Made by a program: the position numbers and the translations under genes. A stretch of 64,000 bases of DNA from Flavobacterium sp. (GTDB lineage Bacteria > Bacteroidota > Bacteroidia > Flavobacteriales > Flavobacteriaceae), in the NCBI GenBank assembly GCA_020403245.1, contig JADBYA010000006.1, positions 25,494 through 89,493 on the forward strand, read 5' to 3'. Shown piece by piece: positions 1 through 64,000 of this stretch (positions within the stretch are counted from its first letter, which is position 1; each line of letters opens with the position of its first letter). The notes beneath the pieces are model-generated. The model had not been told where the DNA came from, ran no database searches, and was given only the letters and a program-made list of their open reading frames with translations.

Positions 1-198
1 GGTTTCTACTCAACTCCCGGTTACTATACTACAGATAAAAACTATTTTGTAGAAACAACCATCTACTCTGTTAATCAAGATAAGTTGATTTGGTCTTGTA
101 CCTCTAAAACAGTCAATCCAACAAATATTGATAAAACCGTTAATGAAATAGCTCATGTAGTTACTGAAAGAATGAGAAAAGATGGATTCCTAAAATAG
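1..198 (+). CDS. 3' end of an uncharacterised protein (5' part outside window)
   Basis: Frame 1 is open from the window edge to TAG at 196-198 (...VNEIAHVVTERMRKDGFLK*). No family recognisable from 65 residues. Confidence 0.4.
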   Translation, partial: GFYSTPGYYTTDKNYFVETTIYSVNQDKLIWSCTSKTVNPTNIDKTVNEIAHVVTERMRKDGFLK

Positions 199-226
199 GT
201 TCACTAACAAAATTAACATTTATATT

Positions 227-234
227 TATTTTTG
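227..234 (+). promoter_or_regulatory. Bacteroidota-type -7 promoter box (TAnnTTTG)
   Basis: TATTTTTG read directly, 44 nt upstream of the ATG at 278. Confidence 0.35.
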
Positions 235-277
235 AGCAACGAATGTAGACACTACAAATACAAACAAATATTCAATA

Positions 278-1537
278 ATGACTCGTTTCTCTTCTGTAAA
301 TTTATTTTTAACTTTATTAGTGTTGCTTTCATTTCAAGGCAAGATTATTGCACAAAATACTTCTGAAATGGAAACAGTAAAGTGTCCAGTAAAATCTTTG
401 CCTGAACTATTTAAGAAAAAAGACTCGTTACTTGTTGTAAAACCATCTAAAAGCAATTTTTTTATTATTATTCCAGTTATTGGTTCACAACCAGCAACTG
501 GTTTTATGTTTGGAATTACCTCACAGTATACCTTTAAAGGAAAAAGTGCTGAAGATAAATATTCTACCATAAATCTTGGGGTAAACTATACCGAGAAAAA
601 TCAGGTAATAATCAACTTTAAGAACAATGTTATGCTAAATCATAACAAAATAACGCTGAGTGGTGATTGGCGATACTATATTTTTACACAAGCCAACTAT
701 GGTTTAGGAACTGATATTATACCTACGGTTAGAAATAATGATAATTTTACTATTGATGATATTACAGAACCTATGGATTATAATTATCTGAAATTTCATC
801 AAACTATTTCATGGCGAGTTAAAGGTAATTTTTATGTAGGAACTGGAATTCACATTGATCAGTATTCCGAAATAAATGATAATAATCTTGATATTGAAAA
901 CGAAATATTTACTGCCCATTATAATTACAATACAGCAAATGGGTTTAGTAATTCTGAGTATTATGTCAATGGTCTAAGTTTAAATTTATTATATGACTCT
1001 CGCGATAATCAAATTAATAGTAATCGTGGCTTATTCGGAAACATTAATGTAAGAATAAATCCAGCTTTAAACAACAATCAAAAACCCAGTTCAGTGCTTT
1101 ATACTGAATTACGCTATTTTATTCCTTTGAGTAAAACAAATAAGCAACACGTTTTGGGTTTTTGGACTTATGGGCAATTTGTAACTTCGGGTGTTGTGCC
1201 CTATCTCAATTTACCAGCTATTGGTTGGGATCAAAGAAGTAGAGCCGGAAAAGGATATGTGCAAGGATTGTTTCGGGGTAATGACTTATCCTACTTAGAG
1301 ATTGAATACCGATTCCCCATTAGTTGTAACCAACTTATAAGTGGTACGCTATTTTCAAATTTCACCTCGGCGAGTGATACCGATAGAAATATCAAAATGT
1401 TACAATATATTCAACCAGCCGCAGGAGTTGGATTGCGTATTCTAATTGATAAAGCTACTCGAACCAATTTAATTGCTAACTACGGCTGGGGAAGACAATC
1501 AAAAGCGTTTTATCTCAATGCTGGGGAAACATTTTAA
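278..1537 (+). CDS. Outer-membrane beta-barrel protein, Omp85/bacterial-surface-antigen-like
   Basis: Signal peptide (LLVLLSFQGKIIAQ). Strand-rich sequence with alternating hydrophobicity. C-terminus GVGLRILIDKATRTNLIANYGWG...FYLNAGETF ends in Phe, as in Omp85-type barrels. Confidence 0.55.
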   Translation: MTRFSSVNLFLTLLVLLSFQGKIIAQNTSEMETVKCPVKSLPELFKKKDSLLVVKPSKSNFFIIIPVIGSQPATGFMFGITSQYTFKGKSAEDKYSTINLGVNYTEKNQVIINFKNNVMLNHNKITLSGDWRYYIFTQANYGLGTDIIPTVRNNDNFTIDDITEPMDYNYLKFHQTISWRVKGNFYVGTGIHIDQYSEINDNNLDIENEIFTAHYNYNTANGFSNSEYYVNGLSLNLLYDSRDNQINSNRGLFGNINVRINPALNNNQKPSSVLYTELRYFIPLSKTNKQHVLGFWTYGQFVTSGVVPYLNLPAIGWDQRSRAGKGYVQGLFRGNDLSYLEIEYRFPISCNQLISGTLFSNFTSASDTDRNIKMLQYIQPAAGVGLRILIDKATRTNLIANYGWGRQSKAFYLNAGETF

Positions 1538-1564
1538 TTATCTAGAATGGGACTACCAACATCT

Positions 1565-1595
1565 AAGACACTCACAACCGAGTGTCTTTTTTTTT
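1565..1595 (+). terminator. Rho-independent terminator after the OMP gene
   Basis: AAGACACTC-acaacc-GAGTGTCTT hairpin followed by a T-run (seen directly). Confidence 0.7.
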
Positions 1596-1898
1596 ATCAA
1601 CCCTCGTCACCCTGAGCTGAGTTTACCCTTAGTTTTCGACGGGTCGAAGGGCATCAACCTCGTTTTTTGGGACAAGAGGAAAATAACACCCCATAAAAAC
1701 TCTTTCTATGATTTGTAAGAAAAAAAAAATATATTTGGAAAAAATAAAGCGACATAAAACTTAGCCAATCTAACCGATTTGGTTGTATATACGCAAGTTA
1801 TTGCGGGTATTTAGGAGTTAGCCACAATTTTTTAGAACTTTTATACTGAATACAATTTTTTTTATATATCTTCGTTATATAATAAATTATATTATCAA

Positions 1899-2357
1899 AT
1901 GATACAAACTAAAAAAACTACAACAGAACATTATGATGCTCTTTTAGACATTTTGGGCAGAAAATATATTAATTCAAAAATCGAAAGTCCTTTTGATTTT
2001 ATAAATATTGCAACTAAAGGTGTTAATGCTAATGTAATAAATAATTTTAGAAAGCACTTTAATATTCCACGTCATACTACTGCAGAGATGCTTAATATTT
2101 CAGCACCTACAATTTATCGTTGGGTAAAAGAAGATAAAAAGCTTGAAAGAAATTTTTCAGTACAACTTTTTGAACTAGCAGATCTATTTTTGTATGGAAA
2201 CGAAGTTTTTGGAAGTCAAACGAATTTTTTTAAATGGTTAGAATTGCCCAACACTGCACTAGGAGGTTTAGAGCCAAAAGAATTGTTAGAAATCCCAAAT
2301 GGAGTATCTAAAGTAAGAGATTTGCTTGGAAGGATTGAGTATGGTGTATATAGCTAG
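1899..2357 (+). CDS. Xre/MbcA/ParS-type antitoxin (DUF2384-like toxin-binding domain)
   Basis: 152 aa. HTH-like segment (TAEMLNISAPTIYRWVKE) plus C-terminal ...ALGGLEPKELLEIPNGVSKVRDLLGRIEYGVY typical of antitoxins paired with RES toxins. Ends 5 nt before the RES gene. Confidence 0.8.
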   Translation: MIQTKKTTTEHYDALLDILGRKYINSKIESPFDFINIATKGVNANVINNFRKHFNIPRHTTAEMLNISAPTIYRWVKEDKKLERNFSVQLFELADLFLYGNEVFGSQTNFFKWLELPNTALGGLEPKELLEIPNGVSKVRDLLGRIEYGVYS

Positions 2358-2362
2358 ATGTT

Positions 2363-2815
2363 ATGATAGTTTACAGAATTGCAAAAAGTAAACATGCTTC
2401 AGATATATCAGGTACAGGTGCTGCATTATTTCCTGGAAGATGGAATCAAAAAGGAACGCCAGTCTTATATACTGGACAATCAATAGAAATTGCATTACTT
2501 GAAAATATTGTTCATGCACCTCCAATGATTACTCCTGATCTTGATATTTTAACGATAGAGATTCCAGATGATTCAATATTAGAATTGAAAATTTCAGATT
2601 TGCCCAGTAATTGGTCAAATTATCCAGCGCCAACAATTTTGTCACAAATTGGGCAAGAATGGGTAAATGAAGGAAAAGAAATTTCACTTAAAATTCCAAG
2701 TTGTATAATTCAGACTTCACACAACTATATTTTAAATTGCCAACATAAAGACTTCAATAGAGTAAAAGTAATAGATCATAGTAAATTTTATTTTGACCCG
2801 AGATTAATTAAATAA
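2363..2815 (+). CDS. RES-domain toxin (NAD+-targeting type II toxin family)
   Basis: 150 aa. N-terminus VYRIAKSKHASDISGTGAALFPGRWNQKGTPVLYTGQSIEIALLENIVH matches the RES-domain Arg/Glu/Ser pattern. Sits immediately after the antitoxin. Confidence 0.85.
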   Translation: MIVYRIAKSKHASDISGTGAALFPGRWNQKGTPVLYTGQSIEIALLENIVHAPPMITPDLDILTIEIPDDSILELKISDLPSNWSNYPAPTILSQIGQEWVNEGKEISLKIPSCIIQTSHNYILNCQHKDFNRVKVIDHSKFYFDPRLIK

Positions 2816-2989
2816 AACTGTGGCTAACAGATTACACGCTATTGCGAACCCCGATAGCTCAGATTTACACCCGAGCACAGCAAACTGACAAAGTAATCCG
2901 TGCCCAGCTCTACAAAATCTTCTCATCTTCATAAACACACTAAGATAAACCCCAAGGACACAATGTAAAACTCCTAAATTGTAATTGCT

Positions 2990-2997
2990 TACCTTTG
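2990..2997 (+). promoter_or_regulatory. -7 promoter box (TAnnTTTG) for the helicase gene
   Basis: TACCTTTG, 18 nt upstream of the ATG at 3015. Confidence 0.4.
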
Positions 2998-3014
2998 CTC
3001 TAAATTCAAACTAA

Positions 3015-4358
3015 ATGAGCACATTTGAGCAATTCAACCTACCAAAATCATTACAAAAAGCAGTTGACAATCTCGGGCTAACAACCCCAACACCCATTCA
3101 AGAAAAATCTTTTTCGGTGATAATGTCGGGTCGCGATATGATGGGAATTGCACAAACAGGAACTGGCAAAACCTTTGCCTACCTCTTGCCTATCCTAAAA
3201 CAATGGCAGTTTGTGGCTACTGATACTCCACGAATAATGATACTGGTTCCAACACGCGAACTAGTAGTTCAAATTGCTGCCGAAGTGGAAAAGTTAACAC
3301 AATTCATGTCAGTAAGAACACTTGGTGTGTATGGTGGTGTTAACATCAATACACAAAAAAAAACAGTGTACAGTGGTATCGACATACTCGTGGGTACACC
3401 CGGAAGAATTATGGATTTAGCATTAGACAATGTTATCCGATTTGACAGTATGCAAAAACTAGTTATTGATGAATTTGACGAAATACTAAACCTTGGGTTT
3501 CGCTCGCAAGTAACTTCTATCCTCTCGATGCTAAAGAATAAACGTCAAAACATACTCTTCTCAGCTACCATGACAGAGGAAGTAGATGAAATGTTGGAAG
3601 AATATTTCGATTTTCCCGTAGAAGTTTCTCTCGCGCCAAGTGGAACGCCATTAGAAAAAATTGAACAATTGGGCTATAAGGTTCCTAACTTTCTAACCAA
3701 AGTAAATCTGATTATTGAATTATTAAAAGACGACGCTTTTGAAAGAGTATTGCTTTTTGTCAATAATAAAAAAACAGCCGATTTATTAGCCGATAAGTTA
3801 GAAGAAGTTTTTCCAGACCAATTTGGAACGATACACTCCAATAAATCTCAAAACTATCGTTTGCAAACCATGGCAACGTTTCAAGCGGGAGAAATTCGTG
3901 GTATTGTCACCACAGATGTCATGGCAAGAGGTTTGGATATTTCCGATATTACTCATGTGATTAATGTAGAATTTCCAGAAATTCCCGAACAATATATTCA
4001 CCGCATCGGTAGAACAGGAAGAGCTGATAAATCAGGGATAGCCATTAGTCTAATCAGTCCGAGAGAGGAAGACATCATGATAGAAGCAGAAGTAGTAATG
4101 GAAAAAGAAATCCGTTTCATTCCCTTTCCTCCTGCTGTTGAAGTTTCAGTGCGTTTACTCGAATTTGAAAAAGACAAAAAGAAAATGAAGGTTATTTTGA
4201 AAACCAACAAACTCGAAGGTGGCGCTTCGTTTCATGAAAAAGCAAAGAAAAATACAAAAGTAAACCTTGGTGGACCATCAAAAACCAAGAAAAAAACAGG
4301 AACTTCTGTAAATCGAAATATTTTAAAAAACAGAGCTGCGAAAAGGAAGAAAAAGTAG
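3015..4358 (+). CDS. DEAD-box ATP-dependent RNA helicase with basic C-terminal tail
   Basis: Q-motif region, Walker A AQTGTGKT, DEFD box (VIDEFDEIL), SAT, HRIGRTGR, and a Lys-rich tail. Confidence 0.92.
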   Translation: MSTFEQFNLPKSLQKAVDNLGLTTPTPIQEKSFSVIMSGRDMMGIAQTGTGKTFAYLLPILKQWQFVATDTPRIMILVPTRELVVQIAAEVEKLTQFMSVRTLGVYGGVNINTQKKTVYSGIDILVGTPGRIMDLALDNVIRFDSMQKLVIDEFDEILNLGFRSQVTSILSMLKNKRQNILFSATMTEEVDEMLEEYFDFPVEVSLAPSGTPLEKIEQLGYKVPNFLTKVNLIIELLKDDAFERVLLFVNNKKTADLLADKLEEVFPDQFGTIHSNKSQNYRLQTMATFQAGEIRGIVTTDVMARGLDISDITHVINVEFPEIPEQYIHRIGRTGRADKSGIAISLISPREEDIMIEAEVVMEKEIRFIPFPPAVEVSVRLLEFEKDKKKMKVILKTNKLEGGASFHEKAKKNTKVNLGGPSKTKKKTGTSVNRNILKNRAAKRKKK

Positions 4359-4448
4359 TGTTCAGTGTTCAGTTATAGGTTGGCAGTAAAAAGGTCGCCA
4401 TAATTTAAAAATCTGAACACTAAATACGGAACACTGAACACTTTTTTT
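4356..4448. repeat. Palindromic GTGTTCAGTGTTCAG element (copy A), doubling as terminator
   Basis: TAGTGTTCAGTGTTCAG begins on the helicase stop codon. Its reverse complement GAACACTGAACAC lies at 4429-4441, followed by T7. The same 17-mer recurs at 61226. Confidence 0.7.
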
Positions 4449-4450
4449 AC

Positions 4451-4458
4451 TATTTTTG
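4451..4458 (+). promoter_or_regulatory. -7 promoter box (TAnnTTTG)
   Basis: TATTTTTG, 67 nt upstream of the ATG at 4525. Confidence 0.3.
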
Positions 4459-4524
4459 ACACATCGAAGATTCACCGAACAGCGATAACCAAAAAACTTA
4501 CCATGAGGTAAATCAAAATTAGAA

Positions 4525-6453
4525 ATGAATTTTAAACATCCAGAAATTCTATATTTCCTTTTCCTATTGGTTATCCCAATTCTGGTTCATTTATTTCAAC
4601 TGCGACGCTTCAAGAAAGAATATTTCACCAACGTACAATTCCTAAAAGAACTTTCAATCCAAACCCGAAAAAGTTCGACCATCAAAAAATGGTTATTACT
4701 TTTTACAAGATTATTACTGCTATCCTTTTTGATATTGGCTTTTGCACAACCGTTTTTCACTGCCAAAGAAAGCAAAAAAGCTACCAATGAGATGTATATC
4801 ATTTTGGACAATTCCTATAGCATGCAGGCCAAAGGCAAAAAAGGAGAATTGCTGAAGCGTGCCATACAAGATTTATTAGAACACACGCCCGAAATACAAA
4901 ACTTCTCGTTGATCACAAACAATGAAACCTATTGGAATACCGATATCAAAGCCATACAAAAGGATTTGCAAGACTTGAAATACAGTGCCACTGCTTTCCA
5001 ACTAGATAATTTGATAGCCAAAGTTAATGCTCGAAAATCAGCTTTCAACAAAGACATCATTGTCATTACCGATGCGGTTGGTTTAGTAACCAATCAAGCC
5101 AAAAGTTTTAGAAAAGAAGACAACGTGTATTTTATCATTCCAGAAGCAGAACAAAAAAACAACATCGCTATTGACAGTGTATTTATCCAACAAACACTGG
5201 ACAATTTTTATGAAATTGGAGTAAAACTTTCAGCTAATGGTGATGGCTTTAAAGAAATTCCCATTGCACTATACCATAACAACAAATTGACTGCAAAGAC
5301 TTTAGTCAACTTTGAAATCAATACCAAAACAGTCAATTTTACCATTCCTAAAGAAGACTTTCATGGCTATGTTTCTATTTCAGACAAAGGGTTGGCGTAT
5401 GACAACACCTATTATTTCAGTATCTCTAAACCAAGTAAGACCAATGTTATCAGTATTGGTGAAAGCGAAAAAAGTGGTTTCTTAGCTAGAATTTATACTA
5501 ATGATGAGTTTGATTATACTAACTATCCAATAGCAAATTTGGATTATAACCTTTTGGAAAAACAAGATGCTATTGTATTGAATGAAATAATAGAAATTCC
5601 GCAAGCGCTTCAAACTACTTTAAAATCCTTTGTCAATAAAGGTGGTAATCTAATCATTATTCCTTCACAAGAAAGTAATTTAAGTACTCTAAATGCATCT
5701 TTAGGAAACTTTGGCGCCATTGAACTGAAAGAAGGAACAAATACAGATAAAAAAATAACCAAAATCAATTTCAATCATCCAGTATTTAGTTCGGTTTTCG
5801 AGAAAAAAATAGATAACTTTCAATATCCAACTACCAAAACATCTTTCGTTTTAAATACTACAGCACCAGCTATTTTGAACTATGATGATCAAAGTGTTTT
5901 CTTGGCTTCGGTAGCTAATCCTTTGTCCTCTGTATATGTTTTTGCTGCACCCATAAACAAAACCAATAGTAATTTTCAGAATTCACCCTTAATAGTGCCA
6001 CTATTCTATAACATGGCTCAAAATACGATGAAAACAGGCGTTAATGCTATTACTATTGGTGAAAACCAACCTTATATTGTAGATGCTTTGCTATCAAAAG
6101 ATGAGATACTTACAATAAAAAATAATACAGAAAGTTTTATTCCAGTACAACAACTGCTTAACACAAAGGTGAAAATGACTTTCAATGATAATCCAAATGA
6201 AGCAGGAAATTTTGGTATCTTTAACAACAAATTTTTAATGCAAAATATCAGTTTTAATTATTCCAGAACCGAGAGTAATTTAGCATTGGTTAATCCTGAT
6301 ATTGCAGCCAATTACAAAAAAATTGATGATATAGAAACGGTTTTTAATACCATACAAACCGATAGAACAGATACACAAATCTGGAAATGGTTTGTGGTGC
6401 TTACCCTACTCTTTTTAGTATTAGAATTACTCATTCAAAAATTTGTAAAATGA
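4525..6453 (+). CDS. BatA-N-domain (double N-terminal TM) membrane protein
   Basis: N-terminus MNFKHPEILYFLFLLVIPILVHLFQLRRFKK plus a second TM, as in the aerotolerance BatA_N family. C-terminal TM anchor. 642 aa. Confidence 0.6.
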   Translation: MNFKHPEILYFLFLLVIPILVHLFQLRRFKKEYFTNVQFLKELSIQTRKSSTIKKWLLLFTRLLLLSFLILAFAQPFFTAKESKKATNEMYIILDNSYSMQAKGKKGELLKRAIQDLLEHTPEIQNFSLITNNETYWNTDIKAIQKDLQDLKYSATAFQLDNLIAKVNARKSAFNKDIIVITDAVGLVTNQAKSFRKEDNVYFIIPEAEQKNNIAIDSVFIQQTLDNFYEIGVKLSANGDGFKEIPIALYHNNKLTAKTLVNFEINTKTVNFTIPKEDFHGYVSISDKGLAYDNTYYFSISKPSKTNVISIGESEKSGFLARIYTNDEFDYTNYPIANLDYNLLEKQDAIVLNEIIEIPQALQTTLKSFVNKGGNLIIIPSQESNLSTLNASLGNFGAIELKEGTNTDKKITKINFNHPVFSSVFEKKIDNFQYPTTKTSFVLNTTAPAILNYDDQSVFLASVANPLSSVYVFAAPINKTNSNFQNSPLIVPLFYNMAQNTMKTGVNAITIGENQPYIVDALLSKDEILTIKNNTESFIPVQQLLNTKVKMTFNDNPNEAGNFGIFNNKFLMQNISFNYSRTESNLALVNPDIAANYKKIDDIETVFNTIQTDRTDTQIWKWFVVLTLLFLVLELLIQKFVK

Positions 6454-7703
6454 ACCTAATCATTCGAAAAGCAACCATTATTGATCCTCAAAGTCCTTTT
6501 CACAATCAAACCATTGATTTGAAAATTACGGAAGGTGTTATTGAAAAAATAGGTGTTTCAATTCCTAAGTCAGACACGCATCAAGAGTTTCAACAGGATG
6601 GTCTTCATCTTTCACAAGGGTGGTTTGATACCAGTGTGTCTTTTGGTGAACCTGGTTTTGAAGATAGAGAAACCATAGCCAACGGACTAGATGTAGCTGC
6701 CAGAAGCGGTTTTACAGGCATTGCATTGCAACCTAACTCCTATCCTATCATAGACAATCAATCGCAAGTACATTTTGTAAAACAAAAAGCGATAAACTCG
6801 TCTACAGAATTGTTTCCTATTGGCGCTTTAACCAAAGGAAGTGAAGGAAAAGATATGGCCGAACTGTTTGATATGAAAAATGCGGGTGCCATTGCCTTTG
6901 GCGATTATGGTAAAAGTTTGACAAATGCTAATCTGCTGAAAATTGGGTTGCAATACGTTCAGGATTTCGATGGATTAGTCATCGCCTTTTGTCAAGATGA
7001 AACCATCAAGGGAAATGGTGTTGCCAATGAAGGCATTGTCTCTACACGGTTAGGGTTAAAAGGCATTCCCAACTTAGCAGAAGAGCTAATAGTAGCTAGA
7101 AATCTATTCTTGTTGGAATATACTGGTGGTAAAATGCACATTCCAACTATTTCGACAGCCAAGTCAGTTGCTTTAATTAAAGAAGCCAAAAAGAAAGGAT
7201 TACAGGTTACTTGTAGTGTTTCTGTGCATCATTTGGTCATGACTGATGAAAAACTAGAGGGTTTTGATACCCGATATAAAGTATCACCGCCATTGCGAAC
7301 CGATAATGATAGACAATCATTAATCGCTGGAGTTATTGATAATACAATAGATTGCATCACAAGCGACCACAATCCGATTGATATTGAAAATAAAAAGATG
7401 GAATTTGATTTGGCAAAAAATGGAACCATAGGTTTGGAAAGTTCTTTCGGGGCTTTAACAACCGTTTTACCTTTGGAAAAAATTGTTGAAAAATTAACTT
7501 TCGGTAAGAATATATTAAATATTGAAAGTGAAATAATTAATGAAAATAAAAAAGCAAATTTAACACTGTTTCAAATTACATCAAATTGGACTTTTAAAAA
7601 AGAAAACATGCTGTCAAAATCCAAAAACTCAGCTTTCTTAGGACATGAAATGAAAGGAAAAGTTATTGGAATTTTTACTAAAGGGAAATTGGTTTTATCG
7701 TAA
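6450..7703 (+). CDS. Dihydroorotase-like amidohydrolase, probably non-catalytic
   Basis: DHOase-like throughout (GEPGFEDRETI, SDHNP). ATG at 6450 forms an ATGA overlap with the upstream stop. The longer 6387 start would overlap the previous gene by 67 nt. Metal-ligand HxH is replaced by DTSVS. Confidence 0.7.
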   Translation: MNLIIRKATIIDPQSPFHNQTIDLKITEGVIEKIGVSIPKSDTHQEFQQDGLHLSQGWFDTSVSFGEPGFEDRETIANGLDVAARSGFTGIALQPNSYPIIDNQSQVHFVKQKAINSSTELFPIGALTKGSEGKDMAELFDMKNAGAIAFGDYGKSLTNANLLKIGLQYVQDFDGLVIAFCQDETIKGNGVANEGIVSTRLGLKGIPNLAEELIVARNLFLLEYTGGKMHIPTISTAKSVALIKEAKKKGLQVTCSVSVHHLVMTDEKLEGFDTRYKVSPPLRTDNDRQSLIAGVIDNTIDCITSDHNPIDIENKKMEFDLAKNGTIGLESSFGALTTVLPLEKIVEKLTFGKNILNIESEIINENKKANLTLFQITSNWTFKKENMLSKSKNSAFLGHEMKGKVIGIFTKGKLVLS

Positions 7704-7715
7704 TACAGAACGACT

Positions 7716-8039
7716 ATGGAAAATATTGAAAAATCAAAAAATACCGCTATCATTGCCTATTTTACCATTATAGGTAGCGTGATTGCTATTTTCATGAATC
7801 AAGAAGAGAATAAAAGTGAATTTGCTTCTTTTCACATCCGACAAACTTTGGGGCTATTTATTTCGTTCTTTATGTTGGGTTATTTTGTTGGATATGTCAA
7901 CAGTTGGACTGCTACATCAGCATTTTACTTGTTCTATTTTATCCTTTGGATATATGGTTTCTCAGGTGCTTTACAAGGAATCAAAAGAGAACTGCCGATA
8001 GTGGGTGGTTTTTTTCAAAAAACATTTAAAAGTTTATAA
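7716..8039 (+). CDS. Small integral membrane protein (DUF4870-like)
   Basis: 107 aa with three hydrophobic helices. TAATG stop/start overlap with the next gene. Confidence 0.5.
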   Translation: MENIEKSKNTAIIAYFTIIGSVIAIFMNQEENKSEFASFHIRQTLGLFISFFMLGYFVGYVNSWTATSAFYLFYFILWIYGFSGALQGIKRELPIVGGFFQKTFKSL

Positions 8040-8713
8040 TGAGTTTGTCGTTACACTACTTAATCAGAGAACCCAAAATAGAGAAAGACACTCGAGGCAA
8101 CGCCGAACAGAGCGAAGCTAAAAAACCATTGCTCCTATTGCTTCATGGATATGGCAGCAATGAAGAGGATTTGTTTTCTTTTGCCAGAGAACTTCCAGAA
8201 GATTACTATGTAGTTTCGGCTCGTGCACCATTTGATTTGATGTATGGCAGTTATGCATGGTATGCTATCAATTTTGATGCTGACGAAAATAAATTTTCGG
8301 ATATTGGCCAGGCAAGAGCTTCAAGAGATGTAATTATTGGATTTATTGATGAATTACTACTTAATTATCCTATTGATGCTGGTAATGTTGCTTTAATTGG
8401 TTTTAGTCAAGGCGCTATTTTGGGATATGCTGTTGCATTATCGTATCCAGAAAAAGTACAGCGATTAGTAGCCATGAGTGGATACTTAAACACCGAAATG
8501 GCGGTTGACGATTGTAAAGAAAACGACTTGAGCACTTTAAAAATATTTGCCTCTCACGGAACCGTTGATCAAGTTATTCCTGTAGAATGGGCAAGAAAAT
8601 CAATTCCTGTTTTAGAAAGTTTGGGAATTGAAGTAGTTTATAAAGAGTATCCTGTTGGACATGGAGTTGCACCACAAAATTTCTTTGATTTTAAAAATTG
8701 GCTACTTCAATAA
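8039..8713 (+). CDS. Alpha/beta hydrolase, phospholipase/carboxylesterase family
   Basis: LLLLHGYGSNEED, nucleophile elbow GFSQGA, and C-terminal His (GHGV). Confidence 0.8.
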   Translation: MSLSLHYLIREPKIEKDTRGNAEQSEAKKPLLLLLHGYGSNEEDLFSFARELPEDYYVVSARAPFDLMYGSYAWYAINFDADENKFSDIGQARASRDVIIGFIDELLLNYPIDAGNVALIGFSQGAILGYAVALSYPEKVQRLVAMSGYLNTEMAVDDCKENDLSTLKIFASHGTVDQVIPVEWARKSIPVLESLGIEVVYKEYPVGHGVAPQNFFDFKNWLLQ

Positions 8714-8725
8714 AAAAAGGATTCG

Positions 8726-9211
8726 TTATTGTTCAGTGTCGCTTCCTAATACTTTTTTTCCCATTTCAGCATCACCCATATATTTGTTTTCACCACCTTT
8801 TTTAAGCACATACCCTTTCCATGCAATAAGTTGCCAATCTTTATATACCCATGGTTTGCCTTCTGCGCTTCGTGTTAAAACAATTGAAGAAGTGTCCTTA
8901 GGTAAAAAAACTTCAGCTTGACTAGCATCTTCATTAAATAATACATAAGCACTAGCTGTTTCATCTTCGTTAGTTGCATCATTCATAGGATTTAACTGAA
9001 TGCCAGAATATCCTTTGATACATTCATTATTTACTTTTGACCAAACATAACCGGCTGATGACAAACAACCGTTTTCGTCTTTATCATTTACAACAGTAGA
9101 ATCTTTTGTAGTTGTATTATTTGCGACTTTTTCTTCGATATCTTTCTCATCAGTAAGTTTACAAGAATAAATGAAAATAGAAAAAATAAGAATAGTGGTT
9201 ATTTTTTTCAT
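8726..9211 (-). CDS. Hypothetical lipoprotein
   Basis: Lipobox IFIYSC. 161 aa. No family recognised. Confidence 0.5.
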   Translation of the reverse strand: MKKITTILIFSIFIYSCKLTDEKDIEEKVANNTTTKDSTVVNDKDENGCLSSAGYVWSKVNNECIKGYSGIQLNPMNDATNEDETASAYVLFNEDASQAEVFLPKDTSSIVLTRSAEGKPWVYKDWQLIAWKGYVLKKGGENKYMGDAEMGKKVLGSDTEQ

Positions 9212-9229
9212 TATTAATAAATTTGATTA

Positions 9230-9721
9230 TTAATTTAAATCTAAACTGTACAAATAAGAATCTATAATTTCAAAAGAAATTGTTTCATCTTCGTTCAAAA
9301 AATATTTCAAGAGTACTTCTCCCCAAAGACTGCCATTACTATAATCCGCAATAATCCATCGATGGTTCAAAATTTTAATTTTATTAATAATAAACTTTTG
9401 CTCTCCCATTTTTGGTTGATCAATATATTTGTTACCTGCAGGATCATCATTAAAAGCCAATAATGACTGTTTTACTTTATCTTCAAAAGCTGGTAAATCA
9501 TTTTGATTCAAATAATTCTGAGCCCTATCATTATGGTCAAGTGAAAAATAATTTGAGTCGTCTAGTTTATTGCTTACACTAGTCAAACTGTCTTTTACTT
9601 TATTAAGAGAAGAAGACATCGACTTTAATTCATCTTCGGTTTTTGTAGTAAAATATTTGTAAGTAAAAATATTCATCAACAATGCAATGATAAAAAGATA
9701 TAGAAATAAAGAATTTTTCAT
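9230..9721 (-). CDS. Hypothetical membrane-anchored protein
   Basis: N-terminal TM (LFLYLFIIALLMNIF). 163 aa. Confidence 0.45.
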   Translation of the reverse strand: MKNSLFLYLFIIALLMNIFTYKYFTTKTEDELKSMSSSLNKVKDSLTSVSNKLDDSNYFSLDHNDRAQNYLNQNDLPAFEDKVKQSLLAFNDDPAGNKYIDQPKMGEQKFIINKIKILNHRWIIADYSNGSLWGEVLLKYFLNEDETISFEIIDSYLYSLDLN

Positions 9722-9726
9722 AAATG

Positions 9727-10494
9727 CTAAATTGTAATTTTTAAATTGTCATATGCCAAAAATACATTTGGCGGTAATTGATTTTGAACATCTTCATGAA
9801 ACCCAAGATGATGACTGATATGAGTTAAATAAGCAATTTCAGGTTTTACCAAATGTATAAAATCTAAAGCATCTTGCAAACTAAAATGAGAATGATGTAC
9901 TTCTTCTCGTAATGCATTTACAATCAATACTTTTACCCCTTTTAGCTTTTGAATCTCAGAATCATCAATAGTTTTTACATCTGTTAAATATACAAAATCT
10001 TGGATACGATAACCAAAAACTTGAAGATTTCCATGATTTACATTAATTGGAATTATTTGGGTATTTCCTATTTCAAAAGTTGTACCATTTTTAACTTCAA
10101 ATGTTTCAACACACGGTGAGCCAGGATATTTATTTTCTGATTCAAATATATAGTCAAATCGTCTTGTTAAATTATCTAATACACGTTTATGAGCATAAAT
10201 CGGAATATCTTTTTTTTGCTTGAAAAAAAAAGGGCGAATATCATCCAAACCTGCGGTATGATCAGCATGTTCATGGGTAAATAATAATGCATCCATTTTG
10301 AGACAACCCGAAGTGAGCATTTGCTGTCTAAAATCAGGACCACAATCAATTATTATTGACAAGTCGTCCCAGCGTATCCAAACTGAAACGCGCAACCGTT
10401 TGTCTTTTGTGTCAGAACTCATGCAAACAGGATGATTACTTCCAATTACAGGAATACCTTGAGAAGTTCCGGTTCCTAGAAAATATACTTGCAT
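9727..10494 (-). CDS. MBL-fold metallo-hydrolase (PhnP-like)
   Basis: HxHxDH motif (FTHEHADHTAG). 255 aa. Confidence 0.8.
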   Translation of the reverse strand: MQVYFLGTGTSQGIPVIGSNHPVCMSSDTKDKRLRVSVWIRWDDLSIIIDCGPDFRQQMLTSGCLKMDALLFTHEHADHTAGLDDIRPFFFKQKKDIPIYAHKRVLDNLTRRFDYIFESENKYPGSPCVETFEVKNGTTFEIGNTQIIPINVNHGNLQVFGYRIQDFVYLTDVKTIDDSEIQKLKGVKVLIVNALREEVHHSHFSLQDALDFIHLVKPEIAYLTHISHHLGFHEDVQNQLPPNVFLAYDNLKITI

Positions 10495-10551
10495 TTTAGC
10501 ACGATTTTTGATAAAGTTATTTTGAAGTTTGATTTTAAAAGTAATTAACTA

Positions 10552-10559
10552 CAAAAATA
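10552..10559 (-). promoter_or_regulatory. -7 promoter box (TAnnTTTG on minus strand)
   Basis: Plus-strand CAAAAATA equals TATTTTTG on the minus strand, 58 nt upstream of the ATG at 10494. Confidence 0.3.
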
Positions 10560-10594
10560 GGGTTAAATATCTTTTTATAAAATAGCTATTTTAC

Positions 10595-10602
10595 TAACTT
10601 TG
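10595..10602 (+). promoter_or_regulatory. -7 promoter box (TAnnTTTG)
   Basis: TAACTTTG, 19 nt upstream of the ATG at 10621. Confidence 0.4.
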
Positions 10603-10620
10603 CAATGAATAAAAACTATT

Positions 10621-12087
10621 ATGAATAATATTGTTACAAATATAAAGCTCAAAGGAGATAAAGCCATAGAGCAAATACCTGCTATCAAAGATAAGGCATT
10701 ACGCATTAACATGAATGAAAATATCTATGGTACTTTTGCAGAAATTGGAGCTGGGCAAGAAACCGTAAGGCATTTTTTTAGAGCAGGTGGCTCTTCTGGA
10801 ACAATTGCAAAAGCAATGTCAGCGTACGACAAAGATTTTAGTGATGCTATCTATGGAATAGAAGATGATGGGAGATATGTTACAGAAAGTAGACTAAAAA
10901 AAATGCTTAATCATGAAGTTGAACTTATAGAAAAGCGTTTAAAAAGAGATAAACATCCTAATAAAATGTTTTTTAGTTTTGCAAATACAGTTGCTACTAT
11001 TGACTTTGCTAAACAATTTAAAGGACATGGCTGGGTTGGAATAAAATACCAAGTCGAACCAGATGAAGATTATAATGAGATTATACTTCACATTCGATTT
11101 AAAGAAACTGATTCTAAACTACAACAAGAAACACTTGGCGTTTTGGGTGTAAATCTCATTTATGGTGCCTATTATAAATACAATGACCCAAAAAAATTGC
11201 TTCGCTATTTATATGACCATCTCGATAAAGATCAATTAGAAATAGATACTATTAACTTTTCTGGTCCCCGATTTAAAAATGTTGACAACAGATTAATGAG
11301 TCTGCAGTTGGTTAAAAACGCAATGACCGATGCGGTAATGTTTGGCCCTGACGGAAAAAATATTTTACCTGCTTCCATTCTTTATAAAAAGAATATCTTA
11401 GCTTTAAGAGGAAGTTTCAGACCTGTCACACAAGTAAATATTGACATGTATGAGAAATCATTAAAAATGTTTCTTGAAGAAAGCAAAGTAGAAAAAGAGA
11501 ATACACTAGTTATTTTTGAAATTACTCTTTCCAATTTACGTTCTGAAGGTGAAATTGATGAGAGAGATTTTATGGATAGAGCAGAATTGCTTTGCAATCT
11601 TGGTCAAACCGTTATGATATCAAATTTCCAAGAATATTACAAGGTTGTTGAATATTTCTCAAGTTATACTAAAGCCAGAATGGGATTGGCAATGGGAGTT
11701 AATAATTTAGTGGATATTTTTGATGAAAAATATTACCGTCATTTGAGTGGTGGAATTTTGGAAGCTTTTGGAAAATTATTCTACCGTGACTTGAAAGTTT
11801 TCTTATATCCTATGGAAAACGAAAATGGTGAAATTATTACTTCTCAAAACTTGAAAGTTCATCCAAGAATGAAGGAATTATATAAATTTTTTGCCTATAA
11901 CGGTAAAGTGGTTGACATTAGTGATTTTGACAAAAGTCACTTAAAAATATTCTCTCGCGAAGCTTTAAAAATGATTACCAATGGAACTCCAGGATGGGAA
12001 AATATGTTACCTGAGGGAATTGCTGATTTAATTAAAAAGCACCGTTTGTTTGGTTACGACCCTAATAAAGTGCTGCAGAAAGCATAA
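10621..12087 (+). CDS. Conserved cytoplasmic protein of unknown function
   Basis: 488-aa uninterrupted ORF with no signal peptide or TM. I cannot assign a family. Confidence 0.5.
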   Translation: MNNIVTNIKLKGDKAIEQIPAIKDKALRINMNENIYGTFAEIGAGQETVRHFFRAGGSSGTIAKAMSAYDKDFSDAIYGIEDDGRYVTESRLKKMLNHEVELIEKRLKRDKHPNKMFFSFANTVATIDFAKQFKGHGWVGIKYQVEPDEDYNEIILHIRFKETDSKLQQETLGVLGVNLIYGAYYKYNDPKKLLRYLYDHLDKDQLEIDTINFSGPRFKNVDNRLMSLQLVKNAMTDAVMFGPDGKNILPASILYKKNILALRGSFRPVTQVNIDMYEKSLKMFLEESKVEKENTLVIFEITLSNLRSEGEIDERDFMDRAELLCNLGQTVMISNFQEYYKVVEYFSSYTKARMGLAMGVNNLVDIFDEKYYRHLSGGILEAFGKLFYRDLKVFLYPMENENGEIITSQNLKVHPRMKELYKFFAYNGKVVDISDFDKSHLKIFSREALKMITNGTPGWENMLPEGIADLIKKHRLFGYDPNKVLQKA

Positions 12088-12091
12088 AATT

Positions 12092-12127
12092 AAAAGCCAA
12101 GAAAATTATTATTCTTGGCTTTTTTTT
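12092..12127. terminator. Bidirectional terminator between convergent genes
   Basis: 12-bp stem AAAAGCCAAGAA/TTCTTGGCTTTT with an 8-nt loop, A-run before and T-run after. Confidence 0.65.
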
Positions 12128-12132
12128 ATTTA

Positions 12133-12585
12133 TTACTTCAATATTTGTGAAGCGTGTGATTTGGTTTTTACATCGGTAATCACTTCATCTATAATACCTT
12201 GTTCATCAATAATAAAAGTAGTTCGGTGTATACCATCGTATTCTTTACCCATAAACTTTTTTGGTCCCCAAACGCCAAATGCTTGTATTACTGATTTGTC
12301 TTCGTCTGCCAATAGCGGAAAAGGAAACTCGTATTTGTTTTTGAAGTTGGATTGTGCTTTGGCATTATCGGCACTAACGCCAAGTAGGGCATAATTATTG
12401 GTACTAAATCGCTCAAAATTATCTCTCAAATCGCAAGCTTCGGCGGTACAACCTGGTGTGTTGGCTTTTGGATAAAAGAAAACTACTAATTTTTTACCTT
12501 TGTAATCTGCTAATGTGTGAAGATTTCCATCTTGATCTTTCCCTGAAAAACTAGGAGCATTATCTCCTTTTTGAAGTGTTGTCAT
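12133..12585 (-). CDS. bcp: Thiol peroxidase Bcp (peroxiredoxin)
   Basis: FFYPKANTPGCTAEACDLRD peroxidatic-Cys motif. 150 aa. Confidence 0.9.
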   Translation of the reverse strand: MTTLQKGDNAPSFSGKDQDGNLHTLADYKGKKLVVFFYPKANTPGCTAEACDLRDNFERFSTNNYALLGVSADNAKAQSNFKNKYEFPFPLLADEDKSVIQAFGVWGPKKFMGKEYDGIHRTTFIIDEQGIIDEVITDVKTKSHASQILK

Positions 12586-12615
12586 TATATTTATTGTTTA
12601 AAATAGTTTAAAGTT

Positions 12616-12623
12616 TAACTTTG
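12616..12623 (+). promoter_or_regulatory. -7 promoter box (TAnnTTTG)
   Basis: TAACTTTG, 36 nt upstream of the ATG at 12659. Confidence 0.4.
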
Positions 12624-12658
12624 TTTGAAGTTTTTTAAAATATAAAAATACAAAAAAA

Positions 12659-13318
12659 ATGACCAAAAAAGAACGTGCAACAGTTGTAATAAATACGTTA
12701 AAGGAATTGTATCCTTCTATTCCTGTTCCGTTGGATCATAAAGATCCTTATACTTTGTTAATTGCAGTGCTACTTTCGGCACAATGTACTGATGTTCGTG
12801 TAAACCAAATAACACCTATTTTGTTTGCTAAAGCTGATAATCCATATGATATGGTGAAACTTTCCGTCGAAGAAATAAAGGAAATAATACGCCCATGTGG
12901 TTTATCACCTATGAAGTCTAAAGGAATTCATGGATTGTCTGAAATATTGATTGAAGAACACAACGGACAAGTACCACAATCATTTGAAGCATTGGAGAGA
13001 TTACCAGCTGTGGGACATAAAACTGCCAGTGTGGTTATGTCGCAAGCTTTCGGTGTTCCTGCTTTTCCTGTTGACACTCATATCCACAGGTTGATGTATC
13101 GATGGAATTTAACCAATGGAAAAAACGTTGTTCAAACAGAAAAGGATGCTAAAGCTATTTTTCCAGAAGAAATTTGGAATGATTTACACCTTCAAATTAT
13201 ATGGTATGGTAGAGAATATTCTCCAGCTCGTGGATGGGATTTAGACAAAGACATAATCACCAAAACAATAGGAAGAAAAACAGTTTTAAAGGAATATTAT
13301 AAAAAAACAGTCCGATAA
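12659..13318 (+). CDS. nth: Endonuclease III family DNA glycosylase (HhH-GPD), lacking the C-terminal Fe-S Cys cluster
   Basis: HhH motif LPAVGHKTASVVM with the catalytic Lys, and VDTHIHR Asp. The C-terminal 45 aa contain no cysteine. Confidence 0.85.
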   Translation: MTKKERATVVINTLKELYPSIPVPLDHKDPYTLLIAVLLSAQCTDVRVNQITPILFAKADNPYDMVKLSVEEIKEIIRPCGLSPMKSKGIHGLSEILIEEHNGQVPQSFEALERLPAVGHKTASVVMSQAFGVPAFPVDTHIHRLMYRWNLTNGKNVVQTEKDAKAIFPEEIWNDLHLQIIWYGREYSPARGWDLDKDIITKTIGRKTVLKEYYKKTVR

Positions 13319-13336
13319 ATTATATCGGACTGTTTC
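13307..13336. terminator. Bidirectional terminator
   Basis: 11-bp perfect stem ACAGTCCGATA/TATCGGACTGT overlapping the nth stop codon. Confidence 0.65.
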
Positions 13337-13480
13337 TTAATTAGCTATATTTTCGAAGTTCATGTTTCCAATTTTAATAATATTCAATGCACAAGAATAT
13401 TGTAATATTAAACGAATTGTTTCTTTTTTTGGTAACATTGTTTTTTTTGCTAATTCCCTTTTAGAGTAAAGTTTTGCCAT
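13337..13480 (-). CDS. Candidate 47-aa small ORF downstream of the sigma factor
   Basis: ATG at 13480 to TAA at 13337-13339 (MAKLYSKRELAKKTMLPKKETIRLILQYSCALNIIKIGNMNFENIAN). Sits 59 nt after the sigma gene and ends at the terminator. Below the ORF-track length cut-off. Confidence 0.25.
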   Translation of the reverse strand: MAKLYSKRELAKKTMLPKKETIRLILQYSCALNIIKIGNMNFENIAN

Positions 13481-13539
13481 ATACTAACAATTAATTTTAA
13501 GTTGTTTATATAGTAACGCAAAAAAATAGTTATTATTGT

Positions 13540-14127
13540 TTATGTGGGCAAATAAATTTTATTTTTTTCTATAACTTTACGCAAATTTGTCAATGCATAA
13601 CGCATTCTGCCTAAGGTAGTGTTAACGCTAACACCCGTTAAATCTGCAATTTCTTTAAAACTCATTTCCAAAAAGTAGCGCATCATGATTACTTCTTTTT
13701 GATCATGAGGCAATTTTTCAATAATGGCTTTTAAATCAATATTTACTTGATTCTTAATTAATGTGTTTTCGATGTTATGTGTATTGTCAGTAATTTTTGA
13801 AAAAACTGATAAATCATCAGTATCCCGACTTAAAGGCATTTTTTTATCATTTCTGTACTTATCAATAATCAAATTGCTAGCAATACGTAAAATCCAGGAT
13901 AAAAATTTACCTTCTTCATTATAATACTTTTTTTCTTTTAAAGTGTATATGACTTTGTAAAAAGTTTCTTGAAAAATATCTTCAGTGAGATCTCTATCCA
14001 ATACCTTAGAATAGATATAACCGTATATTTTTGATTGGTGTCTATTAATTAATACAGCAAGAGAATTTTCATCGCCTGCAATGTATTTATTAACTAATAT
14101 CGCATCAGGAAGTTGCAAATTTGCCAT
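13540..14127 (-). CDS. RNA polymerase sigma-70 family (ECF-type) sigma factor
   Basis: Region 2 (DIFQETFYKV...WILRIASNLIIDKYR) and region 4 HTH (SFKEIADLTGVSVNTTLGRMRYALTNLRK). Confidence 0.85.
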   Translation of the reverse strand: MANLQLPDAILVNKYIAGDENSLAVLINRHQSKIYGYIYSKVLDRDLTEDIFQETFYKVIYTLKEKKYYNEEGKFLSWILRIASNLIIDKYRNDKKMPLSRDTDDLSVFSKITDNTHNIENTLIKNQVNIDLKAIIEKLPHDQKEVIMMRYFLEMSFKEIADLTGVSVNTTLGRMRYALTNLRKVIEKNKIYLPT

Positions 14128-14406
14128 AACATTACCTTTTAGTTGGGGTTAAAAAAATATTTTTAATCTAAAAAGTAATTATTTTCTATAGGCAAAATCT
14201 ATTTATGAATTATTTATGATCCAAATTTAACAATATTTTAAAATAAAAAACAAATAAAAAATGAAAAAAATAAATTTTAATCATTTTTCTTTCAATTTCA
14301 TTAATAAAAAAAAAGACAATAATGTACTAGATAAATCGAATAACAAAGCAATTCAACTCTATATCCAAATCAATATTGAAATACACTGTCAGTGACTATT
14401 CAATTA

Positions 14407-16110
14407 CTATTTCTTAATAATTTTTAAATTTTGAATACCATTTGAATTTTCTACTCTCAAAAAATAAATTCCTGCTTGATATCCACTCATATCAAAAGCA
14501 AAGTCAGCATTTACTTCATTTACATAATGAATTTTTCCTAAAACATCTGATAAAGTAATTTTATTTTGCTCATCATTCAATTGCAAATTCAATATATCTT
14601 CTACTGGATTTGGATAAGCAAAATGTTTTTTGATAGCAAAATTTGATATTCCAAGTGAGCAATTATTATTACCTACAACATAAGAAAAATAATTTGTTAC
14701 AGATAATCCACCAGCGTAAGCAAACTTAACGGCATAAGTAATGATTGAACCTATTGTTTGTCCGGTAATAGTTTGAGTAAAAGTTTGTCCTGAAACATTG
14801 GTCATTTGAGTCTCGGTAAATGGTGATTGTCTTCTTAAAAAAGCAACTAATCCTACTCTATTGTCTAGCAACTCAAATGTAATTTTTACATCTGTTCCTA
14901 TGGTTTGAAAAGAATAATTATACCCTAAAGTAAACGTACCCTCAGTTGCTTGAGTACTGTTTCCTGAGCACTGCGGATTAAAAGTTGTTGTTGCATTCAG
15001 AACAATCGGGCTATTGGCAACCGCATTTCCAGTCATGTCAGTTGCTGCAATTGTGAAAGTATAATTGGTATTAGACGCTAAATTTGGAATAACTACTGAT
15101 TTTTGCACTCCTGACGGATTATACACAGTGGTAGTTGTTCCACCGGGATAGGAAATAGTATAAGCGATTGTTCCTGAATTATCATTTGCATTCATTAACA
15201 ATTCAACTGAAGAACCAGTAACGGAACCAAGAGAGGCTACAAAATTAGTTGGTGCTTGAGTATCTATAGCAGTATTTTGATACACTCTAATATAATCAAT
15301 TATCATAGATGCTTGTGTGAAATTTGCTGGAATTGTGCCTGCAAAACCTCCCATAGCTATATTTAGTAGAAAATATTGATCTGCATTAAATGGCCAAGTA
15401 CTGGCATTTTTAACAGCTGGATTATACGTATAAAAAGCAACATTATCTAATAAGAATGTAATTTGATTAGGCGACCAATTCATTGAATAAATATGGTAGT
15501 TCTGCGCTATATCTGACGCTTGAATACCTCCTTTATTTATTGTGTTTCCGGAAGATGAAGTGGTGTGTATTGCAGCCCCAATATAATTAATTGGTTGTCC
15601 AGGGAAAATCCCATGTTCCATAATATCAATTTCGCCACAAGCAGGCCAACTCGTAGTTCCAAAATTCTGGTCAAAAAAACCACCGTCTTCATTAATGTTT
15701 TTTCCCAAAAGCCATAAAGCAGGCCATGTTCCCTGTGCGTTTGGTACTTTAGCTCTGATATCTACTCGACCATAAGTAAATGCAAATTTGGAGTTTAACC
15801 TCGCAGAGGTATATTGTTTTGTAACATTTTGGTTTGTAAATGTTTCTTTTTTTGCAACAATATTTAAATTTCCATTATTTACAAAAGAGTTACTTAATAA
15901 GTTAGTATAGTGCTGCACTTCATTATTAAACCAACTTCCTCCTGCTGGTAATTGAGTTTGATGAAACCATTTGTTCGAATCAATTGCTCCATTGGTATTG
16001 AACTCGTCCGACCATACTAAGTTGTTATAAACAACATCGATTTGAGAATATGATAATTGACTGATAAGAAAAAAAGAAAAAACAAATTTATAAAGCTTAG
16101 CATTTTTCAT
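14407..16110 (-). CDS. GH16 endo-beta-1,3-glucanase (laminarinase) with FN3-like and extra modules plus a T9SS C-terminal sorting domain
   Basis: GH16 catalytic motif GEIDIMEH and WPALWLLG. C-terminus YPNPVEDILNL...GIYFLRVENSNGIQNLKIIKK is a type-A T9SS CTD. Confidence 0.85.
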   Translation of the reverse strand: MKNAKLYKFVFSFFLISQLSYSQIDVVYNNLVWSDEFNTNGAIDSNKWFHQTQLPAGGSWFNNEVQHYTNLLSNSFVNNGNLNIVAKKETFTNQNVTKQYTSARLNSKFAFTYGRVDIRAKVPNAQGTWPALWLLGKNINEDGGFFDQNFGTTSWPACGEIDIMEHGIFPGQPINYIGAAIHTTSSSGNTINKGGIQASDIAQNYHIYSMNWSPNQITFLLDNVAFYTYNPAVKNASTWPFNADQYFLLNIAMGGFAGTIPANFTQASMIIDYIRVYQNTAIDTQAPTNFVASLGSVTGSSVELLMNANDNSGTIAYTISYPGGTTTTVYNPSGVQKSVVIPNLASNTNYTFTIAATDMTGNAVANSPIVLNATTTFNPQCSGNSTQATEGTFTLGYNYSFQTIGTDVKITFELLDNRVGLVAFLRRQSPFTETQMTNVSGQTFTQTITGQTIGSIITYAVKFAYAGGLSVTNYFSYVVGNNNCSLGISNFAIKKHFAYPNPVEDILNLQLNDEQNKITLSDVLGKIHYVNEVNADFAFDMSGYQAGIYFLRVENSNGIQNLKIIKK

Positions 16111-16163
16111 AATCAGATTTACTTTTATTATTTTTAATTTAATTTAAATAGGTTTAAAATATG

Positions 16164-17603
16164 TTAATGGGTTGCAGATTGTTCTCCACGTATAGCCAAC
16201 AACTCTGCCTTAATCTCTTTGGCTTTTTGTTCATCTAAGTCATAATTCCTCATCACCCACATGGCAATTAAGGTACCGAATATTGGCACCCCTGAAAAGA
16301 AAAGTCTCAATCCTGTTACTGCACCTTCTGGTTGTGTTGGAGCACCTGCTTTAAAAGCTACTGCTGACATAATTACACCTGTTAATAATCCCGCAATTGC
16401 AAAACCAAATTTCACCATCCACCAATAAATTGCACCAAAAACACCTTCTCTTCGTTTGCCAGACTTTAATTCGTCCATATCACAAACATCGGCTGTCATC
16501 GACATCATTAATGTAAACAAACTTCCAATTCCGAAGGAAAAGAAAGGCAGGGCAAACAAAAACATATAGGGTTTACCCGGAATAAAAAGAAACCAAAGCA
16601 ATATATATCCGAAAACCGAAATTCCTTGAGAGAGCAGAAATGCTTTCTTTTTCTCCATTTTTTTTGACATCCAAGCTACAATTGGAATAACAATAAAAGT
16701 AGTTGCTAAAGCACCGCAACATCCGAAAAGTGTTGGCCAAATTCCTGCTGCTGCTGTATCTCCATTAAATAAATAATACACTACAATAAAAAAAGTAAAA
16801 CCTGCAACCGTATTGAAGGCATTAAAAATGAAAAACGTTGCTATACAGAGTTTTCTGAAGGGTTTATTGCTAAATGCTTCTTTGAAACTTATTAAAATTT
16901 CTTTTAAACTTCCTCCGATGGTACTTAATGTTAATGGCTCTAGACTATTATCGAACTTGGTAGATTTACTTTTAATAAAAATGGCTGGAACCATAGCTAA
17001 TAACATAAATACAACACCTACCCATATTGCCAAAGTTCTAGTAGCGGTATCAGCATTAGGAAACCAAGATGGATCATACATAATTACCCAAAACCAAGGA
17101 GCAATTACCCAAGCCCATTGACCTATCCACTGAGATATGGCCATTATACTGGTTCTTTCGTGAAAATCATCACTCATTTCATAACCCATGGCCACGAAAG
17201 GAACACTAAAAATAGAAAGCCCAATATGAAATATAAGTGAAAAAGTTAGAAAAAAGGTAAAATTATACAGTATACTATCTTCTCTATATAGTTGCCACAT
17301 AATCATAAAAGCAATTCCCATGATAATAGAACCATAAAACACATATTGTCTTCTTCTTCCCCAAACCGATTTAGTATTATCTGAAATAAATCCCATAATT
17401 GGATCAAAAAAGGCATCGACAATTCTTGGTACAAAAAATAAAACACCCCACATCCAAGAAGGCATACCTAAATTCTCTACTAACACAACCATAAAAATCC
17501 CTAGTGCTGCAGGAAACATTTGGTTGGCTAGCATTCCTAAACCAAAGGCTATTTTTTGACCCATAGGAACTTTTCCTGATGAAGTTGAAGTAATTATTGA
17601 CAT
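16164..17603 (-). CDS. MFS transporter, glycoside-pentoside-hexuronide (GPH) cation symporter family
   Basis: About 12 TM helices. GPH loop motif DNTKSVWGRRRQYV. 479 aa. Confidence 0.8.
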   Translation of the reverse strand: MSIITSTSSGKVPMGQKIAFGLGMLANQMFPAALGIFMVVLVENLGMPSWMWGVLFFVPRIVDAFFDPIMGFISDNTKSVWGRRRQYVFYGSIIMGIAFMIMWQLYREDSILYNFTFFLTFSLIFHIGLSIFSVPFVAMGYEMSDDFHERTSIMAISQWIGQWAWVIAPWFWVIMYDPSWFPNADTATRTLAIWVGVVFMLLAMVPAIFIKSKSTKFDNSLEPLTLSTIGGSLKEILISFKEAFSNKPFRKLCIATFFIFNAFNTVAGFTFFIVVYYLFNGDTAAAGIWPTLFGCCGALATTFIVIPIVAWMSKKMEKKKAFLLSQGISVFGYILLWFLFIPGKPYMFLFALPFFSFGIGSLFTLMMSMTADVCDMDELKSGKRREGVFGAIYWWMVKFGFAIAGLLTGVIMSAVAFKAGAPTQPEGAVTGLRLFFSGVPIFGTLIAMWVMRNYDLDEQKAKEIKAELLAIRGEQSATH

Positions 17604-17627
17604 AGGTACTGTTTTTAAATTTTATGG

Positions 17628-19136
17628 TTAGTTTGGTTTTATTAAAATTGTTTGCAATGCTTTAGCATCAATAGAAATAGTTGACTTTTTATTAGATAGG
17701 TTTATTTCTAGTATTTGAATAACATCTGTTGGATTAAAAACAACTACTGCAATGCTACCATCAGGGTTTTTAACTGCTGTTGCCATAAGTTCATTATTAT
17801 TCATAGTGCATCCAATTTTCACAGCACCTGGACGCATGAATTTGCTAAAATGAGAGATTACATAATACAATGGTGTAAAGTACACTTCGTCTTTTTCAGT
17901 GTCTACAATCACAGGTGCTACACACCAGTTTTTGAACCAATTGGGACCACCTTGTGTATTTAAAACCATATTCCAATCGATCCATCCATCAACCCAATTG
18001 TTTAAACAACCAATAATATCAGCTGCATAACGATTGACTGGTGCGTATTTTGGATGTAAGTATTTGTCATTTTCACTTGCCCAGTCCCAACCCCAGTCTG
18101 TTGCCTCCTTTTTCCAATACCAAGCATCGTCTTTCCAATGTGGAATTTCAGAGTCGACACAAGCCTCTGTTTGAATTAAGTATTTATTAGGCGCTTTTTG
18201 ATGAGCATATTGCAACGCTTCGGGGAAAACTTCATAAGTGCTTTCATACCAATGAATAGCCAAACCATCAAAATATTTAGTTGATTTCTCGTCATTATAC
18301 ATCACATCAACCCATTCTTTTATACCCGCTCTATTTTGATCGTATCCTAATATCTTTATATCTCCCCAACCGTCTTTTTCTAGTTTTGGACCTAAATGAT
18401 TTTGAACAAATTGAGTCATCTCATTAGGTGAAAAAAGGGTGCTTTCCCAGTTATTTCCATTACCGTGAGGTTCATTGATAACGGTTACTCCCCAAATATT
18501 GATACCTTCTTTTTTATAGGCCTCTAAATATTTAGAAAAATATAAAGCAAACGTATCGTTGTATTGGGGCAGTAATTTTCCGCCCACATATTTTTTGTTG
18601 TCTTTCATCCATGGTGGAGCTGTCCAAGGTGAAGCAATGATAGTAAAACCTTCTTTTGAAATAGCTTTGGCTTCGAGAATCATGGGTATCAAATCCGATT
18701 TGTCATCTTCAATTGTAAAGTTTTTTAATTCTAAATCATCATCAACTTTGGCATACGTATAATTGCTTAATGAAAAATCACAAGAAGCTATGTGAGTTCT
18801 AGTCAGAGAATAATTAGCTCCTTCTTCGCTAAAATAAGCGTCTACTATTTTTTTGCGATTGTCTTTACTCAATCGATTGAGTAAAGAAGCCGAAGCTTCA
18901 GTAAAAGAGCCACCAAAACCAGTTATTGTTTGGAATTGTTGTTCAGGATTTAGCGTTATTTGTATTGGATTGGAATTTTTATGAAAATCGGTTATCTTGT
19001 TTAAAGTATTTCCGTTAGCAGAAGTTTCATAAACGTGTACTGTCATTTCTTTTGAGCTTCCGCAACCATACAATAATAATAGGAAACCAATTATCATTAG
19101 TTTAATAAGGGATATTTTTAAATGTACTTTATCCAT
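17628..19136 (-). CDS. GH30 glycoside hydrolase (beta-1,6-glucanase/glucosylceramidase-like) lipoprotein
   Basis: Lipobox LLLYGC. Clan-A motifs VINEPHG (acid/base) and LIQTEAC (nucleophile). GH30-like overall. Confidence 0.8.
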   Translation of the reverse strand: MDKVHLKISLIKLMIIGFLLLLYGCGSSKEMTVHVYETSANGNTLNKITDFHKNSNPIQITLNPEQQFQTITGFGGSFTEASASLLNRLSKDNRKKIVDAYFSEEGANYSLTRTHIASCDFSLSNYTYAKVDDDLELKNFTIEDDKSDLIPMILEAKAISKEGFTIIASPWTAPPWMKDNKKYVGGKLLPQYNDTFALYFSKYLEAYKKEGINIWGVTVINEPHGNGNNWESTLFSPNEMTQFVQNHLGPKLEKDGWGDIKILGYDQNRAGIKEWVDVMYNDEKSTKYFDGLAIHWYESTYEVFPEALQYAHQKAPNKYLIQTEACVDSEIPHWKDDAWYWKKEATDWGWDWASENDKYLHPKYAPVNRYAADIIGCLNNWVDGWIDWNMVLNTQGGPNWFKNWCVAPVIVDTEKDEVYFTPLYYVISHFSKFMRPGAVKIGCTMNNNELMATAVKNPDGSIAVVVFNPTDVIQILEINLSNKKSTISIDAKALQTILIKPN

Positions 19137-19138
19137 AA

Positions 19139-20392
19139 TTAATTTTGCTTTTTAATTAATCTTGGAACTTTAACATCCTGCCATAGAGCTTTTTCATTGC
19201 CACTGTATGATTTTGTAATTGGTTTACCATTTCTGGTTAATCCTTTTAAAAAACCTTTATCTATTGCATCCCAAAGCGCAAATTTGGCTTGGTTTTGCAA
19301 ATTGAATAATCCGAAATGATTCTCGTACCCTTCCGGATTCAAACCATCTTTCCAATTTTCATCAAAAGCTTCAAAATAAAAACAGGTGATTTTTTCTTTG
19401 TTTGACCATTCTCGCATCAATTTATAATATTGAGCAGCTTTGTATTCGTCGGCTGCTTTGGAACCATTATTTCCGTAAAACACATTATCATTGGAAGTCC
19501 AACCTGTTTCACCAATTTGAACTGGCTTATCAACGCCAATCGATTTCATATAGTTTACAACTCCATTATATTGTGAAATAGCATAATCTCTGGCTCGCAA
19601 CATAGCCGCATCTATTTTCATTTTATCGGACAAATTTGTTTCATTTTCTTTAATTCCCCATATTTCTGGAAAAAAACGTTCATCGTGAATTGGATACGTA
19701 TGCAAGGAAATAAAATCTACCGCTTTTATTAATTTATTCAAATCTTCGGTATGATATTGCGCATCACCTCCTCCCCAAGAAAGATAATTGTCTGAGCTTG
19801 TTATCCATAGATTTTTTGGTAATTGTTTTGTTTTTTTTAATTCTTGCAAATGATTTACCCATTTTAAAATGATATTTGGCGTTACATAATAACTGGTTGC
19901 CCATTTAACCATTGCCTCATTTCCAACAGAAATAAGCTTAATAATCTCAGGATATAGATTGGCTAATTCTACAGCTTTTTGAATTTCAATGGCATTACGT
20001 TGACTTTCTTCTTCATGAATTGGGGCGATTTCTGTCCAAGCATTTTTACAATCAATCCATGCGCCTAGCATCACATACATTTCAAACTTAGGATTCTCTT
20101 TTTTTAATTCGGTTATAGCTTTTAGCACATTTACTATTTCCTCCCGATGCAGATTATAGGTTCTGATTATTTTGATATTTATAGCTGCTAAAATTTTTAA
20201 ATCCTCCTTAACCTCCGAAACATTTGGTTCAATATCTCTTGTATTGGTGCGATAGCCACCATAACAAATACCTTGATATTTGGGATTTCCTAAAAGTATT
20301 TTGGCGGTAACTTCTTTTGAATTTTGCGCATAAAGTTTACCATAAGTAAAAGATAGCAGCAGCAGAAATACTATGTAGATTTCTTTTTTCAT
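19139..20392 (-). CDS. GH17 beta-1,3-glucan hydrolase/transglycosylase, periplasmic
   Basis: Signal peptide. SVGNEAMV and IGETGWTSND match the GH17 acid/base and nucleophile motifs. One-nt TAATG overlap with the upstream gene. Confidence 0.7.
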   Translation of the reverse strand: MKKEIYIVFLLLLSFTYGKLYAQNSKEVTAKILLGNPKYQGICYGGYRTNTRDIEPNVSEVKEDLKILAAINIKIIRTYNLHREEIVNVLKAITELKKENPKFEMYVMLGAWIDCKNAWTEIAPIHEEESQRNAIEIQKAVELANLYPEIIKLISVGNEAMVKWATSYYVTPNIILKWVNHLQELKKTKQLPKNLWITSSDNYLSWGGGDAQYHTEDLNKLIKAVDFISLHTYPIHDERFFPEIWGIKENETNLSDKMKIDAAMLRARDYAISQYNGVVNYMKSIGVDKPVQIGETGWTSNDNVFYGNNGSKAADEYKAAQYYKLMREWSNKEKITCFYFEAFDENWKDGLNPEGYENHFGLFNLQNQAKFALWDAIDKGFLKGLTRNGKPITKSYSGNEKALWQDVKVPRLIKKQN

Positions 20393-23300
20393 TAAGATAG
20401 TAAGCCATCTTTGATTGACACTATAATTTTGACTATTTCAGCAGTTCGTTGAAATATTTTTTGGCTATTTTCTTCATCCAATTCTAATGAATCGACTCTA
20501 TTTCTATTCCCATTTTTATAAAAAATCTCCATTTGATTGGCTGTTGATTTTGTATAAATAATTGGAACTTGACAAAAGGTAAACGCCAAACTATCTTTCT
20601 CTAAAGTAATTAACTTTTTAGTGCCATCAATTTGTATAAATACAGCTTCGGTATCTTCGGCTAAAAACTCTTTTTCGTGAAGTAAATTTGGTCGGAATTT
20701 CAATTTTCCATCGTGCATCTTCACTCCCAATTCACCAATTCTAGTAAGAATATCTTCTTTCACTTGACCCGTCATTCCTGGTTGTTGTGCTCCTTTGCTG
20801 AATGGCGTATGCGAATAAGGATCGGTTGGAAAAGCACCATAAACAACGGGGGATTTATGAACGCCAATTCCGGCTCCTATTTCTTCAAAATGAGTACTTA
20901 ATAAATTAATAACGTCTTGATTTTCATTTTGTTCAATAGCGAAATTGGTGACTTCTAAAACCGCTAACTGCAATTTCGAAACCATGTGCCAATAAATAGA
21001 GCCCAAACCTTCATAACCATAAAAAGTTCCTGAACGACCTGTAAAAGCTTTATGATTGAATACTTCTTCAAAAATTTGTAAAACAGTTTCTGTTTCAATG
21101 GCTACTAATTCTTTGTAAATTGGGTAATTTCCTAGCTTGAGTAGCGCTTCTTTTAAATCATTGGCATTATGAAAATTTCCATTAAAATGAAATCCACCTT
21201 TTATGTCTTGATTGATTAGTTGAAGATTACCTTTTTCAAGGAGTTTTTTCAGTAAAAAGGATTTTTCAACCTTCTCCTTTGGAATTGTATTTTTCTCTAG
21301 AAACTTTGGTAATTTTTTGTTTGGATATAAAATATAACTATTTTGATCTTTTCTATACAAATCACTACTTCTTAAGGCATCTAATACTTCAATTGATTTT
21401 TTTGCATCTAAATAACCTGAACTTAAAACAGCTACTTGACCTTCTAACATTTCGGGCAAATAGGAAATGGATATTCCGTCATTTTCTATCGACATTAAAT
21501 TATAAGCGTGGTATAGTTTATCGTGTCTTTGGTTGGCTTTGATAGCATGCTCGATAAAATCAATGCTTACTTGTGTAAATTTTTTCAAACCAGCCATAGA
21601 ATGGGTTCGTTTCTTACCCCAAAAACCACTGTAGTACACATGATTACGATATTCTGAAGCAGCTTGACCTAAAGCATCCAAAATTCTTTTTCTATCTTGA
21701 TTGTTTATGGAACCTGAAAGTTGTGGTTGAAACTCAATTAGACTTTCTCTTATAGCATGATAAAACTCAACCATTTCATTAGAAATCTTAATAGTTTCTT
21801 GATTTGAATTTTCCAATAACTGTTGGAAGAACTTCAGGAATCTTCTCAGGTAATAAAGCGTAACCATAGAAACGCCATTTCCAACAAGTGCATTATTGGC
21901 ATCATTCCATTCTGGTCGTTGTGTATTCATCCAAATCCCAGCTTCTGGAATAAAATTGGACATTTTTGCCAAAACGGTAGCCAATATTTTTTCGATAAAA
22001 TTTACGTGATAGATTTCATCATTATTGTCTCGCAACAAGGCACCATCTGCACCAATGCTGTCTCTTCTTTTATTGATTTTAGCATCCCATTCATGATTAA
22101 ACAAAATGGTATCCTTTGGATTTTGCAAAATCTCTTGATAGGATTTTATTGTATAAGGAACAGCAGCATATACAAAACATTCCTTATCAAAATAAGAGTT
22201 CAATTTACCGGGTTGGTATTTTTCTATAAACTCTAAAAATTTTAATAAATAAATGATTTGATGGTCACCCCAATACCCAATATAAGACCATGGATTATCG
22301 GGTTCAATAGTTTCCCAATCAAAACCTTCTTTTGTAACGCGATACGGATTGTAACCATCAAAAGTGGAAGCATTCAAGAACTTATGAATCATACCATCAA
22401 TAAATTCAGGATAAGCATAAGCTAAAGCTTCCCAATTCTGAAATATATCGCGCCAGTTGCCTTGATAATCTAATATTTTGGAACCATCAATTTCACTTCT
22501 GGTATTGATAGAAAACTTATTCCAAGGACGACTAGGGTCACCATGTCTCCGACTGAATTTAAGTGGTAAATATTCTGTGCATAACCGAATAATATCAGCA
22601 TCATCAACACTTGCAATTAATTGTTGCAAATGCGAATAATCAAAAGTTTCAGGTAAAGTATTAAAAAAAACAGAATTATTTTCAAAAACACTATTGTTTG
22701 CTTTTGAAATGTAATTTACAAAATCACTTTTTTCAACTTGATAGTTATTATCAAAAATTCCACCACGCATGATGTTGAATAATACGTTTGAAAAGTGGCG
22801 TGTATCTTTGCGTTTATCTGCAGTAAATTGCAATCCGTCTGCGGTAGCGTTTAAAGCAATTAGATTTTGTTTTCCTAATTCAATGTCTTCAAGTACTTTG
22901 TATTCTAATTCTTCATCATTACAAATGGCATCTGCCAATTGAATAACTTGCGATTGATCTTGATTAACGTTAGCAATAATATGCCAACTCTTAGTAGAAT
23001 TTTTAACTAGATATAAGTTGGTCGAAACAAAATAAGCTCCTTTTTCCCCTTTAATATCAGTTTCATTTTGAAGTTGTTGGGCTTTTCTGAATGCTGGGAG
23101 TTGTAACGATGAAAGTAAATAAGTTGGTTTATCTATGCCTAAAGACCATGCTACATTGGCTTTCAGCGCTTCGCTGGGTTCGGCTTTATCCACAATAATA
23201 GCACTAAGAGCAAAAATACCTAAACCGCTTTCTTGGAGCAATTCATTTCTTTTATAAGCGTCAACTAAGTTACTGGTTGTTGCTTGTAAATCGCTACTAA

Positions 23301-23862
23301 CACCATTAGGCAAAATGTTTTGAATACCATCTAAAAGAGTAATTGAATAATCAGTTGCTGCATTACTGATCAACTCCGATGTTTTTACAAATCCAAATAA
23401 ATTACTAGAACTCCATTGATATCTAAAAGTGAGCTGAAAATCATCATGAACTTCTTCAAAAAGGATTTTATTTCCATACTCATTTTTGTAAATATTCCGA
23501 CTTAAATTATAGTTTTCATTAAAACGTTCCGAAAAAGGTTCCCAAAGATAAGTTTGATCATCTGAATGAATTTGGAAAATGGTTTTACTTCCAGTGATAT
23601 CAGCAAATTCAGTAATTTTATCATCGGTATAATAAGGAAAAAGAGCCAATTCGGCGTTTTTTCTTCCTGCTGTTAGTCCGCCATTGCTTGATATAAACAT
23701 CCAGTGATTAGAATCACTTACGATACTCATAAAAAATGGTCGCATGCTATCATTATTAGCAATTTTATAATAATTTTCATTATCAATAACGACCATTTCT
23801 AAAGAAACAGTTTTATCTACAATTTTTGAATCATTATCCATAATTGTTTGGCTTTGGCTCAT
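20392..23862 (-). CDS. Large cytoplasmic GH94/GH149-like glycoside phosphorylase (putative beta-1,3-glucan phosphorylase)
   Basis: 1156 aa with no signal peptide. Motifs RRHGDPSRPWNKF and RPEWNDANNAL resemble GH94-type phosphate-binding and DWND catalytic motifs (recalled from memory). Embedded between GH16 and GH17. Confidence 0.55.
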   Translation of the reverse strand: MSQSQTIMDNDSKIVDKTVSLEMVVIDNENYYKIANNDSMRPFFMSIVSDSNHWMFISSNGGLTAGRKNAELALFPYYTDDKITEFADITGSKTIFQIHSDDQTYLWEPFSERFNENYNLSRNIYKNEYGNKILFEEVHDDFQLTFRYQWSSSNLFGFVKTSELISNAATDYSITLLDGIQNILPNGVSSDLQATTSNLVDAYKRNELLQESGLGIFALSAIIVDKAEPSEALKANVAWSLGIDKPTYLLSSLQLPAFRKAQQLQNETDIKGEKGAYFVSTNLYLVKNSTKSWHIIANVNQDQSQVIQLADAICNDEELEYKVLEDIELGKQNLIALNATADGLQFTADKRKDTRHFSNVLFNIMRGGIFDNNYQVEKSDFVNYISKANNSVFENNSVFFNTLPETFDYSHLQQLIASVDDADIIRLCTEYLPLKFSRRHGDPSRPWNKFSINTRSEIDGSKILDYQGNWRDIFQNWEALAYAYPEFIDGMIHKFLNASTFDGYNPYRVTKEGFDWETIEPDNPWSYIGYWGDHQIIYLLKFLEFIEKYQPGKLNSYFDKECFVYAAVPYTIKSYQEILQNPKDTILFNHEWDAKINKRRDSIGADGALLRDNNDEIYHVNFIEKILATVLAKMSNFIPEAGIWMNTQRPEWNDANNALVGNGVSMVTLYYLRRFLKFFQQLLENSNQETIKISNEMVEFYHAIRESLIEFQPQLSGSINNQDRKRILDALGQAASEYRNHVYYSGFWGKKRTHSMAGLKKFTQVSIDFIEHAIKANQRHDKLYHAYNLMSIENDGISISYLPEMLEGQVAVLSSGYLDAKKSIEVLDALRSSDLYRKDQNSYILYPNKKLPKFLEKNTIPKEKVEKSFLLKKLLEKGNLQLINQDIKGGFHFNGNFHNANDLKEALLKLGNYPIYKELVAIETETVLQIFEEVFNHKAFTGRSGTFYGYEGLGSIYWHMVSKLQLAVLEVTNFAIEQNENQDVINLLSTHFEEIGAGIGVHKSPVVYGAFPTDPYSHTPFSKGAQQPGMTGQVKEDILTRIGELGVKMHDGKLKFRPNLLHEKEFLAEDTEAVFIQIDGTKKLITLEKDSLAFTFCQVPIIYTKSTANQMEIFYKNGNRNRVDSLELDEENSQKIFQRTAEIVKIIVSIKDGLLS

Positions 23863-23907
23863 AAACTTTCTAAATTCAATCAGATTTAAATAATTATTGA
23901 CTGATTT

Positions 23908-24708
23908 CTATTCGTAAATTCTGATATAATCCACTAACATTGATTGGGGAAAAGGAGTTTCAGCATTAGGCGAACCAGGTAAATTTCCTCCAACTGCAAT
24001 GTTAAGAATTAAATAAAAAGATTGATTGAAAACCCATTCTCCAGGAACATCACTAGGTGTAACAGAATGATATAAGAAGTCATCCACATAAAAATTTATG
24101 TTATTTTCGTCCCATTCTATCCCAAAAACATGAAAATCAGTATCAAACCTACTATTTGAAAGAAAGAAGTTTTTTGAAATTGATTCACCACCAGAGTATC
24201 CGGGACCGTGAACGGTTCCAAATATTTTAGTTGGACTATTCCCAAGGTATTCCATAATATCGATCTCTCCACAAGCGGGCCATGTAACCGTATCAGAATT
24301 GGCTCCTAACATCCAAAAAGCTGGCCACAATCCTTGACCTAATGGGAGTTTGATACGTGCTTCTATTCTGCCATATTTTTGTTCCAATTTGCCTTTGGTT
24401 AAAATTCTAGCCGAAGTGAATGCAGATCCTAAATACAGTTCTCGACGAGCAGTTATCTTTAGATTACCATTCTCAACTATTATATTTTGGGGTCTATCAG
24501 TATAATATTGTTTTTCGTTGTTTCCCCAACCATTGTTGCCAGTTCCAATATTATAACTCCATAAGTTTGGATTTGGAGCACCATTTACATCAAATTCTTC
24601 ACTCATAACCAAAGTCTTTTTGGTTATTACAGTTTGCTTTTCATCGGTTGAGCAACCTAGAAATAGTAAGCAAAAGCCAATTGTAAGTAAATTATTTATT
24701 TTTATCAT
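23908..24708 (-). CDS. GH16 laminarinase lipoprotein
   Basis: Lipobox LFLGCS, GEIDIMEY, WPAFWMLG. 266 aa single-domain GH16. Confidence 0.9.
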   Translation of the reverse strand: MIKINNLLTIGFCLLFLGCSTDEKQTVITKKTLVMSEEFDVNGAPNPNLWSYNIGTGNNGWGNNEKQYYTDRPQNIIVENGNLKITARRELYLGSAFTSARILTKGKLEQKYGRIEARIKLPLGQGLWPAFWMLGANSDTVTWPACGEIDIMEYLGNSPTKIFGTVHGPGYSGGESISKNFFLSNSRFDTDFHVFGIEWDENNINFYVDDFLYHSVTPSDVPGEWVFNQSFYLILNIAVGGNLPGSPNAETPFPQSMLVDYIRIYE

Positions 24709-24742
24709 TATTATTTATTTGAAAGTTAAAAAGATATTTTGG

Positions 24743-26179
24743 TTAGTTATAAAAATAGATATTGTCAACATAAATGACTGAACCATCACCACCCTCTAAA
24801 ATAATTTGAGCAAGTTTAGACCGACTTAGTAAACCAGGCATTGCAGAGAAAGGAATATCAATGGACATCCAATTTTGTGAAACTAAAAAAGGCGCTGCAA
24901 AAGTCGTTGAATGTCTTGTATCATCACCGCCACCAAAAACGCCGTTTGCACCAAAATCAACAACTATAACTCTCAATTGTCTTCCCGGAGCAATAGGGCC
25001 TGGTATAAATGCATCTAAATGCACATGTGTCATGGTAGTGGCATTTACTGTTGGGTTGCTAAATTCAATACCAACAAAATTAAAAATGGTATAGTTTAAT
25101 ATGTTATCATTTGAAACTGAAAAGTCATTAGAAACGGTAGTTTGCCATGGCTGCCAATAGCCGTTATAATAATTTACCGGTACGTTGTTATAGGTATCTG
25201 AAAAAATTGAAATAACATTAGCTTGATTTCTTGTAGGAATTGGAGCATGAACAAAAACACCAGAACAATTAATGGTTAAACTCCCTAAAGCTGTTACTCC
25301 TTTAAAACTAGCTGTAATTACAGCTGTACCCGCACTATTCGATGTTACTACACCTGATGAATCAACAGATGCTACGCTAGGGTTGGAAGAAGTAAAATCC
25401 ATAAAAGCTGGACTTACTGCAACTGCCTGATTGACTCCACTAGGTAAATTAAATGTTACTTTTACATTTTGCACACTTGAGCTAACTCCAACAAACGTTG
25501 TTTGAGAAACATTATTCCCATTCATAATTGAAGCTTGACCTGGTGCAATAGTACCTAATTTTTCAAATTTCAAATCATCAATCCAAAAAGTATAACCAAA
25601 ACCATTGGTTCCCTCACTACCAGCCGAATATCTAAACATACCTCTTTCTTTAACAAGTTTAGATGCATCGGGTATTGGAATAATTACTTTTTGCCAGTTT
25701 GTTCCCACGCTAACATTTTTAATGGTTGTAATGTATTTATTTGGGAAAAAATCTTCACCAAAACCAAACTCACCAATAGTTACTCCCTGACTAGCTTTAA
25801 CATAAAAAGTTAATGCGTCATAACCCGTTAAATTACGACCTGCTCCTTCTGTTCTAAAAATGGCACCAGTATAGTTTCCTTGAGGATTATTACTATTTGG
25901 AACATCAAAACGCATGGAGGCATTACTATTGTATCCTACTTGTCTATCAACCGACCAAGCTGTAAATAACGAGCCCACAGGATTAGAGGCATCTGGACCA
26001 TAAGGAAAGTAAAAATCTGTTCCCATTCCTATAACATCTTCGATGAAGATTTCTGCTGTTTTAGGGTAAGTAGCTAATGTAGCGTCATCAGACATCTCTC
26101 TTTCACAACTGTAATTGATTAGTAAAATCAATACTAAAAGCAGAGAATTTCTAAATAATTTTAAATTTGTGTTTTTCAT
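24743..26179 (-). CDS. Surface glycan-binding lipoprotein candidate (Big_2 domain plus C-terminal beta-glucan-binding-like module)
   Basis: Lipobox LINYSC. Big_2-like segment SSNPSVASVDSSGVVTSNSAGTAVITA. The C-terminal module (SIFSDTYNN...WMSIDIPFSA...IYVDNIYFYN) is shared with the 618-aa T9SS protein. Confidence 0.55.
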   Translation of the reverse strand: MKNTNLKLFRNSLLLVLILLINYSCEREMSDDATLATYPKTAEIFIEDVIGMGTDFYFPYGPDASNPVGSLFTAWSVDRQVGYNSNASMRFDVPNSNNPQGNYTGAIFRTEGAGRNLTGYDALTFYVKASQGVTIGEFGFGEDFFPNKYITTIKNVSVGTNWQKVIIPIPDASKLVKERGMFRYSAGSEGTNGFGYTFWIDDLKFEKLGTIAPGQASIMNGNNVSQTTFVGVSSSVQNVKVTFNLPSGVNQAVAVSPAFMDFTSSNPSVASVDSSGVVTSNSAGTAVITASFKGVTALGSLTINCSGVFVHAPIPTRNQANVISIFSDTYNNVPVNYYNGYWQPWQTTVSNDFSVSNDNILNYTIFNFVGIEFSNPTVNATTMTHVHLDAFIPGPIAPGRQLRVIVVDFGANGVFGGGDDTRHSTTFAAPFLVSQNWMSIDIPFSAMPGLLSRSKLAQIILEGGDGSVIYVDNIYFYN

Positions 26180-26203
26180 TTTTTCAATTTTTTAATTTTT
26201 TAT

Positions 26204-29200
26204 CTATTTTCCAATATTTATATGAACATACGTTCTAATTTCCCATTCAGAGCCATTACCAAAACCAACTGGACTTAATGGAGGCACTGCTGGAAATGTG
26301 TTTTCTGGTACGAAAGTTGGCAAATACCTTGGTGAGTATTGGTCTAATGAACGCCAAATTCCCATAATACCTATTCGAGTATCTGGCAAAATGAACCAAC
26401 TTGGTTTTCCAACTGAAGTTGATATATCTAATGCTGTTTGAACAGGGAAAGTTAAGTTAAAATCTCTATGGTAGTCAAATGGACCCCAATCGTTAAATTT
26501 AACAGAGGAAACCACTTTTACTTTTTTATAAATCATTCTAATATCGCCACCAACTCTATTAATTGTTCTTTCGGAGTCGCCATTTGCTTGACCATTACCA
26601 AAATAAATGTTAGCAATTATACCAAAATCTGGAGTAAGTTTGGATACTATTCTGGTATTTGATTCCCATAAATCTTGAGCTGGTGCAGATCTTTCAAAAG
26701 CAAAAAGACTTCTGTTGGCTAAAAATCCAATGGCAGCATCTTGTGTTGTAGGCAAATGACGGTAAACAAATCCTGTATTAAATGCAAATTTGGCATCTTC
26801 TACCATATCATTATTCCATTCGTACATCCATGTTGCTGGAGTAGGGTCATACGTTAACAAGAATTCACCACCAACAGTTTCTCTATTGACTCTTACAATA
26901 AAAGGGTCTTCTAATATGTTTCTTAACCTTCCTGGTGCATCCACCCCATTTGGCATTGCCTCAACAAGAGGTTTTTGCCATAAAAAGTTGGGAGCTAATT
27001 GTAAATTAGAATTTACATTATAAGTTAATCCTGTTAGGACATTCATTTGATTTCCACTTCCGGTATCTTTTAAACGCCATCCTGTAAAAGTTTGAGTTAA
27101 ATCGGCACCACCATTGGCAACTAATCCTTGTATTGCTCCTTGAGCGTAAGCATTAAATCTGCCTTCTGAAAAAGTTAATTTTGCTTTTCCACCCCAATTG
27201 TCGCTCGATTTGACTTTATCAACTTTTACCACATCACCATCCATCATTTGGAATTCTCTACCGTTTAAAGGTTGTCCGCCCCAAATACCACCTAATTCAA
27301 TACCTAAGTTTCCGAGCTTGGTTTTAAAATGAACTGTTGCTCTTCTTGTTATTGGTTGAGGGATAAATAAGGAAGTAATGGCACCAGCAGCACTAGCTAT
27401 ATCTTCGTGATACACTGCAGTAGCATCAACCCTACCAATTTTCTTGCTGTATTTTAGTAAATAAGCTGGATTCGCTCCCCACCAAAGTTGTGGTCCAAAA
27501 GCAGCTTTTAATCCATCCAAACTACCTTTACCATCTATTTCTAAACCTAATGTTTCTCCGTTATAGATGTCTAAATTTGGTCCATAATTTGTTTCTGGAT
27601 ACAACCCAAAGAAATCACCTTCATAACCCCAATGGTAATGACCAACTCTGTAAAAACCTCTCACCTCAAAATCCTTAGTATTCCATTTGTATGAGGCATT
27701 ATAAACTTGGATTCTGTTTACATCAGTAGTTAATACATTTCCATCTTCTGTAACTACATTTTGAGCTCTACCTCTATTTTCATAAAAAATTTCGTTAATG
27801 GGATTATTAGCAACATTACCAAGAATATTAAAGTTTACGTTGGCTTTCATATTGGATGACGGGTTCCCTTCAATACCAATAAAATATGATTGCATGTGGT
27901 CAAAACCTGTTTTATTTGGATATGTATTTGTATTTGGATCATCTACTTCTGGTGTAGTTAATAGACTACCACCTGTAGAAAAAGTTGTGAATTCAGCTCT
28001 TAAATTACTTACTTTTAAAATATCTGTGTCATTAGTACCAAGGGCAGCTTTATCACCTCTAGCTCTTAAAGCAGCATCCATAAGATTTGCATTTTCGAAA
28101 TTGTTATTTAAAATAGTTACATTAGCTCCATTGTCAAATGGATTAAACTTATGTAAATCTTTTAATACATAATAGGCGGCTCTTGGATACAGTTGGTATG
28201 ACCCATTTGCACTAGTTGGCCCTTTGGCACAAATTCCAAACCATTCCTCGTTCATATTGTTTTGACCTTCAGTAAAATCTTTCTGATAACCACCGTTTGA
28301 CCAAGAAGCATTACTATCATGAGAGTCTAAATTTTTGGTTTGTCCAAATTTCCACCAACCATCACTAAACTGAAATGTAAAACCTCCTATACAGTTTTCT
28401 GATTTGCCTAAACCAGCAGCGTTTTCATATATTTCTTTCCAATTTCCTTTCAGATAAAAAGCTTGAGCATTTTGGTCTTCTTGATTGGTTAATACATTGA
28501 AAGCATCAGCACCAAACTCTGTGAATAATACTGGTTTACCATATTCTTTTTTAACTCGTTCGAATAAATCTCCAAATGAAACACCTCTGTAAACATTGGT
28601 TCCAAGTATATCAACGTCTCTACATTCTTTGGAAATTATATCAAGAAAAAGCAAATCACCATTACATATTGCAATAGGATGTGAAGTGTCTATTGCTTTC
28701 ATGGCTACAACAGCAGAATTAAAAAACTTGTACATGGACTCAGCCCTAACCGTTGATTTTCTATCTTTTAAAGGAATATCTTCTGTTTCTGCTCCATCCC
28801 AAAATAAGCCATAGTTGTTTTCGTTTCCTAACAAAAACAATAATAAACCTTTTGCATCCTTGTATTCAGAAATCATTTCTTTCACCTCTTTCATTAAAAG
28901 AGCTTGTGTTTTACTATCGGAATATTCAGTATTTGGTGTCCAAACTCCATCTAATGTTAATCCATAACGTCCAAATGAATGATTTAGCATAGTGTAAATA
29001 CCATGATTTGTGTAAATATATTCAATCCATTTTTTAGGAATACCACTATAAACTCTAATTGTATTTACCCCCATGTTTTTAAGCAATCCCATTTCTGAAT
29101 CAAGAGCATCCTTGATGAAATTATCTGTTTGTTTCCAAAGACTGTAATTGTAATTTTCTCCAATTGGAATGTAATCCCAATTCATCCCATTTACAATAAA

Positions 29201-29323
29201 TTCCTTTCCATCAACAACAAGTTTAATCCCTTTACTGTCATTCACAACAGCGACTTTACTGCTCTGAGAATAAACAGATGTTGAAAAAATTAGAACTGCA
29301 AATTGTAAAATAAAATTTTTCAT
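26204..29323 (-). CDS. Fusion protein: N-terminal clan GH-A-like TIM-barrel glycosidase domain plus roughly 600-aa C-terminal predicted outer-membrane beta-barrel
   Basis: Signal peptide (FSTSVYSQ). NTIRVY, LLGNENNYG (Glu168) and VLFTEFG (Glu269) are spaced as clan GH-A catalytic residues. Residues ~440-1039 are strand-rich with alternating hydrophobicity (NVLTGLTYNVNSNLQLAPNFLW, VGGDIRMIYKKVKVVSSVKF, EWEIRTYVHINIGK). Confidence 0.5.
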   Translation of the reverse strand: MKNFILQFAVLIFSTSVYSQSSKVAVVNDSKGIKLVVDGKEFIVNGMNWDYIPIGENYNYSLWKQTDNFIKDALDSEMGLLKNMGVNTIRVYSGIPKKWIEYIYTNHGIYTMLNHSFGRYGLTLDGVWTPNTEYSDSKTQALLMKEVKEMISEYKDAKGLLLFLLGNENNYGLFWDGAETEDIPLKDRKSTVRAESMYKFFNSAVVAMKAIDTSHPIAICNGDLLFLDIISKECRDVDILGTNVYRGVSFGDLFERVKKEYGKPVLFTEFGADAFNVLTNQEDQNAQAFYLKGNWKEIYENAAGLGKSENCIGGFTFQFSDGWWKFGQTKNLDSHDSNASWSNGGYQKDFTEGQNNMNEEWFGICAKGPTSANGSYQLYPRAAYYVLKDLHKFNPFDNGANVTILNNNFENANLMDAALRARGDKAALGTNDTDILKVSNLRAEFTTFSTGGSLLTTPEVDDPNTNTYPNKTGFDHMQSYFIGIEGNPSSNMKANVNFNILGNVANNPINEIFYENRGRAQNVVTEDGNVLTTDVNRIQVYNASYKWNTKDFEVRGFYRVGHYHWGYEGDFFGLYPETNYGPNLDIYNGETLGLEIDGKGSLDGLKAAFGPQLWWGANPAYLLKYSKKIGRVDATAVYHEDIASAAGAITSLFIPQPITRRATVHFKTKLGNLGIELGGIWGGQPLNGREFQMMDGDVVKVDKVKSSDNWGGKAKLTFSEGRFNAYAQGAIQGLVANGGADLTQTFTGWRLKDTGSGNQMNVLTGLTYNVNSNLQLAPNFLWQKPLVEAMPNGVDAPGRLRNILEDPFIVRVNRETVGGEFLLTYDPTPATWMYEWNNDMVEDAKFAFNTGFVYRHLPTTQDAAIGFLANRSLFAFERSAPAQDLWESNTRIVSKLTPDFGIIANIYFGNGQANGDSERTINRVGGDIRMIYKKVKVVSSVKFNDWGPFDYHRDFNLTFPVQTALDISTSVGKPSWFILPDTRIGIMGIWRSLDQYSPRYLPTFVPENTFPAVPPLSPVGFGNGSEWEIRTYVHINIGK

Positions 29324-29379
29324 AATATAAATTATTTGGTTTGGTTGATAAATCTAAATTAAATTTAATAGTTACATTA

Positions 29380-29402
29380 TTTAAACAAATCTTTTGTTTA
29401 AA
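29380..29402. promoter_or_regulatory. Perfect 10-bp-arm palindrome in the operon leader (candidate operator)
   Basis: TTTAAACAAA-tct-TTTGTTTAAA read directly, 57 nt upstream of the ATG at 29323. Confidence 0.3.
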
Positions 29403-29659
29403 ATACAATTCTGTACCCCTATTTTTTGTGTTTCAATAAAAAACAATGTCCTAAATTGCGATATTGTAAATTTACATTTTTTATAATTTGACTTTCAAAT
29501 TATATATTAAAGAAACTATACAAGGTGATTTTAAAATCAAAAAAGTAGCTTAGAGTAGATAAATAAAGAAAATAATACTAACTCATGTAATGAAGTCCTA
29601 TAAAGAATATACAGCTTGTATAGTTTATGTATAGGCAATATGTACAAATAGGAGTTTTT

Positions 29660-32491
29660 TTATATTGAAAGAATGTATTCAACAAGGCCAGTTTCGTGTG
29701 ATAAATCCATTTTTTTGCGCAAACGATATCGTTTAATTTCTACACTTCGCACAGATATATTTAATAAAGGTGCTATTTCTTTTGACGATAAATTTAATCT
29801 CAAATAGGCACAAAGTCTCAAATCGTTAGGAGTTAATGATGGATGCTCTTGTTTTACTTTCTTTAAAAAATCTTTATCAGCTGAGTCAAATGCTTCTTTG
29901 AATACATTCCACGCATTGTCTACTGACACGTTTTTATTTATAGTTGTTGTAATTATTGATTTAATGCTTCTAGAACTCGACTCATCGGATGATTTCTTCA
30001 AATCTTCTCTAATTAGTTTTAATAACTCATCCTTTTTAATTAAGTTCATTGTTGATAAAGCTAACTCTCTATTCTTTTCATTCACATCCAATGAAAGTTG
30101 CTCATTTTTTAATTTCATTAATTGTTGCTCATTTTCTAACTCTTTTATTTCAAGCAGAAGATTATTTTCTTCTATTAATTTTTGCTTTTGTTTTGAATAA
30201 TAATTTCCATAAGCTTTATTTATATAATAGGCAAAAACACACATTAAGAGGAAATAGATAATTAGTGCAAAATTTGTTCTGTACCAAGGTTTTGATATTG
30301 TGAAAGAATAAACTACACTGCTTTCCGGTTGAGAATTGATTAACTTTGATCGCAATTTGAATGTATAATTTCCTGGTGGTAAATTTTTAAAGTTAATGGT
30401 TGACTTAGAACTCCAATCACTCCACTGATCTTGAAATCCCTCTAATAAATATTGATATTCAGTAATTATGTATTTATTATATCCAGGAACAGCATAGCTA
30501 AAAGTAATGTTATTTTCATCATGTGAAAATTTTCCGTTCTCTATAATTGGAAAACTAATTAGTTTACCATTGAGTTTATTGATGCTAATGTTAGTAAGAA
30601 TTACATTAATATTTTTAAAATTTAATCCATCAATATTAAATGTATAATATCCATCAGTAGTTCCTATGAGATAATTTGAATTATTTAGCTGAGTAATATT
30701 TTCATATCCCAACATAGAGTTTGTAATTGAAGATGGAATAGAAATCACATTTTTCTTTAATTCAGCATTCAATTTATTTACTGTAAAATAGTTGATATAA
30801 TTTTTTGAAAATAACCATAATTTATTCGAACTGTCAATTATCAATTTCCCAGAAGTATATTCATTATTTTCAAAAATTGAACTTAATGTTTTGTCGATTT
30901 CAAACTCTTTTGACTTTTGATTTAGCTTAAAAATTCCTTCCTTATAGGCATAATATATTGCATTATTGAATTTAGAAAGACCAGAATTTTTGCCTTTTTC
31001 AGGTTTGGTATAAGTATATAGCTTTGAACCTTTTCTAAAATCAGAGTCCAATTGAAAGCGAAAGATACCTTTGTACTCATGACTTACATATATTTCATTT
31101 GAATTTGTAATTTCGAAATGTTTAGAGGAGTAGCTAAAACCTGAAATTTTATTTCTAAAAACCCAGCGATTATTAATTTTCTCCAATACCGATATTCCAT
31201 AATAATTACCTTGAAGTAATAAATTGCTATTATTTGGAACAACTTCAAGTTTCCAAGTTCCCGATTGAGAAAAAATTTGATTAGAAGAATCTTTTTCAAT
31301 GATAAATGTTCCTGAGTCATGACCGCAAAACAAGTTTCCATCATGAATAAATAAAGACCAAACTTGACCTTTTGTTCCTTTGATAAATTTGAACTGATTG
31401 TCATTTAAAAAATCTTTGTAAAATAATCCTTGATTAGTTCCGATATACAATTTCCCTTTATGAAGAACAGAAGCGTACACGGTTCCTAAAGCACCTGTAT
31501 CGTCAAAAAAACTTCGGATTGGAGATTGCAAATTGATACAATTTATTCCATTATCCAATCCAAGCCATATGTTGCGGTCAATATCCTCAAAAATAGATAA
31601 AACTGTGTTGTTACTTAATCCTTTACTTTGCGTAATATGGTATTTTACCGTTCCCTCTCTTGTTAAAATAAAAACACCATTAGAGATTGTTCCAATAGCA
31701 AAGTTGCCATTTTCAAGCATTTGACTGCTATAAATACTACTTAACGAAATAGCTGAATCAGCTTCTGTTCTAAATTTTACTAAACTCCCATTGGTAAATT
31801 TATAAAAACCATCAAATTGAGTATGAATTAACAATCCATCAGTAACAGCAAAAACATTGACAATTTTGTTGTTTTTAAGTAATTCATTATTTAATACAAG
31901 CCGACTTGACCCATTTTCTATTTCAAACAAATCGTAATTTACAGTTTGATAATAAATAGAACTTGAGGTTTTAAAAGATTTTAAAATATTATTTTGTGGT
32001 GTTACGATTTTGAACGCTTTGGTTTTGGTATCATAAATGTAAATTTTATCTAGGGATTGAAAAATAACCCACTGATCATAATTCCAAATATTCCAAAATT
32101 GTTCATCTACATTAATTTTAGATTTAATTTTCTGACTTAAGGAAGTATATTGAAGTCTACCATTTTTTTCTCTCACCCAATAGCCAAATTCCATGTAACA
32201 TCCAGTAAATATTTTATCACCAATAACTTTTACTGATCTAACTATTGTTTCGTTTGGTGATTTATATAACGTCCAGTTAGAACCATTAAATTCTAATAAT
32301 CCTTCATTGTTTGCAAAATAAATAAAATGATTTTTATCCTGAGAAACCATCCAATTTTGATTTCCTGCAGTATATGTAGTAGAACTATATTTAACAATTG
32401 GGGGTAAATCTTGAGCATAAATACTACTAGTAAATACTACTAGTATTATCATACTTATTAATCTTTTGTTAAATAAAATCTTATCAGCCAT
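29660..32491 (-). CDS. Transmembrane one-component sensor/regulator: periplasmic beta-propeller repeats plus Y_Y_Y domain, TM, coiled coil, LuxR-type HTH
   Basis: Signal/anchor, then propeller repeats. Y_Y_Y motif YQYLLEGFQDQWSDWS...NLPPGNYTFKLRS. TM FALIIYFLLMCVFAYYI. C-terminal LTPNDLRLCAYLRLNLSSKEIAPLLNISVRSVEIKRYRLRKKM. No kinase or receiver motifs. Confidence 0.8.
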   Translation of the reverse strand: MADKILFNKRLISMIILVVFTSSIYAQDLPPIVKYSSTTYTAGNQNWMVSQDKNHFIYFANNEGLLEFNGSNWTLYKSPNETIVRSVKVIGDKIFTGCYMEFGYWVREKNGRLQYTSLSQKIKSKINVDEQFWNIWNYDQWVIFQSLDKIYIYDTKTKAFKIVTPQNNILKSFKTSSSIYYQTVNYDLFEIENGSSRLVLNNELLKNNKIVNVFAVTDGLLIHTQFDGFYKFTNGSLVKFRTEADSAISLSSIYSSQMLENGNFAIGTISNGVFILTREGTVKYHITQSKGLSNNTVLSIFEDIDRNIWLGLDNGINCINLQSPIRSFFDDTGALGTVYASVLHKGKLYIGTNQGLFYKDFLNDNQFKFIKGTKGQVWSLFIHDGNLFCGHDSGTFIIEKDSSNQIFSQSGTWKLEVVPNNSNLLLQGNYYGISVLEKINNRWVFRNKISGFSYSSKHFEITNSNEIYVSHEYKGIFRFQLDSDFRKGSKLYTYTKPEKGKNSGLSKFNNAIYYAYKEGIFKLNQKSKEFEIDKTLSSIFENNEYTSGKLIIDSSNKLWLFSKNYINYFTVNKLNAELKKNVISIPSSITNSMLGYENITQLNNSNYLIGTTDGYYTFNIDGLNFKNINVILTNISINKLNGKLISFPIIENGKFSHDENNITFSYAVPGYNKYIITEYQYLLEGFQDQWSDWSSKSTINFKNLPPGNYTFKLRSKLINSQPESSVVYSFTISKPWYRTNFALIIYFLLMCVFAYYINKAYGNYYSKQKQKLIEENNLLLEIKELENEQQLMKLKNEQLSLDVNEKNRELALSTMNLIKKDELLKLIREDLKKSSDESSSRSIKSIITTTINKNVSVDNAWNVFKEAFDSADKDFLKKVKQEHPSLTPNDLRLCAYLRLNLSSKEIAPLLNISVRSVEIKRYRLRKKMDLSHETGLVEYILSI

Positions 32492-32550
32492 AGTAATACA
32501 ATATTACAAATTCTAAAAATAGTATTATTATTTATAATTAATTTATTTAT

Positions 32551-32589
32551 AAAAAAAGCACGGAATAAATCCCGTGCTTTTGAAAAAAA
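32551..32589 (-). terminator. Rho-independent terminator after the T9SS CBM gene
   Basis: GCACGG-aataaatc-CCGTGC flanked by A- and T-runs, 12 nt beyond the stop at 32601. Confidence 0.6.
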
Positions 32590-32600
32590 TTAACTTAAAC

Positions 32601-34457
32601 TTATTCTTTGATAAATCTTGTTGAAGATACAGTTCCGTCAACAGTGGTTTTTACTACATAGACCCCTATTTGAAGTGTTGATACATCTAATGTAACTATC
32701 TCTTTATTTGGAGTTTCTGAAATAACTTGTTGTCCCAAGAAATTGTAAACAGCAACTTTTTCAATTGTAGCTAATGCTTCTATGTTTAAAACATTAGTAG
32801 CTGGGTTTGGATACATTTTTACTTTAGAAAGTTCAAAATTTTCAGCATCTAAAACAGTGTTTTTGTGCAAATAAAGATTGTCATAATAAACAATGTCTAA
32901 ATTTGATGTAATTACAAATTGGGCAAAATCGCTTACACTTGGGCAAGCATTTCCTGGAGGTGTATTAATACAATTCAAAGCTGTAAAAGGAATATCTATA
33001 GATATCCAAGCTCCTTCAGAACCACTTGTTAAAACATTAGCATTTGTTGCAGTATACTCAAATGCATTTGTTTCACCTGCAGTATTATTCCAGTTTGAAA
33101 ATTTAAAACTAAACACTTTATCTTGAGTTGGTGTAGCTGTCCAAATGTCTATATGAAAACGAGTAAACCCAGCAGCGTTAAATCTTCCTGCTAAAAAAGC
33201 AATCCCTTCACATCCTAAACCAGTTACTTTATTTGTATTATTCCCAGCAACTTGAATTAAACTAGTTGATCCTGGACACCAAGAAGTATTGTACGTATTA
33301 TCATCACCACCTGAATAACCAAGAGTAGCAACTGGAGTATAAGCATCACTAAAAATTGATTTAACGTCAGCAGCAGGTCTGTTTGGTGGTGTTGGAGCAG
33401 CAACTGTTGGAGCAGGAACTACAGGAGGTGTTCCAAGTGGACCTCGAATGTTATCTACATAAAATGTTCGTGCTGGTGTAGGAACAGTGGGATTAAAAAA
33501 TCCTACGGCACCTGGAGCCCAATACGTATGAATAACAAAACCACTGTATGTTCCATTTGCTGGTGCTGGTTGACCATCTAGAGAAGTATTAAATGTAAAA
33601 GATATTGTTTGCCATGTACTTCCGCCTGGATGTGAAGCTGAAGCAGCAACTATAGCTGGACCGCCTACTCCTCCTGTTACTTTAACTAAAAATGTTATTG
33701 GATCAGCAGAAAAAACATCCATTGTCATGGTCTTTGTAGGTGTCAAGTTAACCAATGATGTCAAGTTTAAATTTATACCTTGCCATGGCTGCCCTGCAGG
33801 GTTTCCAACAATTTTAAGCACTTGAGAAGTATTTGAACCTGTACCCGTTTCAACTACAGGAGCTGGGCCGTCACCAAAAGGACCACCATTTACACCACCG
33901 GTTTCAGTTGTTTCAAAACCTAAAAGCAAATCTAAAGTTGCGGGAGGCGCTACAACAAGTTGTAAAGTTACATTGTCTATGAAAAAATCAACATTACTTA
34001 ATCCGCCTTCAAAACCTAACTTCATTGCCGAAAAAGTTTGCCCAACTGTGAAAGTTGCTTCATAATTTGTCATTGTTGATGTAAGATTGTAGTCTTGTTG
34101 GTGTAGGGCAGTAAATCCACCACCATTTTCACCAAAATACAATTTCAACGGACGTGCACTTGTTCCTCTTGCAGCAAAAGTTACTTTGTAAGTTTGACCA
34201 GCCGTAAGAGACGCAATTTGAGTTGGAGACAATTCCTGATTAAGTTGAATGTGCCATGTTTGAACACCCGCTCCCGCAATAGCTGTAATATTAGCTTCAC
34301 TATTGGCTGCATTTATGGTGGCGGATACTCCAGCAAAATCTGCTAAGTATGTTGTCCAAGAAGTTAAACCATTACCAAAGTCACCATTGGTAATGATGTT
34401 TTGTGCAGAGCCGCTTGTGGCGAACATTGCAATTAAAAAATAAGTAATTTTTTTCAT
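32601..34457 (-). CDS. Secreted non-catalytic carbohydrate-binding protein (CBM4/9-like N-terminal module, Pro-rich linker, beta-glucan-binding-like module, T9SS CTD)
   Basis: NIITNGDFGNGLTSWT start typical of CBM_4_9. Linker PPVVPAPTVAAPTPPNRP. Module SIFSDAYTP...WISIDIPFTA...VYYDNLYLHK. C-terminus YPNPATNVLNI...GVYVVKTTVDG is a T9SS CTD. Confidence 0.7.
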   Translation of the reverse strand: MKKITYFLIAMFATSGSAQNIITNGDFGNGLTSWTTYLADFAGVSATINAANSEANITAIAGAGVQTWHIQLNQELSPTQIASLTAGQTYKVTFAARGTSARPLKLYFGENGGGFTALHQQDYNLTSTMTNYEATFTVGQTFSAMKLGFEGGLSNVDFFIDNVTLQLVVAPPATLDLLLGFETTETGGVNGGPFGDGPAPVVETGTGSNTSQVLKIVGNPAGQPWQGINLNLTSLVNLTPTKTMTMDVFSADPITFLVKVTGGVGGPAIVAASASHPGGSTWQTISFTFNTSLDGQPAPANGTYSGFVIHTYWAPGAVGFFNPTVPTPARTFYVDNIRGPLGTPPVVPAPTVAAPTPPNRPAADVKSIFSDAYTPVATLGYSGGDDNTYNTSWCPGSTSLIQVAGNNTNKVTGLGCEGIAFLAGRFNAAGFTRFHIDIWTATPTQDKVFSFKFSNWNNTAGETNAFEYTATNANVLTSGSEGAWISIDIPFTALNCINTPPGNACPSVSDFAQFVITSNLDIVYYDNLYLHKNTVLDAENFELSKVKMYPNPATNVLNIEALATIEKVAVYNFLGQQVISETPNKEIVTLDVSTLQIGVYVVKTTVDGTVSSTRFIKE

Positions 34458-34481
34458 GATAGTTTTTTAAATGTTGAATTA

Positions 34482-34489
34482 CAAAGATA
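34482..34489 (-). promoter_or_regulatory. -7 promoter box (TAnnTTTG on minus strand)
   Basis: Plus-strand CAAAGATA equals TATCTTTG on the minus strand, 25 nt upstream of the ATG at 34457. Confidence 0.4.
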
Positions 34490-34832
34490 AATAGTTGTTG
34501 AGTTACTTTTTTTTTATCATACTATATAAAAACTATACAACTAAAAACAGCACTTAATCGATTGAATTATGGTCTTAATCTATTGTTTTTATTGATATTT
34601 AACAAATGAATTATTAAAATGATTATTACATTTTGTTGTGGTAATGTATAGTTTATATTTGTACTTTACCAAATAATTAAGAATCAAAAGTCACGATTCA
34701 ACATTAAAATTAGATAAAAAAAACACTTTCTTTAATAATAGTGCTAATAAATTGTGTGTTCTGCAAAATACTATATACTTCAAAATGCAAAAAACAAGAA
34801 TTATATAATGTAATTTCTCAACACATAATAGT

Positions 34833-34840
34833 TATCTTTG
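34833..34840 (+). promoter_or_regulatory. -7 promoter box (TAnnTTTG) for uvrA
   Basis: TATCTTTG, 21 nt upstream of the ATG at 34861. It lies inside the longer GTG-started ORF-track call, which argues for the 34861 start. Confidence 0.45.
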
Positions 34841-34860
34841 CCAACATTTACTTTTTTGCT

Positions 34861-37683
34861 ATGAAGAGTTCGGAAATTGCTGTATTAGAACCCAAAAAAA
34901 ATATCTTAATCAAAGGCGCTCAAATTCACAATCTAAAGAATTTGGATGTGGTCATACCCCGAAATGAATTGGTTGTAATCACAGGACTATCGGGTTCAGG
35001 CAAATCGAGTTTGGCATTTGATACTTTATATGCCGAAGGTCAACGACGTTATGTAGAAAGTTTGTCTTCCTATGCTCGACAATTTCTTGGACGATTAGAC
35101 AAACCTAAAGTTGAATACATCAAAGGCATTGCGCCAGCCATTGCTATCGAACAAAAAGTGAATACCACCAATGCGCGATCTACCGTTGGCACTTCTACCG
35201 AAATTTATGATTATTTAAAATTGCTTTTTGCTCGCATTGGAAAGACATTTTCTCCTATTTCGGGAAATGAAGTTAAAAAAGATACCGTTTCCGATGTTAT
35301 CAATACAGTGAAAGAGTTCCCTGTAGAGAGTAAATGGTTGCTCCTATCGCCCATTCATTTGGAAGAAGGACGGCAATTGGAAGACAAACTAAAAGTATTG
35401 TTGCAACAAGGATTTGCACGTATTTTAGTGAATAACGAAATGGTACGTTTAGACGGTCTCTCTCCCGAAGCATCGGGATCGCTCGATGTGACAGAAATGC
35501 ATTCATTAGACAATAATAACATTCTGCTTATCATTGACCGAATTGTAGTGAAAGAAGAGGAAGAGTTCTTTAATCGATTAGCAGATGCCATACAAACTGC
35601 TTTTTTTGAAGGCAAAGGAATTTGTTATTTACAAGATGTGGACACCAAAAATCGTATAGAATTCAGTGCCAATTTTGAATTGGATGGTATCACTTTTTTA
35701 GAACCCAATATTCATCTATTTAGTTTTAATAATCCATACGGCGCTTGTCCAACTTGTGAAGGTTACGGCAACATTATTGGTATTGATGAAGAATTAGTCA
35801 TTCCAAATACGGCTCTGTCTGTATTCGAAAATGCGATTTTCCCTTGGCGTGGCGAAAGTATGGGTTGGTATCGGGATCAACTCATTAACAACGCTTATAA
35901 ATTTGATTTTCCAATACACAAGCCTTTTTTTGAACTTACCGATGAACAAAAAGATTTGGTTTGGAAAGGAAACAAATATTTTGAAGGTTTAGATGATTTC
36001 TTTAAAGAATTAGAAGACAAAAATTATAAAATACAAAATCGTGTCATGCTATCGCGTTATCGGGGTAAAACCAAGTGTACGACTTGCAAAGGAAAACGGT
36101 TGCGCAAAGAAGCTAACTATATTACCATTGGCGGCAAGACCATTTCAGAGTTGGTTGATTTGTCAATAAAACGACTCATTCCCTTTTTTAATGAATTACA
36201 ACTTTCTGAATATGATGCTAAAGTTGCCAAACGACTTTTGATTGAAATCAATAATAGATTGACGTTTTTAAGCAATGTTGGCTTGGATTATTTGACGCTT
36301 AATAGAAATTCTTCCACCTTATCTGGTGGTGAATCACAACGTATTAATTTGGCCACATCACTTGGAAGCAGCTTGGTCGGTTCGATGTATATACTTGATG
36401 AACCTAGTATTGGCTTGCATCCAAAAGATACCGAACGATTAATAAACGTATTGAAAAACCTTCGTGACTTGGGCAATACGGTTATCGTTGTCGAACACGA
36501 CGAAGACATCATGAAAGCGGCGGATAGAATTATCGATATTGGTCCCGAAGCGGGCACTTTTGGCGGTGAATTGGTAGCCGAAGGTACTTTTGAAGAAATT
36601 CTAAAAGCAGATTCGCTGACTGCAAAATATCTTAATGGACAACTTGAAATTCCTCTGCCAAAAAAGCGCAGAAAGTCAAACAATTATATTGAAATTAAAG
36701 GCGCTAGAGAAAATAATTTACAAAACATTGATGTTGTATTTCCTTTGGAAAGTTTAACGGTAATTACGGGTGTTTCGGGTAGTGGAAAAAGCACGTTAGT
36801 AAAGAAAATTCTTTTTCCTGCAATGCAGAAAAAACTCGAAGGTATTGGCGATAAAGCGGGACAATTCTCAGAAATTACAAGAAGATTTTCACATATCAAA
36901 CACATTGAATACGTTGACCAAAATCCTATTGGAAGAAGTTCGCGCTCGAATCCTGTTACGTATATCAAAGCGTATGACGATATTCGCGATTTGTATGCGA
37001 AAGAAAAACTGTCTAAAGTTCGTGGTTATCAAGCCAAACATTTTTCGTTTAATGTGGATGGTGGACGATGCGAAACGTGCAAAGGGGAAGGTTCCATCAA
37101 TGTAGAAATGGTTTTTATGGCCGATGTTTCCTTACCCTGTGAAACCTGTGCTGGCAAACGATTTAAAAAAGAAGTGTTGGAAGTAGCGTTTGAAGGAAAA
37201 AATATTGATGATATCCTCACGATGACTATTGATGATGCCCTTACGTTCTTTGCCGAAAACAAACAAACCAAAATAACGCAAAAGTTACAGCCCTTGCAAG
37301 ATGTTGGATTGGGTTATGTGCAATTGGGACAATCCTCTTCTACCCTTTCGGGTGGCGAAGCACAGCGGATTAAGTTGGCTTCGTTTTTGGTAAAAGGCGT
37401 GACCAAAGAAAAAGCACTATTTGTTTTTGACGAACCCACTACGGGTTTGCATTTTCATGATATTAAAAAACTGTTAGCATCCTTTGACGCTTTAATCGAA
37501 AAAGGACATTCCATTATTGTGGTGGAACATAACCTCGACCTTATAAAATGTGCCGATTGGATAATTGACTTAGGACCAGAAGGTGGAGAAAATGGAGGAC
37601 AATTACTAGCCGTTGGAACTCCAGAAGACGTTGTTAAGAACAAAAAATCAATTACTGGTTTTTATCTTAAAGAAAAATTATAA
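34861..37683 (+). CDS. uvrA: Excinuclease ABC subunit A
   Basis: Two ABC modules: Walker A GLSGSGKSS and GVSGSGKST, signatures LSGGESQR and LSGGEAQR. Zinc-finger CxxC pairs (CPTCEGYG, CTTCKGKR, CETCKGEG, CETCAGKR). 940 aa from the ATG at 34861. Confidence 0.95.
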   Translation: MKSSEIAVLEPKKNILIKGAQIHNLKNLDVVIPRNELVVITGLSGSGKSSLAFDTLYAEGQRRYVESLSSYARQFLGRLDKPKVEYIKGIAPAIAIEQKVNTTNARSTVGTSTEIYDYLKLLFARIGKTFSPISGNEVKKDTVSDVINTVKEFPVESKWLLLSPIHLEEGRQLEDKLKVLLQQGFARILVNNEMVRLDGLSPEASGSLDVTEMHSLDNNNILLIIDRIVVKEEEEFFNRLADAIQTAFFEGKGICYLQDVDTKNRIEFSANFELDGITFLEPNIHLFSFNNPYGACPTCEGYGNIIGIDEELVIPNTALSVFENAIFPWRGESMGWYRDQLINNAYKFDFPIHKPFFELTDEQKDLVWKGNKYFEGLDDFFKELEDKNYKIQNRVMLSRYRGKTKCTTCKGKRLRKEANYITIGGKTISELVDLSIKRLIPFFNELQLSEYDAKVAKRLLIEINNRLTFLSNVGLDYLTLNRNSSTLSGGESQRINLATSLGSSLVGSMYILDEPSIGLHPKDTERLINVLKNLRDLGNTVIVVEHDEDIMKAADRIIDIGPEAGTFGGELVAEGTFEEILKADSLTAKYLNGQLEIPLPKKRRKSNNYIEIKGARENNLQNIDVVFPLESLTVITGVSGSGKSTLVKKILFPAMQKKLEGIGDKAGQFSEITRRFSHIKHIEYVDQNPIGRSSRSNPVTYIKAYDDIRDLYAKEKLSKVRGYQAKHFSFNVDGGRCETCKGEGSINVEMVFMADVSLPCETCAGKRFKKEVLEVAFEGKNIDDILTMTIDDALTFFAENKQTKITQKLQPLQDVGLGYVQLGQSSSTLSGGEAQRIKLASFLVKGVTKEKALFVFDEPTTGLHFHDIKKLLASFDALIEKGHSIIVVEHNLDLIKCADWIIDLGPEGGENGGQLLAVGTPEDVVKNKKSITGFYLKEKL

Positions 37684-37908
37684 TAAAATTTACGTAAAAG
37701 AGAATGAATTAGGGGCGTAAGATTCTGCATTCAACGGCAACATACAAAGTTTGAAACGCAATGGCGATTTTGATTCTAACATTTATGGTTTTATGGAAAT
37801 TGATGATTTAGTGTATGACAATGCTCGGATATGTTCAAGGTCTATATGCACTCATACTTCGTCAGTTCTCTTCGCTCGGGTAAATTCGCTGTTTTATATT
37901 GATTTTGA

Positions 37909-38697
37909 TTAATCTGTATCTGGTGCATCAGGCAATGGCTGGTGTACTTTATGAGGAATATTCCATCGTACATCAAATCTAAAAATGTTTGTTGTCCAAT
38001 CGGGATTCATGTCTTTATTAGCTCTATCTAATTGTATATGGTATATAAAGTTCAATGACCATTGTTTGTCTATTATATACCCTACACCAAATCGTTGTCT
38101 AAAACGCTCCATATACCCTTTTTCAAAGGTGTAAAAACACTCAAAATCGGTAATCCCATACCAAGAATTGGCTTGCCACGGATTTTTCCCAACAGGAAAT
38201 TCGATGCCAAACCTACTGCGAATTCTGTTATTGGTTTTGTTTAAGTCCTTATTTTCATAATTAAAACTACGCAATTCGTATCGCGTCCAGTTATAAATAC
38301 GGAGGTCATTCGTATTCGGGAGATTGATCTTTTCGCCCAATACATATCGGATTTCTTTACTGTCCTTATTGATTTCGGATTTGTCATTATTTAGTATCAG
38401 AAAACAACCTGCTTGAAGTTGGAAATTTGTTTTTGTTTTATAAACAAGCAGACCTGGGAGACCAATATAGGTTGAAATAATTTTACTATCCGTATTGTTA
38501 ACATATCCAAAATAAGTAGTAGCGTAAAACTTTTCACTGATGGGATAAGTAGGAACTACGATAAGGCGGTATTCGTTATCTATTGCTTCTTGAGCGTATA
38601 TGGATTTAGAATTCAAAAAAGAAATTCCAATCAGCATAACAACTATCGCATGACGCATACTGATTATATTTTTTATTGAGACTTGTTCTTTATACAT
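37909..38697 (-). CDS. Outer-membrane beta-barrel protein (DUF2490-like)
   Basis: Signal peptide MRHAIVVMLIGISFLNSKSIYAQ, so the true start is probably the ATG at 38658. Strand-rich and aromatic-rich, with a C-terminal barrel-like pattern. Confidence 0.5.
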   Translation of the reverse strand: MYKEQVSIKNIISMRHAIVVMLIGISFLNSKSIYAQEAIDNEYRLIVVPTYPISEKFYATTYFGYVNNTDSKIISTYIGLPGLLVYKTKTNFQLQAGCFLILNNDKSEINKDSKEIRYVLGEKINLPNTNDLRIYNWTRYELRSFNYENKDLNKTNNRIRSRFGIEFPVGKNPWQANSWYGITDFECFYTFEKGYMERFRQRFGVGYIIDKQWSLNFIYHIQLDRANKDMNPDWTTNIFRFDVRWNIPHKVHQPLPDAPDTD

Positions 38698-38753
38698 GCT
38701 TACTTTGTTTGTGTATAGATTCTAATTTATGGTCCAACAAATGTTTAACCCAA

Positions 38754-39557
38754 TTACTTCGGATAAACAAAACTTAAAACCGCTCTAATTCCAAAATCAG
38801 GTCGGCTCACTGAAGGAACCGATACTGGAATTCTGGGACCTACAGCCAATTGTACCATTTGAGTGCCCAATTTTGTAATACCGCTTATCGTTGGGTTAAA
38901 GAAAACTGCTGTAGTTTTTCCTTCCCAGTTTTGGGTGATTTCAAAATTACCTCCTACTCCTGCACCACTTTTCCAATTGTATACAAAGAAGGGTTGCACA
39001 AACATTTGATTGACATCGGCTCGGTCTTCATTTCCCGCTATCGACCATATTTGATTGACCAATGCTCCATAGGTCCAACCATTTTTTTGTTTTAAAACTA
39101 CAGCCGTTGGTCCTACGCCAAGTTTTTCAGTTCCCAAAAGTTTATCGGTAGCGGTGGGTACCAAAATGGCTGGCCCAACGCCCCAAGTCAATCCGTTTTT
39201 GGCTTCGGCAGGTGAGAAAAAAGCGCTTACTAAAGCATCACTCAAGCCGCTTTGTTGCAGACCTGGCGCTGTTATATCATGTTGTGTGACAATAGGAAGT
39301 ACCACACGACTAATCAAATTCCATTTTTCAGAAATGGAAATCGGAATTACCGGTTGAAAATTTGTTGTATTTCTAGAACCATTAAATGCACCAATACCAA
39401 CATCGGTATTGTTTTGAAACGGCACACTGATAAGTGATGCAACTGGGTTGGCCAATTTTTTGGCTAATTCTTCCGCTGATTGAGCGGGTTTCTCTTGTGC
39501 ATTAATTGTTGCTATCGTAAGAGTGACAGCAAATAAAGTGAAGATTATTTTTTTCAT
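38754..39557 (-). CDS. Outer-membrane beta-barrel channel candidate (MetA/phenol-degradation-like OMP family)
   Basis: Signal peptide ...TIATINAQ. Gly-rich and strand-rich. C-terminus FGIRAVLSFVYPK. Lies directly downstream of the sulfatase gene. Confidence 0.45.
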   Translation of the reverse strand: MKKIIFTLFAVTLTIATINAQEKPAQSAEELAKKLANPVASLISVPFQNNTDVGIGAFNGSRNTTNFQPVIPISISEKWNLISRVVLPIVTQHDITAPGLQQSGLSDALVSAFFSPAEAKNGLTWGVGPAILVPTATDKLLGTEKLGVGPTAVVLKQKNGWTYGALVNQIWSIAGNEDRADVNQMFVQPFFVYNWKSGAGVGGNFEITQNWEGKTTAVFFNPTISGITKLGTQMVQLAVGPRIPVSVPSVSRPDFGIRAVLSFVYPK

Positions 39558-39834
39558 ATATTGATATTTAGCTTTATTTCGGTTATATGTAATTACCTGC
39601 CTGTCGGCTAACAGATTCGAGGAAAGCTCTCGAGTCGTATATAATCATTGGTGTTTATCTCATCGGTGAATATTTATTTTGGTATTCGATGATTTTCAAT
39701 TGCAACCAATTTTTATTTATGCTCATTTCATTTTATTCATTTTGGATATTTGATTCTATTTATTTTTAAAACGGCCAACTTCTAATTATAAATTAAAATG
39801 ATGACCGTTTGTCTATTTTTATTATCAATAAAAT

Positions 39835-42234
39835 TTATTCTTTGCTGAATGCTCTAGCAGCTTCTCTCTCTAAATCAAGATATTTCTCTTTACCAGTATT
39901 CACCGTCACAAAGCTAATTTCTCCACCTTCAAATTCACCTGGTGAAGAATATTGTTTACTCACTGGATCACCACTATCCCAGCCTACGCATAAACCATCA
40001 CCTACAAGAGTAAACTTCCCAACTTGTGCGGTCATAGCACCTGTAGCTACTTGCTTTTCATTGATATACAATTTAGCGGTACCCATAGACTCACCATGTG
40101 CTCCTGCTTTTTCTTTGGTAAATTCAACACCAAAAGTGTATTTTCCTGGTTTCAATATTTCGGTTGAAACTATTTGTTGCTCTGTGATTCCAAGGAAATT
40201 GTACACATAATACAATTTATGGTCTTTAATAAACAAGCTATGCCCACCAAAACGAGAACCGTGTGCAAAAATTACCCCCTTTGCATTAGCGGTAATTTCT
40301 ACATTAGCAATAATCTTGAACGATTTACCTCTAACACTAACTGCAACCGCTTCTGGAACTTGACTGGTATGTGGATAATAGGTATAACTATCTTTTTCTA
40401 CTTCCTCTGTTGGACGTGGTAATGTAATAATTTGCATAGTAGTACGGTCATCTAAAGGTAATGCATTGTTTTTCTTAGCTTCTTCCAACCATAACGCCTT
40501 CATCGCTTCTAATTTTTCAGGATATTGTTTGGCTAAATCTTTAGATTCAGAACGATCTACATCTACATGATACAATTCCCATTTATCTTGGTCAAATTTA
40601 CCTTTATCTGTTAAAGGAGCATGCACGGCAACGGCTTTCCAACCGTCTTGCCAAATAGCACGAGTACCTAACATAGAAAAATATTGTACGTGTTTTTGTG
40701 ATGGGTCGTTTGGCTTGGCATCAAAGCTGTATTTCATAGAAACTCCGGATAAAGGATATTGTTCTACACCTCTATACACTTTTGGCATTTCTAGTCCACA
40801 GATTTCTAGAATAGTTGGTACAATATCCACTGCATGATGGTATTGATTACGCACTTCGCCCCGGGCTTTAATTCCTTTTGGCCAAGTGATGGTCAATGGA
40901 CAATCGGTTCCACCAGCATAGTTGGAATAGCGTTTGAACATTTTGAAAGGAGTCGACAAAGCAGCAGCCCATCCAGTTGGATAATGCTCATAGGTGTTTG
41001 GTCCGCCAAGCTCATCAATCAATTTCATGTTTTCAGCTAAATCATCTGGGAAACCGTTGAAGAATTTATTTTCATTTACGGAACCATTTGGTGTTCCTTC
41101 TCCAGAAGCTCCGTTATCAGAAGCATACATAATAACGGTGTTTTCGTACTGCCCTGTTTTTTTCAAATAATCAATGATACGACCAATTTGTACATCGGTA
41201 TATTCTGAGAAGGCAGCATATACTTCGCACAAACGAGAGAATAATTTCTTTTCATCGGCGCTTAATGTATTCCATGGACGTACTGCGTCGGCTGGGTTTG
41301 CCATAGTTGCTGGCATTGGGTTCCATTCAGTAAGTGTAGTGCCTTTTGGTAAAATTCCTTTTTCTATCATTCTAGGTAATACCCATTTTCGGTAAGCATC
41401 ATACCCATCATCAAATTTACCTTTGTATTTAGCTATATAATCTGCTGGTGCTTGATGAGGTGCATGATTGGCTCCGGGACAGTACCACATAAACCAGGGT
41501 TTCGATGGATTTGCCGATTTTTGATCGCCTATCATTTTGATGGCTTGGTCGGCTAAATCTTTAGACAAATGATACCCTTTTTCTGGTCCATAAGGTGCTT
41601 CAATAGCATGGTTATCTTCGGTTAAATCAGGATAAAATTGATTGGTTTCGCCGCCAATAAATCCATAAAAACGGTCATATCCTTGTTGTAATGGCCATTG
41701 GCTCTTATTAGCACCCGCCGACAAATCTGTTTCGGGAACATTATGATTTTTTCCTAACCAAAAAGTACTCCAACCATTATCATTTAATATCTGTGCCATA
41801 GTAGCGGCTTGTGCAGGAAGTTGGCAACTAAATCCTGGGAATCCATTAGCACCTTCGGTAATAACACCCATACCATTAAGGTTGTGATTACGACCAGTAT
41901 TGATACAAGAACGCGTTGGTGAACACAATGCCACTGTTTGCCATTGGGTATAAGTCAATCCATCGGCAGCGAGTTTGTCCATTGTAGGCATATTGATTCT
42001 TCCACCATAGGGAGACCATGCTGCTAAACCAGTATCATCATAGAGAATAAACAAAATGTTTGGTGAACCTTCGGGGGCTTTTTTACGAATGTAAGGTCTC
42101 CAATCGGGTTTTGAATCGCGAACATCAAGTTTAATTTCAGCTTTAGAAGCTGGAGTTTGTGCTTGACTGTTGAAAGACAGTAATGCAGCTGCTCCTAGTA
42201 GTAAAATTTTAAATTTTGCATTCATAATTAACAT
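39835..42234 (-). CDS. Arylsulfatase (formylglycine-dependent S1 sulfatase) with C-terminal extension
   Basis: Signal peptide. Sulfatase signature CSPTRSCINTGRNHN (C-x-P-x-R). ILFILYDDTG metal site. 799 aa. Confidence 0.9.
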   Translation of the reverse strand: MLIMNAKFKILLLGAAALLSFNSQAQTPASKAEIKLDVRDSKPDWRPYIRKKAPEGSPNILFILYDDTGLAAWSPYGGRINMPTMDKLAADGLTYTQWQTVALCSPTRSCINTGRNHNLNGMGVITEGANGFPGFSCQLPAQAATMAQILNDNGWSTFWLGKNHNVPETDLSAGANKSQWPLQQGYDRFYGFIGGETNQFYPDLTEDNHAIEAPYGPEKGYHLSKDLADQAIKMIGDQKSANPSKPWFMWYCPGANHAPHQAPADYIAKYKGKFDDGYDAYRKWVLPRMIEKGILPKGTTLTEWNPMPATMANPADAVRPWNTLSADEKKLFSRLCEVYAAFSEYTDVQIGRIIDYLKKTGQYENTVIMYASDNGASGEGTPNGSVNENKFFNGFPDDLAENMKLIDELGGPNTYEHYPTGWAAALSTPFKMFKRYSNYAGGTDCPLTITWPKGIKARGEVRNQYHHAVDIVPTILEICGLEMPKVYRGVEQYPLSGVSMKYSFDAKPNDPSQKHVQYFSMLGTRAIWQDGWKAVAVHAPLTDKGKFDQDKWELYHVDVDRSESKDLAKQYPEKLEAMKALWLEEAKKNNALPLDDRTTMQIITLPRPTEEVEKDSYTYYPHTSQVPEAVAVSVRGKSFKIIANVEITANAKGVIFAHGSRFGGHSLFIKDHKLYYVYNFLGITEQQIVSTEILKPGKYTFGVEFTKEKAGAHGESMGTAKLYINEKQVATGAMTAQVGKFTLVGDGLCVGWDSGDPVSKQYSSPGEFEGGEISFVTVNTGKEKYLDLEREAARAFSKE

Positions 42235-42499
42235 TATTTAGTTTTTAGTTTTAAATAGAAAAACAATTATATTATATTATTCCAAAAATAAATAAATAGT
42301 AAAGATGTTAATTTGGTCATTATAAATCGAATTACTATAAATAACTTTTTACACAATAAAAATTGTCGTAAGTTATTGATTATTAGATTATATAAAGCAT
42401 AAGTGATTTTCAATAAAATAAGTGCCAAATTATGATTCAGTACAAAAATTTTGTTAAAATAATAAATTCGATTACTTTTAGGGTGGTAAAAACTGGTTT

Positions 42500-43621
42500 A
42501 TGAATTATAGCTTTTTAGAGTTATTTACTTTTTTTGGTGGTGCTTTGGGTATTATTCTATCTATTTCAGTTCTTTTTTCTTTTTCAGGCAAAAAGACTGT
42601 TAAGATTAGCATGGCGGCAGTTATATTAGTAACATCCTTAATGATTATTTTTGGAGCGCTTAATTTCTCTGGGAAAATTCAAAACTATATACACTTACTC
42701 CGTGTTGAAAGTCCTATTCATCTCCTATTTGGACCTGCAACCTATTTTTATGCAACGTCTTGTTTAAATGCTAATTTTAAATTTCAAAAAATTCATCTAC
42801 TTCACTTACTCCCGTTTATACTTAATGCTATTTGGTTTTTTCCATTTTATACTGAAAGTACGCAATATAAACTTCATTATTATGACACTTTTAAGTCAAG
42901 TGGTAGTATTGTAATTCCAATCCAATATTTAATCAAAACCATTAGTGGGATAATATACTTTATTGCACAACTATATGTAGCCAAAAAATACAATCTATTT
43001 ACTAAGCAACCACAACCTAAAAACAAAGAACTTTTTTATTGGCTCAATTTTTATTTTTTATGTCAATTTTTGCTATTATCAGGATTATTTATTGACCATC
43101 TCACTGGCTTATCATTGTTTAAAGACCCCTATTGCTTTGCCGTTACAATGGTAACAGTATTTCTGTATTTGATTGTATTAGGATTATTTTTTTCTCCTCG
43201 CCTTTTGTATGGATACTATTATGTAGAAAAAAACCAAATTGAAAAATATGCAAATTCCAACATTGACGATGGTTTTAAAAATAAAATTCTTGAAAAGTTA
43301 CAAACATATATGAAATTAGAAACCAAGCCATATTTAGAAACCAAGCTATCTTTGCAGCAAGTTGCCACAGATCTTTCGGTTACTAAACAAGAACTATCCC
43401 AAATTGTCAATGAAAAAGTGAATATGAATTTTAATGACTATATCAATTCATATCGTATCGAAGAGGCAAAAAAAATGCTTACCTCTTCTTTTTATAAAAA
43501 TATTACCATTGATGCAATTGCGCAAAAATCAGGATTTCATTCAAAATCAGCATTTTACAATTCTTTTAAAAAACAAGTTGGTGTTTTGCCAAAAGAATAT
43601 GCTCGTTTAAACCAACTGTAA
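42500..43621 (+). CDS. Membrane-bound AraC-family transcriptional regulator
   Basis: About 6-7 N-terminal TM helices followed by an AraC HTH (LSLQQVATDLSVTKQELSQIV...IDAIAQKSGFHSKSAFYNSFKKQVGVLPKEY). Confidence 0.85.
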   Translation: MNYSFLELFTFFGGALGIILSISVLFSFSGKKTVKISMAAVILVTSLMIIFGALNFSGKIQNYIHLLRVESPIHLLFGPATYFYATSCLNANFKFQKIHLLHLLPFILNAIWFFPFYTESTQYKLHYYDTFKSSGSIVIPIQYLIKTISGIIYFIAQLYVAKKYNLFTKQPQPKNKELFYWLNFYFLCQFLLLSGLFIDHLTGLSLFKDPYCFAVTMVTVFLYLIVLGLFFSPRLLYGYYYVEKNQIEKYANSNIDDGFKNKILEKLQTYMKLETKPYLETKLSLQQVATDLSVTKQELSQIVNEKVNMNFNDYINSYRIEEAKKMLTSSFYKNITIDAIAQKSGFHSKSAFYNSFKKQVGVLPKEYARLNQL

Positions 43622-43794
43622 GTTAATTATAGTTTAATTTTAGTTTGGATTTTATTTTTTCTAAAATTACACTTTACTTTTCATTATAGTGAAACCATCA
43701 ACTCTCAAAGAGATCAAAAAACTTTCAGGGTTTGAAAGAAACATAAAAACCACTATTTCTAGTGGCTTCTTTATTTACTTATTTAATTTATTAA

Positions 43795-44541
43795 TTAATC
43801 TTCATCTTCCTCATTTTCCATTTCGCAACCTTCTTCAATGTGGTCGCTTAATTGTGAGGCAAGTGCATTGTTTCCATCGGTATCATCAGGACCAATTTCT
43901 ATGATTCCATCACCATCACCATCAACAGCACTGCTAAGATTTACTTGGCTTAAGACTTGATTTAAATCAAAATTAAAAACCAAATCATAAGTACCATTTT
44001 CAATAACTAAGTTTTGAGCTGTATCTTCATAATCTATAGAAAAATCCTCATCAAAATTATGCCAAAACACAAATGGAGCTCCGTTTATTGTTCCTCTAAT
44101 TTCAACTGTTTTGGTATAAATTGGTGAAGTGGTTACTAAGCTTGGGCTTAATTCAAATTCTACTTCTTCATACGTTCCGTTTGGAATACTAACGGTAGTA
44201 ACTGGAGCAGTTTGATTTAATAAATCCAATACCCACGGACCGCTTAATTCTGTTTCATCATCATCATTATAGACTCCGTCATTATTATCTCCATCAGAAT
44301 CACCATTACTATCATCATCGTCACCGCTGTTCATTCCTTCAGCTACTTCAAACCCTATTTCACTTATGTTAACTTTGAAACTTGTAATTACGATATCGCT
44401 TGTATTTTTGTTACCCGCATTTGTATAGGTTGCTTTTGCTTTTATACGCAATGTTCCTTCTGAATAAGTGTTATCGCTAGAACATGATACCATCATGATT
44501 ACTAGCATTAAAAATCCGATAAGTCCTTTGAGCTTTTTCAT
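43795..44541 (-). CDS. Acidic lipoprotein of unknown function
   Basis: Lipobox MMVSCSS. Asp-rich tracts (NSGDDDDSNGDSDGDNNDGVYNDDDETE, VDGDGDGIIEIGPDDTDG) and an acidic C-terminus. Confidence 0.5.
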   Translation of the reverse strand: MKKLKGLIGFLMLVIMMVSCSSDNTYSEGTLRIKAKATYTNAGNKNTSDIVITSFKVNISEIGFEVAEGMNSGDDDDSNGDSDGDNNDGVYNDDDETELSGPWVLDLLNQTAPVTTVSIPNGTYEEVEFELSPSLVTTSPIYTKTVEIRGTINGAPFVFWHNFDEDFSIDYEDTAQNLVIENGTYDLVFNFDLNQVLSQVNLSSAVDGDGDGIIEIGPDDTDGNNALASQLSDHIEEGCEMENEEDED

Positions 44542-44805
44542 ATTTTTTTAAACAATTAGTTACTATAATAACTTGTTGGGCAAAATTAATAAAAAAAAAC
44601 TCATTGTTATTTTATAGAAAAAATATTTTGTTTGCCATTTAAGCTATTAGGTGAATTGATTTTTTTAGTTCTAAGTTACCGTTTGTTGGTTTTAGAATAA
44701 AAAAAACTATCGCTGCTTCACTACACATTAAAAACACAGTTACTTAATAACTCTGACATTACCAACTCGTTTTTTAGAAAATATCCCAAATCCATATTTA
44801 AAAAT

Positions 44806-44842
44806 CCGTTTTATCAGCGCAAATAAAACCGTTTTATCAGCG
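44806..44842. repeat. Tandem direct repeat CCGTTTTATCAGCG x2 (23-bp period) in a divergent intergenic region
   Basis: Identical 14-mers at 44806-44819 and 44829-44842, read directly. They lie 112-148 nt upstream of the ATG at 44954. Confidence 0.6.
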
Positions 44843-44953
44843 TTCAATCCATCACAATCCAAAACAAGATTTTTTTATTCCAACCAAATCACTATTTTAG
44901 TCCCACATTTAATATCAAAAAATCTATTAGTCTAAAAATCTAAACATTCAAAA

Positions 44954-45478
44954 ATGAAACTCCTCGGAATAAGCTCAAGAATAAACCATCCCCAATTCGG
45001 CAAAGGTGTAATAACCAATGTATCTTCCAATGAATACTGGGTAACTTTTATAGACTCAGGACTAGAGACCATCGCTATCGACTCCGAATTCGAAGTCATT
45101 GAAGCCACAGATAACGAACTAGACATAGTCAGCTTTTATGAAATTGAACAAAGCTTACTCTCCATCCTAAAAAAATGGAACGGACTGGGCGAACCAGTAG
45201 CCATAGCCGACAAGTGGAAAGGCGGCAACCTAAAACTAGAACCTGGACAAGCAGGTGTGCAAGGAAAAGATGTACCCATAGATGTATTTTTCCACAAAAT
45301 AGTCATGCTTCGAGACCGCCTTCGGGTAATGGAACAAAAGATAAACTCCAGCAACATCGAAGAAATAGAAAAGGTAGAACTCCAACAATACATTACCCGT
45401 ATCTATGGAACACTCACCACATTTAACGTGTTATTTAAATCGCAAAACCAGTATTTTGTAGGCGAAAAAACTAAGTAA
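44954..45478 (+). CDS. Hypothetical cytoplasmic protein
   Basis: 174-aa ORF. No family recognised. Confidence 0.5.
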   Translation: MKLLGISSRINHPQFGKGVITNVSSNEYWVTFIDSGLETIAIDSEFEVIEATDNELDIVSFYEIEQSLLSILKKWNGLGEPVAIADKWKGGNLKLEPGQAGVQGKDVPIDVFFHKIVMLRDRLRVMEQKINSSNIEEIEKVELQQYITRIYGTLTTFNVLFKSQNQYFVGEKTK

Positions 45479-45595
45479 TTATAATTCATAATTAAAAAAC
45501 TATATTTTGTTATCACAAAACAAAACGCCTCTACATCTGCTTTAAAAAACTATGAGTCTATGTGTTTAAAAATAAATGAAAATCAATCACACCAA

Positions 45596-45603
45596 TAGGT
45601 TTG
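45596..45603 (+). promoter_or_regulatory. -7 promoter box (TAnnTTTG) for sodC
   Basis: TAGGTTTG, 38 nt upstream of the ATG at 45641. Confidence 0.4.
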
Positions 45604-45640
45604 TATTTTAGTACCTTTATATCACTAAATTAAAATACTT

Positions 45641-46165
45641 ATGAAAAGAACAATAACGGCTATAGTCCTATTTGGACTAATCATATTAGGATGCAAAAGT
45701 TCCTCTAGCAACACCGTCAGCACCTTAAAACTCGTTTTTGAAACCAAAAGCAACAGTGGCGTAACAGGAACAGCCACTTTTACTCAAAAGAACAACGAAG
45801 TAACAATGATAGCCAAACTAGCTGGACTAAAACCTGGTGAACACGCCATTCACATTCATGAAAAAGCCGATTGTTCTGCTACCGATGCTGCATCAGCAGG
45901 TGGACATTGGAATCCAACATTTAAAAAACACGGAAAATGGGGAGATATTGAATGTCATAAAGGCGATATAGGCAACTTCCTAGCCGATGAAAAAGGAAAT
46001 GCTATTATCACCTTCAAAACCGATGAATGGTGCATCAGCTGCGGCGATGAGACTAAAGACATCGTTAACAAAGGATTAATTGTTCACGAAAAGCCAGATG
46101 ATTTTGTGACACAACCTACAGGAGCTGCAGGGGCAAGAGTTGCGTGTTCGGGGATTATCAAATAG
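45641..46165 (+). CDS. sodC: Cu/Zn superoxide dismutase lipoprotein
   Basis: Lipobox IILGCKS. HAIHIHEKADC, GGHWNP, GDIGN, and C-terminal RVACGII-type motif (RVACSGII). Confidence 0.9.
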   Translation: MKRTITAIVLFGLIILGCKSSSSNTVSTLKLVFETKSNSGVTGTATFTQKNNEVTMIAKLAGLKPGEHAIHIHEKADCSATDAASAGGHWNPTFKKHGKWGDIECHKGDIGNFLADEKGNAIITFKTDEWCISCGDETKDIVNKGLIVHEKPDDFVTQPTGAAGARVACSGIIK

Positions 46166-46174
46166 CTTTTTTTT

Positions 46175-47374
46175 ATGATTAACCCATCGGTTCCCGGCTG
46201 GATAGATAAATTTTTCGCAGAGCAAAATCAAGTGCCTCACCCTTTTCCTGAGAGTACGATTGATTTCTATACTCAAACAAGAGCTACGGGTTTTATCTTT
46301 GGACACATCATCAGTTTTGATGTTACTTTTCCCATTGAAATCACCAATCGCTTGCCTCAAGAGATTTCAAAGATAGGGATGCTCAACACACTCTATCAAA
46401 TGTTTCGATTGGTTAAAAAAAATAATAACTATACTGAATTCATCTCGGATACTATTGCTTTTTACAACTCATTGACCACAAAAGGATTTAATCCTTTACA
46501 GAAAATATTACCTAGCAGTACAGTATCAAGTAAGCTAGAAAAGATATTGCACGAAAGGGTTCAAACCAACGCAGATTTATTTACCAAAAACTTTTCGCAT
46601 GCTATTACCAATGCTATGCTCTTTGTTGATGTTTTGGCCTTCAAACAGCACCTCGAAAAAGGAAGCATTCCCGATAAATATTTGAATAAAATAGAGGGAA
46701 TCGTTATGAGCATTGTTTCACTTTCACTAAAATCAAAGACGAATATATCACATCACGATGCTTTATTACTGAAACTGTTTGATGCTTCTGTGCGGTATTC
46801 AAAGTCTTCAACCACTGAAATTAAAACAATTAATGATTTAGAATTGAATTACCTTCAAAATGACTTAGAGAAGTTTTATATGATTGATTTGGCAGGAATC
46901 AGTTTGTGGAGTGATGAAAAAGTTGAAAACGAAGAACGCTACTTTTTGTTTAAGCTTGGCGAAAGTCTTAGCATTGATGATAGTTTTGTATTGAGCAGTA
47001 TTACATTTATCAATAATTTTATTGCCAATTACAAAAAGGAAATACCCTATTTTAATTACTCCAATCCGGTGAAACACTTTTACGATCAAACTTCGGATAG
47101 TGTTGTTGTCCTAATAAACCGAAACAAAAAAAGGATACTCAAGGAAATATCTCAAAGTAAAGAGTTGATGCAATTACTCGCAAAGTCAACCCACAAAGAG
47201 TTGGACAAAGAGGAAAAGAAGAAAATGAAACGGCAGTTACTGGATGTGTGTAAAAGCATACCGTCACTCACTATTTTCTTAATGCCTGGAGGAGGTTTCT
47301 TATTGCCATTGTTGATTAAGTTTATCCCGACATTGCTTCCATCCTCATTTAATGAAAATATAGAGGATAGATAA
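46175..47374 (+). CDS. Hypothetical protein with LETM1-like C-terminal membrane segment
   Basis: 399 aa. Lys/Glu-rich helix, then IPSLTIFLMPGGGFLLPLLIKFIPTLLPSSF. Assignment is tentative. Confidence 0.4.
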   Translation: MINPSVPGWIDKFFAEQNQVPHPFPESTIDFYTQTRATGFIFGHIISFDVTFPIEITNRLPQEISKIGMLNTLYQMFRLVKKNNNYTEFISDTIAFYNSLTTKGFNPLQKILPSSTVSSKLEKILHERVQTNADLFTKNFSHAITNAMLFVDVLAFKQHLEKGSIPDKYLNKIEGIVMSIVSLSLKSKTNISHHDALLLKLFDASVRYSKSSTTEIKTINDLELNYLQNDLEKFYMIDLAGISLWSDEKVENEERYFLFKLGESLSIDDSFVLSSITFINNFIANYKKEIPYFNYSNPVKHFYDQTSDSVVVLINRNKKRILKEISQSKELMQLLAKSTHKELDKEEKKKMKRQLLDVCKSIPSLTIFLMPGGGFLLPLLIKFIPTLLPSSFNENIEDR

Positions 47375-47475
47375 GAGGTTCTCGATTAGCTGAGCACCGT
47401 TTGGCTATGCTTCGGGTCAATCCCCATTAAAATTGGAATACTCAAACAGACGACTTGTTTTGTATAACAAAAGGT

Positions 47476-48405
47476 TTATAGGGTATAATTATCAATCCAT
47501 GAAAAATAATTCGTTTTTAAATTAGTTTTTTCATCTCTGATGTATTTTATGTATGCTTCGGCAACAGGACTCATCGATTTGTTTTTTAACCATACCAAAT
47601 GCCAATTAGACTGTATAGGAAATCCTTTCATAGGTATGATTTTTAAGTCACCGTTTTCCAATTCGTTCTTTAATCCTATAATGGGCATAATCGAATAGCC
47701 AATTCCGGCAATAACGGCTTGTTTGACCGCTTCATTTGAAGTTAGTTGTATTTTTTTGGAAGATTGTAAACCATTTCGATATAGATAATTTTCCATAACT
47801 AATCGTGTTGCAGAACCTTCTTCCCTGTATATTAAAGGAAACGCATTAAATAAATCTAAATCATTATTTAGTATTTCTGAAACTGCATTTTTATTTCCAA
47901 TTAAATATAACTTATTTTCAAGTAAAATCTCAGACTGCAATTGAATATCATCTGGCAAAATTGAAACCAATGCAAAATCAACTTCATTGTTTTCAAGACT
48001 TTTTACGACTTTCGATTTATTGGTAACATCCATTACAAGATCAATCCCTTTATTTTGATTTAAAAAATCGGACAAAAAATAAGGCATAACATATTTGCCG
48101 GTAGAAACCACTGATAATGCTAATTTACCTGAAAAAATTCCTCTAAACGTTTTTGATTTGTAGTTTATCGTAGCCACTTCATCTAGTACTTTTTGAGCCG
48201 TAATTGCAATTTCAGAACCGAAATGTGTTACATATAATTGTCTTCCAATGACTTCTGTTAATGGAATATCAAATTGTTCTTGAAGTCTCTTTAATTGTAT
48301 AGAAACGGCAGGTTGGGTTAAATTCAATTCTATGGCGGCTTTTGTGATACTCTTCGTTTGTGCAATTTTCAGGAATATCTGTAATTGATGTAAAGTATAA
48401 TGCAT
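47476..48405 (-). CDS. LysR-family transcriptional regulator (possibly CbbR/CmpR-like N-terminus)
   Basis: HYTLHQLQIFLKIAQTKSITKAAIELNLTQPAVSIQLKRLQEQF HTH plus a LysR substrate-binding domain. Divergent from the 48484 operon. Confidence 0.9.
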   Translation of the reverse strand: MHYTLHQLQIFLKIAQTKSITKAAIELNLTQPAVSIQLKRLQEQFDIPLTEVIGRQLYVTHFGSEIAITAQKVLDEVATINYKSKTFRGIFSGKLALSVVSTGKYVMPYFLSDFLNQNKGIDLVMDVTNKSKVVKSLENNEVDFALVSILPDDIQLQSEILLENKLYLIGNKNAVSEILNNDLDLFNAFPLIYREEGSATRLVMENYLYRNGLQSSKKIQLTSNEAVKQAVIAGIGYSIMPIIGLKNELENGDLKIIPMKGFPIQSNWHLVWLKNKSMSPVAEAYIKYIRDEKTNLKTNYFSWIDNYTL

Positions 48406-48429
48406 AAATAAATTTAATGTATGTCATAA

Positions 48430-48437
48430 CAAATATA
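48430..48437 (-). promoter_or_regulatory. -7 promoter box (TAnnTTTG on minus strand) for the LysR gene
   Basis: Plus-strand CAAATATA equals TATATTTG on the minus strand, 25 nt upstream of the ATG at 48405. Confidence 0.4.
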
Positions 48438-48462
48438 AATAAAATAGAAGCAATACTGTCTT

Positions 48463-48470
48463 TAACTTTG
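48463..48470 (+). promoter_or_regulatory. -7 promoter box (TAnnTTTG) for the SPFH-IDH operon
   Basis: TAACTTTG, 14 nt upstream of the ATG at 48484. Confidence 0.4.
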
Positions 48471-48483
48471 TAAAAAAAAAATC

Positions 48484-49248
48484 ATGAAAAATTTAATCGC
48501 ATTTTGTATTGTACTATTTATTTTCAGTAGTTGTGTAACTATTAAACCAGGTGAAGTTGGTCTTAGACAAAAATTAGGTAAATTGTCAGAACAAGTTTAT
48601 TCTCAAGGTCCTGTTTTTTTTAATCCATTTACCTCAAAAATTGTTCGAACCTCTATTCAAACCAGAAATTTGGAATTGAGTTTAAATTTACCAAGTAAGG
48701 AAGGATTGAGTATTACCTCTCAGATTTCAATTTTATATCGATTAGAGAAAAGTGAGGTTGTAAAAATAGTTAATGATTTAGGTTTAAATTATGAGGGAAT
48801 AATTGCGAATGTATTCAGATCAGCATCGGCTGATATTTGCGCACAATATTTTGCAAAAGATATGCACTCTGGAAAACGTTCAGAAATTGAAGCAGATATT
48901 TTAAAAAGAATGTCGGGTAACTTATTAAACAAAGGAATTGTAATAGAGTCGGTTTTAATGAAAAGCATTCAACTACCTCTAGGTTTATCACAATCTATTG
49001 AAAGTAAGTTACAAGCGGAACAAGATGCTATGAGAATGGAATTTGTATTGCAACAAGAAAAGTTTGAAGCAGAAAGAAAAATAATAGAGGCAAAAGGAAC
49101 AAGAGACTCTCAAAAAATTCTTTCTGAGGGTTTAACAAACGAAATAATCAAAATAAGAAGCATCGATGCATTCAATGAATTATCAAAATCACCCAATGCA
49201 AAAATAATAATAACCGACGGTAAAACACCATTTTTAATAAATCAATAA
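48484..49248 (+). CDS. SPFH/Band-7 (prohibitin-family) lipoprotein
   Basis: Lipobox IFSSC. SPFH core (GEVGLRQKLGKL...ITSQISILYRL) and a coiled C-terminus. Confidence 0.85.
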   Translation: MKNLIAFCIVLFIFSSCVTIKPGEVGLRQKLGKLSEQVYSQGPVFFNPFTSKIVRTSIQTRNLELSLNLPSKEGLSITSQISILYRLEKSEVVKIVNDLGLNYEGIIANVFRSASADICAQYFAKDMHSGKRSEIEADILKRMSGNLLNKGIVIESVLMKSIQLPLGLSQSIESKLQAEQDAMRMEFVLQQEKFEAERKIIEAKGTRDSQKILSEGLTNEIIKIRSIDAFNELSKSPNAKIIITDGKTPFLINQ

Positions 49249-49250
49249 AT

Positions 49251-50687
49251 ATGCAAAGAATAACAATCGCAAAAGGAGACGGAATAGGTCCAGAAATTAT
49301 GGACGCTACATTAGAAATCATCAAAGCAGCAGGTGCACAGCTTGAGTATGATGAAATTGAAGTTGGAGAAAAAGTTTATCTTTCTGGAAACACTTCAGGA
49401 ATAGCAAAAGAAAGTTGGGATACTATTATTAAAAATAAAGTATTTTTAAAAGCACCAATCACAACTCCTCAAGGTGGCGGCTATAAAAGTTTAAATGTCA
49501 CCACAAGAAAATTTCTTGGATTGTACTCTAATGTTAGGCCCTGCATGAGTCTACACCCTTTTGTGGAAACGAAGCATCCCAAAATGGATATGGTGATTAT
49601 CAGAGAAAATGAAGAAGATTTATATGCAGGAATTGAACACCAACAAACCGATGAAGTAATACAATGTTTAAAAATAATAAGCCGTCCTGGTTGTGAAAAA
49701 ATAGTTCGATATGCCTTTGAATATGCAAAAGCTTACGGAAGGAAAAAAGTAACTTGTTTTACTAAAGACAATATCATGAAACAAACGGATGGTTTGTTTC
49801 ACCAAGTGTTTGATGAAATTGCATTAGAATACCCACAAATAGAAAATGAGCATTGGATTATTGATATTGGTGCCGCTAAAATGAGCGACACTCCCGAAGT
49901 TTTTGATGTTATTGTGACTTTGAATTTATATGGCGATGTTATCTCTGATATTGCCGCTCAAATTGCGGGTTCAGTTGGTTTAGCGGGTTCAGCCAATATA
50001 GGTGAAGAATGCTCTATGTTTGAAGCCATTCATGGTTCGGCACCAAGAAGAGCTGGACAAAACTTGGCTAATCCATCAGGGTTATTACAAGGAGCTGTAA
50101 TGATGCTTAACCATTTAGGGCAAAATACCATTGCCACCAAAGTACACAATGCTTGGTTGAAAACCTTAGAAGATGGAATACATACCTACGATATTTTTAA
50201 AGAAGGGAGTAGTACTCAAAAAGTGGGTACCAAAGAGTTTGCTCAAGCAGTGATAGCTAACTTAGGTCAGAAACCAAAAACGTTACCAGCTGTAAATTAC
50301 GAAAATGGGCAACCACTAAATCTTCCAAAATACAAAAAACGACCACAAGCTAAGAAAGAACTTATTGGTCATGATGTTTTTGTTCATTGGAATGGAACTG
50401 ATGCAAATGAATTGGCCGCTAAGATGAATAAAATTGGTACTTCCAATTTGAAACTAAGCATGATAACCAATCGTGGAATCAAAGTTTGGCCAGAAGGTTT
50501 TACGCAAACATTTTGCACCGACCATTGGCGTTGTAGATTTAAAACTGCAGAAGGAAATACTATAAATAAAGAAGAAATAATAGCACTTCTTCAACAGTGT
50601 ATTCAAAACGAAGTCGATACTATTAAAACAGAAAATCTATATCAGTTTGATGGTAAAATGGCATTTTCATTAGGACAAGGGCAATAA
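49251..50687 (+). CDS. icd: Isocitrate dehydrogenase (isocitrate/isopropylmalate dehydrogenase fold with extra C-terminal domain)
   Basis: GDGIGPEI, SLNVTTRKFLGLYSNVRP, NLYGDVISDIAAQIAGSVGLAGSANIG. 478 aa, about 130 aa longer than the core fold. Confidence 0.8.
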   Translation: MQRITIAKGDGIGPEIMDATLEIIKAAGAQLEYDEIEVGEKVYLSGNTSGIAKESWDTIIKNKVFLKAPITTPQGGGYKSLNVTTRKFLGLYSNVRPCMSLHPFVETKHPKMDMVIIRENEEDLYAGIEHQQTDEVIQCLKIISRPGCEKIVRYAFEYAKAYGRKKVTCFTKDNIMKQTDGLFHQVFDEIALEYPQIENEHWIIDIGAAKMSDTPEVFDVIVTLNLYGDVISDIAAQIAGSVGLAGSANIGEECSMFEAIHGSAPRRAGQNLANPSGLLQGAVMMLNHLGQNTIATKVHNAWLKTLEDGIHTYDIFKEGSSTQKVGTKEFAQAVIANLGQKPKTLPAVNYENGQPLNLPKYKKRPQAKKELIGHDVFVHWNGTDANELAAKMNKIGTSNLKLSMITNRGIKVWPEGFTQTFCTDHWRCRFKTAEGNTINKEEIIALLQQCIQNEVDTIKTENLYQFDGKMAFSLGQGQ

Positions 50688-50698
50688 ATAAAACTATT

Positions 50699-50938
50699 AT
50701 GGAACTACAATTATTAAATGATACTTTTTCGACTAATGAATCAATTGAAATTATAAATCAATTATTTCAAGTAAAAATTAAATTTCACGAGGATAAAATC
50801 AAAATATCTCATAATGAGGAAGATGTAAAAATGAGAGAACAAAAAATAAAATTTTTACAAAATGAATTAGCGGCTGCAAGGCAATTCATAAGTGCACAAT
50901 CGGGGTATATTTCGCTAAGTAGTCAAATAATCTTATAA
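50699..50938 (+). CDS. Small protein of unknown function (paralogue 1)
   Basis: 79 aa, 11 nt after icd. Shares an FS...KI.FH...NEED...I..L pattern with the next ORF. Confidence 0.5.
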   Translation: MELQLLNDTFSTNESIEIINQLFQVKIKFHEDKIKISHNEEDVKMREQKIKFLQNELAAARQFISAQSGYISLSSQIIL

Positions 50939-50942
50939 ATAA

Positions 50943-51215
50943 ATGGATAAATATCAGTTTAAGTTGATAGAAGGTAATTTTTCATCTCAGGATGCAAAAA
51001 CAGTTTTAATGTCGGTAATAAATAGCAAAATCAATTTTCATAACCTTAATGCCTTTAGTGAATTTGTTAAAAACAATGAAGATTGTGAAATATCAAAACG
51101 AAGAATATCAGTATTAACTTCATCTCTTGAAGATATCAACAAACTTCTTGAAGAAAGTGAACGAAATGGAAAGAGGTTAAAAATTAATGGTGACATTACA
51201 ATAGAGTTCATATAA
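50943..51215 (+). CDS. Small protein of unknown function (paralogue 2)
   Basis: 90 aa, 4 nt after paralogue 1. Similar layout (NFSSQDAKTVLMSVINSKINFHN...NNEDCE...). Confidence 0.5.
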   Translation: MDKYQFKLIEGNFSSQDAKTVLMSVINSKINFHNLNAFSEFVKNNEDCEISKRRISVLTSSLEDINKLLEESERNGKRLKINGDITIEFI

Positions 51216-51225
51216 CGTATTAGAT

Positions 51226-52068
51226 TTGGATATTTTCAAAGGAAGAAGATTAGTCATTGCAACCAAGCATAAAAAAGAATCGGTAATTGCTCCGTTACTT
51301 GAAAAGCATTTAGGAGTGCAATGTTTTGTTCCGGAAGATTTTGATACAGACGAACTAGGAACATTTTCTGGTGAAATAGAAAGAAAAAATGGACCAATAG
51401 CAACGGCAAGAAAAAAATGTCTGCTAGCTATGGAACAAACCAATTGCGATTTAGGCATCGCCAGCGAAGGTTCGTTTGGTCCTCATCCAACAATCTTTAT
51501 GGCACATGCCGATGATGAGTTCTTACTTTTTATTGATAAGAAAAATAATTTAGAAATATTAGTACGAGAGTTAAGTCTTGATACTAACTTTAATGCAGCA
51601 ACTGTAGAGTGTTTTCAAAATTTGGTTGATTTAGTAAAAAACGTTGGATTCCCAGAGCATGCAGTGATATTAAAAAATACTGATAAAGAAGTTACTTCTG
51701 TTGTAAAAGGAATTCAATCATGGGAGTTATTAGAAGAGAGTTTTCATACGCTCTCGGCTAGTAATTCCCAAGTTGTTGCAGAAACCGATATGCGTGCCCT
51801 GTATAACCCAACACGCATGAAAGTCATTGAAAAAGCAACTCAGAAACTAGTAGAGAAAATAAAAAATTGTTGCCCAGAATGTCATACACCTGGGTTTGGT
51901 ATTGTAAATACTAAACCGGGTTTACCCTGTCAATGGTGTGGTTCACCAACAAATTCTACCAAATCACATATTTATCAATGTCAAAAATGTAATTTTGAAC
52001 TGGAAAAACTATTTCCAAATGATAAAAAAACAGAAGATCCGATGTATTGTGATCGTTGTAATCCTTGA
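51226..52068 (+). CDS. Conserved protein with C-terminal 4x CxxC zinc-ribbon region
   Basis: 280 aa with an apparent TTG start. The next in-frame ATG is 68 codons in. CPEC, CQWC, CQKC and CDRC lie in the last 60 aa. Confidence 0.55.
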   Translation: MDIFKGRRLVIATKHKKESVIAPLLEKHLGVQCFVPEDFDTDELGTFSGEIERKNGPIATARKKCLLAMEQTNCDLGIASEGSFGPHPTIFMAHADDEFLLFIDKKNNLEILVRELSLDTNFNAATVECFQNLVDLVKNVGFPEHAVILKNTDKEVTSVVKGIQSWELLEESFHTLSASNSQVVAETDMRALYNPTRMKVIEKATQKLVEKIKNCCPECHTPGFGIVNTKPGLPCQWCGSPTNSTKSHIYQCQKCNFELEKLFPNDKKTEDPMYCDRCNP

Positions 52069-52071
52069 AAG

Positions 52072-53031
52072 ATGACAGAACAAATTAAGAAAGCATCGAA
52101 ATTGTTAAAAGCTGGAAATGTGGTGGCCATACCAACAGAAACGGTTTACGGATTAGCTGCTAATGTTTTTGATGAAAAGGCAGTAAAAAAAATATTTGAA
52201 ATAAAAAGCAGGCCATTATTTAATCCGTTAATTGTTCATATTAAATCGATTGAAGATTTACAAAATGTAGCAACAAATATACCTCCCAAAGCATGGATTT
52301 TGGCTAATTATTTTTGGCCTGGTGCGTTAACATTAGTGTTGCCAAAGAAAAAAACTATACCCTATATTGTTACCGCAGGAAAGGAAACAGTTGGTGTTCG
52401 TGTTCCTTCACATCCAGTTGCTTTGGCACTTTTGGAGGAAGTTGATTTTCCTTTAGCAGCTCCAAGTGCCAATCCTTTTGGATATATTAGCCCTACTAAT
52501 GCAGCCCATGTTCAAAAACAATTAGGAACAAAAATCCCCTTTATACTTGATGGAGGGAATTGCGAAAAAGGAATTGAATCTACCATCATTGGCTTTGAAA
52601 ATGATGATCCTGTTTTATACAGAGTTGGTGCTATTTCTAAAGAAGCTATTGAAAAATGTATTGGTCAAATTGGTAGTAAAACAAAAGCTGAGGCAACACC
52701 TGAAGCACCAGGAATGTTGAGCAAACATTATTCTCCTAGAACACCATTTATGGTTTCAGAGAGTATTCTTTCTGATATTGAAAAATATAAAAATCAAGCA
52801 GTAGGATTTGTTATTTTTTCTAATGGAATAGTTGAAACTTCAGAAAAATTTTTCCTTTTAACAAAAACTGAAAGTTTAGATGAAGCAGCTCAAAATTTAT
52901 ATGCTGCCATGCACCAACTTGATGCGCAAGGATTTGACTTCATCATAGCTGAAAAATTTCCAGAAACTGGTATTGGCATCAGTTTAAATGATAGATTATG
53001 TAGAGCTCAAGTAGTAGAATTCGATAAATAA
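52072..53031 (+). CDS. L-threonylcarbamoyladenylate synthase (Sua5/YwlC-type TsaC)
   Basis: YrdC domain (VVAIPTETVYGLAANVFD, NPLIVHI) plus a C-terminal Sua5 domain. 319 aa. Confidence 0.9.
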   Translation: MTEQIKKASKLLKAGNVVAIPTETVYGLAANVFDEKAVKKIFEIKSRPLFNPLIVHIKSIEDLQNVATNIPPKAWILANYFWPGALTLVLPKKKTIPYIVTAGKETVGVRVPSHPVALALLEEVDFPLAAPSANPFGYISPTNAAHVQKQLGTKIPFILDGGNCEKGIESTIIGFENDDPVLYRVGAISKEAIEKCIGQIGSKTKAEATPEAPGMLSKHYSPRTPFMVSESILSDIEKYKNQAVGFVIFSNGIVETSEKFFLLTKTESLDEAAQNLYAAMHQLDAQGFDFIIAEKFPETGIGISLNDRLCRAQVVEFDK

Positions 53032-53070
53032 ACACAGAAAGAAAGAAATAAATAATCCAAATAACTCCTA

Positions 53071-54033
53071 ATGAATTTAGATTTACTTATAGATAATTTA
53101 ACAAATCCAGCACTTTTATTTTTTCTTTTGGGAATTATTGCCGTTCAATTAAAGAGCGATTTAGAAATACCGCCAAACTCTTCAAAATTTATTTCGCTAT
53201 ATCTTTTGTTTTCCATCGGTTTCAAAGGTGGTCAAGAGTTAGCCCATAGTCACTTTAATATAGAAATTATATGGTCAGCACTCTTTGGAATTTTAATTGC
53301 CGTCGTGATTCCGTTTTATAGTTTTTTTATATTGAAAAGGAAATTTAGTTTTGAAAACGCAGGTGCCATAGCTGCTGCCTATGGGTCGGTAAGTGCTGTA
53401 ACTTTTGTAACTGCAGTTTCATTTTTAGAAATTCAAAAATATACATTTAGTGGACACATGGTTGCCATCATGGCTTTGATGGAAGCGCCAGCAATTATTG
53501 TTGCTGTAATATTAATGCGATTATACAATAAAAAAGAAACTAATACTACTAATCTTTCATCAGTTATAAAACATTCGTTAACTAATGGAAGCGTATTGCT
53601 AATTCTAGGTAGTTTGTTAATTGGTTTTTTAGCAAGCGATCAACAAGCTATGGGAATTAAACCATTCACTACGGATATTTTCAAAGGTTTTCTTGCGATT
53701 TTCTTATTAGACATGGGAGTTGTAAGTGGAAAAAAGTTGGATGTTTTTTTTAAAAGCGGTTGGTTTCCTGTATTATTTGCATTGATAATTCCATTACTAA
53801 ATGGCGCATCTGTAGCATTTTTAAGTCAACTAGTTACAGATGATGTTGGAAACCGATTTATGTTTTCCATATTAGCTGCAAGTGCCTCTTATATTGCAGT
53901 TCCAGCAGCAATGAAAATAGTAGCTCCAAAAGCAAATCCGGGTTTGTTTTTACCGATGGCACTAGCAATTACTTTTCCTTTCAATATCACTTTTGGAATG
54001 CCCATCTATTTAAGTATAATTCTTTATATTTAA
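53071..54033 (+). CDS. SbtA-like sodium-dependent bicarbonate transporter family permease
   Basis: 320 aa, about 10 TM helices, two-repeat layout. N-terminus NPALLFFLLGIIAV...SLYLLFSIGFKGG typical of the family. Confidence 0.65.
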   Translation: MNLDLLIDNLTNPALLFFLLGIIAVQLKSDLEIPPNSSKFISLYLLFSIGFKGGQELAHSHFNIEIIWSALFGILIAVVIPFYSFFILKRKFSFENAGAIAAAYGSVSAVTFVTAVSFLEIQKYTFSGHMVAIMALMEAPAIIVAVILMRLYNKKETNTTNLSSVIKHSLTNGSVLLILGSLLIGFLASDQQAMGIKPFTTDIFKGFLAIFLLDMGVVSGKKLDVFFKSGWFPVLFALIIPLLNGASVAFLSQLVTDDVGNRFMFSILAASASYIAVPAAMKIVAPKANPGLFLPMALAITFPFNITFGMPIYLSIILYI

Positions 54034-54039
54034 GAAAAC

Positions 54040-54684
54040 CTAAATAGAAAATTTCAAGCGATACACTTCATCAAGCTCATCATTGGAACTCATATTCACC
54101 CCTAAATCAGTAACATAGCCTGAATTTAATCCATAAGTCCAACCATGAAGTGTTAAATCTTGACCGTTGCGCCATGCACCTTGAACAATTGAGGTTTTTG
54201 CCAAGTCAAAAACTTGTTCTTGCGCATTTATTTCAACAAATTTATTAAATCTATCCTCTTCATTTTTAAACGAATTTAAATAATCTTCATGTAAACGATA
54301 TACGTCTTTTATATGACGAATCCAGTTGTCAATCAAACCTATAGATTGATTTCCCATAGCTGCTTTTACACCACCACAACCATAATGACCACAAACAATT
54401 ACGTGTTTTACTTTTAAAACATTCACTGCATAATCCAATACGCTTAGCATATTCATATCCGAATGAACTACCATATTCGCTATATTTCTGTGAACAAAAA
54501 CTTCACCCGGTTTTGCTCCAATAATTTCATTGGCAGGTACTCGACTATCAGAACATCCTATCCATAGCAAAGGAGGTTGTTGCCCTTTGGCTAAATCTTT
54601 GAAATAATCTTTATCAATAGCAACTTGATCTTCAACCCATTTTTTATTATTATCAAGAATCTTTTTATAAAATTCAGCACTCAT
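54040..54684 (-). CDS. Beta-class carbonic anhydrase
   Basis: Zinc ligands in CSDSRV and GHYGCGG. 214 aa. Four-nt ATGA overlap with the SulP gene. Confidence 0.9.
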   Translation of the reverse strand: MSAEFYKKILDNNKKWVEDQVAIDKDYFKDLAKGQQPPLLWIGCSDSRVPANEIIGAKPGEVFVHRNIANMVVHSDMNMLSVLDYAVNVLKVKHVIVCGHYGCGGVKAAMGNQSIGLIDNWIRHIKDVYRLHEDYLNSFKNEEDRFNKFVEINAQEQVFDLAKTSIVQGAWRNGQDLTLHGWTYGLNSGYVTDLGVNMSSNDELDEVYRLKFSI

Positions 54685-56345
54685 AGTTTGTCTTCTTTAA
54701 AAATTATTTCTTTATTTTCTATTACTTCCATTTTTCTTTTCAGAACATTGTAGCGATGCTCAATAGTTACTTTATTTTTATAACCATCACTATTTTCTAG
54801 GTCATAAGCATCTTTAAACCCAACCAATTTAGTAGTAATATTTAACTCTTTTGATTTTATTTTTTTGAACTCCTTAATTAAATCCAACACATCATGAGCA
54901 ATATAAACAGAATCCGTTGCATTGATAACAACTTTTGAATTGGACGGAATACTGTTTAATGTAGCTTTTATTGCGGCTTTATTTAAAAAAGATACTTCTT
55001 GAGCTAAATCGATGTGTATAATATCACCTTCCGAGTATTCTTCTTTTCTAAAATAATAAGCACGTTGCATATTCCCTTTCAAAACAAAAATAATACTGAT
55101 AATTATTCCCAATGCTACCCCTTTTAATAAATCAGTAAAAACAACTCCAATAAATGTTGCCATAAACGGGATAAATTGATATTTACCTTTTTCCCAAAAA
55201 TGCTTTATGATATTTGGATTTGCTAATTTATAACCCACTAATAATAAAACGGCTGCCAAAGTTGCCAACGGAATTTTATTCAAAAGTGCTGGAATTGCCA
55301 ATACACTAACCATTAATAAAATACCATGAATAATAGCAGACATTTTAGACTTTGCTCCAGCATTATTATTTGCCGAAGTTCTCACTACAACTGATGTCAT
55401 AGGCAAACCACCTAAAAGTGAGCTTAAAATATTTCCAATTCCTTGAGCTTTTAATTCTACATTAGTGTCCGTATAACGTTTCTGAGCATCCATTCTATCG
55501 GCAGCTTCAATACAAAGTAAGGTTTCGATAGAAGCCACAACTGCAATCGTGAAAGCAATAATCCAAACTTTGGTATTGGTGATAGCAGAAAAATCAGGTG
55601 TCACAAATATATTTTTAAGTTCTTCAAAAGTTTTTGGGACAGGTAAACTTACTAAATGTTCGCTTGTAATTGCCAAACTACTTCCAGATTGAATAAAAAA
55701 TTCATTCAATAGAATTCCGACAATAACAGCAATTAAAGCTGCTGGAACTAATTTCATTTTCTTTAAAAAATCAACTTTTGTCCAAGCAATCAAAATTGAT
55801 AGTGAAACTAAAGTAATTACAAGCGAACCCAATTGAATATGATTGAAAACAGAAAACAACTCGGAGAATGTATTGAGACCGTCTTGTTGTAAAAATGTTT
55901 CATCACCCTCAAAATCATTATCATAACCAACGGCATGAGGAATTTGTTTTAGAAAAATAATGACTCCAATTCCCGCCAACATTCCTTCTATAACATTTGT
56001 TGGAAAGTAATTTGAAATGCTACCTGCTTTGATAAAACCAAGTGCAAGTTGAATTATACCAGCGATAAATACAGCTAAAAGAAACGAATTAAACGATCCT
56101 AAATCAGTTATAGCGGTCAATACTATAGCTGTTAAACCCGCCGCTGGACCTGAAACACTTAAATGAGAATTACTCAAATAACCTACCACAATACCGCCAA
56201 CAATACCAGAAATTATTCCAGAAAATAATGGAGCTCCAGAGGCCAAAGCAATGCCGAGACACAATGGTAATGCCACTAGAAATACGACTAAACCTGAAGC
56301 AAAATCAGATTTAAGATTGGCGAAAATGCTTGTGTTTTTTGTCAT
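54681..56345 (-). CDS. SulP-family anion transporter with C-terminal STAS domain (BicA-like candidate)
   Basis: N-terminus DFASGLVVFLVALPLCLGIALASGAP, multiple TM helices, STAS-like C-terminal 120 aa. Confidence 0.85.
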   Translation of the reverse strand: MTKNTSIFANLKSDFASGLVVFLVALPLCLGIALASGAPLFSGIISGIVGGIVVGYLSNSHLSVSGPAAGLTAIVLTAITDLGSFNSFLLAVFIAGIIQLALGFIKAGSISNYFPTNVIEGMLAGIGVIIFLKQIPHAVGYDNDFEGDETFLQQDGLNTFSELFSVFNHIQLGSLVITLVSLSILIAWTKVDFLKKMKLVPAALIAVIVGILLNEFFIQSGSSLAITSEHLVSLPVPKTFEELKNIFVTPDFSAITNTKVWIIAFTIAVVASIETLLCIEAADRMDAQKRYTDTNVELKAQGIGNILSSLLGGLPMTSVVVRTSANNNAGAKSKMSAIIHGILLMVSVLAIPALLNKIPLATLAAVLLLVGYKLANPNIIKHFWEKGKYQFIPFMATFIGVVFTDLLKGVALGIIISIIFVLKGNMQRAYYFRKEEYSEGDIIHIDLAQEVSFLNKAAIKATLNSIPSNSKVVINATDSVYIAHDVLDLIKEFKKIKSKELNITTKLVGFKDAYDLENSDGYKNKVTIEHRYNVLKRKMEVIENKEIIFKEDKL

Positions 56346-56580
56346 AATAGTAGTGTTTTGAAAAAAAATTGAATTTATAATCTTTCCAACTTTGTAAAAA
56401 TATAACTATTTTTATAAAATAATGATAAGATTAATACAAAATAAAAAATAACTAAAAGTCGATTTGAATACCATTAAAAATGACTATCTAATTCCAAAAA
56501 ATAACACTTAATATTAGTTTAAACCAAAAATGTCATAAATTAATCTTATTGTTTTTATATTTACATCAAATTTAATTATA

Positions 56581-57522
56581 ATGACAATTACACAACTTAA
56601 ATATGTCTTAGCAGTAGCCGAACATAAAAACTTTACCCTTGCAGCTGAAAAATGCTTTGTTACACAACCCACATTAAGCATGCAAATACAAAAAATAGAA
56701 GAAGAACTCGGTATTCAAATTTTTGACAGAACCAAAAAACCAATTCAACTTACAGAAATTGGTCATAAAATCGTGAATCAATCTAAGAATATTGTCATTG
56801 AAGCTGATAGAATTCAAGATATAGTTGATCAACAAAAAGGGTTTATTGGAGGTGAGTTTCGATTAGCAATTATTCCAACTGTGATGCCTACATTATTGCC
56901 AATGTTTTTGAATAATTTTATTAAAAAGTACCCAAAAGTTAAACTCATCATAGAAGAACTAAATACTTCAGAGATTATTACAAGATTAAAAAATGGTCAT
57001 CTAGATGCCGCTATTGCGGTAACACCCTTGGAAGACGAAAAAATCAAGGAAGTTGTTTTGTATTTTGAACCATTTGTGGCTTACATTCCATCCAACCATC
57101 AATCATTCAGTAAAAAAGAAATTGAAGTGTCAGATTTGAATATAAATGAAATTCTGTTACTTCAAGATGGACATTGTTTTAGAGATGGTATTTTGAATTT
57201 ATGTAAAAATCTTAATTCAGAAGATATAAATCATTTTCAAATAGAAAGTGGTAGTTTTGAAACACTCATCAAATTAGCCGATGAAGGATTAGGCACTACA
57301 CTTCTTCCCTATTTGCACACCTTGGATTTGAATGAAAAAGACCAACTAAAATTAAAACATTTTGTGGAACCAAAGCCAGCAAGAGAAGTGAGTTTAATTT
57401 ATCCTAAAAACGAATTGAAAATTCATATTGTTGATGCTTTGAGGTCAACTATTGCTGGAGTTATTAAAGGAGCTATTACTTTTCAAAATGTTCAAATCAT
57501 TAGTCCACTTCAAAAAAAATAA
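56581..57522 (+). CDS. oxyR: LysR-family regulator, OxyR-like
   Basis: LysR HTH (ITQLKYVLAVAEHKNFTLAAEKCFVTQPTLSMQIQKIEEELG). Redox-Cys context LLLQDGHCFRDGILNLC resembles OxyR C199/C208. Confidence 0.75.
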   Translation: MTITQLKYVLAVAEHKNFTLAAEKCFVTQPTLSMQIQKIEEELGIQIFDRTKKPIQLTEIGHKIVNQSKNIVIEADRIQDIVDQQKGFIGGEFRLAIIPTVMPTLLPMFLNNFIKKYPKVKLIIEELNTSEIITRLKNGHLDAAIAVTPLEDEKIKEVVLYFEPFVAYIPSNHQSFSKKEIEVSDLNINEILLLQDGHCFRDGILNLCKNLNSEDINHFQIESGSFETLIKLADEGLGTTLLPYLHTLDLNEKDQLKLKHFVEPKPAREVSLIYPKNELKIHIVDALRSTIAGVIKGAITFQNVQIISPLQKK

Positions 57523-57550
57523 GGAGCTTTTGCACAAACTCCTTATTTCT
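57518..57550. terminator. Bidirectional terminator between convergent genes
   Basis: 9-bp stem AATAAGGAG/CTCCTTATT with a 12-nt loop, overlapping the oxyR-like stop. Confidence 0.55.
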
Positions 57551-57555
57551 TTCTG

Positions 57556-57750
57556 CTAACTAACTACAGATAAACATTGTTTTAATTCTGGATGCTCATT
57601 CGTAAAGAACTGCAACCATTTTTTTAATTGTTCTACTTCGTATGGCAATAAATTTCGCACTGCCTTTTTTAATTCTTTTGAAAAAAGAATTGGATCAAAG
57701 CTCACTCTTTCGAGTACCGATTTGGTGTAATCGTAAATCATTCTAGGCAT
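57556..57750 (-). CDS. Small conserved protein (paralogue A)
   Basis: 64 aa. Alignable end to end with the 65-aa ORF at 57960-58157. Confidence 0.55.
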   Translation of the reverse strand: MPRMIYDYTKSVLERVSFDPILFSKELKKAVRNLLPYEVEQLKKWLQFFTNEHPELKQCLSVVS

Positions 57751-57959
57751 AATTTTTAAGATTTGGGGTTATCTTATTGTAAGAACGTTTAGTAAAAATA
57801 AAATAAAATAATGATTATTACAACATTTTTTATTGAAAAAAGACGTTTAAACACTTTTTATGTCGATGAAATACACTTTTAAAAAAAATTAATACGTATA
57901 ATATTACTAAATACTAGATCAAAATAAAAAAAGAAACCATTTAAGTTCCTTTAGTTTAA

Positions 57960-58157
57960 TTAATTGTTAATTCGGATGACACAGTGTTTCAACTCGGGCT
58001 TTTCAATAATATAATTCATCAGCCACTGTGTTAATTCTTCAAGTTCATAAGGTAACAAAACCTTATAGGCCTTTTCAAGTTCTTTGCAAAATAAATTTGC
58101 GTCAAAACTTACTTTCTTTAACACTGATTTTGTGTGGTCAAGCATTGTTTTTGACAT
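57960..58157 (-). CDS. Small conserved protein (paralogue B)
   Basis: 65 aa. Shares TKSVL.+VSFD..LF.KEL.KA...LLPYE.E.L..WL......PELK.C with paralogue A. Confidence 0.55.
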   Translation of the reverse strand: MSKTMLDHTKSVLKKVSFDANLFCKELEKAYKVLLPYELEELTQWLMNYIIEKPELKHCVIRINN

Positions 58158-58289
58158 AAAAAGTAAAAAATAAATAATTAAGAAATTAGATAAGAACGAC
58201 TTTCATTTATACAAAAATAATAATATAATAGATAGTAAAATTAAATTAAAAGTTAAATATTATCAACAAAAATGTTAATTTTTTGAAAG

Positions 58290-58946
58290 TCATTTAATAG
58301 CTCGTAACATTTCTCTTTTTCCTGGAGCACCAGGTAATTTTTTTACAGAAAAACCTGCTAGCAACATTGCGTTTTTAATAGATGTACGGCAAGCATAAGT
58401 TACCAAAATACCATTTGGTCTTAATGCATCATACATTTTTTGAAAAATAAGGTCCGACCACAATTCAGGTTGTACTCTAAAACCAAAAGCATCAAAATAA
58501 ATCAAGTCAAAAGTATTGGTATCGGAAATATCTTGAAAAAACTGTTGTCGTTTAGTTAAAGAAAAATTTGCAGTAAGTTGTTGTTCTTCTTCCCATGGAG
58601 AATGGTGCAAACTTTTAAAAATATCACTCTGATTTTTGGCTAACTGACTTATATAATTCATCTGCATTGCTTCCTCAACTGAAACTGGGTAAGCTTCTAC
58701 TCCAACATAATTGATGACCTGGCCACTTTTCAATACTTCTAAACAAGTTATAAAAGCATTCAAACCGGTACCAAAACCAATTTCCAAAACAGAAACAGAA
58801 TTTGCTTTAAACGAAGAAAGTCCGTTTTTTATAAATACATGATAAGCTTCTTGAATTGCGCCATGTTTGGAATGATAGCTTTCATTCCATTCTGGCAAGT
58901 GAATGGTTGTGGAACCATCATTGGTCACTATAATTTCTCTTTTCAA
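58290..58946 (-). CDS. mnmD: tRNA (mnm5s2U34) methyltransferase, MnmD-like (MnmC C-terminal domain family)
   Basis: SAM-binding VLEIGFGTGLNAF, and FDLIYFDAF typical of the family. 218 aa. Confidence 0.75.
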   Translation of the reverse strand: MKREIIVTNDGSTTIHLPEWNESYHSKHGAIQEAYHVFIKNGLSSFKANSVSVLEIGFGTGLNAFITCLEVLKSGQVINYVGVEAYPVSVEEAMQMNYISQLAKNQSDIFKSLHHSPWEEEQQLTANFSLTKRQQFFQDISDTNTFDLIYFDAFGFRVQPELWSDLIFQKMYDALRPNGILVTYACRTSIKNAMLLAGFSVKKLPGAPGKREMLRAIK

Positions 58947-58949
58947 TGG

Positions 58950-59405
58950 CTATTTGATGTATAATTTTTTAATTCTGGGGATTGGTCCGCCACATTTTTG
59001 TTGGTGACATTTTACACAAGCATCCACTCCAGTATTAAAATGTTCTTTAGCGTTTTTGGGGTCTTTATATATTAATTCCTGAGCGGCAATAAACTTTTTT
59101 GCTTGTTCTTTGAAAAAAGCATCATTATCTGTTGAATCTGTCATTACAGCGTTATGAATTTTCAAGAAATGTTGAGGAAATTCGCCAATTGTTTCTCCTT
59201 TTTTGATACGTTCTTTTAAACGTTGATTATCAACATACATTTGTTCCATTAATGTTGCCATTTCGGACATTTGATACATTTCTAATTTTTTCTCTTTTCT
59301 AGGAACACATTTCTCTGCTTCCTTCTTTTCCTCATTTTTTTGACAAGACTCTAGCATTGTCAAACAAGCGATGCAAAACAATACAACTAAGAGAAAATTC
59401 TTCAT
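58950..59405 (-). CDS. Lipoprotein with C-terminal CxxCH haem-binding motif (class II cytochrome c-like candidate)
   Basis: Lipobox-like MLESCQ. Predicted helical. Single CVKCH 18 residues from the C-terminus. Confidence 0.45.
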   Translation of the reverse strand: MKNFLLVVLFCIACLTMLESCQKNEEKKEAEKCVPRKEKKLEMYQMSEMATLMEQMYVDNQRLKERIKKGETIGEFPQHFLKIHNAVMTDSTDNDAFFKEQAKKFIAAQELIYKDPKNAKEHFNTGVDACVKCHQQKCGGPIPRIKKLYIK

Positions 59406-59416
59406 ACTAATTTTAA

Positions 59417-59917
59417 TTATTTTTTAATGTAAACGCCAGAAGCTAAAAAAGAATAAGTCACTTCAGGTTTGGTTATTTTGGCAATTTCTGCCGAAGATTT
59501 TCCACCATCTTTTGCATAATGCTTTAACTCGTCAACCGAAACCACATCTACAAATGCCTTTCCACTTACAATAGCCAAACTATTATCAGCATTTAATGGA
59601 ACAAAGAAACCATAATCTTTAAATTTTACAAACGAATTATCATCACCAGCCAATTCCATTTTCATCCAACAACCTTTCTTTTTACAAACAGATTTAATAA
59701 TCGATTGGAATTGCACCGTTATTGTATCTCCTTTTTTAAGTGATTTGTACTTTTTCAACATTTCGTCTTTGGTCACAATTTTACCCACTTTAAATTTTTC
59801 GCCAAATAATGCATAATCTTTACTATCAAAGGATTTTGAAACAGATTTTGATTGAGCAATTACATTCAAATTAAAAAGTAATCCAAATACGATAAACAAT
59901 AGATTCAATTTTTTCAT
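59417..59917 (-). CDS. DUF4920-like secreted protein
   Basis: Signal peptide. CKKKGCWM motif characteristic of this Bacteroidota family. 166 aa. Confidence 0.55.
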   Translation of the reverse strand: MKKLNLLFIVFGLLFNLNVIAQSKSVSKSFDSKDYALFGEKFKVGKIVTKDEMLKKYKSLKKGDTITVQFQSIIKSVCKKKGCWMKMELAGDDNSFVKFKDYGFFVPLNADNSLAIVSGKAFVDVVSVDELKHYAKDGGKSSAEIAKITKPEVTYSFLASGVYIKK

Positions 59918-60160
59918 TTTATATATTTTTTATGATTTACAAATGTATGAAGATTACATATTTCAATTGCTATATTGACCTTTAATTTCAATAAATATTA
60001 AAATGTAAAAATAACATTCAATCTCTTTTAGCTTGTAAAAACAATTTTTTTTTTATTAATTTTACAAAAAAAAGCAATAAAATAATAATCTTTAGAACAA
60101 TCTCATAACTAATTGAAATCTAATTATATATGATTTTTTCTTGATTTAATATTCAAATAA

Positions 60161-61228
60161 ATGATGTTAAAAACACCTAACGAAATCGATATAGTTAGAG
60201 CTAGCACTTCAAAAATAAACGAAGTTGATTTTGAAAACCTTTCATTTGGTAACACTTTTACTGACCACATGTTGGTTTGTGATTATAAAAATGGACAATG
60301 GGGAAAGCCCATAATAAAACCATACGAACCATTTTTAATTGATCCATCTGCCAAAGTATTTCACTATGGTCAAGCCATTTTTGAAGGAATGAAAGCCTAT
60401 AAAGATGAGAATGACGATGTTTGGCTTTTTAGGCCTGATGAAAATTTTCATCGTTTTAATAAATCAGCCGTTAGAATGGCAATGCCCGAAATTACAGAAG
60501 AAATTTTCATTGGAGGTTTAAAATCGATTGTTGATTTGGAGAGAGATTGGGTAAAAAAAGGAATTGAAAATACTTTATATCTTAGACCTTTTATGATAGC
60601 TGTAGGTTCTGGGGTAATTGCTCAACCTTCAACGCAATACCGTTTCATGATTATACTTTCTCCTGCACGTTCATACTATTCGGGTGAAGTAAAAGTAATT
60701 ATTGCCGAACATTACAGTCGTGCTGCAAATGGAGGTATTGGTGCAGCTAAAGCGGCCGGAAATTATTCGGCTCAATTCTATCCACAAAAATTAGCCCAAG
60801 AAAAAGGATTTCAACAAATCATTTGGACAGATGATGCTACGCACACCAAATTAGAAGAAGCTGGGACGATGAATGTATTTTTCAGAATTAACGATACTAT
60901 TTATACCGCTCCAACAAGTGAACGTATACTTGATGGTGTAACCCGTAAAAGTTTGATTGATATTGCTCGCCGTGATGGTATTAAAGTAGAAGAGCGTTCA
61001 GTATTAGTTGATGAAATAATAGCTGGTGCCAAAGACGGAAGTTTGAAAGAAATCTTTGGAGCCGGAACCGCTGCAGTTGTTAGTCCAATAGTGGGCTTTC
61101 AATACCAAGAGCATTATTATGAGTTACCTAAAATTGAAAACTCAATAGCAATTCAATTGAAAGAGAAACTGACTAAGATTCAATATAATTTAGCGGAAGA
61201 TACTTTTGGTTGGACGGTAAAGGTTTAG
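60161..61228 (+). CDS. ilvE: Branched-chain amino acid aminotransferase
   Basis: Class IV aminotransferase: YGQAIFEGMKAY, catalytic-Lys region GGIGAAKAAGNY, GVTRKSLIDIA. 355 aa. Confidence 0.9.
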   Translation: MMLKTPNEIDIVRASTSKINEVDFENLSFGNTFTDHMLVCDYKNGQWGKPIIKPYEPFLIDPSAKVFHYGQAIFEGMKAYKDENDDVWLFRPDENFHRFNKSAVRMAMPEITEEIFIGGLKSIVDLERDWVKKGIENTLYLRPFMIAVGSGVIAQPSTQYRFMIILSPARSYYSGEVKVIIAEHYSRAANGGIGAAKAAGNYSAQFYPQKLAQEKGFQQIIWTDDATHTKLEEAGTMNVFFRINDTIYTAPTSERILDGVTRKSLIDIARRDGIKVEERSVLVDEIIAGAKDGSLKEIFGAGTAAVVSPIVGFQYQEHYYELPKIENSIAIQLKEKLTKIQYNLAEDTFGWTVKV

Positions 61229-61395
61229 TGTTCAGTGTTCAGAAAAAAGTGTTCAGTTTTATAATAAATAGTCCAAGGAAACTTTGAGTTTTTTTAAAAA
61301 AAAATTGATTTTTGTTAAAACTAAGTTTAAGTAACATTAAATCAAGTAAAAGCTAAAATTGCCACTGAACACTAAAAACTGATCACTGAATACTA
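61226..61395. repeat. Palindromic GTGTTCAGTGTTCAG element (copy B) filling the convergent intergenic gap
   Basis: TAGTGTTCAGTGTTCAG starts on the ilvE stop. The right end CTGAACACTAAAAACTGATCACTGAATACTA ends on the reverse-strand TAG of the 61393 gene. The right ends of copies A and B match about 25/29. Confidence 0.7.
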
Positions 61396-61776
61396 TTTCA
61401 GTATTTCCTCAAAACTCGGTTTAAAATAGTTTGGCCCTTTTAGCACTTTGCCATCTTCGCGGTATATAGGCCTTCCGTCTTCGCCTAATTTGCTCATGTT
61501 GCTGCGTTGAATTTCGTCGAAAACTTCTTCAATTTTATGTTGGAGTCCATGCTCGAGAATGGTTCCACACAATATATAAAGCATATCCCCTAGCGCATCG
61601 GCTATTTCTATCAAATCATTATTCTGAACGGCTTCAAGGTATTCTTCATTTTCTTCTTTCATCAGGTTAAAGCGAAGAAAATTTTTTGATTCCCCTAAAT
61701 CACCTTTCATTTCATAACTTACACCTAATCCAAATGAAGTATGAAACTCTTTTACTGCGTTGAGTTGTTTTTGCAT
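61393..61776 (-). CDS. MazG-like nucleoside triphosphate pyrophosphohydrolase family protein
   Basis: 127 aa. EENEEYLEA and IADALGDMLYIL metal-binding helices typical of all-alpha NTP-PPases. Confidence 0.7.
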   Translation of the reverse strand: MQKQLNAVKEFHTSFGLGVSYEMKGDLGESKNFLRFNLMKEENEEYLEAVQNNDLIEIADALGDMLYILCGTILEHGLQHKIEEVFDEIQRSNMSKLGEDGRPIYREDGKVLKGPNYFKPSFEEILK

Positions 61777-61852
61777 TTTTAAAAAATTAATTGATGATGC
61801 AAATTACAACTTTACCTGTCATTTGATTAAATTTGTTGAAAATTTTGAAAAT

Positions 61853-62041
61853 ATGTTCACAACTGGTCAATGGATTTTTGCCGCTTTGTTTATTATTGCT
61901 TTTATTATCGCCATGTATATAGCTTATGGAAAAGATAAACCATTGCATCAAAAAGTATATAAAGGAAGTTATAAAATTCTTATAGGTTTTTTTATTTTTA
62001 TTGTTTTACTTTTCGTGATAAAAATATTTTTTAAACATTAA
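61853..62041 (+). CDS. Small two-TM membrane protein
   Basis: ATG at 61853 gives 62 aa with two hydrophobic helices. The longer 61760 start would overlap the convergent gene. Confidence 0.4.
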   Translation: MFTTGQWIFAALFIIAFIIAMYIAYGKDKPLHQKVYKGSYKILIGFFIFIVLLFVIKIFFKH

Positions 62042-62066
62042 TACAGTTAGAGTACTACTGAATGTC

Positions 62067-62074
62067 TAACTTTG
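62067..62074 (+). promoter_or_regulatory. -7 promoter box (TAnnTTTG)
   Basis: TAACTTTG, 21 nt upstream of the ATG at 62095. Confidence 0.4.
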
Positions 62075-62094
62075 AATAACTTAATAATCCATAC

Positions 62095-63195
62095 ATGAGA
62101 ATTATAAAATACCTACTTCTTCTCTTTCTATTATTCTTAGTTGGAATAACCGTTTATTTAGCAACGCAAAAAGGAGATTTTGACGTTTCAAAAAGCAGTA
62201 TTATAAAAAAACATAGAAGTACCGTTTTTGATTATGTTAATGATTTTAAAAATTGGGAAACTTTTGGCTCTTGGATGAAAAAAGAAAACAATATTAAATT
62301 TAATTATCCATCAAAAACTATGGGTCCAGGTGGCTATTGCTCTTGGGAAAGTGGTTCTGTAGATGGAAATATCAAAACTTATTTTGTAAAAGAAAATGAT
62401 AGCATTTTTCAAAAAGCTAATTTTAATGGCACCAAATCTAATATAATTTGGACTTTTAAAGATACCTCAGGCGGAACAAAAGTTACCGTCCATACTATAG
62501 GAAAAATGGATGTTTTGACCAAAATAAAAACTTTTTTCAATGGTGGAATTTCAGGAGTTTTGTCGGATGCATTAGAAAAAAGTTTACTCAATCTTGATAA
62601 AACTTTGGATTATGAAATCAATACCTATTCCATTAAAGTTAATGGCATAGTACAAAGAAGTTCTGGATTTTGTATCAAACAAACTGTTTCCTGCAGAATC
62701 AAAAGTGTCACAAAAAACATAAAAATCATTATGCCAAGAATGGTTAGTTTTTTCAAGAAAAACAAACTTGTTATGGCTGGAAAACCATTCATTTTATACG
62801 ATCGGTATGACGTTGCCAATGATTTTGTAACTTTTTCAGTTTGCGTACCTACTGTCAAGCAAGTTTTTATATCATCCGGAAGCGATATGACTACTGATGA
62901 AATTATTCCCTTTACTTGTTTAAAAACAACTTTAATTGGTGATTATTCGCATACAGCTGAAGCATGGTCAAAAGCAAAAAAACACATTGCAGACAACGGT
63001 TTAACTCAAAATTTTGCAGGAAAATATATAGAAGTATATGTCAAAACGATTGACGATGTCAAGCAACCATCTAAATGGATTACCGAAATTTATATTCCAG
63101 TTTTTCCAAAAGTTGCAGTTTCAAAACCTGCAGTTGTAGCAACAACTGTTATCACGCCAACGGAAAGTGCTCCAACTCCTGTTGAAACTCCATAG
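62095..63195 (+). CDS. Membrane-anchored SRPBCC-domain plus GyrI-like (effector-binding) domain protein
   Basis: N-terminal TM. SRPBCC-like segment (STVFDYVNDFKNWETFGSWM). GyrI-like C-terminal half. Pro/Thr-rich tail. Confidence 0.5.
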   Translation: MRIIKYLLLLFLLFLVGITVYLATQKGDFDVSKSSIIKKHRSTVFDYVNDFKNWETFGSWMKKENNIKFNYPSKTMGPGGYCSWESGSVDGNIKTYFVKENDSIFQKANFNGTKSNIIWTFKDTSGGTKVTVHTIGKMDVLTKIKTFFNGGISGVLSDALEKSLLNLDKTLDYEINTYSIKVNGIVQRSSGFCIKQTVSCRIKSVTKNIKIIMPRMVSFFKKNKLVMAGKPFILYDRYDVANDFVTFSVCVPTVKQVFISSGSDMTTDEIIPFTCLKTTLIGDYSHTAEAWSKAKKHIADNGLTQNFAGKYIEVYVKTIDDVKQPSKWITEIYIPVFPKVAVSKPAVVATTVITPTESAPTPVETP

Positions 63196-63252
63196 TTTTC
63201 TAACAGATTAAACCTTTTCTAGTATCTTTATTCCAATTGATAAATTTTCGCT

Positions 63253-63795
63253 TTGCAAGAAGAAAAGGAATTCATTGAGCAATTATTAAATCCTAAAACG
63301 CAAAACCAAGCGTTTCAAAAACTCTTGCGCAATTATCAACGACCGTTATACAATCACATTCGAAATATTGTACTTAATCATGATGACACCGATGATGTAT
63401 TGCAAAATACATTTGTCAAAGTATTTCAATATCTGAAAAATTTTAAAGGAGAAAGCAAATTATTTTCATGGATGTATCGTATTGCCACAAACGAAGCTAT
63501 TACTTTTATCAATCAAAAAGCAAAGCGAAATGGAACAACAAGTGAAGCAATGCAAAATAAAATTGTAAATAATTTACAAGCCGACACTTATTTTGATGGC
63601 AATGAAATTCAATTCAAATTGCAGAAAGCCATTCTATTATTACCCGAAAAACAACAATTAGTATTTAAAATGAAATACTATGAAGAGATAAAATACGAAG
63701 ACATGTCGGAGATTTTGGGCACTTCTGTCGGCGCCCTGAAAGCATCTTATCATCATGCTGTAAAAAAAATCGAAGAATATATGAAAACAAATTAA
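63253..63795 (+). CDS. ECF-type RNA polymerase sigma factor
   Basis: Region 2 (DVLQNTFVKVFQ...WMYRIATNEAITF) and region 4 (YEDMSEILGTSVGALKASYHHAVKKIEE). Apparent TTG start. Confidence 0.8.
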   Translation: MQEEKEFIEQLLNPKTQNQAFQKLLRNYQRPLYNHIRNIVLNHDDTDDVLQNTFVKVFQYLKNFKGESKLFSWMYRIATNEAITFINQKAKRNGTTSEAMQNKIVNNLQADTYFDGNEIQFKLQKAILLLPEKQQLVFKMKYYEEIKYEDMSEILGTSVGALKASYHHAVKKIEEYMKTN

Positions 63796-63825
63796 ACCAT
63801 TACTAATTCCTAAAGTCCTACGACC

Positions 63826-64000
63826 ATGAAAGAATTTAAACTAGATAAAGAACCAAAAATAAATACCGGATTTACAACTCCAGAAGCCTATTTCGATTCT
63901 TTTTCTGAAAGCGTTTTAAAACAATTACCAAAAAGTGAACCCAAAGTAATATTGCATTTTAAAACAAGAAAAAAATGGTATTATGCAATGGCTGCTGTAC
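63826..64000 (+). CDS. 5' part of a putative anti-sigma/membrane protein (runs off the window)
   Basis: ATG at 63826, 30 nt after the sigma gene. Open to the window end. A hydrophobic segment begins at WYYAMAAV. Confidence 0.4.
   Translation, partial: MKEFKLDKEPKINTGFTTPEAYFDSFSESVLKQLPKSEPKVILHFKTRKKWYYAMAAV

What the first reader, a model, noticed from the sequence alone, without database searches (positions are those of the whole stretch)
14407..34457. Laminarin-type beta-glucan utilisation locus that lacks SusC/SusD
Eight minus-strand genes run from 29323 to 14407 with gaps ranging from a 1-nt overlap to 53 nt. In order they are:
- the GH-A/beta-barrel fusion
- a binder lipoprotein
- a GH16 lipoprotein
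- a cytoplasmic GH94/149-like phosphorylase
- a periplasmic GH17
- a GH30 lipoprotein
- a GPH symporter
- a GH16 with a T9SS CTD

Upstream lie a propeller/Y_Y_Y/LuxR sensor and a T9SS-secreted CBM protein.

- **Compartment logic** (from the signal-peptide pattern): surface endo-cleavage, then periplasmic trimming and debranching, then MFS uptake, then cytoplasmic phosphorolysis.
- **What is missing:** Bacteroidota polysaccharide utilisation loci are defined by a susC/susD pair. No ORF in the whole 64 kb looks like a TonB-dependent transporter or a SusD.
- **What replaces it:** the two genes in the usual susC/susD slot are the 1039-aa fusion and the 478-aa lipoprotein. This suggests an alternative, possibly TonB-independent, outer-membrane uptake route.
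Basis: partly seen in the sequence, partly recalled or inferred. Interest (0 to 1): 0.75.

Follow-up and report, generated by a model that had tools for sequence, protein, structure and literature searches.

The report
Laminarin operon with enzyme–barrel fusion protein
This Flavobacterium operon for digesting the algal sugar polymer laminarin has no SusC/SusD importer nearby and instead starts with a widespread, unstudied protein that joins a laminarin-cutting enzyme to a large outer-membrane barrel, which may be a second way of getting the sugar into the cell.

Summary
Eight co-directional genes (14407-29323, gaps of -1 to 53 nt) plus an upstream BguR-type regulator and a T9SS CBM protein form a laminarin locus. 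No ORF of 300 aa or more in the 64 kb matches SusC, SusD or a TonB-dependent transporter.

The locus type is already published. It is the same cassette as laminarin-induced "PUL 2" of Formosa sp. Hel1_33_131, which also lacks SusC/D. That strain has SusC/D pairs in two other laminarin loci.

The under-described part is the first gene. Its 1039-aa product is a GH158-like endo-beta-1,3-glucanase domain with intact catalytic residues, fused to a roughly 24-stranded outer-membrane barrel with no plug. It has no profile similarity to SusC. The family has thousands of members in at least five diderm phyla. In every locus examined it sits among beta-1,3-glucan genes and next to a CBM-bearing lipoprotein. 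Of 47 related Bacteroidota loci with full flanks, 41 have no SusC within 10 kb.

A TonB-independent "bind, cut and pass" outer-membrane module is the best reading. Transport, the side of the membrane that carries the enzyme domain, and independence from a SusC/D pair elsewhere are all untested.

The parts
32601..34457 (-). Secreted CBM protein (618 aa): signal peptide, CBM_4_9, a middle domain shared with the 478-aa lipoprotein, and a T9SS C-terminal sorting domain
   Evidence: Pfam CBM_4_9 at 4.9e-17 and Por_Secre_tail at 3.7e-12. Residues 352-532 match the C-terminal domain of the 478-aa lipoprotein family, E 5e-21. Syntenic in Flavobacterium loci.
29660..32491 (-). BguR-type membrane-spanning one-component regulator (943 aa): signal peptide, propeller, Y_Y_Y, one TM helix near residues 739-757, coiled linker, GerE HTH. 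It has no kinase or receiver domains.
   Evidence: Pfam Y_Y_Y, Reg_prop and GerE, and no HisKA, HATPase or REC. TM segment found. The architecture is as described for BguR of F. agariphila (bioRxiv 10.64898/2026.01.10.698779). Directly upstream of the fusion gene in 44 of 80 related loci.
29324..29659 (-). Intergenic region upstream of the first operon gene. It holds repeated CTATACA/TGTATAG units and blocks conserved among Flavobacterium loci, and is a candidate promoter and BguR operator.
   Evidence: Alignment of nine Flavobacterium intergenic regions. The sigma-70 scan is not informative for Bacteroidota.
28124..29323 (-). The 1039-aa protein, residues 1-400: SPI signal peptide (1-20), then a GH158-like (clan GH-A) TIM-barrel catalytic domain with N167-E168 as acid/base and E269 as nucleophile
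   Evidence: Family profile against PDB sequences: GH158(Pro) 9ORO at E 5.5e-10 and BuGH158 6PAL at 6.8e-08. The GNE and TEFG motifs align. Foldseek top hits are GH158 (1.5e-15) and GH157. E168 and E269 are invariant in 73 sequences.
28019..28123 (-). The 1039-aa protein, residues 401-435: linker with two short helices between the enzyme domain and the barrel
   Evidence: AF2 secondary structure shows helices at 402-411 and 414-425. Sequence shown.
26204..28018 (-). The 1039-aa protein, residues 436-1039 plus stop: outer-membrane beta-barrel of about 24 strands with no plug. Its conserved motif at residues 812-848 is NRE..E..LTYDPTPATW.Y.W..D..EDA.FA.
   Evidence: AF2 C-domain model has pLDDT 84.3 and pTM 0.84. 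Foldseek matches TonB-dependent transporter barrels, MOMP, OprD/Occ, chitoporin and LptD at TM 0.24-0.38 and 6-11% identity. Hydrophobicity alternates along the strands (2.4, against 1.2 in the GH domain), and short turns alternate with long loops. No Pfam or NCBIfam hit. hhalign against SusC gives 0.4%. There are 20 invariant barrel positions across phyla.
24743..26179 (-). Lipoprotein of 478 aa (Cys25) built from a CBM-like domain, a Big_2 Ig domain and a second CBM-like domain. It is the likely surface laminarin binder and partner of the barrel.
   Evidence: Lipobox INYSC followed by acidic residues. Weak CBM30 and Big_2 hits. Follows the fusion gene in every related Bacteroidota locus that extends past it (77 of 80). 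Not a SusD: hhalign aligns only the signal peptide, 8%. Its N-terminal domain is homologous to the lipoprotein next to a non-Bacteroidota fusion gene, E 1.7e-21.
23908..24708 (-). GH16 lipoprotein (266 aa), the likely surface endo-beta-1,3(4)-glucanase
   Evidence: Pfam GH16 at 5.4e-27. Lipobox LFLGC followed by S-T-D-E. Present in 70 of 80 related loci.
20392..23862 (-). GH149 beta-1,3-oligoglucan phosphorylase (1156 aa), cytoplasmic
   Evidence: NCBIfam NF058639 at 1781 bits, above the 1150 cutoff. PDB 6HQ6 at 1742 bits. No signal peptide.
19139..20392 (-). GH17 endo-beta-1,3-glucanase (417 aa) with an SPI signal peptide, periplasmic. Ortholog of FbGH17A.
   Evidence: PDB 6FCG (Formosa GH17A) at E 1.7e-163 over the full length. 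Pfam GH17 hit is weak.
17628..19136 (-). GH30 lipoprotein (502 aa), the likely beta-1,6 debranching enzyme
   Evidence: Pfam GH30 at 1.2e-79 plus GH30C. BT3312-like by NCBIfam, below its cutoff. PDB FaGH30 5NGK at 175 bits.
16164..17603 (-). GPH/MFS_2 cation symporter (479 aa), for inner-membrane uptake of oligosaccharides
   Evidence: Pfam MFS_2 at 8.6e-65. TIGR00792 at 189 bits, below its 231-bit cutoff.
14407..16110 (-). Secreted GH16 (567 aa) with an fn3 domain and a T9SS C-terminal sorting domain
   Evidence: Pfam GH16 at 1e-19, Por_Secre_tail at 7.3e-11 and a weak fn3 hit.

Best explanation
**What the locus is.** It is a BguR-activated laminarin (beta-1,3/1,6-glucan) utilisation operon of a freshwater-type Flavobacterium. 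It belongs to the published cassette type known as laminarin PUL variant B, and matches "PUL 2" of Formosa sp. Hel1_33_131.

**Shown by sequence and model:**
- The first gene encodes a Sec-exported protein with no lipid anchor. Its N-terminal 400 residues form a GH158-like retaining endo-beta-1,3-glucanase domain with intact catalytic residues. Its C-terminal 600 residues form a plug-less outer-membrane barrel of about 24 strands.
- The second gene encodes a lipoprotein made of two CBM-like domains and an Ig domain.

**Inferred mechanism:**
1. The lipoprotein, the GH16 lipoprotein and the two T9SS-secreted proteins capture and nick laminarin at the cell surface.
2. The chain or its oligosaccharides cross the outer membrane through the fusion protein's own barrel, without TonB.
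3. The tethered GH158-like domain cuts them. It most likely sits at the periplasmic mouth of the barrel, so that hydrolysis makes passage one-way.
4. Periplasmic GH17 cuts the backbone and GH30 removes the beta-1,6 branches.
5. The GPH symporter imports the oligosaccharides.
6. Cytoplasmic GH149 phosphorolyses them to glucose-1-phosphate.

This module can work alone or alongside a SusC/D pair.
For: **Locus identity**
- Searches give the enzyme assignments.
- The gene order is the same as FORMB_24670-24750, and GH17 is a 547-bit ortholog of FbGH17A.

**Published proteomics (PMC6246565, SI Table S3)**
- The first gene of the Formosa cassette, FORMB_24670, is induced 196-fold by laminarin in the membrane fraction.
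- At 1.19 %riBAQ it is more abundant than the two laminarin TonB-dependent receptors (0.46 and 0.45).
- It is SignalP-positive and BOMP-positive.
- FORMB_24680, the second gene, is seen only on laminarin.

**Fusion anatomy**
- Searches support the two-domain structure.
- There is no plug and no SusC homology.

**The barrel looks like more than an anchor**
- It has 20 invariant positions across at least five phyla, many of them charged or aromatic.

**Conserved partnership and context**
- A fusion-lipoprotein-GH16 core is present in 70 of 80 Bacteroidota loci.
- 41 of 47 loci with full flanks have no SusC within 10 kb.
- In Treponema and three other distant loci the fusion again sits among GH16, GH17, GH30 and GH149-like genes with MFS or ABC importers.
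- There it is flanked, sometimes with overlapping reading frames, by CBM9 or CBM-like lipoproteins, and no TonB-dependent transporter lies within 10 kb.

**Orientation**
- Short turns precede the odd-numbered strands, which places the barrel's N-terminus on the periplasmic side.
- The only long turn on that side carries the most conserved motif.

**Enzymology lead**
- GH158 enzymes can be processive on beta-1,3-glucans (PMC13195107).
Against: - There is no direct evidence that anything passes through the barrel.
- Formosa sp. Hel1_33_131 has laminarin-induced SusC/D pairs in trans, and its "selfish" uptake of fluorescent laminarin was attributed to them.
- Ten of 80 related loci carry SusC or SusD in cis. 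One gammaproteobacterial locus has a TonB-dependent transporter 5 kb away.
- Whether this genome has a SusC/D laminarin locus elsewhere could not be checked.
- Canonical GH158 (BuGH158) is a surface enzyme (PMC7157763). One family variant carries an N-terminal CBM_4_9. Both fit a surface-displayed domain equally well.
- The identification of FORMB_24670 with this family rests on synteny and annotation, not on its sequence.
Confidence: 0.55

Rival explanations
1. **Anchor only.** The barrel merely holds the endo-laminarinase in the outer membrane. The enzyme is displayed on the surface, either like an autotransporter or tethered some other way, and does the job of the surface lipoprotein BuGH158. 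Oligosaccharides enter through a SusC/D pair encoded elsewhere in the genome or through unrelated porins.
For: - BuGH158 is a surface enzyme in a SusC/D locus.
- Formosa sp. Hel1_33_131 combines the same cassette with SusC/D loci in trans.
- Ten of 80 loci have SusC or SusD in cis.
- The P0152 variant has an N-terminal CBM_4_9.
- The 24-residue helical linker could span a pore, as in type Va autotransporters.
Against: - A conserved 600-residue barrel of about 24 strands is far larger than any known anchor or 12-strand autotransporter barrel, and there is no PF03797 hit.
- The barrel has 20 invariant positions across phyla.
- 41 of 47 full-flank loci and four of five non-Bacteroidota loci encode no other outer-membrane transporter nearby.
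- From general knowledge, Bacteroidota normally display enzymes as lipoproteins or T9SS cargo.
Confidence: 0.33
2. **Divergent SusC/SusD.** The 1039-aa protein is a highly diverged TonB-dependent transporter and the 478-aa lipoprotein a diverged SusD, so the locus is a canonical PUL after all.
For: - The sizes (1039 and 478 aa) and the position right after the regulator resemble a SusC/D pair.
- Foldseek's best barrel matches include TonB-dependent transporter barrels.
Against: - There is no Plug, CarbopepD_reg or TonB_dep_Rec hit, although the same scan finds them in true SusC proteins of related loci.
- The N-terminal 400 residues are a catalytic TIM barrel, not a plug.
- hhalign gives 0.4% against SusC and 8% against SusD, the latter over the signal peptide only.
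- The Foldseek barrel matches are generic: TM 0.24-0.38, 6-11% identity, with porins and LptD scoring equally well.
- The lipoprotein is built of CBM and Ig domains.
- True SusC/D coexist with both genes in the ten loci that have them.
Confidence: 0.02
3. **Export role.** The fusion acts in beta-glucan secretion or remodelling, as a porin with an associated hydrolase in the manner of PgaA/PgaB or BcsC/BcsZ, rather than in uptake.
For: Exopolysaccharide systems pair large outer-membrane barrels that carry N-terminal periplasmic domains with glycoside hydrolases (general knowledge).
Against: - Every neighbourhood examined is catabolic. They contain GH16, GH17, GH30, GH3, a GH149 phosphorylase and sugar importers, and no glycosyltransferase or synthase was identified in them.
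- The Formosa ortholog is induced by laminarin.
- BguR is an activator of laminarin use.
Confidence: 0.03

Closest known systems
Laminarin "PUL 2" of Formosa sp. Hel1_33_131 (FORMB_24670-24750; Unfried et al. 2018, PMC6246565)
   Same: - The gene order is the same: hypothetical/"GH2" protein, hypothetical protein, GH16, PKD/CBM protein, GH149, GH17, GH30, MFS.
- There is no SusC/D inside the cluster.
- GH17 is a 547-bit ortholog of FbGH17A.
- The cluster is laminarin-induced.
   Different: - Formosa is marine.
- It fuses a second GH17 to the MFS transporter and has an extra PKD protein.
- Its first two genes were left as hypothetical proteins, and uptake was attributed to SusC/D pairs in PUL 1 and PUL 3.
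- Whether this Flavobacterium has such pairs is unknown.
Laminarin PUL variant B (Kappelmann et al. 2019, PMC6298971) and the BguR-controlled PUL of Formosa agariphila (bioRxiv 10.64898/2026.01.10.698779)
   Same: - It has the same set of GH16_3, GH17, GH30_1, GH149 and GH158 genes with a BguR regulator upstream.
- The gene annotated there as GH158 is, by synteny with L023, L032, L042 and L049, almost certainly this fusion family.
   Different: - Those loci carry SusC-SusD plus an extra binder between BguR and the fusion gene. The window does not.
- The barrel part of the "GH158" gene is not mentioned in any paper of the searchable library.
BuGH158 and GH158(Pro), the characterised GH158 endo-beta-1,3-glucanases (PDB 6PAL, 9ORO)
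   Same: - They share the clan GH-A TIM barrel and the aligned NE acid/base and TEFG nucleophile motifs.
- They are the best sequence and fold matches.
- They occur in beta-1,3-glucan loci.
   Different: - Only about 12-15% identity in the structural alignment.
- Canonical GH158 enzymes are about 400 aa with a C-terminal Ig-like domain, and BuGH158 is predicted to act at the cell surface. Here the catalytic domain is followed by a 600-residue membrane barrel.
SusC/SusD TonB-dependent glycan importers
   Same: - A large outer-membrane barrel is encoded next to a glycan-binding lipoprotein, directly after the locus regulator.
- The barrel is similar in size to a 22-strand TonB-dependent transporter barrel.
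   Different: - It has no plug, no TonB box region and no carboxypeptidase-regulatory-like N-domain.
- It has no profile homology to SusC.
- The partner is a CBM/Ig protein, not a TPR SusD.
- It therefore cannot be energised by TonB in the known way.
Sugar-specific porins (chitoporin ChiP, maltoporin LamB)
   Same: - They are the proposed functional analogue: TonB-independent passage of oligosaccharides, encoded within the catabolic locus.
- Chitoporin is among the Foldseek hits.
   Different: - Those porins have 16-18 strands, are not fused to an enzyme and are not homologous in sequence.
- The resemblance concerns how the protein may work, not membership.
Outer-membrane proteins with an N-terminal soluble domain and a large C-terminal barrel (LptD, PapC/FimD ushers, PgaA, BcsC), and type Va autotransporters such as EstA
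   Same: - The domain order is the same: soluble N-terminal domain, then C-terminal barrel.
- The barrel has 24-26 strands, as in LptD and the ushers.
- An enzyme passenger, as in EstA, is a possible alternative topology.
   Different: - None of these carries a glycoside hydrolase fused to the barrel.
- Autotransporter barrels have 12 strands.
- There is no sequence similarity to any of them.

Membership tests
Canonical Bacteroidota PUL | An adjacent susC/susD gene pair within the locus | tested here: not met
   No Plug, TonB_dep_Rec, CarbopepD_reg or SusD_RagB hit in any ORF of 300 aa or more in the 64-kb window. The positive control in L023 and L083 is detected.
SusC / TonB-dependent transporter (for the 1039-aa protein) | An N-terminal plug domain with a TonB box inside a 22-strand barrel | tested here: not met
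   No Plug hit. Residues 21-400 are a GH158-like TIM barrel whose first strands align to BuGH158 residues 4-73. hhalign against eight SusC proteins gives 0.4% probability.
SusD (for the 478-aa protein) | An alpha-helical TPR-based SusD_RagB fold | tested here: not met
   No SusD Pfam hit; only weak CBM30 and Big_2 hits. hhalign against nine SusD proteins aligns only the signal peptide, 8%. The family profile hits Ig and CBM30 structures.
GH158 | A clan GH-A (alpha/beta)8 barrel with a conserved Asn-Glu acid/base after beta-4 and a Glu nucleophile after beta-7 | tested here: met
   GN167E168 and TE269FG align with the GH158(Pro) and BuGH158 motifs. Both Glu residues are invariant in 73 sequences.
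GH158 | Closer to GH158 than to other GH-A families | tested here: met
   By profile against PDB sequences, GH158 scores E 5.5e-10 and 6.8e-08, against 2e-4 or worse for GH2. By Foldseek, GH158 is at 1.5e-15, GH157 at 7e-12 and GH2 at 1e-10. Similarity is low, at 12-15% identity. CAZy/dbCAN assignment was not run. Marine papers label the syntenic gene GH158.
GH158 | A C-terminal eight-stranded Ig-like domain packed on the TIM barrel | tested here: not met
   In the AF2 secondary structure, the catalytic domain is followed by two short helices and then the membrane barrel. No Ig-like domain is seen. The canonical architecture is described in PMC7157763.
GH158 | [quoted passage not shown] | not testable with these tools
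   This needs the recombinant domain (residues 21-400) assayed on laminarin, curdlan and mixed-linkage glucan.
Laminarin PUL variant B / Formosa PUL 2 cassette | Co-linear GH16, GH149, GH17, GH30 and sugar transporter genes downstream of the two unknown genes | tested here: met
   Window order, compared with FORMB_24670-24750. The same order is seen in most of 80 related loci. The GH17 is orthologous to 6FCG.
Laminarin PUL variant B / Formosa PUL 2 cassette | Induction by laminarin | not testable with these tools
   Shown only for Formosa orthologs and for the F. agariphila PUL.
BguR one-component regulator | Signal peptide, propeller and Y_Y_Y sensor, single TM helix and GerE HTH, with no HisKA, HATPase or REC domain | tested here: met
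   Pfam hits. TM helix at residues 739-757 and signal peptide. The 943-aa length compares with 940 aa for BguR.
Type Va autotransporter | A C-terminal 12-strand barrel (PF03797) with an alpha-helical linker in the pore | tested here: not met
   No PF03797 hit. The barrel has about 24 strands. A helical linker is present, but its position could not be examined.
Integral outer-membrane beta-barrel protein | Sec signal peptide; antiparallel strands with alternating hydrophobicity; short turns alternating with long loops; fold match to outer-membrane barrels | tested here: met
   The Formosa ortholog is enriched in the membrane proteome with the same fraction profile as TonB-dependent receptors. 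In this protein the last residue is Lys rather than an aromatic, while the family consensus ends in Phe.

The most novel reading that the evidence does not exclude
The GH158-like/barrel fusion and its CBM lipoprotein form a previously unrecognised, self-contained glycan import machine that needs no TonB. It would be a wide outer-membrane channel whose own tethered, possibly processive, glucanase sits at the periplasmic exit and rectifies the passage of laminarin chains by cutting them. In this reading it is the main laminarin entry route in many aquatic Bacteroidota, Gammaproteobacteria, Spirochaetota and other diderms. That would make it a third uptake mode beside SusC/D "selfish" import and external hydrolysis followed by diffusion through porins.
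Probability: 0.3. Interest if true: 0.9.

Novelty: new variant of a known kind. Interest (0 to 1): 0.62.

Why it matters
Laminarin is one of the largest carbon fluxes in the ocean, and models of its bacterial uptake rest on SusC/D transporters.

**How common and how abundant the protein is**
- The family studied here is present in at least 583 species-representative genomes.
- In the one proteome available, it is more abundant than the laminarin TonB-dependent receptors.
- It has so far been treated as a hypothetical protein, as "GH2", or as a plain GH158.

**What would change if its barrel is a channel**
- SusC/D-based proxies for laminarin consumption would miss a major route.
- Clusters now dismissed as "CAZyme clusters without a transporter" would be complete uptake systems.
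- An enzyme fused to a channel would be a new principle for moving polymers across the outer membrane without energy input.

**If it is only an anchor**
It would still be a new way of tethering a glycosidase to the outer membrane, shared across phyla.

A gene deletion system already exists in Formosa agariphila, so the question can be tested directly.

Tried and rejected
- **Divergent SusC/SusD:** rejected by Pfam, NCBIfam and hhalign.
- **Stand-alone barrel homologs**, which would show that the barrel works on its own. The candidates P0240, P0246 and P0258 look like fragments or wrong starts and have no clear signal peptide. Inconclusive.
- **N-terminally extended variants as a clue to topology.** One has a CBM_4_9 and three have a degenerate second GH-like domain. 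Not decisive.
- **Sigma-70 promoter and terminator scan of the operon.** The counts were not above the shuffled expectation, and the method does not suit Bacteroidota.
- **Plasmid collection search with the two genes:** no match.
- **Phmmer of the single full-length sequence against PDB:** nothing. Only the family profile reached GH158.
- **Literature searches.** No paper in the searchable library links GH158 or laminarin loci with a beta-barrel, porin or fusion. One search was wasted because "SusC" also matches "susceptible".
- **Myxobacterial outer-membrane glucanase GluM:** considered as a precedent, but no link was found.
- **The abundant Formosa "porin" FORMB_11920:** it is an unrelated DUF1597 protein in a nitrogen cluster.
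- **Sequence confirmation that FORMB_24670 belongs to this family:** attempted through a third homology search. Formosa was not among the named hits, so the link rests on synteny and annotation.
- **Coevolution analysis of domain contacts:** not attempted, because there are too few diverse sequences for 1039 columns.

Full report
**1. The observation**

The ORF table reproduces the finding exactly. Eight minus-strand genes run from 29323 to 14407 with gaps of 24, 34, 45, -1, 2, 24 and 53 nt. A 336-nt intergenic region separates them from a 943-aa regulator gene, and a 618-aa gene lies upstream of that.

| Coordinates | Product |
|---|---|
| 14407-16110 | GH16 + fn3 + T9SS sorting domain |
| 16164-17603 | GPH/MFS_2 symporter |
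| 17628-19136 | GH30 lipoprotein |
| 19139-20392 | GH17 with an SPI signal peptide; 547 bits to FbGH17A of Formosa, PDB 6FCG |
| 20392-23862 | GH149 phosphorylase, no signal peptide; 1781 bits to NF058639, 1742 bits to PDB 6HQ6 |
| 23908-24708 | GH16 lipoprotein |
| 24743-26179 | 478-aa lipoprotein with weak CBM30 and Big_2 hits |
| 26204-29323 | 1039-aa protein with an SPI signal peptide and no Pfam or NCBIfam hit |

No ORF of 300 aa or more in the 64 kb hits a plug, TonB-dependent receptor, carboxypeptidase-regulatory-like or SusD model. The 980-aa ORF is UvrA and the 799-aa ORF is a sulfatase. The unannotated 488-aa ORF has no signal peptide. As a positive control, the same scan readily finds SusC and SusD in related loci.

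The closest homologs of the 1039-aa protein (95% identity and below) are named Flavobacterium, so the organism is a Flavobacterium.

**2. The 1039-aa protein**

*The models.* An AlphaFold2 model built on 73 diverse homologs has mean pLDDT 80.7. It shows a TIM barrel at residues 24-400, two short helices at 402-425, and then long antiparallel strands to the C-terminus.

*The N-terminal domain.*
- Foldseek's best matches are the two solved GH158 endo-beta-1,3-glucanases (E 1.5e-15 to 3e-14). GH157 comes next, then GH2.
- A family profile finds GH158(Pro) at E 5.5e-10 and BuGH158 at 6.8e-08 among PDB sequences.
- The alignment places the family's GNE and TEFG motifs on the GH158 acid/base and nucleophile.
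- E168 and E269 are invariant in the family.
- The domain is therefore a distant but catalytically intact GH158-like glucanase.

*The C-terminal domain.*
- Modelled alone, residues 430-1039 reach pLDDT 84.3 and pTM 0.84.
- They match only outer-membrane barrels: TonB-dependent transporter barrels, MOMP, OprD/Occ, chitoporin and LptD. TM-scores are 0.24-0.38 and identities 6-11%, so the resemblance is generic rather than to one family.
- I count about 24 main strands.
- Hydrophobicity alternates twice as strongly in these strands as in the GH domain.
- Turns of 2-4 residues precede strands 3, 5, 9, 11, 13, 15, 19 and 21, while long loops precede the even-numbered strands.
- By the usual rule for outer-membrane proteins, this puts the start of the barrel on the periplasmic side.

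*Not a SusC.* There is no plug, and a profile-profile comparison with eight SusC proteins from related loci gives 0.4% probability.

**3. The 478-aa lipoprotein**

It has a lipobox cysteine at position 25, followed by acidic residues. It consists of an N-terminal CBM-like domain, a Big_2 domain and a C-terminal CBM-like domain.
- Its C-terminal domain recurs in the T9SS CBM protein of this window (E 5e-21).
- Its N-terminal domain recurs in the lipoprotein encoded next to a non-Bacteroidota fusion gene (E 1.7e-21).
- Against nine SusD proteins, only the signal peptide aligns.

It looks like a surface glycan-binding protein, not a SusD.

**4. Distribution and context**

*Size of the family.*
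- A search of the 90%-identity clusters finds more than 5,000 proteins at E ≤ 0.001.
- A search of the 50%-identity representatives finds 2,110 at E ≤ 0.001 and 324 at E ≤ 1e-30. Full-length fusions go down to about 30% identity.
- Named members come from Gammaproteobacteria, Treponema and other Spirochaetota, Cloacimonadota, Delongbacteria and Bacteroidales.
- A scan of one genome per species found at least 583 carriers. The best 80 are all Bacteroidota, spread over several orders.

*Gene maps of those 80 loci.* They show a conserved cassette: BguR, fusion, lipoprotein, GH16, an optional CBM/PKD protein, GH149, GH17, GH30 and GPH.
- The lipoprotein follows the fusion in every locus that extends past it (77 of 80).
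- Ten loci carry a SusC or SusD gene.
- Among the 47 loci with at least 8 kb on both sides, 41 have no SusC.
- Where SusC/D are present, the typical order is BguR-SusC-SusD-binder-(small gene)-fusion-lipoprotein-GH16.
- So the fusion and lipoprotein are a constant core, and the SusC/D block is an optional addition. They are not alternatives for one slot.

*Outside Bacteroidota.* The fusion again sits among beta-1,3-glucan genes.
- A gammaproteobacterial locus has GH3, GH17 and a giant GH16.
- A Treponema locus has GH16, an ABC importer and a GH149-sized gene.
- Others contain GH17, or GH30 with an MFS transporter.
- The flanking genes all encode lipoproteins. Three of them are CBM9 proteins whose reading frames abut or overlap the fusion gene.
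- Four of these five loci have no TonB-dependent transporter within 10 kb.

**5. What is already known**

The regulator matches BguR, the membrane-spanning one-component activator of laminarin use in Formosa agariphila. It has a signal peptide, a propeller, a Y_Y_Y domain, one TM helix and a GerE domain, and no phosphorelay domains. That paper lists GH16_3, GH17, GH30_1, GH149 and GH158 together with SusCD in its PUL.

Marine studies routinely list "GH158" in laminarin loci of Bacteroidota and Gammaproteobacteria. The locus corresponds to laminarin PUL variant B of Kappelmann et al..

The closest precedent is "PUL 2" of Formosa sp. Hel1_33_131.
- It runs FORMB_24670 to 24750 in the same order as here: hypothetical/"GH2" protein, hypothetical protein, GH16, PKD protein, GH149, GH17, GH30, MFS, GH17.
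- It contains no SusC/D.
- The strain's SusC/D pairs lie in PUL 1 and PUL 3.

In that study's subproteomes:
- FORMB_24670 rose 196-fold on laminarin in the membrane fraction.
- At 1.19 %riBAQ it exceeded the two laminarin TonB-dependent receptors (0.46 and 0.45).
- It was SignalP-positive and BOMP-positive, but was never discussed.
- FORMB_24680 was detected only on laminarin.

I infer from synteny, annotation and the GH17 orthology that these two proteins are the Formosa counterparts of the fusion and the lipoprotein. I could not obtain their sequences.

No paper in the searchable library connects GH158 or laminarin loci with a beta-barrel. The recent GH158 structural paper analysed catalytic domains only.

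**6. How it most likely works**

*Shown:* the enzyme set, the localisation signals, the two-domain anatomy of the first protein, its conserved pairing with a CBM lipoprotein, and its conserved beta-1,3-glucan context.

*Inferred:*
1. The lipoprotein and the GH16 lipoprotein, helped by the two T9SS-secreted proteins, bind and nick laminarin at the surface.
2. The barrel lets chains or oligosaccharides through without TonB.
3. The tethered GH158-like domain cuts them.
4. GH17 cuts the backbone and GH30 removes the beta-1,6 branches in the periplasm.
5. The GPH symporter imports oligosaccharides.
6. GH149 releases glucose-1-phosphate.

*Arguments that the barrel is more than an anchor:*
- Its size.
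- Its 20 invariant positions across phyla.
- It is the only outer-membrane protein encoded in most of these loci.

*Arguments for a periplasmic enzyme domain:*
- The loop parity.
- The most conserved barrel motif lies in the one long turn on the presumed periplasmic side.
- Bacteroidota normally use lipidation or T9SS, not autotransport, for surface display (general knowledge).

*Arguments against:*
- BuGH158 is a surface enzyme.
- One variant has an N-terminal CBM.
- The helical linker could thread a pore.

I put the channel reading at about 0.55 and the anchor-only reading at about 0.33.

**7. Verdict**

- The absence of SusC/D is real and is the commonest state of this cassette.
- The cassette itself is published, and its best-studied carrier has SusC/D pairs elsewhere. 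"Replacement" is therefore not shown.
- What is under-described is the first gene product: an abundant, laminarin-induced enzyme-barrel fusion found across phyla, with a dedicated CBM lipoprotein. A role in TonB-independent uptake is a reasonable and directly testable hypothesis.

Noticed in passing
window 29324-29659: The intergenic region upstream of the fusion gene holds repeated CTATACA/TGTATAG units. A block (TTGTATAGTTTCT ... ATTATAAAAAATGTAAATTTAC) is shared with three other Flavobacterium loci. A second group of loci shares different blocks (CCTATACA..CAACA and ATGTATGTTTTTTGTTGTGGTT). This may be the BguR operator reported in the preprint.
   Followed up: partly
P0152, P0122, P0287, P0365 (homologs found): There are architectural variants of the fusion family. 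One has an N-terminal CBM_4_9 before the GH domain. Three carry an extra, apparently degenerate, GH-like domain at the N-terminus and reach 1350-1378 aa.
   Followed up: partly
window 32601-34457 and 24743-26179; L007:13203-13838: The T9SS CBM protein and the 478-aa lipoprotein share a CBM-like domain with no significant Pfam match (E 5e-21). The lipoprotein's N-terminal domain is homologous to a small lipoprotein next to a non-Bacteroidota fusion gene (E 1.7e-21). These may be the unclassified laminarin-binding modules mentioned in the BguR preprint.
   Followed up: partly
L004:9215-9985, L005:9204-10004, L007:9169-10011: In Treponema and two unnamed distant loci, a CBM9 lipoprotein gene lies directly upstream of the fusion gene. 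In two of the three it overlaps the fusion gene's start, which suggests translational coupling.
   Followed up: partly
P0418: A protein labelled Porticoccaceae (Gammaproteobacteria) is 77% identical to a flavobacterial fusion protein. This is far closer than other gammaproteobacterial members, so it is either a mis-binned contig or a recent transfer.
   Followed up: no
window 34741-37683: A UvrA paralogue with a GTG start, divergently oriented, is syntenic with the laminarin locus in many Flavobacterium genomes (UvrA, CBM protein, BguR, fusion).
   Followed up: no
window 37909-43621: A separate small cluster lies here: a DUF2490 protein, an unannotated 267-aa ORF, a 799-aa sulfatase with an SGSH_C domain, and a divergent AraC-type regulator. 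It seems unrelated to laminarin.
   Followed up: no
window 13540-14127: An ECF-type sigma-70 factor gene lies 280 nt downstream of the last operon gene on the same strand. No link to the locus was examined.
   Followed up: no
window 26204-26209: This protein ends in ...INIGK, while the family consensus ends in an aromatic residue (Phe), as is typical of the beta-signal of outer-membrane proteins.
   Followed up: no

What the first reader, a model, noticed from the sequence alone, without database searches (positions are those of the whole stretch)
26204..29323. Glycosidase-like TIM barrel fused to a porin-like beta-barrel: candidate enzyme-channel chimera
This is the first gene of the operon.
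- **Residues ~20-400:** they carry clan GH-A hallmarks. These are NTIRVY, LLGNENNYG with Glu168, and VLFTEFG with Glu269, about 100 residues apart as expected for acid/base and nucleophile.
- **Residues ~440-1039:** roughly 600 aa of short amphipathic strands, Gly- and aromatic-rich with frequent N/D/G turns. Examples are FNAYAQGAIQGLV, NVLTGLTYNVNSNLQLAPNFLW, AKFAFNTGFVYRH, VGGDIRMIYKKVKVVSSVKF, RIGIMGIWRSL and EWEIRTYVHINIGK. This is the texture of a large outer-membrane barrel, not of soluble CBM or Ig domains.
- **What that would mean:** a covalent fusion of a glycan-processing domain to an outer-membrane barrel in a catabolic locus would couple surface binding or hydrolysis directly to translocation.
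- **Novelty:** I do not know a characterised example. The closest thing I recall is CBM9 fused to DUF5916-type barrels, which are also uncharacterised.
Basis: inference. Interest (0 to 1): 0.85.

Follow-up and report, generated by a model that had tools for sequence, protein, structure and literature searches.

The report
Beta-glucanase fused to outer-membrane barrel
The first gene of this Flavobacterium laminarin-utilisation operon encodes a beta-1,3-glucanase-like enzyme domain joined to a large, previously undescribed outer-membrane barrel, probably a sugar-chain import channel with its own built-in enzyme that stands in for the usual SusC/SusD importer.

Summary
A 1039-aa ORF lies at 26204-29323 on the minus strand, and every quoted motif sits at the stated residue.

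**N-terminal part.** Residues ~21-400 form a clan GH-A TIM barrel closest to GH158 endo-beta-1,3-glucanases. Both catalytic Glu (E168, E269) are conserved.

**C-terminal part.** Residues ~433-1039 are confidently predicted (AlphaFold2 pTM 0.79) as about 24 long antiparallel strands.
- Every one of the top 50 Foldseek matches is an outer-membrane barrel.
- No Pfam, NCBIfam or PDB family matches by sequence.

**Distribution and context.**
- At least 587 species-level genomes carry the fusion.
- The named homologues come from Bacteroidota, Spirochaetota, Fibrobacterales and a Pseudomonadota MAG.
- Every context examined is a beta-1,3-glucan locus.
- In Bacteroidota a surface lipoprotein follows it in 79 of 79 loci and a GH16 in 61 of 62.
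- Only 7 of 51 fully flanked loci hold a SusC-like gene. This window has none.

**Best reading.** This is a TonB-independent laminari-oligosaccharide channel with a tethered glucanase.

**Literature.** Papers list this gene only as GH2, and probably as GH0 or GH158. None mentions the barrel. Localisation, channel activity and enzyme activity are untested.

The parts
26204..29323 (-). Whole ORF X (1039 aa plus stop): signal peptide, GH158-like domain, helical linker, beta-barrel
29264..29323 (-). Residues 1-20, type-I signal-peptide-like N-terminus (MKNFILQFAVLIFSTSVYSQ)
   Evidence: Read from the sequence. AF2 predicts a helix at 2-17 with low pLDDT. No signal-peptide predictor was available.
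28124..29263 (-). Residues ~21-400: (beta/alpha)8 clan GH-A domain, GH158-like. Acid/base N167-E168 (E168 codon 28820-28822); nucleophile E269 (codon 28517-28519).
   Evidence: PDB profile hits to GH158. Foldseek GH158 at 1.5e-15. Family-wide conservation of both Glu.
28028..28123 (-). Residues ~401-432: two-helix linker (H402-411, H414-429) between enzyme domain and barrel
   Evidence: pLDDT is about 90 in the full-length model. It falls to about 40 when the enzyme domain is left out. The linker therefore packs on the enzyme domain, not inside the barrel.
26207..28027 (-). Residues ~433-1039: predicted ~24-stranded transmembrane beta-barrel of an undescribed family. It carries conserved loop motifs (GHYHWGYEGDFFGLYPE 560-577, DPFIVRVNRE 806-815, YDPTPATWMYEWNNDMVEDA 825-844, NDWGPFDYHRDFNLTFPVQ 944-962) and a beta-signal-like C-terminus.
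   Evidence: no Pfam hit
24743..26179 (-). 478-aa lipoprotein (lipobox LINYS-C, acidic residues after the Cys). Weak CBM30 and Big_2 hits. Putative surface glycan-binding partner.
   Evidence: immediately downstream of X in 79 of 79 loci
23908..24708 (-). GH16 lipoprotein (C-STDEK), putative surface endo-beta-1,3-glucanase
   Evidence: within 6 kb downstream of X in 61 of 62 loci
20392..23862 (-). GH149 beta-1,3-glucan phosphorylase, no signal peptide (cytoplasmic)
   Evidence: NCBIfam NF058639, 1781 bits against a cut-off of 1150
19139..20392 (-). GH17-like protein with a type-I signal peptide (periplasmic)
17628..19136 (-). GH30 (endo-beta-1,6-glucanase-like) lipoprotein
16164..17603 (-). 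MFS/GPH-family inner-membrane sugar symporter
14407..16110 (-). GH16-fn3 protein with a T9SS C-terminal sorting domain
29660..32491 (-). 943-aa regulator with Reg_prop/Y_Y_Y sensor and a GerE/LuxR HTH, with no kinase or receiver domains. This is the BguR architecture.
   Evidence: bioRxiv 10.64898/2026.01.10.698779
29324..29659 (-). Regulator-X intergenic region, presumably holding the operon promoter. CTATACA repeats and the palindrome TATACAAGCTGTATA lie at about 29608-29635.

Best explanation
X is an outer-membrane protein made of three parts: a retaining GH158-like beta-1,3-glucanase domain, a short helical linker, and a roughly 24-stranded beta-barrel of a family not yet described.

**Proposed pathway (inferred).**
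1. The barrel is the TonB-independent outer-membrane passage for laminarin-derived beta-1,3-gluco-oligosaccharides.
2. The surface lipoprotein encoded next to it captures the glucan.
3. The surface GH16 lipoprotein nicks the glucan.
4. Chains enter the barrel through its conserved aromatic and acidic loops.
5. The tethered enzyme domain, sitting at the periplasmic mouth, cuts the incoming chain. This keeps a downhill gradient or ratchets the chain inward.
6. GH17 and GH30 trim the fragments in the periplasm.
7. The MFS symporter carries the oligosaccharides into the cell.
8. GH149 phosphorolyses them in the cytoplasm.
9. A BguR-type one-component regulator switches the operon on.

**Shown by computation.** The fusion itself, GH-A/GH158 affinity with intact catalytic residues, a confident barrel-class prediction, the conserved gene neighbourhood, and the usual absence of SusC/SusD.

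**Inferred.** Outer-membrane localisation, channel function, periplasmic orientation of the enzyme, and the partnership with the lipoprotein.
For: **Enzyme domain.**
- GH158 is the best sequence and structure match.
- The NE and TE catalytic motifs are conserved in nearly all homologues.

**Barrel.**
- AF2 on the full-length protein gives pLDDT 84.4 and pTM 0.69. On the C-terminal half alone it gives pTM 0.79.
- All 50 top Foldseek PDB matches of the C-terminal half are outer-membrane barrels, at probability 1.00 and E 1e-9 to 1e-6.
- Across 20 homologues, one face of the strands has mean hydropathy +1.27 with 6% charged residues. The other face has -0.98 with 29% charged.
- Of the 20 homologues aligned, 18 end in a hydrophobic or aromatic residue (one search shows the same in further groups). 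This window's clade carries two extra residues, GK.

**Topology.**
- Connections alternate between 2-6-residue turns and 18-36-residue loops.
- The linker ends only 6 residues before strand 1, on the short-turn side.
- The linker loses confidence when the enzyme domain is removed.

**Genomic context.**
- Over 80 Bacteroidota loci, the lipoprotein follows X in 79 of 79 and a GH16 in 61 of 62.
- Of 51 loci with full flanks, only 7 contain a SusC-like gene.
- The window has no SusC or SusD.
- Fusion homologues in Spirochaetota, Fibrobacterales and a Pseudomonadota MAG also sit beside GH16 or GH17 genes. SusC/SusD is not reported as typical of those groups (established knowledge, not tested here).
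- The barrel motifs persist even where the catalytic Glu are lost.

**Compartments.** Signal peptides give a complete surface, periplasm, inner-membrane, cytoplasm pathway in which only the outer-membrane passage is otherwise missing.
Against: - Nothing has been tested experimentally. I could not inspect model coordinates, so barrel closure, strand count, pore size and the position of the enzyme domain rest on secondary structure, confidence values and Foldseek class matches.
- TM-scores to known barrels are low (0.2-0.36).
- A coevolution test for closure between strand 1 and strand 24 was inconclusive.
- About 9 of the 80 loci also carry SusC/SusD, so X is not simply an alternative to them.
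- One homologue carries a CBM4_9 module before the enzyme domain. The characterised GH158 BuGH158 is described as a cell-surface glycosidase (title of PMC7157763). Both facts fit a surface-exposed enzyme better.
- The part order (enzyme, helix, C-terminal barrel) also resembles an autotransporter.
Confidence: 0.55

Rival explanations
1. Autotransporter-like surface display. The C-terminal barrel mainly anchors the N-terminal glucanase and exports it through itself, with the helical linker running through the pore. The enzyme would then act on polymeric laminarin at the cell surface. The barrel might or might not also pass oligosaccharides.
For: - The part order (passenger-like enzyme, about 28-residue helix, C-terminal barrel) is that of type Va autotransporters.
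- A homologue has a CBM4_9 module N-terminal to the enzyme.
- BuGH158 is described as a cell-surface glycosidase (PMC7157763).
Against: - The barrel has about 24 strands, not 12, and has long conserved loops.
- The linker helix has pLDDT of about 40 in the barrel-only model. AF2 therefore does not place it inside the lumen.
- No autotransporter Pfam domain hits.
- The locus already has a surface GH16 lipoprotein and a T9SS-sorted GH16.
- This reading leaves SusCD-less loci without an outer-membrane passage.
Confidence: 0.2
2. Membrane anchor only. The barrel is plugged by its own loops and simply tethers a periplasmic glucanase or glucan-binding domain to the inner face of the outer membrane. 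Uptake goes through an unlinked SusC/SusD or porin elsewhere in the genome.
For: - Some loci do have SusC/SusD next to X.
- The long, confident, conserved loops could fill the lumen.
Against: - A 600-residue barrel is an expensive anchor when lipoprotein anchoring is the norm in this phylum.
- The barrel motifs are conserved across four phylum-level groups, even where catalysis is lost.
- The surface lipoprotein is coupled in 79 of 79 loci, which argues that the barrel communicates with the outside.
Confidence: 0.12
3. A divergent TonB-dependent transporter in which the enzyme domain replaces the plug.
For: The best Foldseek matches of the barrel are TonB-dependent transporters, including Bacteroides BtuB with its surface lipoprotein.
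Against: - No Plug or TonB_dep_Rec_b-barrel Pfam hit, whereas a true SusC in a related locus hits both.
- The profile-profile comparison with SusC barrels gives probability 0.13%.
- The N-terminal strand KVAVVND aligns with the start of the GH158 fold, so it is not a free TonB box.
- TM-scores are at most 0.36.
Confidence: 0.05
4. The C-terminal half is a set of soluble beta-sandwich, CBM or Ig modules of a secreted or periplasmic enzyme.
For: The alternating hydrophobic/polar pattern alone cannot distinguish a sandwich core from a lipid-facing belt.
Against: - It is predicted as a single domain with pTM 0.79 and about 24 consecutive hairpin-connected strands.
- There is not one soluble fold among the 50 best Foldseek matches.
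- No CBM or Ig Pfam hit in 20 homologues even at E of 10 or below.
- The C-terminus resembles an outer-membrane beta-signal.
Confidence: 0.03

Closest known systems
GH158 endo-beta-1,3-glucanases (BuGH158, PDB 6PAL; GH158(Pro), PDB 9ORO/9P26)
   Same: - Both have a clan GH-A (beta/alpha)8 fold, with the N-E acid/base after beta4 and the E nucleophile after beta7.
- GH158 is the best sequence-profile and Foldseek match.
- Both occur in beta-1,3-glucan loci.
   Different: - Identity is only about 12-15% in the structural alignments.
- The profile match covers mainly residues 135-276 (9oro) or 132-323 (6pal), plus a weak N-terminal stretch (E 49).
- The eight-stranded Ig-like domain that follows the TIM barrel in BuGH158 (PMC7157763) is absent. 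Two helices and a 600-residue barrel take its place.
- BuGH158 is described as a cell-surface glycosidase (PMC7157763). Here the domain is N-terminal to a barrel.
SusC/SusD-type glycan import complexes of Bacteroidota
   Same: - A large outer-membrane barrel is encoded directly next to a surface lipoprotein, at the head of a glycan-utilisation operon.
- It sits in the position SusC/SusD normally occupy.
- Foldseek places the barrel nearest to TonB-dependent transporters.
   Different: - No plug, no TonB box, and no sequence homology.
- The partner lipoprotein has CBM/Ig-like features rather than a SusD fold.
- The barrel carries a catalytic domain.
- X can coexist with SusC/SusD.
Sugar-specific diffusion channels (maltoporin LamB, chitoporin ChiP, CymA)
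   Same: - The proposed function is the same: TonB-independent passage of oligosaccharides along conserved aromatic and polar residues.
- Chitoporin is among the top Foldseek matches (rank 8).
   Different: - Those channels have 14-18 strands and carry no enzyme domain.
- There is no sequence similarity, and TM-scores are at most 0.38.
Type Va autotransporters with enzymatic passengers (for example esterase EstA)
   Same: An N-terminal enzyme, a helical linker and a C-terminal barrel lie in one polypeptide.
   Different: - Autotransporters have a 12-stranded barrel with the helix inside the pore.
- Here there are about 24 strands, and the helix is not confidently placed in the lumen.
- The context is catabolic uptake.
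CBM9-DUF5916 proteins
   Same: - Both are uncharacterised fusions of a carbohydrate-related N-terminal domain to a putative barrel.
- In spirochaetes, a separate CBM9_1 protein is encoded immediately upstream of the X homologue.
   Different: - No DUF5916 Pfam hit in 20 barrel halves even at E of 10 or below.
- The relationship, if any, lies below HMMER sensitivity. I did not test it by structure.

Membership tests
CAZy GH158 (clan GH-A) | (beta/alpha)8 TIM-barrel catalytic domain | tested here: met
   AF2 predicts alternating strand and helix over residues 24-400 at high pLDDT. The top Foldseek matches are GH158, GH157 and GH2.
CAZy GH158 (clan GH-A) | Asn-Glu acid/base after beta4 and Glu nucleophile after beta7 | tested here: met
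   N167-E168 and E269 align with the NE and TE(F/W)G motifs of 9oro and 6pal. They are conserved in the family. The BuGH158 residues are N136/E137/E220.
CAZy GH158 (clan GH-A) | Significant full-domain sequence similarity to family members (CAZy assignment) | tested here: inconclusive
   The family profile hits GH158 at E 1e-10, but mainly over residues 135-276 (9oro) or 132-323 (6pal), plus a weak N-terminal stretch at E 49. Pfam sees only Glyco_hydro_2_C in some homologues. Papers call genes at this position GH2, GH0 or GH158. No CAZy or dbCAN tool was available.
CAZy GH158 (clan GH-A) | C-terminal Ig-like domain packed on the TIM barrel (as in BuGH158) | tested here: not met
   After the TIM barrel, AF2 shows two helices (402-429) and then the barrel.
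CAZy GH158 (clan GH-A) | [quoted passage not shown] | not testable with these tools
   Requires an enzyme assay.
TonB-dependent transporter / SusC | N-terminal plug domain (PF07715) and TonB box | tested here: not met
   X has no Plug hit. The SusC of L078 hits Plug and TonB_dep_Rec_b-barrel in the same kind of search. The N-terminal strand belongs to the GH158 fold.
TonB-dependent transporter / SusC | Homologous 22-stranded barrel | tested here: not met
   No PF00593 hit in 20 homologues at E of 10 or below. hhalign against a SusC alignment gives probability 0.13%. There is only fold-class similarity, with TM at most 0.36.
Type Va autotransporter | 12-stranded C-terminal barrel with the linker helix in the pore | tested here: not met
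   About 24 strands are predicted. The linker has pLDDT of about 40 in the barrel-only model. No autotransporter Pfam hit.
BAM-assembled outer-membrane beta-barrel protein (generic class) | Signal peptide, an even-numbered antiparallel meander with short turns alternating with long loops, and a C-terminal beta-signal | tested here: met
   Signal-peptide-like N-terminus. 24 predicted strands with alternating 2-6-residue and 18-36-residue connections. In 18 of the 20 aligned homologues the last residue is hydrophobic or aromatic after a Y-x-Phi-x pattern. This rests on prediction only.
BAM-assembled outer-membrane beta-barrel protein (generic class) | Closed barrel with a hydrophobic belt; outer-membrane localisation | not testable with these tools
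The dyad hydrophobicity fits, but the coevolution test of closure was inconclusive.
DUF5916 barrels | Match to the Pfam DUF5916 model | tested here: not met
   No hit in 20 barrel halves at E of 10 or below.

The most novel reading that the evidence does not exclude
X founds a separate class of outer-membrane glycan importers. In this class a substrate-specific barrel carries its own glycoside hydrolase at the periplasmic exit, with a surface lipoprotein as receptor in Bacteroidota. Chain cleavage or processive threading, rather than TonB, would drive the uptake of long beta-1,3-glucan fragments. This machinery would be shared by Bacteroidota, Spirochaetota, Fibrobacterota and some Pseudomonadota. 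It would carry a large part of environmental laminarin turnover in organisms or loci that lack SusC/SusD.
Probability: 0.3. Interest if true: 0.9.

Novelty: new variant of a known kind. Interest (0 to 1): 0.75.

Why it matters
Laminarin is one of the largest fluxes of fixed carbon in the sea. The accepted model for its uptake by Bacteroidota is SusC/SusD with TonB.

This gene heads a very widespread type of beta-1,3-glucan locus: at least 587 species-level genomes in the scan. Most of those loci have no SusC/SusD. Bloom transcriptome and genome papers list a gene in this position only as GH0, GH2 or GH158, without noting that 60% of the protein is a membrane barrel.

If the barrel is the uptake channel, three things follow:
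- It explains how SusCD-less loci import their substrate.
- It gives a new marker gene for laminarin use in metagenomes, including spirochaetes and Fibrobacterales.
- It provides a first case of a glycoside hydrolase built into an outer-membrane passage. That makes the question of TonB-independent oligosaccharide uptake directly testable.

Tried and rejected
- **Direct family searches with X.** Pfam, NCBIfam and single-sequence PDB searches gave nothing useful. Only a family profile exposed the GH158 link.
- **Pfam on the barrel.** Scanning 20 barrel halves at E of 10 or below found no porin, TonB-dependent transporter, DUF5916 or autotransporter family.
- **Barrel against SusC.** hhalign found no homology.
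- **First genome scan.** It failed because the alignment was too divergent. It worked after trimming to closer sequences.
- **Coevolution (mean-field DCA).**
  - The aim was to test barrel closure and strand pairing on 346-353 sequences (Neff about 160).
  - The first run was dominated by gap artefacts.
  - The second showed only a mild enrichment of neighbouring-strand pairs (25% against 8.7% background) and no strand 1 to strand 24 signal. The result is inconclusive.
- **The 306-aa protein upstream of X in SusCD-containing loci.** I tested whether it is a CBM9 protein like the one upstream of the spirochaete homologues. No similarity was found.
- **Literature.** Searches for GH158 with barrel, for laminarin with beta-barrel, and for GH149/GH17/GH30 with barrel found no description of the fusion. 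A search on DUF5916/CBM9 was uninformative.
- **Glucan-export porin (BcsC/PgaA-like).** Rejected. The locus holds no glycosyltransferase and is otherwise entirely catabolic.
- **Model coordinates.** They were not available to scripts. Strand counting, pore geometry and domain placement could therefore not be measured directly.


Full report
**1. The observation**

The region 26204-29323 holds a single 1039-aa ORF on the minus strand. The plus-strand frame is full of stops.

This includes E168 in LLGNENNYG and E269 in VLFTEFG. The N-terminus MKNFILQFAVLIFSTSVYSQ looks like a type-I signal peptide with no lipobox cysteine.

The gene follows a 336-bp intergenic region. Seven genes sit downstream on the same strand, spaced from a 1-base overlap to 53 bp apart. 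"First gene of the operon" is therefore reasonable.

**2. The locus**

Reading along the minus strand:

| Gene (window coordinates) | Product |
|---|---|
| 32601-34457 | CBM4_9 protein with a T9SS sorting domain |
| 29660-32491 | 943-aa regulator: Reg_prop/Y_Y_Y sensor plus GerE HTH, no kinase or receiver domains |
| 26204-29323 | X |
| 24743-26179 | 478-aa lipoprotein: lipobox LINYS-C followed by EREMSDD; weak CBM30 and Big_2 hits |
| 23908-24708 | GH16 lipoprotein (C-STDEK) |
| 20392-23862 | GH149 beta-1,3-glucan phosphorylase, 1781 bits, no signal peptide |
| 19139-20392 | GH17-like protein with a type-I signal peptide |
| 17628-19136 | GH30 lipoprotein |
| 16164-17603 | MFS/GPH symporter |
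| 14407-16110 | GH16-fn3 protein with a T9SS sorting domain |

- No SusC or SusD gene lies in this locus. No ORF in the 64-kb window that is long enough for a SusC gave such a hit.
- The regulator has the architecture of BguR, the membrane-spanning one-component activator of laminarin loci described in bioRxiv 10.64898/2026.01.10.698779.

**3. The N-terminal domain**

- X alone matches no Pfam, NCBIfam or PDB sequence.
- A profile of 34 diverse homologues hits GH158 structures (9oro_A at 1.3e-10, 6pal_A BuGH158 at 1.8e-10), then GH2 TIM barrels.
- The AF2 full-length model has pLDDT 84.4 and pTM 0.69. It shows a (beta/alpha)8 domain over residues 24-400.
- Its best Foldseek matches are GH158 (1.5e-15), then GH157 and GH2.
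- N167/E168 and E269 align with the NE and TE(F/W)G motifs of the GH158 structures. In BuGH158 the catalytic residues are N136/E137/E220.
- Both Glu are conserved through most of the family. A Fibrobacterales group and a few other distant members have lost them.
- The Ig-like domain that follows the TIM barrel in BuGH158 (PMC7157763) is absent. Helices 402-411 and 414-429 follow instead.

I therefore call the domain GH158-like, clan GH-A. Formal CAZy membership could not be tested.

**4. The C-terminal domain**

*Structure prediction*
- In the full-length model, residues 436-1037 form about 24 strands of 7-18 residues. They are connected strictly as hairpins.
- The half modelled alone (residues 398-1039 with 19 homologues) gives pLDDT 80.4 and pTM 0.79, with the same strands.
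- All 50 best Foldseek PDB matches of that model are outer-membrane barrels: BtuB, PfeA, FepA and other TonB-dependent transporters, Campylobacter MOMP, chitoporin, Occ porins and LptD.
- Those matches have probability 1.00 and E from 1e-9 to 1e-6, but TM-scores of only 0.2-0.36.
- The fold class is therefore clear, while no solved structure is a close relative.

*Sequence features*
- Twenty barrel halves match no Pfam family even at E of 10 or below.
- A profile-profile comparison with SusC barrels is negative, at probability 0.13%.
- Across the family, one face of the predicted strands is hydrophobic (mean hydropathy +1.27, 6% charged). The other is polar (-0.98, 29% charged).
- The proteins end in Y-x-Phi-x-Phi, with a hydrophobic or aromatic last residue in 18 of the 20 aligned homologues. 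This resembles the beta-signal of BAM substrates. This window's clade adds GK.

**5. Topology (inference)**

- Strand connections alternate between short turns and long loops.
  - Short turns of 2-6 residues join strands 2-3, 4-5, 6-7, 8-9, 10-11, 12-13, 14-15, 18-19 and 20-21.
  - Loops of 18-36 residues lie on the other side.
  - Three connections on the long-loop side are short (7, 7 and 11 residues).
  - Two conserved longer connections lie on the short-turn side: 826-846 and 971-982.
- In all known outer-membrane proteins the short turns and both chain ends face the periplasm (established knowledge).
- The linker ends 6 residues before strand 1, on the short-turn side.
- Its pLDDT drops from about 90 to about 40 when the enzyme domain is removed. 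AF2 therefore packs the linker on the enzyme, not inside the lumen.
- The enzyme domain is therefore most likely periplasmic.
- I hold this at about 60%. I could not view coordinates, and the part order also resembles an autotransporter.

**6. Distribution and context**

*Size of the family*
- More than 5471 homologues appear in the 90%-identity database; the best 120, all at 80% identity or more, are mostly unnamed metagenome proteins, and those that carry a name are Flavobacterium "glycosidase" or GH2/GH5-family entries.
- There are 2110 clusters at 50% identity, many of them full-length at 28-52% identity.

*Bacteroidota*
- A scan of one genome per species found at least 587 carriers.
- The best 80 are all Bacteroidota: marine and freshwater Flavobacteriaceae, Chryseobacterium and Cloacibacterium, Saprospiraceae, Chitinophagaceae, Cyclobacteriaceae and Bacteroidales MAGs. 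All 80 are full-length fusions.
- In those loci the lipoprotein follows X in 79 of 79 cases and a GH16 in 61 of 62. GH149, GH17, GH30 and MFS usually come next.
- Of 51 loci with full flanks, only 7 contain a SusC-like gene.
- Where SusC/SusD is present (for example Polaribacter L078) the order is regulator, SusC, SusD, PKD/CBM4_9 protein, 306-aa protein, X, lipoprotein, GH16 and so on.

*Other phyla*
- A distant subfamily at about 35% identity is found in Spirochaetota: Treponema bryantii, T. zioleckii, Gracilinema and Thiospirochaeta.
- There a CBM9_1 protein lies directly upstream, and GH16 or GH17 genes lie beside it.
- Further groups occur in Fibrobacterales MAGs, where the catalytic Glu are lost and a GH16 is adjacent. 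Another occurs in a Pseudomonadota MAG, where the catalytic Glu are intact and GH16, GH17 and a separate GH2_C-like enzyme lie nearby.
- The barrel motifs GDFF, DPFxVxxNRE and NDWGPYDYxxxFNxTFPxQ are conserved in all groups.

**7. Mechanism**

The signal peptides assign every step of a laminarin pathway except the outer-membrane passage:
- surface binding: the lipoprotein and the T9SS CBM protein
- surface endo-cleavage: GH16
- periplasmic trimming: GH17 and GH30
- inner-membrane transport: MFS
- cytoplasmic phosphorolysis: GH149

X is the only barrel in the operon. It is locked to a surface lipoprotein and keeps its barrel motifs across phyla that are not known for SusC/SusD.

The best-supported explanation is that X is that passage. 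It would be a TonB-independent, substrate-specific channel. Its tethered GH158-like domain would cleave, or in catalytically dead variants only bind, the emerging chain. A processive GH158 has recently been described (PMC13195107), which makes a ratchet conceivable. That last step is speculation.

Rivals are autotransporter-like display, a plugged anchor, a plug-less TonB-dependent transporter, and soluble modules. They are weighed in the rival list.

**8. What is known**

- The Muricauda lutaonensis PUL paper describes a cluster of LuxR, "GH2 beta-glycosidase", GH16, GH149, GH17, GH30 and MFS (PMC13188888).
- North Sea bloom studies list "GH149-GH0-GH16_3" laminarin PULs whose GH0 is among the most highly expressed genes (PMC10108472).
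- The BguR preprint lists GH158 in the Formosa agariphila PUL, which is induced 70- to 110-fold on laminarin.
- By synteny these genes are most probably X orthologues. I did not verify this.
- The GH158 structural paper kept only catalytic domains for its network analysis (PMC13195107).
- No paper I could search mentions the barrel.

**9. Verdict**

- The enzyme half is a new, distant member of a known clan.
- The barrel half is an undescribed family.
- The combination, as the head gene of mostly SusCD-less beta-glucan loci in several phyla, is a new variant of outer-membrane glycan uptake machinery. It could turn out to be a class of its own.

Everything beyond sequence, prediction and synteny remains to be tested.

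Noticed in passing
window 29660-32491 (-): The regulator upstream of X has a Reg_prop/Y_Y_Y sensor plus a GerE HTH, with no kinase or receiver domains. This is the architecture of BguR, the laminarin-PUL activator described in a 2026 preprint. Here it heads a locus that has no SusC/SusD.
   Followed up: partly
window ~29608-29635 (- strand), in the regulator-X intergenic region: The sequence CCTATACATAAACTATACAAGCTGTATA holds two CTATACA repeats and the palindrome TATACAAGCTGTATA. 9-mers built around the same CTATACA core recur in 9-14 of 31 regulator-X intergenic regions of related loci. It is a candidate regulator binding site.
   Followed up: partly
L081 9217-10008 and L082 9060-9998 (spirochaete loci): In Treponema bryantii and Thiospirochaeta perfilievii, a CBM9_1-domain protein is encoded immediately upstream of the X homologue. 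In T. bryantii it overlaps the X start. The 306-aa protein at the same position in some Bacteroidota loci is unrelated.
   Followed up: partly
proteins P0176, P0170, P0380, P0381 (Fibrobacterales MAGs); L083: A subfamily has lost both catalytic glutamates (GSSH and FTLG/FSLG) yet keeps all barrel motifs. Where the context was read (P0176, locus L083) it still sits next to a GH16. The enzyme domain may have become a binding-only module.
   Followed up: partly
protein P0152 (1218 aa): One homologue carries an extra CBM_4_9 module in front of the enzyme domain, giving a CBM-GH-barrel architecture. This bears on which side of the membrane the N-terminal part faces.
   Followed up: no
L028 9989-10990 and L048 10001-10999: Two Flavobacteriaceae MAG loci have an additional ORF of about 333 aa, 25% identical to X, directly upstream of X. 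In both, GH149 and GH17 come before it. I did not determine which part of X it matches.
   Followed up: no
window 32601-34457 (-) and 14407-16110 (-): Two T9SS-sorted proteins bracket the locus: a CBM4_9 protein and a GH16-fn3 enzyme. A CBM4_9-like ORF precedes the regulator and X in many of the closest loci, mostly Flavobacterium; not every one was checked for the T9SS domain. The system therefore combines T9SS-secreted, lipoprotein and barrel components.
   Followed up: partly
L084 11914-13716 (Pseudomonadota MAG): A separate 600-aa Glyco_hydro_2_C-type enzyme is encoded two genes downstream of the X homologue. GH16, GH17, LysR and LacI genes are also present, so the module also occurs in a non-Bacteroidota beta-glucan cluster.
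   Followed up: no
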